NCBI GenBank assembly: GCA_023231475.1
Contig: JALJEE010003057.1
Span: 124,001 to 158,760 of the forward strand
Direction of reading: 5' to 3'
DNA length: 34,760 nucleotides
Origin: Seison nebaliae
Taxonomy: Eukaryota
Shown here: positions 1 through 34,760 of the stretch, one piece after another
How the letters are laid out: every line of letters starts with the position of its first letter
Numbering within the stretch: position 1 is the first letter of the stretch
Made by a program: the position numbers and the translations under genes
The notes under the pieces: model-generated
The model's input: the letters and a program-made list of their open reading frames with translations, nothing else
Databases searched by the model: none
Told to the model about the DNA's origin: nothing

Positions 1-1074
1 TTTCGAGGGAAAAGTATCATTGAAAAAAACGCCGTCGAACATTATCCAACGAAATTACATCGAATTATCAAATTGTCTTCATCGAAGAAAACGGTTGAAA
101 CAGCGAAATTCTCACCTGATGGTCAATATCTGATAACTGGATCATTTGATGGAACTATCGAAGTGTGGAATTTCATAACGGGACGATTGAGGAAAGATTT
201 AAAATATCAAATGGAGAAAGATTATATGAAAATGAATAATTGTATTCTCTCATTAACATTCACTTCTGATTCGGAATTATTAGGTAGTGGTGATGATGGT
301 GGTGATATCGTTATATGGAAATTGGATAATGGACAACCATTGAAGAAAATACGAAATGCTCATATGAAAGGAATAACATCATTACAATTTTCTTTAGATT
401 CTCAAAATACACTTTCTGCTTCATTCGATATGAATATTCGATTATATTCCGTTCGGAATGGTCGACTATTGAAAGAGTTTCGAGGACATACTTCTTTCGT
501 TAACGACGCTTCTTTTTTGACTGATGACTCATATATTTTGAGCTGTTCAGCTGATAGTACTTGTCGATTATGGAACATTCGATCGAATGAATGTGTAAAT
601 ACATTTTATGATGTGGGACAAGCAGCAATCGTTTCCACCGATTCCATCAATCAAATCGATTCCTCATATCCAACGACAAATAATTCGATTATTTCTATTC
701 ATCAATTACCGGAAGAGAAAATAGATGAGACTTCTGATAATAATAATATTCGAGAACGGTTTGTTGTTTGTACCAAATCATCAACCGTTCACATTATCGA
801 TACGAATGGAAGAATTTTGAATTCTTTATCATCAGGTAAAGTGAAAGATGGTGATTTTTTTGCTTGCACCATCTCACCAAAAGGTGATTGGCTTTATTGT
901 TTAGCTGAAGATAAACGTCTTTATTGTTTCTCTTTGAAATCATATCGTCTCGAACATACCATGGAAGTTCATGAGAATAATGTCATTGGATTACATCATC
1001 ATCCATTTAGAAATTTAATTGTGACTTATGCTGAAGAGAATATAATGAAATTATGGTCGAGTGATAACGACTAA
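1..1074 (+). CDS. SMU1: WD40 repeat-containing spliceosomal B-complex protein SMU1 (5'-truncated by the window edge)
   Basis: The frame is open from base 1 (FRGKSIIEKNAVEHYPTKLHRIIKL...). It carries SMU1-typical segments FSPDGQYLITGSFDGTIEVWNFITGRLRKDLKYQ, LKEFRGHTSFVND, SPKGDWLYCLAED and HHPFRNLIVTYAEE. No intron in the visible part. Confidence 0.95.
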   Translation, partial: FRGKSIIEKNAVEHYPTKLHRIIKLSSSKKTVETAKFSPDGQYLITGSFDGTIEVWNFITGRLRKDLKYQMEKDYMKMNNCILSLTFTSDSELLGSGDDGGDIVIWKLDNGQPLKKIRNAHMKGITSLQFSLDSQNTLSASFDMNIRLYSVRNGRLLKEFRGHTSFVNDASFLTDDSYILSCSADSTCRLWNIRSNECVNTFYDVGQAAIVSTDSINQIDSSYPTTNNSIISIHQLPEEKIDETSDNNNIRERFVVCTKSSTVHIIDTNGRILNSLSSGKVKDGDFFACTISPKGDWLYCLAEDKRLYCFSLKSYRLEHTMEVHENNVIGLHHHPFRNLIVTYAEENIMKLWSSDND

Positions 1075-1192
1075 TTTAATCTTTAAAATTTTTTTATTTG
1101 AATAAAACAATAAATTTCTTCAAAAAGTAAAATATTTGATGATAATCATTCTTCTGTTTATTTTAATCAATTAATTTTATCATTTTCTTTCA

Positions 1193-4100
1193 TTAACGAA
1201 ATATATTACTTCTCCATAACTGAGTGAATTTCTCGAAAGCGCTCATGTAATTATGTTGAGGAAGTTTCGTTTTTCTTACAGTTTTACATTTCGGACAACA
1301 TTCGCCAATTGCCGTTGGAAGGATTTGTTCACAATTCTCCAATTTCGGACATTGAACATCTTGACAGAAATTTTCTGGACATGAAGGACAACATGCTCCT
1401 GGTTGGTGGTATTGATCGTCATCGTCACAGTCTACTATGGGACAATTATTCAAATCGATTTCTTTACAATTATTTCTCTCACATGCTGAACAGCAATGAC
1501 CAATTTCTGGTTGTGCTAGGATTGGATTAGAACATTTGGGTTTTTCACATTTTACTTTCGAACAATTTTGTCGACATTTCGGACAACATTCACCAGGTAA
1601 ATAATATTGATTCACTTGATCGCATCTCAATATCGGACATTCGATTTGGGAACAATCGTCCTTGCACGTTTTACAACATTTATTATTCTTAAAATCAGCA
1701 GGAATTGGATTGGGACAATTTGCTATTTGACATTTAGTAAGATCACATTGCAAATCATTACAAACAGCCGTCTTATAACATCGTTTCGGTTGGCCGACAC
1801 ACATATTTTTTTCGATACATATCGTTCCGAAAGGACATCTTCTTTCCTACAAATGAGAGAAACGAATAAAAAGAGAAATTATTAAAATTAACATCACATT
1901 TCTTATAATGAGTCTTAATTTTTTTACAAGTTGCTTTCCTCCCATCCAACACACATTGGGAATCAATTGAGCATTTAAAATTCTTACATAAATCATCCAT
2001 CAAATCTGAAATGAATAATAATAATAATTTATTGTCCACTAATGAAAATATAATTAAAATAGAGACCTCTTTGACATCGATTACAACATTGAGTCCCGTA
2101 ATTCATCGGCATAAAACACCACATTGAATGACAATTGAATTGTGTTCGACAAACGATCTTACTCGTTGCTTCACATTTACATTCTTGACAATTCGATTTC
2201 TCAACAACTTCTCCAACTGCATAATGTTTCCCATTCTTCTCACAACCTAAAAAATAGTCTTACGATGTTAATAGTGGTGAAAGAATAGAACCTGCTACAC
2301 ATTCCAAACAACATTTTCCCGGTTTCATAATCGGATTATCGCAGAATGTGGGTGGACAAACCGGTGGTTGACATTGGACAGTACCAAAAAGACAAATACA
2401 AGTCAAACATTCACTTACCGCCCAAGTCTGTCCATTGATGTATGGTTTATTTTGATATTCACAATTATTCGAACAAGTTGGACAACATTCACCGGTTTGG
2501 AGAACTGGTTTGGGACATGAGATTGCTGGGCATTTTATCGAATCGCATTTAAATCCAGATACTGTACATTTACATCTCGTACATTTATTCTTCACTAATG
2601 TCTGACCGATATGATACACATCGCCTTCAAATCGACAAACATTTGCTTCCCCACATACCTTACAACATTGACCAGGTATGGAAATTATCTTTTCACAATT
2701 CAAAGGTGGACAAGGTTTGACGATACAATTAGTTTTATTTCCCTCACTACACATACAAGTTTCACACGGATTTTTGAAAAATTTCTGACCCAATTGATAA
2801 GTTCTTCCTTCGTACGTACAAACTTTTGAATAGGAAGATAATTAAGCATTAAAAATTTTCTTGAAATTCTAACCGTTCGTCGCTAGACATTGAGGACAAC
2901 ATTTACCTTTAATAGTAATCGGATTGTCACAAGTTAACGCCGGACATTTGATCGTTTCACAAAATACTTTCGCCTGTTCAGCGCAAGTACAAACGGTACA
3001 TTTATCTCTATAGAACTTTTGACCAATGGTAAATATTTTACCTTTCTCATAACATTCTTGAGATTGGAAATTATTGAGATATTGGAATTATTCGAATTAA
3101 GAAAATGAAAACCGTTTGGACAAATAGGACAACACTGTCCGGGAATAATTCTTGCATTTGCACAATTTATATAAGGACAAGTTTTTCGTTTACAATTAAA
3201 ATTACCACTTGCCAAACAAGTACAAATGGTACATGAATTAGCCGCATATTTCTCACCCATTTTATAATATTGACCATTATAAGTACAGCCCGTTGTTGGA
3301 CCTAACAGAAAATTATCAACACTTAATCATTCATAAAAATAATTAGAGGGACTACCTATTGTTGTTGTCCAACAAACTGGACAACATTCACCTGGTTTAA
3401 TGATGGGATTAAAACAACTAATTCCAGGACATGTAGTGGACGTGCAATTCATTTTATTATTTTGCATACAAACACATTGTTCGCAAGGTGATTTCTTAAG
3501 AATTGCATTCACTTCATAATGCATTCCATAATAATTGCAACCTTAAATAATCAAAAAACATTTTTAAAAGAAAACTGAAATGACGAGACGTTCAAACCCG
3601 TTTGACAAACTGGACAACATTTTCCTGGAATCTGAATAGGCATACATGACGGTAATGTTGGACAATTCATTTTTCTACATTTAATTCCATTCTCCGTACA
3701 TTCACAAATGGTACAAACATCTTGATGATAAACGAATCCCAACGGTAACGCTTTATCTCCTTTCATACAAACTGAAAGAAGAAATTAAATGAAATCTGGT
3801 AAATTTCTTCTAACTTCCTAAAGGACAAATTGGACAACATTTATCTTGTGGTTTGATTGGTTTTGGACAGTTTAATGTGGGACAGGTTGGCTCTTTGCAT
3901 TTGATGAGACCGGTTGGTAAACAGATGCATGACTTACACTTCTCCAAAGTGAAATATTGACCGATGAAATATCGGAATCCTTCATAAGTACAATATTTCG
4001 GTTTGTCGTTCGCACAAACTGGACAACATTGATTTGACAAATATTCCAATTGTGCACAACGCAATTGTGGACAGATAATCGTTCGACATGTTGGAGAGCC

Positions 4101-7100
4101 TTCGATACATTGACAGAATTCACAATTACTTCTTTGAAATGATGTTCCGTTGGGATATGTTACACTATTCTCCGTACACGAATGTTGACATGACGGACAA
4201 CAATTACCAGCCACAATATTTTGAATTTTACAAGTTAATGTGGGACATTCTGGTGTAACACATTTTAATTGACCACCTTCTCGACACGTACATTTCTCAC
4301 AAACATTTCTCATAAACACTTGACCATAATTATAAGTAATTCCATTTTCCGTACATTTTTCCTGACAAATCGGACAACAAATTCCATCGATTTTCGTTGG
4401 TTGCGAACAAGATAAAATAGGACATTGTTCCGTTCTACAATCCACTTTTCCTTCTTCACAACATCGACAAGTGGTACATTCATCAACATCGAACGTCTGT
4501 CCTAATCGATAAACTTTTCCTTCTTTGTTACATGTGATGGGACAGAATGGACAACAAAGGTCATCATTCTTCACCGGATTAAGACAAGGAGGTGTGGGAC
4601 ATTTAATTGTCTCACATTGAACTCCTTTCACATTGCATCGACACTTCTTACATGGAGTTGGATTGAAATATTCACCCAACAGATATCTCTTGCCATCTGC
4701 TTCACAATTCGATGGACAAATCGGACAACAATTTCCTTCAATTTTTTGAGGATTCGAACAATCCACCGGGGGACATGAAACTTGGACACATGACACTTTT
4801 CCATTTCTTCCACAAACACATCGACTACATGGATCACGATAAAATGTTTGTCCGAGAACATAAACAACATCTTTCTCCGGACATGCTACAAATAAAACGG
4901 AAAATAAATTAATGATAAATAAAATTATTAAATGTATTAATAAAAATTAAATTTACTTGAAGGACATTCAGGACAACATCGGCCGGCTTTCTTAATGGGA
5001 TTTTGACAGAAGCATTCCGGACATTCAACTTTTTTGCATGTTACTCTACCATCATTTTCACATACGCATTTAGTACATTCGTCTTTATGGAATATTTCAC
5101 CAGCACTATAAACTTTATCATCCACCACACAAACTATAAATGAAATTATTAAATATTTTTAATGACATGAAGAAATAACTGTTCGTGCAAACTGGACAAC
5201 ATGTTCCTGGATGAGTTATTTTATTCATACATTGCAATTGTTGACATTGGATTTGTTGACAATGAACTCCGTTTTTGGTACATTGACATTTGACACATGT
5301 ATCTCTATAAAAGAGATCGCCAACTTTATAAGTTGTTCCTTTTTCAAGACAAGCTAATAATCGAATAAATCATAAGATTATGAAATTAATTATAATGATC
5401 AAAATGAATCATTAACTATCTGAACAATGGGGACAACATTTCCCAGTAATTTTTATAGGATTCGAACATTGAACTGTTGGACAAACTTTAGTTTCACATT
5501 TCATTTGTCCAGCTTTCTGACAAACACAGGAATTACAATCATCCTTTTGTACGCTTTGTCCAACATTATATGCAGTTCCATCATAAATACAATCTAAAAA
5601 GTATTTGAACTTTACGGCAAGACGAAAATAGAGAACTTGCGGGACAAATTGGACAACATTTACCCGGTATCATTACCGGTTTTTGACATTCCAATGATGG
5701 GCATTTAGAAACGATACAAGTTACTTGACCATTCAAATTACATATGCAGGAAGTGCAAGGATCCTTTTTAAATTTCTGTCCTATTGTATAAGCGATATCT
5801 TCATATTGACAAGCTGACAAGAATGATTAATATATTATCGATAAAAGGAAATTGGAACTATTGAAACATTGAGGACAACAAATTCCGGGAATTTTCTTTG
5901 GCGTTGCACAAGTGACAGGTGGACAAATGATTTTCTGACATTTAACTTCGCTAGTTGTCAAACATTTGCATTTATTACATTCTCCTTTATAAAAGACTTG
6001 ACCGTATCGATAACTGATTCCTTCATGAGTACAGTCCATTCTACAGACAGGACAGCATTCTGCAGGTAATTTTATTGGATTAGGACAAGTGACTGGTTTG
6101 CATTTGGTTGAGAAACATTCCACTTTATTATTCACTCCACAGAAACATCGAGTACAGACATCTTTATAAAAGACCTGACCAATCGTATAAGTGATCTGAT
6201 CGACGGTACATGCTTAAGTATTTAAATGATGATGATTTATTAATTATGATAAAACGAACTTTCTGGACATTGACCACAACAGGCACCTGGTAATTTGATT
6301 TGATTCTCACAATTCAAAGTAGGACATTGTTCAGTCATACAAGTAACTTTGTTGTTCATTTGACATATGCATTTCGTACAAGCATCTCGATGAAACACTT
6401 GATTAACCGAATACGTTTTCGATCCATCCTCACAAGCTGTTCAATAACGTGCAAAATTTAATTTTAGAAACTTATTATTTATTTTATAAAACTGGATGGA
6501 CAGATTGGACAACATTGACTGGGTATATTAATTGGTTTTGTACAACTGGGTGTTTGACACGACTCCACTATACAATCGACTTTCGAGTTCGTATTGCACG
6601 TACATTTGGTGCATGGATCTCTAAAAAAGGTTTGTCCTATTGAATAAATTATTCCATTTTCATTACATCCCTTCGAACAAATCGGACAACATGTCCCAGG
6701 CAATTGAATCTTTCTCGAACAAGTGATGGGAGTACACTCCTCAGTCGTACAAACGATGTTCGAACCTTCTTCACATTTACATTTGGTGCAGGCGTCTCGA
6801 TGAAACTCTTTCCCCAGAGGAATAATTAATCCTTTCTCTTCACACTCTAATTTGATAAGGGGAAATTTAAAAGAATAAAATTATTTAAATTATTTTAATT
6901 GTTCAACTTTGATGACAAATCGGACAACATTTCCCTGGAACTTGCACAGTGCCCAAACAATTGAGTGGTGGACAAACTTCATGTTGACAATTTATATATC
7001 CCAATTCTTCACATACACATTTAGTACAATCATCTTTTTGAAATTGCTGATTAGTTTCATAAATAATTCCATTATGCTCACAAACTATTCATTCAAATGG

Positions 7101-8181
7101 AAACGGAATGAGAATAAGAATTAAAATGTAAATATTAATAATGTTAAACTTTTCTGACAAATTGGACAACATGTACCTGGTTTAACAATTGGCGATTGAC
7201 ATTTTACAGGAGGACAAGTTTTATGCGTACACGGCATAAGGCCATTTACCTCACAAGTACAAATGATACAAGGTGAATCTTGATATTTTTCTCCGATTTC
7301 GAAACTCATATTACGATATTGGCAAACTATAGAAGGAGCTGATGATAAATTAATGATAAATTTGAAATAAATTTGATTATAAAATAATCACGTTCGTTCG
7401 GACAAGTTCCACAACAACTATCCGGTTTAATTATTGGATTAGCACAAGCCAATAAGGGACATGGCTTCTTTGAACAAATTGCTCCGTTGGCAGTACAAAC
7501 ACAAATTGTACATTTGTCTTTCTTATATTGTTGCCCAACTTCATATTGTTGACCGTTGTGTTCACAAGGGAATTTTGTATCACAGGCTGGACAACAAGCC
7601 CCAACTAACATTATTGGATATTGACAAGTTAACTGAGGACATTTCGGCATTTGACAATTTATGGTGCCACTTTCACACGTACATTGTGTATTGCATTTGG
7701 ATCGACGGAATCGTTGACCATTATTGTACGTTTTCCCATTTTGTTTACAAGTTGTGTCACCACAATTGCCACGTCTTTTTATGAACAGTCGTTTATTTCG
7801 ACATCGAGCTTTTCTAAATGTACATAAATTACTGTAAGTAATACCGTTATTTGCACACATCGGATCTTCATTTTTACCACATTTTTTATTACAAACATTA
7901 TATTGGTGGTTAAATGGAATATTTTCCATATATGGCAAGTTCATAGACGACGGTAATCTTCCAAATGTTTCCATTAAGAAATTTTGGAGATGTTCTGGTG
8001 GGATTTCTGGTAATCGTTCACTTTGTGGCATTCGATTTTGTGAGACTCTATAAGTATTCTTACCCAAATCTTTCTCATTATTCAACGCCGAATCGGATAA
8101 ATAAATCGATTCTCTTCTTTCATTAAAATTACTCCACACTAAAGTGAAATGGCAGAATGATATTACATATAAGAAAATCAT
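1193..8181 (-). CDS. Secreted kielin/chordin-like cysteine-rich protein: signal peptide, Kazal domain, ~27 VWC repeats, follistatin-N-like module, 5 half-VWC repeats; 19 exons, ~2,000 aa
   Basis: The many minus-strand Cys-rich ORFs join in frame through 18 GT-AG introns of roughly 40-70 nt. Repeats follow C-x4-G-x2-Y-x2-G-x2-F-x3-C-x2-C-x-C...CP...C...G-x-CCP-x-C. The N-terminus is hydrophobic ([17 protein letters not shown]) and is followed by the Kazal motif [27 protein letters not shown]. Confidence 0.9.
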
Positions 8182-8847
8182 TATTCCAAAATGAAAGTTT
8201 TCGTTTCATCTTTCTTTTTAATATTCTTCAAAAATTTAACAATTTTGTATGACATATTTTTTATTAACATTTTTATTCAAATTCACTTTCCAAAACTATA
8301 AATTCTTTGGGACATTGTGATGAATTCTTCTATGTTCTCCGAAAATATAAGAAGACAAATGTCTACGAGATAAGTTAATTTTCAATTTACAAATTAAATA
8401 CGGATATTACTTATACTTATTAAGTACATAACTTACGTTTTTTGGATGTTTAATGATAATTTTCATTTTTGTTCATTATTTTAAAACAATTTTTAAATTA
8501 TAAAAGTGAAATTGATTTTGTGATCAATTTTGTTTTAAACCTATAATCGGTATCTTTTTTCATCTTTAATCACTTTTCTTTTGGGATTTTTCGGAAGTTT
8601 CGTTTTGACTTCAATTTAAAATTAAATAAAACTTTCATTAACGAGGTGTTGATATTATGAGCAAATGAGATTCTATAGAATAATTAATTAAAATGAAATT
8701 ATATCGTTTTTCTACTCTGAACATACAATTGGCAACATAATAAAGAATTATGGTATAAAGATCGAAAGTTAAGAAGTTGAAATTAAATGAAATACCATGT
8801 TATTTATCGAAATTTATCTAGAATGAATCCTTTCCAAATAAACTTCC

Positions 8848-10380
8848 CTACAATTCGCTATGAAAACTGGGCAAGTCATCCATTTTGCGTCGTTCTTCAA
8901 AGAATTTCTTCAACGAAGCGACACTTCTTTTCATCAGAATTTCGTTACTAGACGAGGATCTTCTAAGAAAACTTGACCTGTATTTATTCGAACTGCTTAA
9001 CGAAAGTGCTAGTTCTGACTGAATTCCATATAATCCATGTTCTTCTAAGATTTCCTGTGAAGATTGACTAAATTCTAAATTATCTATTGTATCATATTTC
9101 TTGTAGCATTCGGCCGAGTTATTATGATTTTCCTTTGGAGAGAAATTCAGGTCGCTGAAGGACGTAAAGTCATTTATGTCGTCTATCGTCACTAACGATT
9201 GTGTTTTCTTCATTTGATTTCCATCTAAATTTTTATCAACAATATTCTGCGTAATCGATTCAGTTTTTAAAGAATCGAACGACTTAGACTTCTCGATCGA
9301 AGAAACTTTTCTTTTATTTTTATAAATATAACACGCGTTTGGTAACGGAGGTTTCGGTTTACTTATTGTTCGTTTGATTTTGTTAAGAAAAGTTCCTCTT
9401 TGGTTGGATTTCGTTTGATTAAGATTACGACAAAGTTTCAATTCGGAAGAAATTCTCGAACAAATATCTTCACCTTCATCTTCCTGATCATAATGGCCGA
9501 GTTCGATGAAGGATCTGTATCTTTTTTCGAAGGATTTTAATTCAGGAATGACTCGATTGTTATCGGAAGTGTTGTCGGTTGCTGAACTATTGGCAATATA
9601 AGCACTGACATAAGGTAGTTTGTGATGTGATGAGAGAATGGCAGGCATAACGGGCAGATGTGAACCTGGTAATGTTTGTATGATGTGAGATATACGTTGT
9701 TGAATGTATGATTTAGTTTGAATTTCGGAGAAACAATTTGGAATAAGAGAATTGATCAATTGTTTCTCACGTCTCGATAATTTATCGATAACATCTCGAG
9801 CTAAAATAGAATTTAAATAATCGATCGTTTCTTCTGGTAATTCAAAATCGTTATTTTCATGAATTGGCGTATCTCTTAAATTCGTCATTTGAGAGAGGAA
9901 ATTTCCTTCGTAAAATTGAGAGAATTCGTCAGTACGGTTATGCTGATTAACATTCCAATTCGATTGATTAGAGTTATGTTTGTTTCGATTATAGAATTTT
10001 TTTTTAAATCGATTAAAATTTTTTTCGACATCTGGCGATTTATAATTCTCTTTCCAAAAGAATCCGAATACTAAAATGAGAGTGCCCATAATGACAGTGG
10101 CAATAATACCGATGAGAGGCGGTCCATATGTTAATAATTGAAAGAAGAAAATATATGTGGAAGATTTATCACGACCATGATGATCTTTTAATAGATAACT
10201 TTCGGAATGCATTGACGAAGAGGGATTGTCCAAAGCATCATCTGCCAAGATCGTGACGGAGAATGTGTAATTGGAAGGGACATCTTCGATCCCATCGTTC
10301 GTTGCCATAGCAATAGGAAAGAGGCGAAGAGTAAAGGTAAGAATCAATAAGAATATTGATGGACATACATTCATGTGCAT
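8848..10380 (-). CDS. Uncharacterised single-pass type I membrane protein (510 aa, intronless)
   Basis: Long ORF in AT-rich DNA. It has a signal-peptide-like start, one hydrophobic segment (PPLIGIIATVIMGTLILVFGFFW) followed by basic residues, and a Ser-rich tail. No family recognised. Confidence 0.8.
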   Translation of the reverse strand: MHMNVCPSIFLLILTFTLRLFPIAMATNDGIEDVPSNYTFSVTILADDALDNPSSSMHSESYLLKDHHGRDKSSTYIFFFQLLTYGPPLIGIIATVIMGTLILVFGFFWKENYKSPDVEKNFNRFKKKFYNRNKHNSNQSNWNVNQHNRTDEFSQFYEGNFLSQMTNLRDTPIHENNDFELPEETIDYLNSILARDVIDKLSRREKQLINSLIPNCFSEIQTKSYIQQRISHIIQTLPGSHLPVMPAILSSHHKLPYVSAYIANSSATDNTSDNNRVIPELKSFEKRYRSFIELGHYDQEDEGEDICSRISSELKLCRNLNQTKSNQRGTFLNKIKRTISKPKPPLPNACYIYKNKRKVSSIEKSKSFDSLKTESITQNIVDKNLDGNQMKKTQSLVTIDDINDFTSFSDLNFSPKENHNNSAECYKKYDTIDNLEFSQSSQEILEEHGLYGIQSELALSLSSSNKYRSSFLRRSSSSNEILMKRSVASLKKFFEERRKMDDLPSFHSEL

Positions 10381-11022
10381 TGCTGCTCAAATCATATTCC
10401 GAAAATAGAAAACAAGTAGGTATAACCGAAATAAACTAGCCTTACCTAATACAAAATTGGATTATGAAGAAATTAAAAATGAAAAAATTCTTTTCCAAAT
10501 TTCTACATTCTACTTACATTAACAACTGTTATTGAATCACTCAGTCACTTTAAATGTTTAAATCAACCAAAATTGAAAGAGTTAAAAAATATTTTTTTAA
10601 AAATTATTTTCATAGACACTTTTGGAATTTAGTGGAAAATTTTAATTTGGATTTTTCCCCAACAACAAGTGTCCAAGAAATCTGGCGTGTTTTATCGGAC
10701 AATCCTTCTATAAACAAATCGGAAGAGAAATATGTTTATCATTCCTTCCAATATTGTTCATATTGATTATTGAGATTGTGAAATATGTTAGGAGGAGGAT
10801 ATGGAAATGTAATCGTGAATAAATAATCATATGTCAACATCTATTTCTGCCAATGAGATATTTCTACTAGCTAAATTGAGAACAGTGAGTAGAGTTTATT
10901 GTTTGTTAATGACAAATTGATTGATAACAATCCCTCGTTTTAATGAAGAGGCAAATATAAGTGAGATAATATGAATCGAAGGAAAAAAAAATCGAACTCA
11001 CAAAATAAGAAAGTCCAAAAAA

Positions 11023-11439
11023 ATGGAAAAATTTTCAGTAATAATTTTATTGATTTGTATTATCATTTCAAGAATATCAGTGAGCGAAGCGGTGAAATGT
11101 TTCGCTTGTGACAGTTCAAATGATCCAAAATGTTCTCGTGAAGAAAATCAAGTAGTTGGAATAGCCGATGATATAGAATGTACTGGATATTGTATAGTTA
11201 GAATTCTATAAGAATATTATTATTATCTAATTTTTCAGTATATGTCAAATCCCACTCATAATTCGCTGGATTTTCCACATATTCATCGAAGTTGTTTGGC
11301 TATTTGTCCGGCGGATTCGGCAGGGTATAAAGTGAAATGTTGTAAATCGAATTACTGCAACGGAAGTGGATCATTAAGAGCGTATTCTCTAATTGGAGTG
11401 ATGATTTTATTAATAAAATATTTGATAATGAAATTATAA
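11023..11439 (+). CDS. Ly6/uPAR three-finger protein, probably GPI-anchored (quiver/sleepless-like); 2 exons
   Basis: A 42-nt intron (GTTAGA...TTTCAG) joins two ORFs. The product has a signal peptide, 10 Cys from VKCFAC to CCKSNYCN, then GSG and a hydrophobic C-terminal tail. Confidence 0.88.
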
Positions 11440-11486
11440 TAGGGGGAATATGTGGTGGAAATGATGAATTTTTTTTTCTTTAAACT

Positions 11487-12803
11487 TTATCGGAAGAGAA
11501 TGAAAAGTATGAGAAATATTAAGAGAATTCCAAATATTTTTACTGTCAACCATCTACTGGATGAAATGGATTTGAAATATTTCATCAATTCTCCATACGC
11601 TCCTGTTATGTTTACGTTAATCTCATCTACATTTTCATCGATTCTTTAAAAAAAATTTTATTTTCATCTCAATTTAATAAATTTCACCTTAACACTATCT
11701 CTTCTTGCTGATGGACCATATGTGCCAATTGTTGGAAGATCGTTCCTAAATCAACGATCGTTTTCTCAATGTTCTCCATTGCATTTGCTCGTTCCGTCAG
11801 GAAAGCTCCTTCATTCTTCACTAATAATTGTTGTTGTTGTTGTTGTTGTTGGGAATGTTGTTCTGATTCCATAGCGATTTCGGTAGCCGTCAAATTAGTA
11901 GAACTTGAACCGCCACTAAATAAATATTGAAGAGAAATATTTGATTGGGAAAAAAAAAGAACTCTAATATTGCTCCACTGTATGGATCGACAATTGGAGC
12001 ATTTAATCGTTGTCTTAATTCACTGGATGATGTTCCTTCATTTCCATTAGATTGTGTTGTTGTTGTTGTTGTTGGTCCTCGATATAATGCCGAACCTTAA
12101 ATGAATTATTAATAAAATTTTTTTTAAATGAAAAAAAATTATTTAAATTATGAAAAATAACCACTACTGTTGAGCAGGAGAGGATTAGTCGCTACCTTTT
12201 TTTCATTTTGATTTTTTTGGATGTTATTTGAACTTTGAGAATTAGAGACCTTTAACGGAACATTCGAAGAGAATTGATCTTTTCTATTTTTTTGTTCTTT
12301 CAATTTTTCAGTACTTTCTTCCAATAATCCTTTAAATTCATTTGACATCGTCGCTAATTGAGACTAAAGAAAGATTATGAAAATTTGATGGAAAACGTTA
12401 CTTGAAGATTGAGAACGATGGTATTGTTATGAGATTGAATGTTCTTCGAAAGATTATTGTGATTTCGAGATTCAGATTTCATATATTCCTGCAATTGACC
12501 CAATCGTCCGTTCAAACCATTGACATCGCTTTTTATGATTAACATCAATTGTTGAATCTCTTGAGATTTGTCGTTGAAAAGTGAATGTTGTCGAGCGATG
12601 ATTGACAATTTCTCCAATTTCGAATAAGTTCTTGATAATTCTGAACCGATTCCTTTCGATAATTGATTGAATCTTTTACACTTATCAATCAACATATCTT
12701 TATTCGATAATTTCTTTTTGTCATTCTCCCCATAAGAATTCTTCGAACGAAACGTATTCACAATCGAAGTGAATTCACTTAAACGATTCTGAGAATCATA
12801 CAT
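11487..12803 (-). CDS. STX5: Syntaxin-5 (Golgi Qa-SNARE); 5 exons
   Basis: N-peptide NRLSEF; Habc motif KLEKLSIIARQHSLFNDKSQEIQQL; SNARE motif ERANAMENIEKTIVDLGTIFQQLAHMVHQQEEIVLRIDENV; tail anchor ELMKYFKSISSSRWLTVKIFGILLIFLILFILFR*. Confidence 0.95.
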
Positions 12804-13157
12804 TATCTATTTCTTATCAAATTTATCAATTTTTGATTGTTAATAATATGACGCAAATTGCTTACACGAAACCAAATTTTTTATTTTTTTTTCCTTTAAT
12901 TTATTCATCAAACCATTTAAGCTAAATATTTCCCCAATTTTCCTTGTCAAAATTTCATATTTCTTCGATTCTAAAGTAAACCGTTCAGAAACCACAATAT
13001 TCAGGTCAATGCTTAATCGCTCATTAATTTTAATTTTAGATTATTTTTGTAACCAACTAACTTAATTACTTTACTTTACTAATTTTAAAATTGTATTTGA
13101 AAATATAATTTTAATTCAAAAAAAACGACTGCTATATGAATAAAATGATATTAAGTC

Positions 13158-16100
13158 TTAGTCTTTTCCGTCCGCATTTTTTCGATCTTCTTCGATTTTC
13201 TTCAAATTTTCGTAGCGCGCTTTAGCTTCTCTCAATGGTTGAATGATATTAATTTCAATTTGAGGAAATAACTGAAAAAGTTTTAAGTTGAATTTTTAAA
13301 TTAGAAGTGAGAAATAATTTAAAATAAACTTTTCCCAAAGTCTCAAACATTGGTAATAAAACAAATTGAATAAATCCAATTTGTGCGTCCGGTTTTGTCA
13401 CTTTATCCCGATCCATAAATGGTGCTACAGGTAAACCTAATTCTTTCTCGCGATCAGACTGATTAGCATTGTTAGAATTTGATTGAAGATATTTAGAAGA
13501 AAACTTGTTGAAAATATTCAGTTAGAAGACAATCCACCCACGGATCCGACACTTCCATTGGACGTACCTCGTTGCTGATATCGCAACATTTAATGAGAAT
13601 TAATTTCAACTGAACGGGAACAAGTGAGGAGGATAGTCGAAAGAAATCGAAACGTTCTGCAAATGTTTCTCATCCTTGAAATTGAATGTTTCATTTATGT
13701 TACCCATAAAACTGTCCAATAAAGTCTTATGTGCTGCCATATCGGTTGCCAGGATCAAATCGACCAATTGCTAAATGAGAAGAAAATGAATCGATATCGA
13801 ATAGATAATGAACTTTTCGCACATAATGAAAACTCTCGTTTGATAATGAGGAGAAAATGTTGCATTCAGGAATACTTAATATTTGGAAAGCAACAGCACA
13901 ATGATGATTCTCTAAAGGAGATTTATCATTATAACGAATTGCAAGTTCGGTACGAGCATTGATTTGGTAACTAAAAGAAAAGAAAAATTATAACAATATA
14001 GAATAAATATTAACGCGTTGTTAAATCCAGGATGATCGAGATCATGACATATTGCCGCAGTCAACAAAATAGCTTGATCCAAAGTTGAAAGAACATCGAT
14101 TAAACTATAAACATAAAATTTGAATAAAATGAAATTAAATTAAATGAAAAGTTGAAAATTTTTAACTTTAATTGATGAATCATTCCGTACATCATTTGAG
14201 CAACACAAAAACAATGTTGAAAATTATGAAATGGATTTAATCGATAATTCGTTTGAACACATAACTGAAAGGAGATTAGAAAGTTTAATTGAAATATTTT
14301 ATGATATAAATTATTGGAACCAAAAATTTTCTCAAAGTTATTGGAGATACGAGTAATTCATCAATAATCTTCAATTCCTGAAACATATGTTCCAATAAGG
14401 ACAACATCTGAAATTTAAAGGAAGAAATATTTTTAGTTTAATCAATCCTATAGTTTAGAACCTCGTTCGGTTCCCAATGCCAAATGTTGAATGTTGGTTG
14501 TTTTAAGTAGTCAATTGTCTCTTGAGTTAATTGATACTTATCATAAAGTGGCATGTCCTTCTTAAACAATTCCCATCTTCTTTTCGGATCTGTCTCACTG
14601 GAAATATAATGCAGGAAATGAATTAGATGAATGATAATGTGAATAGATGATAATGAGAATAATATGATATGAATGATGATAAAGTCAAACGTTTCACTTG
14701 ATCTTCTCGATCGGTCACTTCCAGTTTTTGGGAGTTGCATCGCATTGTTAGTTTGCATTACTTCTTTGAGTTTCTTCAATTCCGTTCGATGGTTCTCCAA
14801 TTCAACTAGTTTATTTGACTCACCTAAAGATGAGTGATAGAATTTTATTTATTTTTGATCGACAATTAGTGTTTGTCGATAAGGGAGAAAGAGAATCGTC
14901 TATCTAATCTTTTAGTTGCATCGTCCTTCGATGATAATACTGTGCACTTCCACCTTATTCAAATATTTATACATTTCTTCCCCCTTACAATTCCTCCTCC
15001 CAAATGCACATACGTATTAAGGAATGATTAAAATGATAATATAATAAAAATTATTTTGACACCTATCCTTGTTCGATCGGTCAGCATAAACTTCATATTG
15101 GCAGACGAACATTATTTTTCGACCAACATACGTCTTACATGGAGATAAGCAATAACAAGTCTATCTAATTCATGTTCCTTCCCGTCAATGACTGGAACAA
15201 AGTAACAGTTGTAGTTTACTTCTAATTGTAGGACGTGTAAATTCAATTAATACAAGGCTCCTCCTACTTATCATCAACCATTCCCAATTATCATCATCCC
15301 ACAATTCTTCATCATTTTATTTATTCGGTGTCTGTTTGTGGCGATAATTTGGAGAAGACTAACGGTCTAGACGTTTCTCCAATTTCCGTATTTTTTCTTC
15401 TAATTCAAATTTTATATCGTTCACTCGTAACACTCTGGTTGGAAGTTTTTCTTATTAATGAATTAGAAGGAAGAAGACGAAACTTTTCGAATTGTGCAGA
15501 TAAATGAAAGAAGACGCTCTGTAATTTTGATTCGATGGCAGCTATGAAATAGGAAGAATTATTTGAAAGTTTTAGAATGATTTGATTAATACAATAAAAA
15601 TGAACCTTGTTCGAATGCTTCGTTAAATATTTCCAAAGAATAAGGTTCTCTGCTAACGGAAGACATGAGATACAATGTCATTTAAATTGGAGGATGGTAA
15701 AAAATGAGATTTAGTGATCTATTTATATTGGACATAATAACTGATGATATCATCAGATGACGTCATTGGGTGGATGGAGAGCTCTTTAACAAAAATTGTG
15801 CATGAATAGCAAGATGAGAGTGATACATTCAATTCCTGCAATTCTTTAGAGTTACCAATTCCTTCACATCTTCTTCTTAACAATAATAATCGATTTTTCT
15901 TCAGGGGAAATTTTTCAGGAAAGGTAATTGGAAAAAGTTCTTTTTATCAAAATTGGAATATATTCGAAGAAACGAGAGGAAATATTCGATAAGCGAACGT
16001 AGTTGAAAAGGAAATTTAAAAACACAATAAAACCGAAATTGAAGGAGGTAGAAGGAGAATGGAAGAAGAAGAAGAATAACATTCGATGAATTGATATTAT

Positions 16101-17907
16101 TGGGAAAGAATTAATAGATATAAGAATATATTCGACTTCGAAAAAGAATTAGTGCATTGTCACCATTTTCCACTGACGAAGAATGTCCGTTTAATTTTAT
16201 TTCTTTCTAAGATTGTTCGATGTAGTTGTTACTCATTAAAATATGACGAAAAAATTGTTTGGAAATTGTCATTAGCAAATAGTCGAATGAAAGACGAAAC
16301 GAACGAAAACGATTATCTTAATGAGCATAATGATTATTTATCATTTTTTTTTTCGCGACAAAGAATTTTCGGAGAAATTATAAGAATAATTGAATGATAA
16401 AAATATATGAAAACAAAATCTTCCGATACAATCAAGAAACTGTATAATTAAAAAAGTACAGGAAAAGGAAATTGAAAAAGAACGGGAAGAATTGTAATAA
16501 CACATCAGAATGTTGTGAGGAAGATCTATAATAAAAATGTTGGAATGACAAAATAGAGAGGGGAACGAAAGGAACTAAAAGAAATTAAAAGATGATTATA
16601 GAAAAGAACTAACGATGAATTGTTTTTAGGTAATGTGGGTGAGATGCTTACGATGCCATTGTGCGGATCTTTCAAGATAAAATCAGTAGTCCTGTCAACG
16701 ATTCAAATAACAGATTAATAAAGTAGAATGCTTTCGTATTCGCATCGTTAGAATGGAAGAAAATCAGGTAGCTATCCATTCAGATCTAAAGAAGAGATGT
16801 CTAATTCGACTCTCTTGAATTATTCAATAAACTTTCCAGATGAATAATTTACGTAATGGACGAGAAGCGAAGAGTTGAAAGAGATTTGTGCTGATACATA
16901 TTCTCCTTATCATTCGAACATGTTACAACGACATTAATAGATGAATTCGAGCAATCGGAATGTTCTGAAAAGACATTCTCAAACCGTCTTTCACAAATGG
17001 TTGCAAATGAAAACGAAGACAATTACACCAGCGAGCGAAGAAATATGATAGGAGATATTTTTTTATTCGAATTCGTTTCTTAATAATATTAAAATAAACG
17101 ATAAGAGAAATATTTATTAATAAGGAGAATGAAATTGAATGGATAAATATCCCAAAAAAAATGAAAGTGATAGGCGACTGATATTCTAAGGATATGACAT
17201 ATTTATATATATATATATATATATTCATCCGTTCTTCGATGGAGATGCTGTACAAATGCAATTTCCCATCCATAATATATCGATGAATTAAATGGTGATG
17301 CATATTGTCTTTAATAAAATCTATATCTATACATATCTATCAGACGATAAAGGAATGAGGACAGTAATAATATGAACATAATAAATATTGAATGAAGATT
17401 AGAATTGATATTTATTTCGCATATACTTCATTCATGGACATACTAATTTGTGCATATGAAGCATTTAATAATAGTCTGTTTGATGTGTAGGAATAATCGT
17501 GAGAAATAAAAATGGAAAATTATTAGACAAATACGAACTTTGGTACACCGACAGCCTTGAGTAATAGTTGACGAAAATCTTCTGTTGAACAAGTACCACT
17601 AAAAATGACCTAAAAAAATTAGAAGACAACATGCAGTCAATAATTAATTTTCCGCATCGAATCCTTCGGATACTCGTCGAAAATGGAATAATGATTCAAT
17701 GGCATAATAATAATAATAATAATAAGTTTTATTGCTAATAAGAAGATTGGATGCTTCTTTCATTTATATGTTCCTTTCTATTCTGTTCGAACAATGCCCG
17801 CCTCCTCCTCATCCAAACTTAGCAAGCAGTTAACTAACTTTGACATTGTTTGATTTATGTTTGATGAAGATTTCCTTTTTCTGTTCTGCCGCAATTCCGT
17901 TGCCCAT
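13158..17907 (-). CDS. PDE9A: cGMP-specific 3',5'-cyclic phosphodiesterase 9; 16 exons
   Basis: The spliced product contains [72 protein letters not shown] and [30 protein letters not shown]. The N-terminal exons (MGNG..., [12 protein letters not shown]..., [11 protein letters not shown]..., KLEKRLD...) follow the PDE9 N-terminus. The ORF track misses most of this gene. Confidence 0.93.
17204..17224. repeat. (TA)n microsatellite in PDE9 intron 2
   Basis: Read directly. Confidence 0.85.
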
Positions 17908-18211
17908 TTCTACTCGAAGACTCAATTATATTCCTTATTCGTTAATATCGTATCCTAACTGTTATGATAGTAGTGTACGACTACTATTGGTCTGAGAATG
18001 AATCTGCTTCCAAAATTTTTCAGATTATCTCACTCCGTCAAATATGGAAATAACAAGTAATTACTGATATTACTGGACCGTCTATCTACTTTCCTCCCAT
18101 ACGATAATAAGAAAACAAATTTATTTTGAATTATCTCTTAGTCAAGATCAAAATCTTCCTCATAGTTACAAGAAACTACTAATGTAGGAAAAAGAAAAAC
18201 TACAGATATAT

Positions 18212-18232
18212 CAACAACAACAACAACAACAA
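18212..18232. repeat. (CAA)7 microsatellite
   Basis: Read directly, in the PDE9/WDR60 intergenic region. Confidence 0.85.
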
Positions 18233-19827
18233 CATTCGGTTATGTTCAGTTTAATGCAGAAAATGAACATAATCATAATGTCTATTATTATAATAAGGGA
18301 AATACCTGACCGAATCTTTTAATATCTTCATCTTTTTATACAAATTCTCCTTCTTGTCAAGTGTAGAACTAAGAACTATCATTAAGTAAATCTTTTAACC
18401 CATTATACCTTTCTTCATCAATTCAAGCGCAAGCTAATTCCTTATATCATTAATATGTAGTAAATGTCACGCTGAGAAAAAATTTTCTCTGCTATTCTTT
18501 AGCGAAATAATTGATTGTAATTCTCAGAAAACAGGAAGATGTACAGCAATTTAATCCTTCATACTTTCCAACCAAACATCAACCGAATCATGATGTCATG
18601 CCATTTAGACCATTTTTCTATTAAATTTTTTATATAATTCCTATTTTGTATTACCATGATGATGAATAAGACGATGAATCAATGACGTTAAGATCTTAAT
18701 ATTATTAACAGTATTTTTCATCTGATTATAAGATAGGTGAAATAAATGATATCAAATTTTCATATATTAATAGATTAAGGCAAAATAATCCATATATATT
18801 TAAAGCCCGATGGCTTTAGTCCATCGTTAGTCAATCGTAGAATAAGATCAGAAGATAAAACAAAATCTCTATACATTTTCGTTAAAGACGATCAATAATT
18901 TTCACCTCAACAAACAAATTGTTTCAGATAGAAGAAAGTTAAATGTGAAATATAAAATCTTATTTCACTTAATGGATAAAAGTATTCTTTGGCGGATGGT
19001 TACATATTCTTGAAAAATATCCCATATGGCAAGGCGAATGGGCATAAAAATTGATGAATTATTGCACTAAAACCCAAAAAATTGTTTTTCATCGAACTTG
19101 GTAATTTATGTTCAACCTAACAAGGAAAGTATCCGATAGACAGGGAACGAAATTATAAATAAAAATAATTCGGTAAGTTTTAGTAATAGTTTGGTTAAAT
19201 GCCATTAAAGTTTTTCTTCTTTCAAAACACTTCAAAACCTCAAATTTTAAAAACTTCTTCAAAAAACTTTATTCAAAAATTTGTTAGCACTTTGTAGAAA
19301 TATCTTATACTTTTTTTTTGTAATTTCTCATTGAAACTTTTTGAAGTCGTTCAAGTCGATAGTACGGATCAGTATTTATTAATGTTAAAACATCTGACAA
19401 ATTTGATATGCTAACATTTGCTAAAAATGAACAGAAGTAAAATTTTAATCTGTAACTAACTGACTAGCAAAGGAAATTAAAGAAAGAACAAGGAGAAAGC
19501 CGAAAAAGACAAAATGTACTTGCCGAAAGAAAAAAAGGCAAAAAATGAACAAAAAATGAACAGTCAAACCAAAATAACGATAAATAACGATTGTGTTTGT
19601 TAAAAAATAAATGAAGTACGATGTAAAGTGAGATAAATTTCAAAAAGATGTTACTCACATTATCTTCGAGACAATTTGCAACTTTAAAGTCCGAAATAAG
19701 TATTTGAAAGATATTAATCTTTCTTTGAGTTCCTTCTTCGATTTTATTCCCAAAGGAAGCTAAGCATTTATAAATTGATATGCAAATTCTTCATTTAAAT
19801 GAAGAATCAGATTTAGGAAATATGTCA

Positions 19828-19841
19828 ATTGTCATGACGAC
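19828..19841 (+). promoter_or_regulatory. Candidate RFX X-box upstream of the ciliary gene WDR60
   Basis: ATTGTCATGACGAC matches RYYNYYWWRRNRAC at all 14 positions and ends about 60 nt before the ATG at 19901. Confidence 0.65.
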
Positions 19842-19900
19842 AAACTTCGCATATTTCATTTTAACCTTGAATTCTTGGAAATTCTTCTATTATATCTATT

Positions 19901-22900
19901 ATGGACGATAATTTATCAAAAAAATCAAAGAAAACCAAAAAAGTTTTACTCCCAATTTAATATTATTAAATCCGATGTTGAATTATAGACAAAAGATCAT
20001 CATGATGAGGCAGAAAAGATATCAAAGAAGAGTAAAAAAGATGTTCGGAATTTCAATTTTTAACTATTTCCTATTATTGTAGAAGAAAATATTGGACTAT
20101 GACGATGAAGAAAAAGTATCTATAAAGAAGAAGAAGAAGAAAGAAGATCATGATCATAATGAAGAGATCGTAAAGAAGAAGAAGAAAAAGAAAGATAAGG
20201 ATAAAGATAAAGACGAAGATAATGTAGATGAGGAAAAATCTCATAAGAAGAAGAAGAAGAAAGATAGAACTATTGAATCAACAACAATTGCTACAGTCGA
20301 TGAAGCTGGTGAGAAGAAAAAGAAGAAAAAGAAGAAAGTCCATGATGATGATGAAACGGATCATTCTCGTGCATCTTCAGCTGTTTCCAAAAAATCTAAA
20401 GCGAAATCAGCAAAACATACAAAAAAAGAAGATATCGTACTTGTGGAACATGAAGCTCAAATCGAACATACTGGTTATTCCAGTGAAGAATTTGTTACAT
20501 TATATTCCTTAGAGAAAATTTTTTAAATATTTCCAATCAAAAACCATTTAGGAACCGATACCAGAAGAGATACGTGAATTTGATGAAGTTATTTAAAAAA
20601 TTTCTAATTTAATAATTTGTGTTGTTCTATTTCTATATTTTATTTCGTTAGTCAACTCTTAGTGATTTGACTGTGTCGGAAGATGATGATGATCAACCGA
20701 AAAGAGCAGTAATAACAGCACCAATGATCAGGAATGATATTAGAAAACCGAAAACTGCTAAACCAATTAAAGAAGAACCGAAACAACATGAAAAGAAAAA
20801 TACATATCGATCGAAACCGGATAAAACTTTATTTTTCGAAAGTACTGGATTCGCCAATGCTCAACCGTATGAAGTGAAAAGTGAAATAAAACGACGCTAT
20901 GTCGATTTGTTAGATAAAGGAATCGATTTCGAATTATCGACCAAAGTGAATATTATCAACATTCACGAATCTCAAGATTATGATTCAATAATGAAAAATC
21001 ATGGTTTAGGAGAAACCATACGGAATGTTACACTTTCGATTAATTGAAAATAAACAATGTTCAATTGTCCAGGCATCTATCCAAACTGAATCTCACGAAC
21101 AGACGACACAAACCGACGAAATTGAAACGAGAAATATTTGGGTCCAATTACAATCGTCAGCAAATCAAAAAGATTTCGGATGTTTTCATTTTAAAAATTA
21201 AATTAATAAATTAAAATTAAATTTGTTTCAGTTGAAGGGGAAGATGAGAAGGAGAATGTATTCGAAGCATTAGATCCCACTAAATTGAACAATTTCTTGA
21301 AAAAGTCTTTAGATTTAGTCCAACAAATTTTGGACGAAGAACATATGGAGAAAGAACTGCAGAAAGGTAACCATACGTCAAAAGAGTACAATTTATCAAA
21401 AGATTATTTGAATCATAAAATTATTTTATTTGAAATTCTCGACGATAATCCAACAGAAATATTGATGTTGGCAGAAAATGAGAATGATCAAGTGATGTTG
21501 ATTTGGAGTATGTATAACATGTCTGAACCGACCAAGTTCTCATTTTCTTTTCTTTTTTTCTTTTATTTTCAATTTGAAGTATCCTCTCTTGTGGATATCG
21601 AGGTAATACCTGCAATTGTATCACATCTGCAGTGGGACAACATTCTCAACTGATTTTCGGAGGATTCGTTAGCATTTCATTATTTTGTGTTATTGTTTAA
21701 AGTTGTTAGGAGGATGGAAGTATATCCATGTGGAATTTTAAAGATTCTGTAATAAATTTAAAAAATAGAAAATTTCGACCACCATCATATCAGACAGGTT
21801 AAATCATTCTTAATTTTTTAAATCATTTTTATCATTTCTATAAATTTTTTTATTCTAAACATTTATAGCATTCGTTACCAGTGAAGAAAATACTGAAGCG
21901 ATAATGATAATGGAATGTGTATTAAAAAGTGGAACATCAATAGCTCAAGCACAACATGAATTGATTGCCGTTGATTTTGGAGCAACCATTCATATTTGGG
22001 TTTGTCAAATTTTTCCATTTCCCAATTTACAAACATAGTTTTGGTAGAGTATTGTGGATGTGAAAGGAAATTTAAAAAGTGGTTCTATGAATGATTTGGG
22101 AATATTTCCTGGTTCCACTTTACGACTTGTTCCAACCATCAAATATCCATTAAGACATCAAATCCAGTTAGCTGGTTATATATCATTATACTAATTGAAG
22201 AATTGTAGATCTCCATATAAGGAATTTCAAGCTTTCTCTATTACTCATCCTTGTGGTAGTGATCGACATATTTATATTAGTAGCGATCAGGGATGTATCT
22301 ATCACATTGATCGAAATGGCACGGATGAATTCCCACAAATTTATGAAATAAATGATAACAGTTTAACTTTCTTTAACAATTTAACAAATTTGATCGTTAT
22401 TTTCAATAGAGAGTTTTCTTGAGATTACATCAATAAAGTTCAATCCACATATTGACCGATTATTTGTGGTTGGTTGTCGAAATGGAAATTTATATTTATT
22501 CTCAACACTCAAAAGTTTCTCTTATTCACATATTGGATGAAGTTGAAATGTTTTTCGATTGAAGGGAATCCAATTGCGACAATTTTCCAAAAGACGACAG
22601 AAAGTATCGATGAATTGATGTGGGATAATGTTGAATGTGGAACACTTTATGCAATGACATCCAATGGTCGTCTATTAAGTTGGAGAATGAACGAAAAAGA
22701 AGGAATCATTCTAATCAATGAATCGATAATCGATTGTGAATTGGCGTTAGAATTTGAGATAATTCATAAAAAAAATTTTATTTGCTTAATAGGAAAATGA
22801 AGAAGAATTTAATAGTGGTTATTGAGAGTTCGAATAAAATCAGATTGAATCGATATTGTGCAAAGACGAATATTTCACAGAAAGATTTTGAAACTTTTAT

Positions 22901-22925
22901 AAAAGATTTGGAATTCTTGATTTGA
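19901..22925 (+). CDS. DYNC2I1: Cytoplasmic dynein-2 intermediate chain 1 (WDR60), divergent; 15 exons
   Basis: Lys/Asp-rich N-terminus, then YDSIMKNHG...ASIQTESHEQTTQTDEIETRNIWVQ (light-chain-binding TQT region), KLNNFLKKSLDLVQQILDEE, GGFEDGSISMW, RPPSYQT, DLGIFPGSTLRLV and degenerate WD repeats. Fourteen short introns keep the frame. Confidence 0.82.
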
Positions 22926-22977
22926 TTATGAATAAAAAATTGAATTTAATGATTGAATGTATGAGAATGCTAACATA

Positions 22978-23163
22978 TTATGCATATGAGACTGAGTCGG
23001 CTCTTGTACAGATGAGATAGAGAGCAAATAGGAATCCAGGAATCCATCCGATTAGCGTCAATAAGATACTCACTGCTACATAAATATTACATTCATCCAT
23101 TAAAATATAGACTGCCAATGGCGGGAGAAGAAATGCAAGAATGAAGAGTATCAATTTGTTCAT
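22978..23163 (-). CDS. Pmp3/UPF0057 family small proteolipid membrane protein (61 aa)
   Basis: Two hydrophobic helices with the family motifs ILAFLLPPLAVY and ILLTLIGWIPGFLFALY. Confidence 0.92.
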   Translation of the reverse strand: MNKLILFILAFLLPPLAVYILMDECNIYVAVSILLTLIGWIPGFLFALYLICTRADSVSYA

Positions 23164-23289
23164 GTTGTCGTTTATCTGAAGATTTCTAAGGATAAAAGAT
23201 AATTAAAATGATTTTGAAAATAAATATTTTTTCTTTATGTTCGATTTGATCAATCATCGCATATTTGTGAAACGACAAAATCGACGGAA

Positions 23290-23326
23290 TGACGTCAGAA
23301 TTTATCTGAATAGTTGTGAGTCACAA
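23290..23326. promoter_or_regulatory. Adjacent CRE (TGACGTCA) and AP-1 (TGAGTCA) motifs upstream of the Pmp3-family gene
   Basis: TGACGTCA at 23290-23297. TGAGTCA at 23317-23323 sits inside the palindrome TTGTGA-G-TCACAA. Both are 125-165 nt upstream of the ATG. Motif match only. Confidence 0.35.
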
Positions 23327-23426
23327 ACATTCGTCTTCTTACTAATCAATAAATGATGATTGAGAAATTATGATTATTTTAGAAAATTATGAAGGTTCTC
23401 TCTTTTCCTTCTTCTATAGAAAGTTC

Positions 23427-23461
23427 AATTTAATTTAATTTAATTTAATTTAATTTAATTT
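23427..23461. repeat. (AATTT)7 microsatellite
   Basis: Seven perfect tandem copies, read directly. Confidence 0.9.
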
Positions 23462-25283
23462 AATGATTTCCAATATCATTTTTCTAATTACTCTATTCTC
23501 AAATTCGATGGTGTCCCAATATATATATATATATCTACTCGAGAAATTTTTTAATACATATTTCTCTTATAAATTTAATTTATAAAAAATTACGTTCTCT
23601 TACCAAAACAATCAGTCATTCACATTATGTGACACATTGTTATTGAATGTGGCACATTGATAAGAAATTCAAAATAATATTCATTTGAATAACAGAGAAG
23701 AGAGAGTCGACAGTTGTAGATAATTGATAACTGATGGTAGTTTGAATGAATTTCATCAACAGGAAATTCTCCTCATAAAATTTCTACAGAGAATTCTCTC
23801 TGAAGTTTTCTGTCTTTCAATTTAACGATGTGAAAACATATGGAAGAACTTGTAAATGATGTTAATGATGTACTGGATGATGATAGTAGTAGGTGTGGGG
23901 ATGGTTAATTTGTGGTGAAACCGAACGCCAGTTGGTGTGATTAATATCTGAGATTAATCCACATCTCTCACCATAACAATGGAAATGGATGATGAGGGAG
24001 ATGGAAAGGAATTATCAATTCGTTTGAATATAATATGTGAGAAAGAAGTTTATTTTCGTTCGAACCTTCTCTTCACCTTTCCCGTCTGAAAATCGTTCTA
24101 GTCATAGAACGAAAATGGAAATTTGATGAAGAAAAGGAAATTTTACGAATTCTCCTATCAATAATACAAAATAAGAAAATTAACGATAGAATCTAAAAAT
24201 ATTGTTTGATGGACAACGATAAAGAGATGAGAGTGATGATTAATTTTCTATCGATGAATTTTTCGTATAAATTCTTTTTATTTCATGAGAGATGGAGAGG
24301 TGAAAGAATGGTGAATAGAAAAGAATACATGGATCATGTTTATGTGATGTGGTAATCGATTGGGAAGAAATTATTTCTAAAAAATTAGTCATGAGAGAAT
24401 GGTGGAGTTGTGTCATCCACATCGATAGTTTATCAAGAAATGAGTAAAAAAAGATAAAGTTACTAGAAAAATTGTCAAAGAATTACTGGAAAATTGTGAG
24501 CGATGAAATAATTTTCTTTGATTCTTTTCCTTTAAAAATGGAATAATAAGAATAGATGATTGACGCTAACTGTGAATGAGATAAAAAAAACAACAACAAC
24601 AACAACATCCTGTGTAATTAATTCGAAGGAATGAGTGAGTTGAATTGAAGGAAAAAAGAACTACGAATGTTAACGATTATATTTGAAGAATATAAAAAAA
24701 AAATGGGAAGTATTCATTTAGAAAAAAGGAAATTATTTGTTCAATCGAAATTGTGATTGAGAAGAAGAAAAAATTGGAAATCATCTTCCATTCGTGATAG
24801 AAGAAATCAGGTGAGAATAATGTCAATTTGTTTGATGGATGATTATGAAAAGAATACAAGGAGAATATATAATGTGCGGGGCAAACAACTTCTTCCTAAG
24901 AATAAATGGTATTAAATTGAAATTATTCTTATTCTCATTTTAAACAACATATCGATCATTTTCGATTGATATGGGGTGGGAATGGATAAGAAAATTCAAA
25001 AGATGCAAATCGAAGTAAGATGAGCGATTAAGTCAGTTTTACATGACGTAATGAAAATATTGAAGTAGTTATGATAAATCGATTGTTGGAAATGAAATTT
25101 TTGAGAAAATGAATTTGAAAATGATGAGGGAAAGGAACGGAATATTTAGATTGTGTCTCGTGAATGAAACGAGTTATTGAAATTGTTCGTTGATGTCGAT
25201 GATCAGAAAAATTGCTAGAAAGAATTCATTGCACTAGAAATGTTAATTGTTGATCGAACCGATTTTCAAATTTGTTAAAAGTT

Positions 25284-26383
25284 TTAAAAGAAGTTTCTAC
25301 CATTTCCATGATTATTTCCGTTACCGTTATTCATGGACATACCATTGTTTGACATTGATTCAATTTGTAATGAATCCGAATTCATTCCATTGCCATTATT
25401 ACCACCCAAATAATGAGAAGGATTACGACGATTTGATGGCCAGAAAGCTGATGGCATGGAATGATCAACTGATGGCATATCGTACGCATGAGGCATATTT
25501 GGTGGATAATCTGATGGATTCATATTCGGAATATTCGGATAATCATACATGTTAGAATTATGCATTCGATTCCTATAAAGAAAATATTTAGATGGTTTTC
25601 TTGATGGAAATTCAAACATGAAATTTGTGTCATTGGTATGATTGAGATTGCCATGTAACATCGGATATGATTCGTTGATTCCATAAATTCCATTCATGGT
25701 TGAATTATCACCGCTGGGATTATGGGATGTAGTATGAGGATTCAAATTGAGAGAACCAAAATCCTGAGCTAGATTTGGTTTCGGTCGTCCTGAAATTATT
25801 TGAAATTAAAATATTTTGGAAAATTTCAATTTAATAAAATTTAACGATGAGGTAAATTTGAGTCACCCCAACAAGGACCTGATGAAAAGTTGTCATTCGC
25901 ATGATCATCAGGCATAACATCGTTGTAATAAACGGGATTGACACGATCGTTGTACATCGTCTAAAGATGGAATGATTAACGATGGAAAATAATCATATTA
26001 ATTTAACATTTCTCGCCCAATCATCATTTTCCATATGTCGATATTGAGTTGACATTGGCGTTTCTTCACCATATGCAAAATTCATATTGTTCGATATATC
26101 ACCATTTCCACCATTCATACCACCGTTTGGAGAATAACCGCCACCATCTTTTGACAGATAAGAACCTAATCGACTTTTATTAAATCTGTTAACTGGTCGT
26201 CGATTATTATGAGTTTTCATTGACGGATCATACATTGACGGTTCCACCGGTTTATTTCTGGGATACATTACCGACGGGTTTCCATGGGAACCATATGGAT
26301 GAGATGAATTGTGTGCTTGTGGTGGTATAACATTATGAGGGAGACGTCCCATATATGAATTATTGGGATTGTTACTAGTGCTC

Positions 26384-26415
<32 letters not shown>

Positions 26416-28047
26416 GTCAATGATTGGTGGTGGATATCGAACATCTGCACCTAATGCATTCATTTGATTCATGGAATTGAAAGCGCCATATGATGGACGA
26501 TGTGTTGTTGATCTCATTGCATTCTGTTCATATAAAGTAGATGTTGCTGATGGCGTATTATAAACGTTGCTATTAGTAATCGTATTACCACTACTGCCAT
26601 TGATGGTTGATTGGGAGGAGGTGTTATTAGCATCACCTTCCAAATGACATAAATTTACTAATTGTGTCTGCAATTCTTTCATTCGACTACAAGCATTTGT
26701 ATATTCTTTCCCATCATTAGCTGATGAATAATTACTTTTCATCTTCTTATAAGCACGACGTGCTTTTTGTGAATTACCAATTAATTCACTAATGATCGTT
26801 ATACCATCCGCTCTCAATGGGAGATAGAGAACTTTGTCTGTTAGAACTCCATCCTCCAAATCTAAATGGATATATCTCAATATCTCTTGTTCACTCGCTT
26901 CACCCATTTTCGAATATTGATTATAATGTTTCGTTATCTCTTTCACATTCTTCATCTTATGATCTTCCGGCAACTAAAAGAATTATTTGAATAATTAATA
27001 TGAAATTATTTCGAAAAATGTTGACAAGACAAATTGTTTTTTTTGGACAAAGAAAAACATTCAGAAGCTTCCAACAAAGATGAAAATGATAAACTGTCAC
27101 TAAACACAGGAAAACGAGTGTAAATTGTTACGAAGTGAAAGGAAAAGCGATTTAATAAAAAGAATACCGATTCTTTGGAATCATCAAATGGAAAAGTTTC
27201 CAGATTAAGAGAAATATTCGAATTATCATTATCCTCTGCCTAACGTATTCCCAATTGTACAAATTGAAAATGATGAGAAAATGAATGAGAAAAAAATACT
27301 GACAATTTTCCAAGAATGTTCCAAATTGGAAGTTAACTAAAAAATTATCAAATTGAAAAAAAGAGAAAAATTAAATGGAATAACATTTAATAAATCCATT
27401 CGACGATTGTCTTTCATATCCATATTGTCCATATAACTGTTAGTGAGAGGTTGGAAGTGTTTAGGAGAGATGGAGGAAGTCAGTTCGATTTTACTTGTCG
27501 TTGTATCGATCAACGATTGATCGGTGGGTAATTGAAATAAATTTCTCGAATTATTATTCTCATATGTTGAAATATTTTTTCGCATATTATTCGAGAATGT
27601 GGAGTCGATTCCTTTGACGTCGCCGATCAAGTCCACACTCTCAATTCGATTATCTTTGTTCTTATTCCCATAATTGGTCAACAACGATGTTGGTGGCGTT
27701 TCATCAATCGGATGGATGTTGGAAGTAGTTGAATTGACATTGGTACTTTTCGGTTCTTGAAGGAAACGATTAAGATTCCATCGTTTCATTTTCCCATTCT
27801 GAACATTCGGATCACCCCAAATCGAAGTACCATTATCATGATTATTGTTGATTTGAGAGATGGTAGTCACAATCTCCTCCTCACAATCCCAACCAGAAAC
27901 GTTAACTGTGAAATCTGGCATCAATTCTCCTAAAGTCGGATTCTCGGATGATGATCTGGAACGGCTTTTTCCTCTCGAATCACGTTGTTGACGTTCGCTA
28001 CGTGATCGCGAATAACCGGCTACCGGCAATGCTACTGCTGTTGCCAT
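25284..28047 (-). CDS. Divergent GW182/TNRC6 (Gawky)-like miRNA effector, ~770-785 aa, 6-7 exons
   Basis: Argonaute-hook-like motif SGWD-x17-DNGTSIWGDP-x9-W and an M-domain-like segment (ILRYIHLDLEDGVLTDKVLYLPLRADGITIISELI...MKELQTQL), embedded in N/P/M/Y-rich low-complexity sequence. The three long ORFs join through short introns. The small internal exons near 27170-27335 are less certain. Confidence 0.65.
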
Positions 28048-29784
28048 TCTTAAGTGAATGTGATCATTCACCAATAAAGAATGAAGAAAGAATTCTATAA
28101 ATAACTAAAAAAAAATTGAATATAATCAATGTAGAATAAATTTCCTCTCGAAAAAACAATTGAATGTGATGAGAAAGAATTAAAGGAAAATAATAAAGAA
28201 AAAATTCGATGAGATTCATAGAATGAAAAAAAAAAGGAATTAGTAGAATAATTGGAAGAGAAGATTATGCAACCTATATGGAAATGTCAACAAATTCATT
28301 AAATTCATCTCTTCTCAAATACATATCAATTTGCAGATATATCTCATACAAATTCCATTATCGTACATATTTGTTTTGGGGGGGAGAGGGAAAGAGATAA
28401 ACATCTCAACATTCTCCTACCATTCTCCTAACTTATCAACAATTATTCTAATTTTTAAATTTTTAGCTTCATCTTTCCTCTCATCAAATCACTCAACCTA
28501 TTCCATATTTCCTTTAATTCTTTTCCATACACTACAACTTAATCATTGGAACATATTAACAACACAATTTCTCATTTTAACATCAGTTTCATTTCGTGAA
28601 AAATTTCCACAATTTCTACGTATCAATCCAAATTGAATAACGATTTAATAAAATTGAAAATAATTTGATAAATTACTTAACTATTGTATTAATTGTATTG
28701 ATTTACATTGTAAGATAAAATATCTGCAAGTTGAATTCTGATGAATTATTTGTCTGATGACATTGGAAATGATTGAACAGTTTCCAAAATATGGATAAGA
28801 AATTTGAACTTTGTATTTAACACGAGGAGATCGAGATGTGGCATTTACTAATAATTTAATAATGTGAGAAGGAAGTTGAAGAAATTTTATTTATTTGATT
28901 TAATAATAATTTGAACGAAAATTTTAAAATCTTCTCTAATATCCAATCTTCTTCACTTCCCTATTATTATTAAACTGTAATCAATCTTTCATTCAATCAA
29001 TCAAGAGGAGAAACAATTATAAGTTTATTAGAGTATTATCAGTTTGCCAATTGTCCATCGTTCGTTATTTATATTTACGTAAGTTCTGGTCCGCCTTTAC
29101 AAGATTCAGTCTTTAATGTTCCGCATGAAACGGATGTGCAACCTTGGTGTTAATTTGTTTTCCTTAATTTGTTGAATGAATGAAAATGTTAGAATTAGAA
29201 TAATGGGAGGAGTATTTGCTAAAATGAACAAGAAAGAAATAATATAAAGTTATTTCTAGAAGACTTACGGGAATATGCTCGAGTACAATTCTTCCTCTTC
29301 ATAGCCACTCTTCAATTTCCGTCGATATTGGGAACATAATGGAATGAATGGTCTTTCTCATTTGGTGAAAGGTCAAATCATTTTAGTTTTGAGAATGAAT
29401 TCCAAAGGAAGGAGGAGTATGACGGAAGAGAATAATTAAAAAAATGAGCTGAAATTATTAGTTTCTTACTTATTATATGTAAGGAGGAGAGGAGAATTCA
29501 TTGAGATAGATAAATACATTTTCCTCAATGTATCTACCGTAAAATGTGAATGTAAATGTAAATGTAAATAAAATTTTGAGAGATTTGAAATAAAAAGAAT
29601 CCAAACTCTAACAATCATTAGATAAGTGGCAAATCTAAATTTATCATTTATCAATGTCATCCATCTTATGATTAATATATTATGATGAGAAATAAATTAT
29701 TAATAATTTAATTTGTAATTAATTAAATTTAATTAAATTTTTCATTCTTCTCTTCCATTTAGAAATCGTATTTATTACCAGTAA

Positions 29785-32391
29785 ATGGAAAAAAGATGTC
29801 TTTTATTCAACATTGTTTCAGTATTCATTTTGTTGAGTGATGTGGCAATCGGTCAATCGATTCTCACATTCGAACCTGACCAAAAATCGAAATATGTCGT
29901 CGAATATTCGGACGGACATTTCCAAGTGACATCAAGAAAATCGTTCATTTTAAACGTTTTCATCACCGATTATAATGGAAGTGATTCCATACCGATGATC
30001 TTGACGAAAAGAAAACAGATATTATCAAACCGATCTTGTAACACTAATGGCGATGGAATCGATGGTAATTTGAAAAGAATCGGAAAAAATAAATATCAAA
30101 CCGATTTATATTTTTATGATATTGGCGATTATTATTTTTGTTTGGATGTCTCGTCAGATGGAGAATATCGTTACGAAAATAATGAAATGTTTTTGAGTGT
30201 GGTAAAAGAGAAGAAGAGATTAATGCCAATTTGGATTCAAATAATTTTACTTTGTCTACTCCTTTGTCTCTCAGCGTTGTTCAGTGGATTAAATTTGGGA
30301 TTGATGTCTTTGGACAATACGGAATTGCAAATTTTGAAAGATGTTGGAACTGATGCAGAAAGGAAATATGCAAAGAAAATTATTCCTTTAAGACAACGTG
30401 GCAATTTTCTTTTATGTTCCATTTTGTTAGGGAACGTTCTAGTCAATTCAACTCTCACCATATTATTAGATGATATTTCATCAGGTTTATATGCAGTTAT
30501 TGCATCAACTGCATGTATCGTTATTTTTGGAGAGATCATTCCACAAGCTGTTTGTTCACGATATGGATTGATGATTGGAGCGAAGACACTTGTTATCATG
30601 AAATTTTTCATGTTAGTCACCGCCGTCATTTCTTATCCCATTTCTCGATTACTCGATGTTATTTTGGGAGAAGAAATTGGATGTGTTTATTCGAGAGAGA
30701 AATTACGATGTCTTTTACGATACACCAAAGATCGAATGGATGTTAAAGATCGAGAATTAGAGATAATGCAAGGTGCATTGGAATTGACGAAGAAAACGGT
30801 CGGTTCCATCATGAAATCCATCGAAACGGTTTATATGTTAGAATGGCAAGATCGATTGGATTTCAGTTGTATCACCGAAATCATTAAACAAGGATATACT
30901 CGTGTTCCAATTTTCAGAGATGATCGAAAAAATATTGTCAGTTTGTTAAATGTAAAAGATTTGGCATTGATCGATCCTGAAGATCGAATAACTGTAGAGA
31001 ATTATTGTAATTATTATAAACATGATTTCGAACGTTGTGATATCGACAAACCATTAGATTCATTATTAGATGATTTTAGAAAGGGAGGATGTCATATGTG
31101 TATTGTAACGAAAGTGTTCAATGAAGATCCAGATCGTGATCCGTTTATGGAAGTGGTCGGTTTAGTAACATTGGAAGATGTGATTGAATCGATATTTCAT
31201 TTAGATATATTTGATGAATATGATCAGAATGAGAAAGAAGGGAAATTATTAGCATTTACTGGTCGACAGAATTCGGCGAAAACTGGAAATATTCATGCGT
31301 GGTGGAAAGTGGATGATCTCAATCAATCACATATTCCATCATCTTTAGCATATGCGGCGATGATGTTCCTCTCTCAACAAATAGAATTATTCAAACCTGA
31401 TATCATTCTTCAACAAATGTTACTTCGTCTTATTCAATTTTGTTTCATTGATTTCCGACCACGAGATCTAATCGGACGTTGTCTTGATGATGCGACGACA
31501 GATAAAGCAACAATCGATCCAATCGCTGGCGATGAGAAGACTTTAGAAGAGGAGAAACATTACATTTATAAGAATGGAGTATCAGCTGATTATTTCGTAT
31601 TGATATTAGCTGGATCAGCAGAAATTGAAACGAATGGAATGAAATTTCAAGTAACTCCATTCCAATATTTTGGAGAGGAAGCATTGACACATGTCTGTGA
31701 TGATGAGAGTATTTCAAACGATATATTTTCAATTGATGTAACAAAAAAACAATTTTTACCAACTTTCACTATTTATGGAAAGACTTCACATTTACAATAT
31801 ATTCGAATTCATAAACAACAATATTTTAATGCTTTACATTTCTCTCATTTGAGACGTGGTGCACCACGAGAAGATGGTGATACAGACATCAATTTCACGA
31901 ACAACAACAACAACAACAACAACAATAATAATAATAATAATAATATTAATCATATGAATTATGATATGATAATGAAACCATCAACTCAAATGAAAGAGAA
32001 TGATAATGTTTCAATAAAATCCTTACAGAATATTAGCAAGACGAATAGTTATTGGAGGAAGTTGCAACCTCCATTCCATCCAATCATTCGTCAACAATTT
32101 CAACGTTCCGACAAAATCCATAAACAAAAATCACCAGATAGTTCGACGATATCACCGAAAAAAATAACTGACGATATTATATTGCCAGGACGACGTTCGA
32201 GAAAAGGCAGTCAATTGACAATTGAACGTTCGGATAATTCAACGCCATTACCACCACTCATCACGCCATCCAAAAGAGAAAAATTGAGATTAAATGATAA
32301 CAAATCTCCTTTGACGACCGTTGCATCAGCAACCGCGTTAAATGTGTCTGATGAAGCAAAAGAGAGATTACTTTCTGATAGAACAGAATAA
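29785..32391 (+). CDS. CNNM: CNNM family metal (Mg2+) transporter (CNNM2/unextended-like), intronless, 868 aa
   Basis: Signal peptide; DUF21 motifs LSALFSGLNLGLMSLD, LLCSILLGNVLVN and IVIFGEIIPQAVCSRYGL; CBS pair (GYTRVPIF, GLVTLEDVIESI); cyclic-nucleotide-binding homology region (ADYFVLILAG...FQYFG). Confidence 0.96.
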   Translation: MEKRCLLFNIVSVFILLSDVAIGQSILTFEPDQKSKYVVEYSDGHFQVTSRKSFILNVFITDYNGSDSIPMILTKRKQILSNRSCNTNGDGIDGNLKRIGKNKYQTDLYFYDIGDYYFCLDVSSDGEYRYENNEMFLSVVKEKKRLMPIWIQIILLCLLLCLSALFSGLNLGLMSLDNTELQILKDVGTDAERKYAKKIIPLRQRGNFLLCSILLGNVLVNSTLTILLDDISSGLYAVIASTACIVIFGEIIPQAVCSRYGLMIGAKTLVIMKFFMLVTAVISYPISRLLDVILGEEIGCVYSREKLRCLLRYTKDRMDVKDRELEIMQGALELTKKTVGSIMKSIETVYMLEWQDRLDFSCITEIIKQGYTRVPIFRDDRKNIVSLLNVKDLALIDPEDRITVENYCNYYKHDFERCDIDKPLDSLLDDFRKGGCHMCIVTKVFNEDPDRDPFMEVVGLVTLEDVIESIFHLDIFDEYDQNEKEGKLLAFTGRQNSAKTGNIHAWWKVDDLNQSHIPSSLAYAAMMFLSQQIELFKPDIILQQMLLRLIQFCFIDFRPRDLIGRCLDDATTDKATIDPIAGDEKTLEEEKHYIYKNGVSADYFVLILAGSAEIETNGMKFQVTPFQYFGEEALTHVCDDESISNDIFSIDVTKKQFLPTFTIYGKTSHLQYIRIHKQQYFNALHFSHLRRGAPREDGDTDINFTNNNNNNNNNNNNNNNINHMNYDMIMKPSTQMKENDNVSIKSLQNISKTNSYWRKLQPPFHPIIRQQFQRSDKIHKQKSPDSSTISPKKITDDIILPGRRSRKGSQLTIERSDNSTPLPPLITPSKREKLRLNDNKSPLTTVASATALNVSDEAKERLLSDRTE
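31900..31944 (+). repeat. Coding (AAC)n(AAT)n microsatellite giving poly-Asn in CNNM
   Basis: Read directly. Similar coding tracts occur in STX5 (poly-Gln, poly-Thr) and the GW182-like gene (poly-Asn). Confidence 0.9.
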
Positions 32392-32908
32392 TTGATGAGA
32401 TTAATCTCATCATAATTAAGTTCCTCCATGAACATCATTTTCGATTTAGCTTTTAACAGGCTTCTCTTTCCGTTTTTTATAGTTATGTTTATTATTCTTG
32501 TTGTTTCATTTTTCCGAAAACATTTCCGCAACATCATTTTCTATTTGTTTTTTCTTTTTTTTTTCCTTTTTTTGAAGATATAGATAAGCACAGTGAATAT
32601 TTTTTTGGAGAGATTCGAAGAATTAATTTTTCAAATCTTTTCCGGTTCTCCGGTATACATTTCCATCGTTTCATCCATTTCATTGTCATATTTCATATCT
32701 CTTTCACAATTCGATTATTCGGATGGTGGAGTTATGTGAATAGTTGAATAGATATTTTTTTCATTGATACTGTTACCGATTGAAATGACGCATTTATTAA
32801 AGACGTTTACTTATTCTTTCCAACAATATTAATTATTTTCATCAAAAACTTTCATTTCCATATTAACTAAAAACATTTTATTTTCTTCTTGTCATTATTA
32901 AACAATAG

Positions 32909-33717
32909 ATGAGTTTTAATACAGCACTCCATCCCCAATCTAATGGTATTATTCTATTCAATGGTGAGGTCATCATCATTTATTATGATGGAGTAAAATT
33001 CAATTTGAAGGGCAATACAGCTATACCAAATCGGACAGTCAATGGGCGTGTATTCTTGACAACACATCGAGTTCATCTTCATTCAAATTTCTTTTATATT
33101 TTCAAATTTATATTCATCAGGTCATTTTCACATCGAAGAAGAAAGATGCATTAAAATCTTTCTCGATGCCTTTCCATGTGATGAGGAATCTGGGATTGGA
33201 ACAGCCAGCATTTGGCGCAAATTATATCAAAGGAGATGTTATAGCTGAACCGAATAGTGGATGGACAGGACAAGCCAAATTCACCATGTCATTCTACAAC
33301 GGGGGAGCTATCGAATTTGGGAAAGCGATGTTAGAAGCGGGAAGACTACAATCTGCATATCGAAACACAATACCAACATCTTATAATTCTCAATATGATA
33401 ATCCATATCAACCGCCTTCTAATCAATTTACCGGAAGCAGACAAGATTATCGATGGGCTCCTTATGACAAGTTTCCAGATGCGCCTCCAGGTTCCTTCAT
33501 TTCAATTTTTCCTATTAAATTAAATTCCTATTCATTTTAAGATTATGATATTTATATGGCTCAAAATCCTCCACCATATCCCGGCGTCAATGGTATGGTT
33601 CCACAACAAAATGCTTATCAGAATGCTTCTGCTCCTCATGACATATATGTACCGGAGACACAACCACCTGCTTATAACTCACTGTCTCAACCAGTTGAAG
33701 AAAAGAAGAAAAATTAA
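32909..33717 (+). CDS. WBP2: WW domain-binding protein 2 (GRAM domain plus PPxY motifs); 3 exons
   Basis: GRVFLTTHRVIF, SFSMPF, LEQPAFGANYIKG and FYNGGAIEFGKAML, followed by PPPYPG and PPAY. Introns are GTTCAT...CAG and GTTCCT...AAG. Confidence 0.93.
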
Positions 33718-34577
33718 TTGGTTTTATTTATTACAAATTATTTCATATGTCGTCATTAATCAATCAATCTTATTATTATTATTTTATTAATTCAATTAAT
33801 ATGAACAAAAAGAACAATAAATTTCAAGAGTTTTTCTTTCATTTATTATTCTTTTCATTCAAAATTTCATCTTCCATTTATCGAATTATCGTAAATTGGG
33901 AAGTTGATGGAAATTATTAAAAATTATACTTTATTATAAAAATAACCGTTCTGTTTATCCGTGGATGTTTATCATTCTCATCCTCATTATTCTCTTCGTT
34001 TCCATCTTCGATATCGTTCTCTTCTTCATCATTTACCTCAAATTTTTATTTGTTCGATGGTAATATTTGATGATAAACCATCTGCATTTGAGATGCGAAA
34101 TTCTGTTGGTAGCTGTTTAATGAATGTGTCACCATATGTTTGCGTTCTTTCCCTCAATTCGTTCAACTATGTTTCATTATATTTTACACGATTGTACTCC
34201 TTGATTTTCGAAATATTTTTTAGTCATTTGGAATTATCTATCTGATACACATCGTTTGAAATCATTTCGATGATTCTCCTTTTCGTTTTTTTTACCGATT
34301 TTCCAATTTTTTTCAATAATCATCAATCATAATTACTTGATTCTCTATTAATTGTTTTATGTTGTCAGCTGTAATATGGTTCTTGTCGATTCTTGTTTCT
34401 TTTTTCCATTTCGATTACCTGTTTGTAGAGATTTTGCATATTACCGTTCTCGTGATGTCGACAGTACCTGATTCCCAACGGAGAAAAACCAGTTGTAGAA
34501 TTTAGTATCAATGTCATGAGAATTGACGACCGAGGAATCGGTGGTAAATTTAAATCAGAAAATGTAAAAGAAAAATT

Positions 34578-34579
<2 letters not shown>

Positions 34580-34610
<31 letters not shown>

Positions 34611-34659
34611 CCAAAAACCCCGGGGGGTAAATTTTAAAAAATAAAATCCCCTCGGGGTT
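34580..34659. repeat. 29-nt poly(T) run next to a GC-rich inverted repeat
   Basis: T29 at 34580-34608. Arms AACCCCGGGGGG (34616-34627) and CCCCTCGGGGTT (34648-34659), with an inner ATTTTA/TAAAAT pair. Confidence 0.7.
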
Positions 34660-34760
34660 AGTTAAAAAGAAAATAAGATATATTACTGTACAAATTGTCA
34701 GTGATAAGCTTTCTTCCAATTCCAACGTATACACAATGTGAGAGCTTCTCGTCGCCTCTC

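Follow-up and report, generated by a model that had tools for sequence, protein, structure and literature searches.

U2-type introns of animals start with the donor consensus GTRAGT, and few features of animal donors are as conserved as the purine at +3; U12-type donors follow RTATCCTT. Atypical mammalian donors are reportedly read in shifted or bulged U1 registers, as described by Roca and Krainer, and the shifted-register donors carry G at +6. In Entamoeba, GUUUGU donors are matched by a co-evolved U1 with ACAAAC; the accessible part of that report puts the near-invariant hexamer, with U at +4, at 88–90% of donors in an intron-poor protist (bioRxiv 10.1101/2022.06.08.495308). Saccharomycotina underwent a +4 A-to-U switch that the available text links to METTL16/SNRNP27K, with U1 and U6 unchanged (PMC10581693). 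In the tunicate Fritillaria borealis, as far as the source could be consulted, most splice sites have changed and the GT/AG rule is broken, while the U1 5' end is strictly preserved and U2AF paralogues and m6A changes are found (PMC13326754). A paper on bdelloid tubulin notes a shared "GGT" at the 5' splice site and, in its available portion, makes no mention of +3 (PMC3464624); the accessible text of another, which gives ATATCC and CCTTAAC as U12-type sequences, holds no GTT/GUU statement (PMC3033335). A literature search found no prior report of majority-GTT donors in an animal.

Seison nebaliae is a tiny marine rotifer relative (Seisonidea, Syndermata). In a 34,760-nucleotide stretch of its genome, hereafter the window, about nine in ten predicted introns start with GTT. 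Its PDE9 and STX5 proteins are identical to named NCBI records, which places the window in this species; a CNNM search gave no placement, its Seison hit being a paralogue at 59%. The catalogue of six genes comprises 55 GT-AG introns, divided into 49 GTT, three GTA, two GTG and one GTC. None starts with GTAAG or GTGAG, only five have the +3 purine of the U2-type consensus, one reads GTTTGT and none of the listed donors matches the U12-type RTATCCTT. The original prediction of 48 GTT among 54 introns, with no GTAAG or GTGAG, was thus borne out in the same genes, and its six non-GTT hexamers are the six exceptions of the catalogue. Its counts also agree for five genes, but WDR60, credited with 14 introns, has 15, as required by the database protein P0241. 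The spliced frames of all six genes lack internal stops. A donor-blind aligner that made no use of Seison annotation found GTT at 27 of the 31 introns it placed; the other 24 come from database gene models (18) or hand splicing (6). As the aligner allows only GT/GC-AG, the GT...AG termini of all 55 are partly imposed. Annotation-free motif counts give only a weak signal (GTAAG, 29 against 34.5 expected; GTTAG, 42 against 28.2).

Compared with the systems above, Seison shares with Entamoeba a majority of U at +3 in a GT-AG system (49/55). However, this animal is dense in introns, its donors are degenerate at +4 to +6 with GTTAGT as the strongest form, and a near-invariant hexamer is not found (+4 T in 15/55, +5 G in 16/55). 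The likeness to Fritillaria lies in an animal U2-type spliceosome coping with genome-scale splice-site change, but Seison retains GT-AG and has altered +3. In Saccharomycotina, too, one donor position has turned to U across a whole lineage, but these are fungi and the position is +4 rather than +3. Atypical mammalian introns can start with GUU as in Seison (PMC9311317), but the shifted-register donors are a rare class, whereas in Seison GTT is the majority and the G lies at +5.

The genes lie on both strands. The Kazal and multi-VWC-repeat gene (1193..8205, minus strand; Pfam VWC and Kazal matches, open frame) has 18 introns, 14 of them GTT, and 15 were placed by a profile of its own intron-free repeats with margins of 8.6–83.5. 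Its exceptions are GTGATT at 7391, GTAAAT at 4956, GTAGTC at 3355 and GTCTCT at 2066. The third is ambiguous, as the aligner favours GTTGGA at 3373 by 13.8 score units, and the fourth is rivalled by GTGGAC at 2039, neither being GTT. A Ly6/three-finger-like gene (11023..11439, plus strand), named after the original prediction and with only a sub-threshold Pfam three-finger match, was spliced by hand into an open frame across its single, 42-nt GTTAGA intron (11197–11238). Syntaxin-5 (STX5; 11487..12803, minus strand) contributes GTAACG at 12401, GTTATT at 12161, GTTCTT at 11962 and GTGAAA at 11687, thus two GTT donors of four. Its spliced product equals P0391 (SNEBB_005625) letter for letter, and the GTAACG and GTGAAA donors are backed by the non-Seison protein P0392 with margins of 30 and 15.

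All 15 introns of PDE9 (13158..17907, minus strand) are GTT. Twelve of them yield P0122 (SNEBB_005626) letter for letter, three 5' exons lie beyond the database model, and a non-Seison profile recovers 15/15 donors; the donor at 14690 outscores GTGAAA at 14697 by just 3.0, and another profile picked GTGAAA. WDR60, the dynein-2 intermediate chain (19901..22891, plus strand), has 15 introns of 40–71 nt, again all GTT. Its spliced product equals P0241 letter for letter, and the junctions depend on that database model. The search for close relatives returned P0241 only, the other homologue check being the alignment to human WDR60 (E 6.6e-14). The WBP2-like GRAM-domain gene (32909..33717, plus strand; Pfam GRAM, hand splice, open frame) has two GTT introns, 33071–33120 (GTTCAT) and 33491–33541 (GTTCCT). 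Frame joining added two introns, both GTTAAA and absent from the original count, in an unnamed gene (25790..26007, minus strand): 26007–25961 (47 nt), which has the sole in-frame donor, and 25845–25790 (56 nt), which has three longer in-frame alternatives (GTC, GTT and GTG).

As these junctions are predicted, 24 of 55 come from database models or hand splicing and a single window was covered, the pattern could be an artefact of mis-placed junctions or of a window atypical of the genome. This is very improbable. In PDE9, the alignment score is 1341 with free donors and the same with GTA/GTG forbidden, but falls to 721 when GTT is forbidden. The donor-blind aligner placed the catalytic-domain junctions with large margins (22.8–135.2), and a rule-free run returned identical lengths for eight catalytic-region introns, with places within a few bases. 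Further, the same aligner returns GTA/GTG on other organisms, and seven unrelated genes on both strands are concordant; from these, an extension of GTT starts to the whole Seison genome is plausible. Read runs X1, X2, X4 and X6 gave no splice joints over 14761–21181, X1 being probably DNA and X6 aligning nowhere in this interval, which is uninformative on expression.

The comparators came from a metagenome scan for PDE9, in which six genomic loci were kept out of 80. The other 74 were transcript-like or belonged to other PDE families, their "introns" being alignment artefacts. At a margin of at least 10, 9/9 donors in the comparator loci are GTA/GTG; this count leaves out L072, which duplicates L071, and four calls below that margin (one GTT at 4.5 and three GTA). 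A quick tree identified no comparator as a rotifer. Four of the eight catalytic-region introns of Seison PDE9 (13272..13813, minus strand; 13813 GTTCAT, 13653 GTTTCG, 13504 GTTTTC and 13329 GTTTAT) share profile position and phase with GTA introns elsewhere, at profile positions 356, 429 and 472 in L063 and 394 in L071, which indicates that old introns were recoded. The uniform first three bases and the narrow length range would also suit an intron-generating mobile element that has a GTT end and inserted recently. However, these shared positions argue against such an origin, as does the absence of common sequence past +3 in the position tables of the 55 introns, and it is hardly credible.

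Composition accounts for part of the bias. Short introns are 49.5% T, 32.6% A, 13% C and 5% G, so the earlier argument that AT-richness favours A as much as T was too simple. T follows non-donor GT at 27% of exon sites and at 37–42% of long-intron, antisense and intergenic sites, but at 28 of 44 internal sites in short introns (64%), which sets the true background above the one first assumed; the observed 49/55 is still higher. Against these backgrounds, Fisher tests give p from 2e-20 to 0.0026 (harshest), and tier A introns alone give p≤0.021. The claim of a +3 T preference beyond composition is therefore supported, 89% exceeding every background tested. Loss of constraint at +3 followed by drift to T would agree with the T-rich short introns and with the weakness of the remaining donor positions. 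Yet drift alone is quite improbable, as it would not predict this excess, a +4 T of only 27%, or GTT in all five long introns, where just 37% of internal GT sites have T next.

The suggestion that +4 to +6 and the last exon base are nearly unconstrained holds in part only. G at +5 is enriched, at 16/55 donors (all 5 of the long introns and 11/50 of the short ones) against 5% G in short introns. At -1, T falls well short of its exon share of 29%, with 5/55 (p=0.0004). The commonest -1 base is A (28/55, p=0.014), with no enrichment of G (14/55, p=0.17). C at +3 occurs once in 55, at +4 A outnumbers T (23 against 15), and +8 to +10 are 62–67% T against 49.5% across short introns. None of five candidate branch-point motifs was enriched over shuffles (p 0.16–0.41), and exon-side signals showed no significant anticorrelation with +5 G (p 0.13–0.17). 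The five longest introns (93–961 nt), all in PDE9 (14598..17838, minus strand), carry GTTAGT at 17838, 16613 and 15363, GTTCGT at 17538 and GTTTGA at 14690, conforming to GTTNGW with G at -1 in 0/5 and C at -1 in 3/5. In a diverged low-depth genome (runs X2/X4), the donor at 16613 is identical from +1 to +7, and all four differences are exonic. A canonical-looking GTAAGC in exon 3 (16646..16651, minus strand), 38 nt upstream of this GTTAGT donor, is unused in the best alignment.

The splicing machinery of Seison thus likely reads intron starts differently. We infer a rewired recognition in which a U2-type spliceosome was retuned to +3 U, most likely through replacement of U by A at position 6 of U1, a reading to which a probability of roughly 0.48 is given. 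U1 position 5 lies opposite +4 (PMC10581693), which would put position 6 opposite +3. The predicted U1 5' end would contain ACUAAC, complementary to GUUAGU, and +5 G in every long intron makes GTTAGT the strongest donor when U1 sits in the normal register. For short introns (38–71 nt), length, low G content and the 3' end would be the main guides, GUU and a purine-rich exon end marking the cut; in long introns, pairing of +4 to +6 with U1 and later with the U6 ACAGA box would come on top. A search of the window for snRNA genes gave no Rfam match at E≤0.5.

An A partner in U1 would explain the rarity of +3 C more readily than would the G in U6 ACAGA, and among the 49 GTT donors +5 G (16) against +6 G (3) favours the normal register. 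The latter comparison also bears on an unchanged U1 in a +1 shifted or bulged register, in which +3 U would pair with A7 and -1 A with U10. Shifted registers occur in mammals (PMC9311317), -1 A is the commonest base, and the shifted register separates donors better than the normal canonical one (AUC 0.70 against 0.64). However, its signature +6 G is at background, the long-intron donors are GTTNGW with C common at -1, and -1 A is also expected from A-ending codon usage; this register is improbable.

Several observations count against A at U1 position 6. If A6 is assumed, the mean donor still forms no more than 5.1/9 pairs, and -1 G, which U1 C9 ought to favour, is unenriched, with just 1/8 K/Q/E codons at phase-0 donors ending in G. 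The model reaches an AUC of 0.78, barely above "GTT only" at 0.75, with +3 T built in. Once length, composition and 3' end are taken into account, the +3 base adds just 3/50 correct calls, and the non-GTT donors number six, of which two have good support. Further, uncompensated donor changes are common, as the available accounts of Saccharomycotina (PMC10581693) and Fritillaria (PMC13326754) illustrate. A strong rival, though clearly the less probable of the two, is therefore that the +3 U preference is real and U1 is unchanged, the shift having come through proteins (U1-C, LUC7, TIA-1, PRP8, SNRNP27K), snRNA modifications or U6, where the G of ACAGA could wobble-pair with +3 U. The overall weakness of U1 pairing agrees with this, the T-rich +8 to +10 could be a TIA-1-type signal (PMC9311317), and in GUUUGU positions +2 to +6 are open to pairing with ACAGA (bioRxiv 10.1101/2022.06.08.495308). 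In contrast, C, the best partner of the ACAGA G, is nearly absent at +3, A exceeds T at +4, a pure U6 model separates donors from decoys more poorly (AUC 0.67), and Entamoeba, the one +3 U lineage with a U1 described in the sources consulted, has a compensated U1.

More broadly, there is about an even chance that Seison is an intron-rich animal with a rewritten donor code, its U1 5' end changed or U1 pairing largely abandoned, in which GUU, length and G-poor composition define thousands of ancestral introns. If true, Seison would be the first animal in which the donor-pairing region of U1 has co-evolved or been bypassed; in the sources as available, compensation is described for amoebae, and U1 stayed unchanged in Fritillaria, the animal among them. 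In practice, a donor model that has learned from other animals would give Seison genes wrong scores. Public assemblies exist for Seison, two of its lineages have been described and relatives have been sequenced (bdelloids, monogononts and acanthocephalans), which makes the order of events testable computationally. The case bears on the question of how so central a recognition code can be altered when thousands of introns rely on it.

Across six genes of the window (VWC, Ly6-like, STX5, PDE9, WDR60 and WBP2-like), 49 of 55 predicted introns begin with GTT, three with GTA, two with GTG and one with GTC, and none begins with GTAAG or GTGAG. This agrees closely with the original prediction of 48 GTT donors among 54 introns and no GTAAG or GTGAG. 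The introns are short (median 50 nt; 50 of 55 within 38-71 nt), and the spliced frames are open in all six genes. GTT opens 27 of 31 introns placed without Seison annotation, all 18 taken from database models and four of six spliced by hand, and the proportion is 35/37 once the repetitive VWC gene is removed. In the latter, a profile of the eight repeats that the gene itself encodes without introns placed 15 linker introns (margins 8.6-83.5), and 13 of these are GTT. Two STX5 donors are non-GTT, as confirmed with a non-Seison syntaxin-5 alignment. A seventh multi-exon gene (25284-28046, minus strand), rich in N, P and M and without a Pfam or PDB match, supplies two more introns, both fitting GTTAAA; one is the sole in-frame donor, while the other has three longer in-frame alternatives. 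Its remaining junctions were ambiguous and were left out of the count. Its GTSIWGDP stretch may resemble a GW182/TNRC6 Argonaute hook.

Genes with about one intron per 150 bases adjoin two intronless frames, namely a CNNM transporter of 868 aa (29785-32391, plus strand), whose nearest Seison database match is a 59% paralogue, and a 512-codon open frame without a Pfam match (8848-10386, minus strand). On the strand opposite WDR60, a small Pmp3-family membrane protein frame (22978-23202, minus strand) lies just past the stop of that gene. The 3' part of SMU1 (1-1074, plus strand; match to human SMU1, E 1.8e-105) is intronless in that stretch. As SMU1/RED helps spliceosome activation on very short introns, the presence of SMU1 fits a short-intron genome.

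The spliced protein-to-DNA aligner charged the same for every GT or GC donor and for every AG acceptor, and thus had no +3 preference. With database proteins it reproduced letter for letter PDE9 (456 aa, 12 introns), WDR60 (P0241, 746 aa, 15 introns) and STX5 (373 aa, 4 introns). A 50-residue PDE9 exon (13814-13963, minus strand) matches SNEBB_005626 of Seison nebaliae at NCBI with 100% identity, as the first syntaxin-5 exon does SNEBB_005625. The G+C content of the window (~31%) is near the 31.9% given for one assembly of the species in a passage of PMC8351084, which also describes two nuclear lineages. Because database models may carry a shared gene-finder bias, PDE9 was realigned with a profile free of Seison sequence. 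All 15 introns recovered were GTT, and three of them precede the point where the database model begins. The next-best donor was beaten by 22.8-135.2 for eight catalytic-region introns, by 9.3-15.0 for six upstream introns and by just 3.0 for donor 14690. The alignment scored 1341 with free donors and 1341 without GTA/GTG, versus 721 without GTT and 675 with GTA/GTG only. A GTAAGC that precedes donor 16613 by 38 nt falls within an aligned PDE9 exon. The database start at 15681 is likely inside intron 3 (minus strand; region 15650-17907), which ends at a tandem TAGCAG acceptor (15653 or 15650); the three conserved 5' exons lengthen the protein to ~519 aa.

T follows non-donor GT at 27% of exonic, 42% of intergenic and 37% of long-intron sites, and within short introns at 28/44 (64%), or 13/27 (48%) without the last 15 bases. 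Against these backgrounds, Fisher p is at most 0.0026 for 49/55 and at most 0.021 for 27/31. The excess thus survives every background, although the background is T-richer than the earlier argument on AT-richness assumed. We put the probability of a genuine, selected preference for U at +3 near 0.88. GTA is scarce inside short introns (3/44 internal GT sites versus 25/101 in long introns).

Beyond +3, A occupies positions -3, -2 and -1 in 28, 33 and 28 of 55 introns, and the +4 base is A in 23, C in 15, T in 15 and G in two. The original prediction had described +4 to +6 and the last exon base as nearly unconstrained in the short introns. This stands for -1 G, which is not enriched over the exon level (14/55, p=0.17), but not for -1 T, which is depleted (p=0.0004), nor for +5 G, which is enriched (16/55): it occurs in all five introns of at least 90 nt and in 11 of 50 short ones, where G makes up 5% of bases. 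Of the five long-intron donors, three are GTTAGT, one is GTTCGT and one is GTTTGA; -1 G accompanies none of them. None of five candidate branch-point motifs was enriched over shuffled sequence in the catalogued introns. AAG acceptors number 9/55. A leave-one-out test, trained on our own catalogue, drew on 1089 candidate pairs that include the 50 short introns; cumulative correct calls rose from 9 with length to 31 with composition, 39 with the 3' end, 42 with the +3 base and 43 with the full donor.

Genomic PDE9 loci from metagenomes (34-41% G+C; none shown to be rotifer), treated with the same aligner and profile, gave GTA/GTG at 9/9 donors with margins of at least 10 (L063, L071, L078 and L027); one duplicate locus was dropped, as were four calls of low margin, one of them GTT. 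These loci carry introns at the sites of four Seison PDE9 introns (profile positions 356, 394, 429 and 472), each in phase 0; judged by shared position and phase, the four Seison introns are likely ancestral, with recoded donors, rather than new insertions. Low-depth, diverged contigs covering PDE9 exons come from sequencing runs X2 and X4. They offer one clear instance of donor conservation and three incomplete ones. For donor 16613, the aligned sequence reaches +7 and then ends, with 4/4 differences exonic; at 17538, two of six differences lie at +4 and -3, the other four positions not being given; at 17838 and 15363, the one difference given is exonic. The runs showed no splice joints. These contigs also retain blocks of non-coding sequence, both within the long introns of PDE9 and upstream of the gene (14949-15136, 16230-16348, 18008-18086 and 18377-18474), possibly regulatory elements or alternative exons. 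In each of runs X1, X2 and X4, a DNA contig at main depth links positions 15637 and 17509 through four other letters; this link is not a splice junction and could reflect either a structural variant or a coincidental match at 80% likeness.

In its canonical form the U1 end reads AUAC-psi-psi-ACCUG (passage in PMC9311317). U1 position 5 pairs opposite +4 (passage in PMC10581693), so that position 6 would face +3. A changed U1 end, ACUAAC, would be the exact complement of GTTAGT, and C at +3 is rare, which favours A as the partner rather than the G of U6 ACAGA. Entamoeba, with GUUUGU donors and U1 ACAAAC, offers a precedent (part of bioRxiv 10.1101/2022.06.08.495308). Against a changed U1 count the yeasts described in PMC10581693, where +4 changed with U1 and U6 unaltered, and Fritillaria, where the U1 end is retained (PMC13326754, in part). 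Further, donor pairing with the changed U1 is still weak (mean 5.1/9), its model is little apart from GTT alone (AUC 0.78 versus 0.75), and it leaves the missing -1 G enrichment unexplained. We regard a changed U1 as an evenly balanced proposition. It is rather unlikely that U1 is unchanged and that the preference acts through protein, modification or U6 effects. Binding of U1 in a shifted register appears quite improbable, since among GTT donors G is found at +5 (16/49) but not +6 (3/49), which favours the normal register.

We found no report of a Seison or rotifer donor consensus in the Creative Commons PMC and bioRxiv literature; subscription papers and supplements may differ. Passages of one review state that no evidence of spliceosome reduction was found in animals (PMC10158995). 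The GTT donor bias in the Seison window is a real feature, and the mechanism behind it is a proposal.

Follow-up and report, generated by a model that had tools for sequence, protein, structure and literature searches.

The analysed stretch of DNA (the window, 34,760 nt) belongs to Seison nebaliae, a marine seisonid rotifer, and contains a PDE9 gene and a Cys-rich VWC-repeat gene (Table 1), one PDE9 exon being 100% identical to S. nebaliae SNEBB_005626 (P0242). The labels kielin-like (for the VWC-repeat gene), syntaxin-like, dynein-chain-like and GW182-like are provisional ones of our own; the only Pfam names encountered in the window were GRAM, Pmp3 and weak three-finger matches. Weak matches of the latter kind (three-finger/Ly6) fell on a small secreted Cys-rich gene (11023-11439, plus strand) with one GTTAGA intron. 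Long unbroken coding stretches adjoin the intron-dense genes, namely the 3' part of SMU1 (1-1071, plus), CNNM (29785-32391, plus) and an unnamed membrane protein (8848-10386, minus).

Table 1. Position and donor usage of the two homology-fixed genes and of the PDE9 introns (a slash separates exon from intron)
Feature	Position	Strand	Length (nt)	Donor	Remarks
Cys-rich VWC-repeat gene	1193..8178	-		14 GTT, 2 GTA, 1 GTG, 1 GTC	comparison set of 18 short introns; one open frame
PDE9 gene	13158..17907	-		GTT in all 15	16 exons, 15 introns; single open frame
PDE9 intron 1	17610..17838	-	229	GTTAGT; aaa/GTTAGTTA	homology
PDE9 intron 2	16692..17538	-	847	GTTCGT; aaa/GTTCGTAT	homology
PDE9 intron 3	15653..16613	-	961	GTTAGT; atc/GTTAGTTC	homology
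PDE9 intron 6	14824..15363	-	540	GTTAGT; acc/GTTAGTCT	in depositor's model P0242
Eleven short PDE9 introns	region 13272..15605	-	43-93	all GTT	none with G+5T+6

All intron counts refer to this single 34.8-kb window and were kept in two tiers. The first comprises 33 introns fixed by homology in the PDE9 and VWC-repeat genes, 29 of them short (43-93 nt) and four long. Removing these GT...AG introns restores open frames that match homologues in both genes, which fits major (U2-type) spliceosomal introns, the VWC-gene parse having admitted GT-AG introns only; this parse was guided by homology and never scored positions +3 to +6. The second, less certain tier consists of 23 short introns from four further genes, which were parsed by reading frame only and blind to the donor (over the five less conserved genes such parsing left small margins at many donors), and four ambiguous syntaxin-like introns were excluded from the counts. 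Together, the two tiers amount to 52 short introns (29 homology-fixed and 23 frame-only) with a range of 41-100 nt. Spliced joints were absent from the sequencing runs aligned to the window, which behave as DNA, and the introns were called from frame and homology. One run (X1) had been guessed to be RNA and was rejected as such: it spans the stretch as one identical piece and may be the source of this DNA.

Mapping of the deposited PDE9 protein (P0242) onto the minus strand is exact and yields 12 introns, each starting with GTT, the 540-nt intron among them. The model from which it derives (SNEBB_005626) begins at an ATG inside intron 3 and is without the first three exons (16614-17907, minus); introns 1-3 join these absent exons, to which we assign a start ATG at 17907. 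When joined, the added exons match the PDE9A N-terminus in 6/6 compared proteins (best 36.7% over 79 aa, E 2.5e-13). At the donors of introns 2 and 3 the neighbouring GTs are all out of frame, at intron 1 an in-frame GT situated 6 nt upstream would remove two residues from a gap-free alignment, and at intron 6 an in-frame GT 9 nt upstream gives a poorer fit to homology. The initial annotation had the four long introns starting with GTTAGT, GTTCGT, GTTAGT and GTTAGT (ACTAAC or ACGAAC on the plus strand at 17833, 17533, 16608 and 15358), and both the motifs and their positions were recovered; its lengths of 229, 847 and 540 nt were also right, and the third intron, given there as ~964 nt, measures 961 nt.

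Related contigs of low depth (mostly 2-6, vs 14-30) differ from the window at ~4-15% of aligned letters. Among the 40 differences listed (63 more exist), 24 lie in or beside PDE9 exons, 23 of these being exonic and 22 synonymous; within the three added exons 9/9 listed differences are synonymous. The available text of the Seison genome paper reports S. nebaliae as two divergent lineages (PMC8351084), and we read the low-depth contigs, from their sequence, as a probable second lineage.

At donor position +3, T is positively preferred: 29/33 homology-fixed donors have it there, against 30% among 702 decoy GTs from the same two genes (p=8e-12), and a purine is present in 3/33 vs 42% of decoys (p=3e-5). 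Within the frame-only tier, 16/23 donors are GTT. G occupies -1 in 9/33 donors (in none of the long ones), and exon ends are A-rich. One account of the GTT donors is that they mirror T-rich introns and have drifted as selection relaxed, nothing in particular reading them. The introns are indeed 42% T, T follows 42% of intron-internal GTs, and positions +4 to +9 of the short donors resemble the AT-rich background; however, 29/33 stands well apart from that 42% (p=6e-8), and A is found at +3 in 2/33 donors despite its abundance. The preference is one of T over A and is therefore more than AT-richness alone, and we rejected composition as a very improbable explanation. Another account has a canonical U1 pairing one base out of the usual register, at sites of the GTT-A-A-G type, an arrangement that Roca and Krainer reportedly described in 2009 for some atypical human donors. 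It predicts the T at +3, but it also predicts G at +6, which is seen in 2/29 short and 0/4 long donors, the long ones carrying G at +5; given this rarity it too was rejected, as the most remote of the readings considered.

Long and short introns differ further downstream in the donor. GTTAGT starts 3/4 long vs 0/29 short introns (Fisher p=0.0007, homology-fixed) and G+5T+6 is present in 4/4 vs 1/29 (p=0.0001; 3/52 short introns with the frame-only tier added), the motifs behind these p-values having been picked after inspection and the four long introns coming from one gene. Neither A+4 (3/4 long vs 9/29 short, p=0.12) nor T+3 (4/4 vs 25/29, p=0.58) distinguishes the two classes, and +3 T is thus not a long-intron feature. 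At +4 the long introns read A, C, A, A and the short ones C/T/A/G = 8/10/9/2; G+5 in short introns stays at background (5/29 vs 22% of decoys), and 20 different hexamers occur among the 29. The earlier statement that GTTAGT never begins a short intron (0/50) agrees with our counts of 0/29 and 0/23, and among the alternative donors listed for the four ambiguous syntaxin-like introns none is GTTAGT. As for GTTAGT being the strong donor of long introns, we could confirm that long introns carry the stronger donor, but not that GTTAGT is a unique optimum, since +4 varies; the data point to GTTNGT rather than strictly to GTTAGT.

There are, hence, two separate signals: a general and unusual T at +3, and G+5/T+6 as an addition confined to the long introns that reflects a known length effect. 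Strong donors in Drosophila and human have a purine at +3, whereas the long Seison introns have T. Longer introns carry stronger splice sites in both of these animals (PMC3245539, available text), and the long PDE9 introns likewise have the more informative donors. What is unusual is that GUU donors should be general in an animal rich in introns. In the open-access literature searched we found no animal with GTT donors, and nothing on donor consensus or U1 in Seison or rotifers; the word 'snRNA' occurs 0 times in the main text of the Seison genome paper (PMC8351084), and the available parts of PMC10599564, PMC10158995, PMC11347168 and PMC10125929 hold nothing on rotifer donors.

Several sites in the window could break the pattern. 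On their sense strands, nine genes together hold seven GTTAGT hexamers, three of which are the donors described above. Two more GTTAGT sites, at 13061 and 19460 (minus), lie upstream of the syntaxin-like and PDE9 genes, respectively, and are candidate UTR donors; the one at 19460 is a candidate donor of a 50-nt intron, which would break the zero count for short introns. A GTAAGT at 29079 (plus), upstream of the CNNM gene, is a candidate 5'-UTR donor of a ~680-nt intron, and a GTAAGT at 10517 and a GTAAGG at 10445 (both minus) are further such candidates upstream of the unnamed membrane-protein gene; as 5'-UTR donors, these three would weigh against a GTT-only optimum. GTAAGT is also found twice within coding exons of the VWC gene (2418 and 3937, minus), once with G at -1, and is apparently read through. 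Cryptic-site avoidance in the window gave no discrimination between U1 versions.

When U1 pairs with a donor, position +3 faces U1 nucleotide 6. This register, from which the initial annotation derived its U1 proposal, is established geometry and was right, the available text of PMC10581693 placing donor +4 against U1 nucleotide 5. We predict that the major U1 of Seison has A at nucleotide 6 (5'-AUAC[U/A]AACCUG), which would pair with the U at +3, and put the probability of this at about one in two. The broader proposition, that the U1 end has been rewritten (ACUAAC or ACAAAC) and the donor code of an intron-rich animal switched wholly from GUR to GUU, falls just short of even odds. We reason that short introns (40-95 nt) would be defined across the intron by little beyond GUU and an A-rich exon end, that a longer helix would be required at long introns, which would therefore keep G+5/U+6 (partners first of C4/A3 in U1 and then of the ACAGA box in U6), and that +4 would stay loose.

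When 16 versions of U1 nucleotides 5-6 were compared, short donors were best separated from decoys by the four that had A as nucleotide 6, whichever base stood at nucleotide 5 (AUC 0.79-0.80 vs 0.64-0.68), and ACUAAC was best for the four long donors (0.95 vs 0.85 for the canonical version); this ranking restates the donor logo and is not independent of it. Neither U1 would pair well with the short donors (on average 5.1 or 5.9 Watson-Crick pairs out of 11), and as their G+5 is at background the helix would be very short under both. The T at +3 in 4/4 long introns, which have the best-matching donors, speaks in favour of A as U1 nucleotide 6; the non-GTT donors (4/33) and the two upstream GTAAGT sites speak against it.

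The second lineage adds to this picture at two donors: alignments of the related contigs span those of introns 1 and 6 as well, and bases were read out for introns 2 and 3. Around the donor of intron 3, three records (three runs, one sample) cover 16607-16709 with four differences, all of them exonic, and GTTAGTT is therefore identical; the alignment ends at +7 while the contigs continue, GTTAGTT thus being kept in the diverged lineage and the flanking intron not. Such conservation counts for the predicted A at nucleotide 6. At intron 2 the related contigs read T at +4, giving GTTTGT (two runs of one sample at a depth of ~4, where an error is possible). With +4 being A or C in long introns, mixed in short ones and T in the related lineage, U1 nucleotide 5 therefore comes without a confident prediction. 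Apart from the donors, two intronic blocks (16230-16348 in intron 3, with 11 differences over about 119 nt, and 14759-15136 in intron 6) are conserved in the related contigs next to diverged intron, and are possibly alternative exons or regulatory elements.

The main competing explanation is that a canonical U1 (ACUUACCUG 5' end) tolerates +3 U opposite pseudouridine 6 and that U is selected at a later step or through proteins, which we consider a real contender at somewhat less than even odds. U would then be read by a G-U wobble with U6 G44, by a U6 whose ACAGA box has changed, or by contacts of a diverged U1C, LUC7, SNRNP27 or PRP8, and long introns would gain G+5/U+6 for the usual reasons. 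According to the available sections of the respective papers, +3 is touched by U6 G44 once the spliceosome is activated (PMC9803359), and a GUUUGU donor could form a fuller duplex with the ACAGA of U6 (Roy & Bowser, 10.1101/2022.06.08.495308). G+5/U+6 also fit U6 as well as they fit U1, and +4 varies, with U in the related lineage included. Against a canonical U1 it may be held that short introns are enriched for +3 T but not for G+5, on which pairing with U6 chiefly depends, and that long introns should gain A at +3, which 0/4 do.

Published lineages have changed their donors with or without a change in U1, and precedents exist for both readings. Several did so under an invariant U1 (10.1101/2022.06.08.495308, PMC10581693, PMC13326754; available sections), but Entamoeba, the sole published +3 U lineage that we found, did change it, having GUUUGU(U) donors with a co-evolved U1 ACAAAC (10.1101/2022.06.08.495308). 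The same source, in the part available, gives ACGUAC for the Mastigamoeba U1, and a standard U1 kept in Micromonas, Thecamonas and 69 yeasts despite donor change. Seison resembles Entamoeba in having U at +3 as the norm (29/33 homology-fixed and 16/23 frame-only donors) and G+5/U+6 in its strongest sites. Entamoeba, however, is intron-poor, with a strict hexamer (~88% GUUUGU) in which both +3 and +4 are changed, whereas Seison is an intron-rich animal with short donors of little beyond GUU, a free +4 (GTTTGT in 0/33 homology-fixed donors) and a U1 change that is as yet a prediction.

In Saccharomycotina, ACUUACC is invariant across 227 genomes despite donor change, and +4 A/U switches are tied to METTL16 and SNRNP27K under invariant U1 and U6 (PMC10581693, available text). 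The likeness to Seison lies in a lineage-wide change at a donor position facing a U1 pseudouridine, the difference in the position, +4 there and +3 in Seison. As far as the available sections go, the unchanged-U1 cases (yeasts, Micromonas, Thecamonas) are about +4, a position that U6 methylation explains separately. Fritillaria borealis is, like Seison, an animal with a reshaped splice code, and the U1 5' end is reported in the available text as not diversified despite extreme donors; it abandons GT-AG, as explained by U2AF paralogues and m6A changes, whereas Seison keeps GT-AG (PMC13326754).

If the predicted U1 is true, Seison would be, as far as our literature search shows, the first animal with a rewritten U1 recognition end. 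For an animal with so many introns, a switch of this kind would mean that thousands of donors had to change together with the snRNA, and rotifer relatives would let the order of donor and U1 events be traced. Should the U1 be canonical, Seison would offer a natural test of what reads +3 (U6 G44 or a protein). Gene predictors tuned to GTRAGT may mis-model the Seison genome, the deposited PDE9 model being one without its first three exons.

An Rfam search of the window returned no match of any kind, snRNAs included, at gathering score or E<=1. Scanned with a U1 pattern that required A as nucleotide 6, metagenome contigs yielded 0 matches and viral contigs 0, and 12 matches to the same pattern in prokaryote genomes were taken as chance. 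A relaxed control scan of 14/64 parts of the metagenome collection recovered 131 stretches (129 loci, 140 U1 matches, 119 distinct), of which 134/140 read ACTTAC, 6/140 ACATAC and none A at nucleotide 6; these U1s belong to unidentified eukaryotes, none known as a rotifer, and have no direct bearing on the Seison U1, which may miss the pattern. The U1 5' end is, thus, nearly invariant, the compensated cases found in print being two amoebae, and with no A at nucleotide 6 among the 140 matches or in the targeted scan the change is therefore rare. ACATAC stands in U1 genes at L013, L049, L072, L120 and L128, most of which we read as plant-like; the A that it places at nucleotide 5 would pair with +4 U donors. 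Other metagenome loci (L001, L026, L054, L066 and others, from unidentified animals) hold compact clusters of U1, U2, U4, U5, 5S, U3 and tRNA genes within 3-5 kb, to which L001 adds U6.
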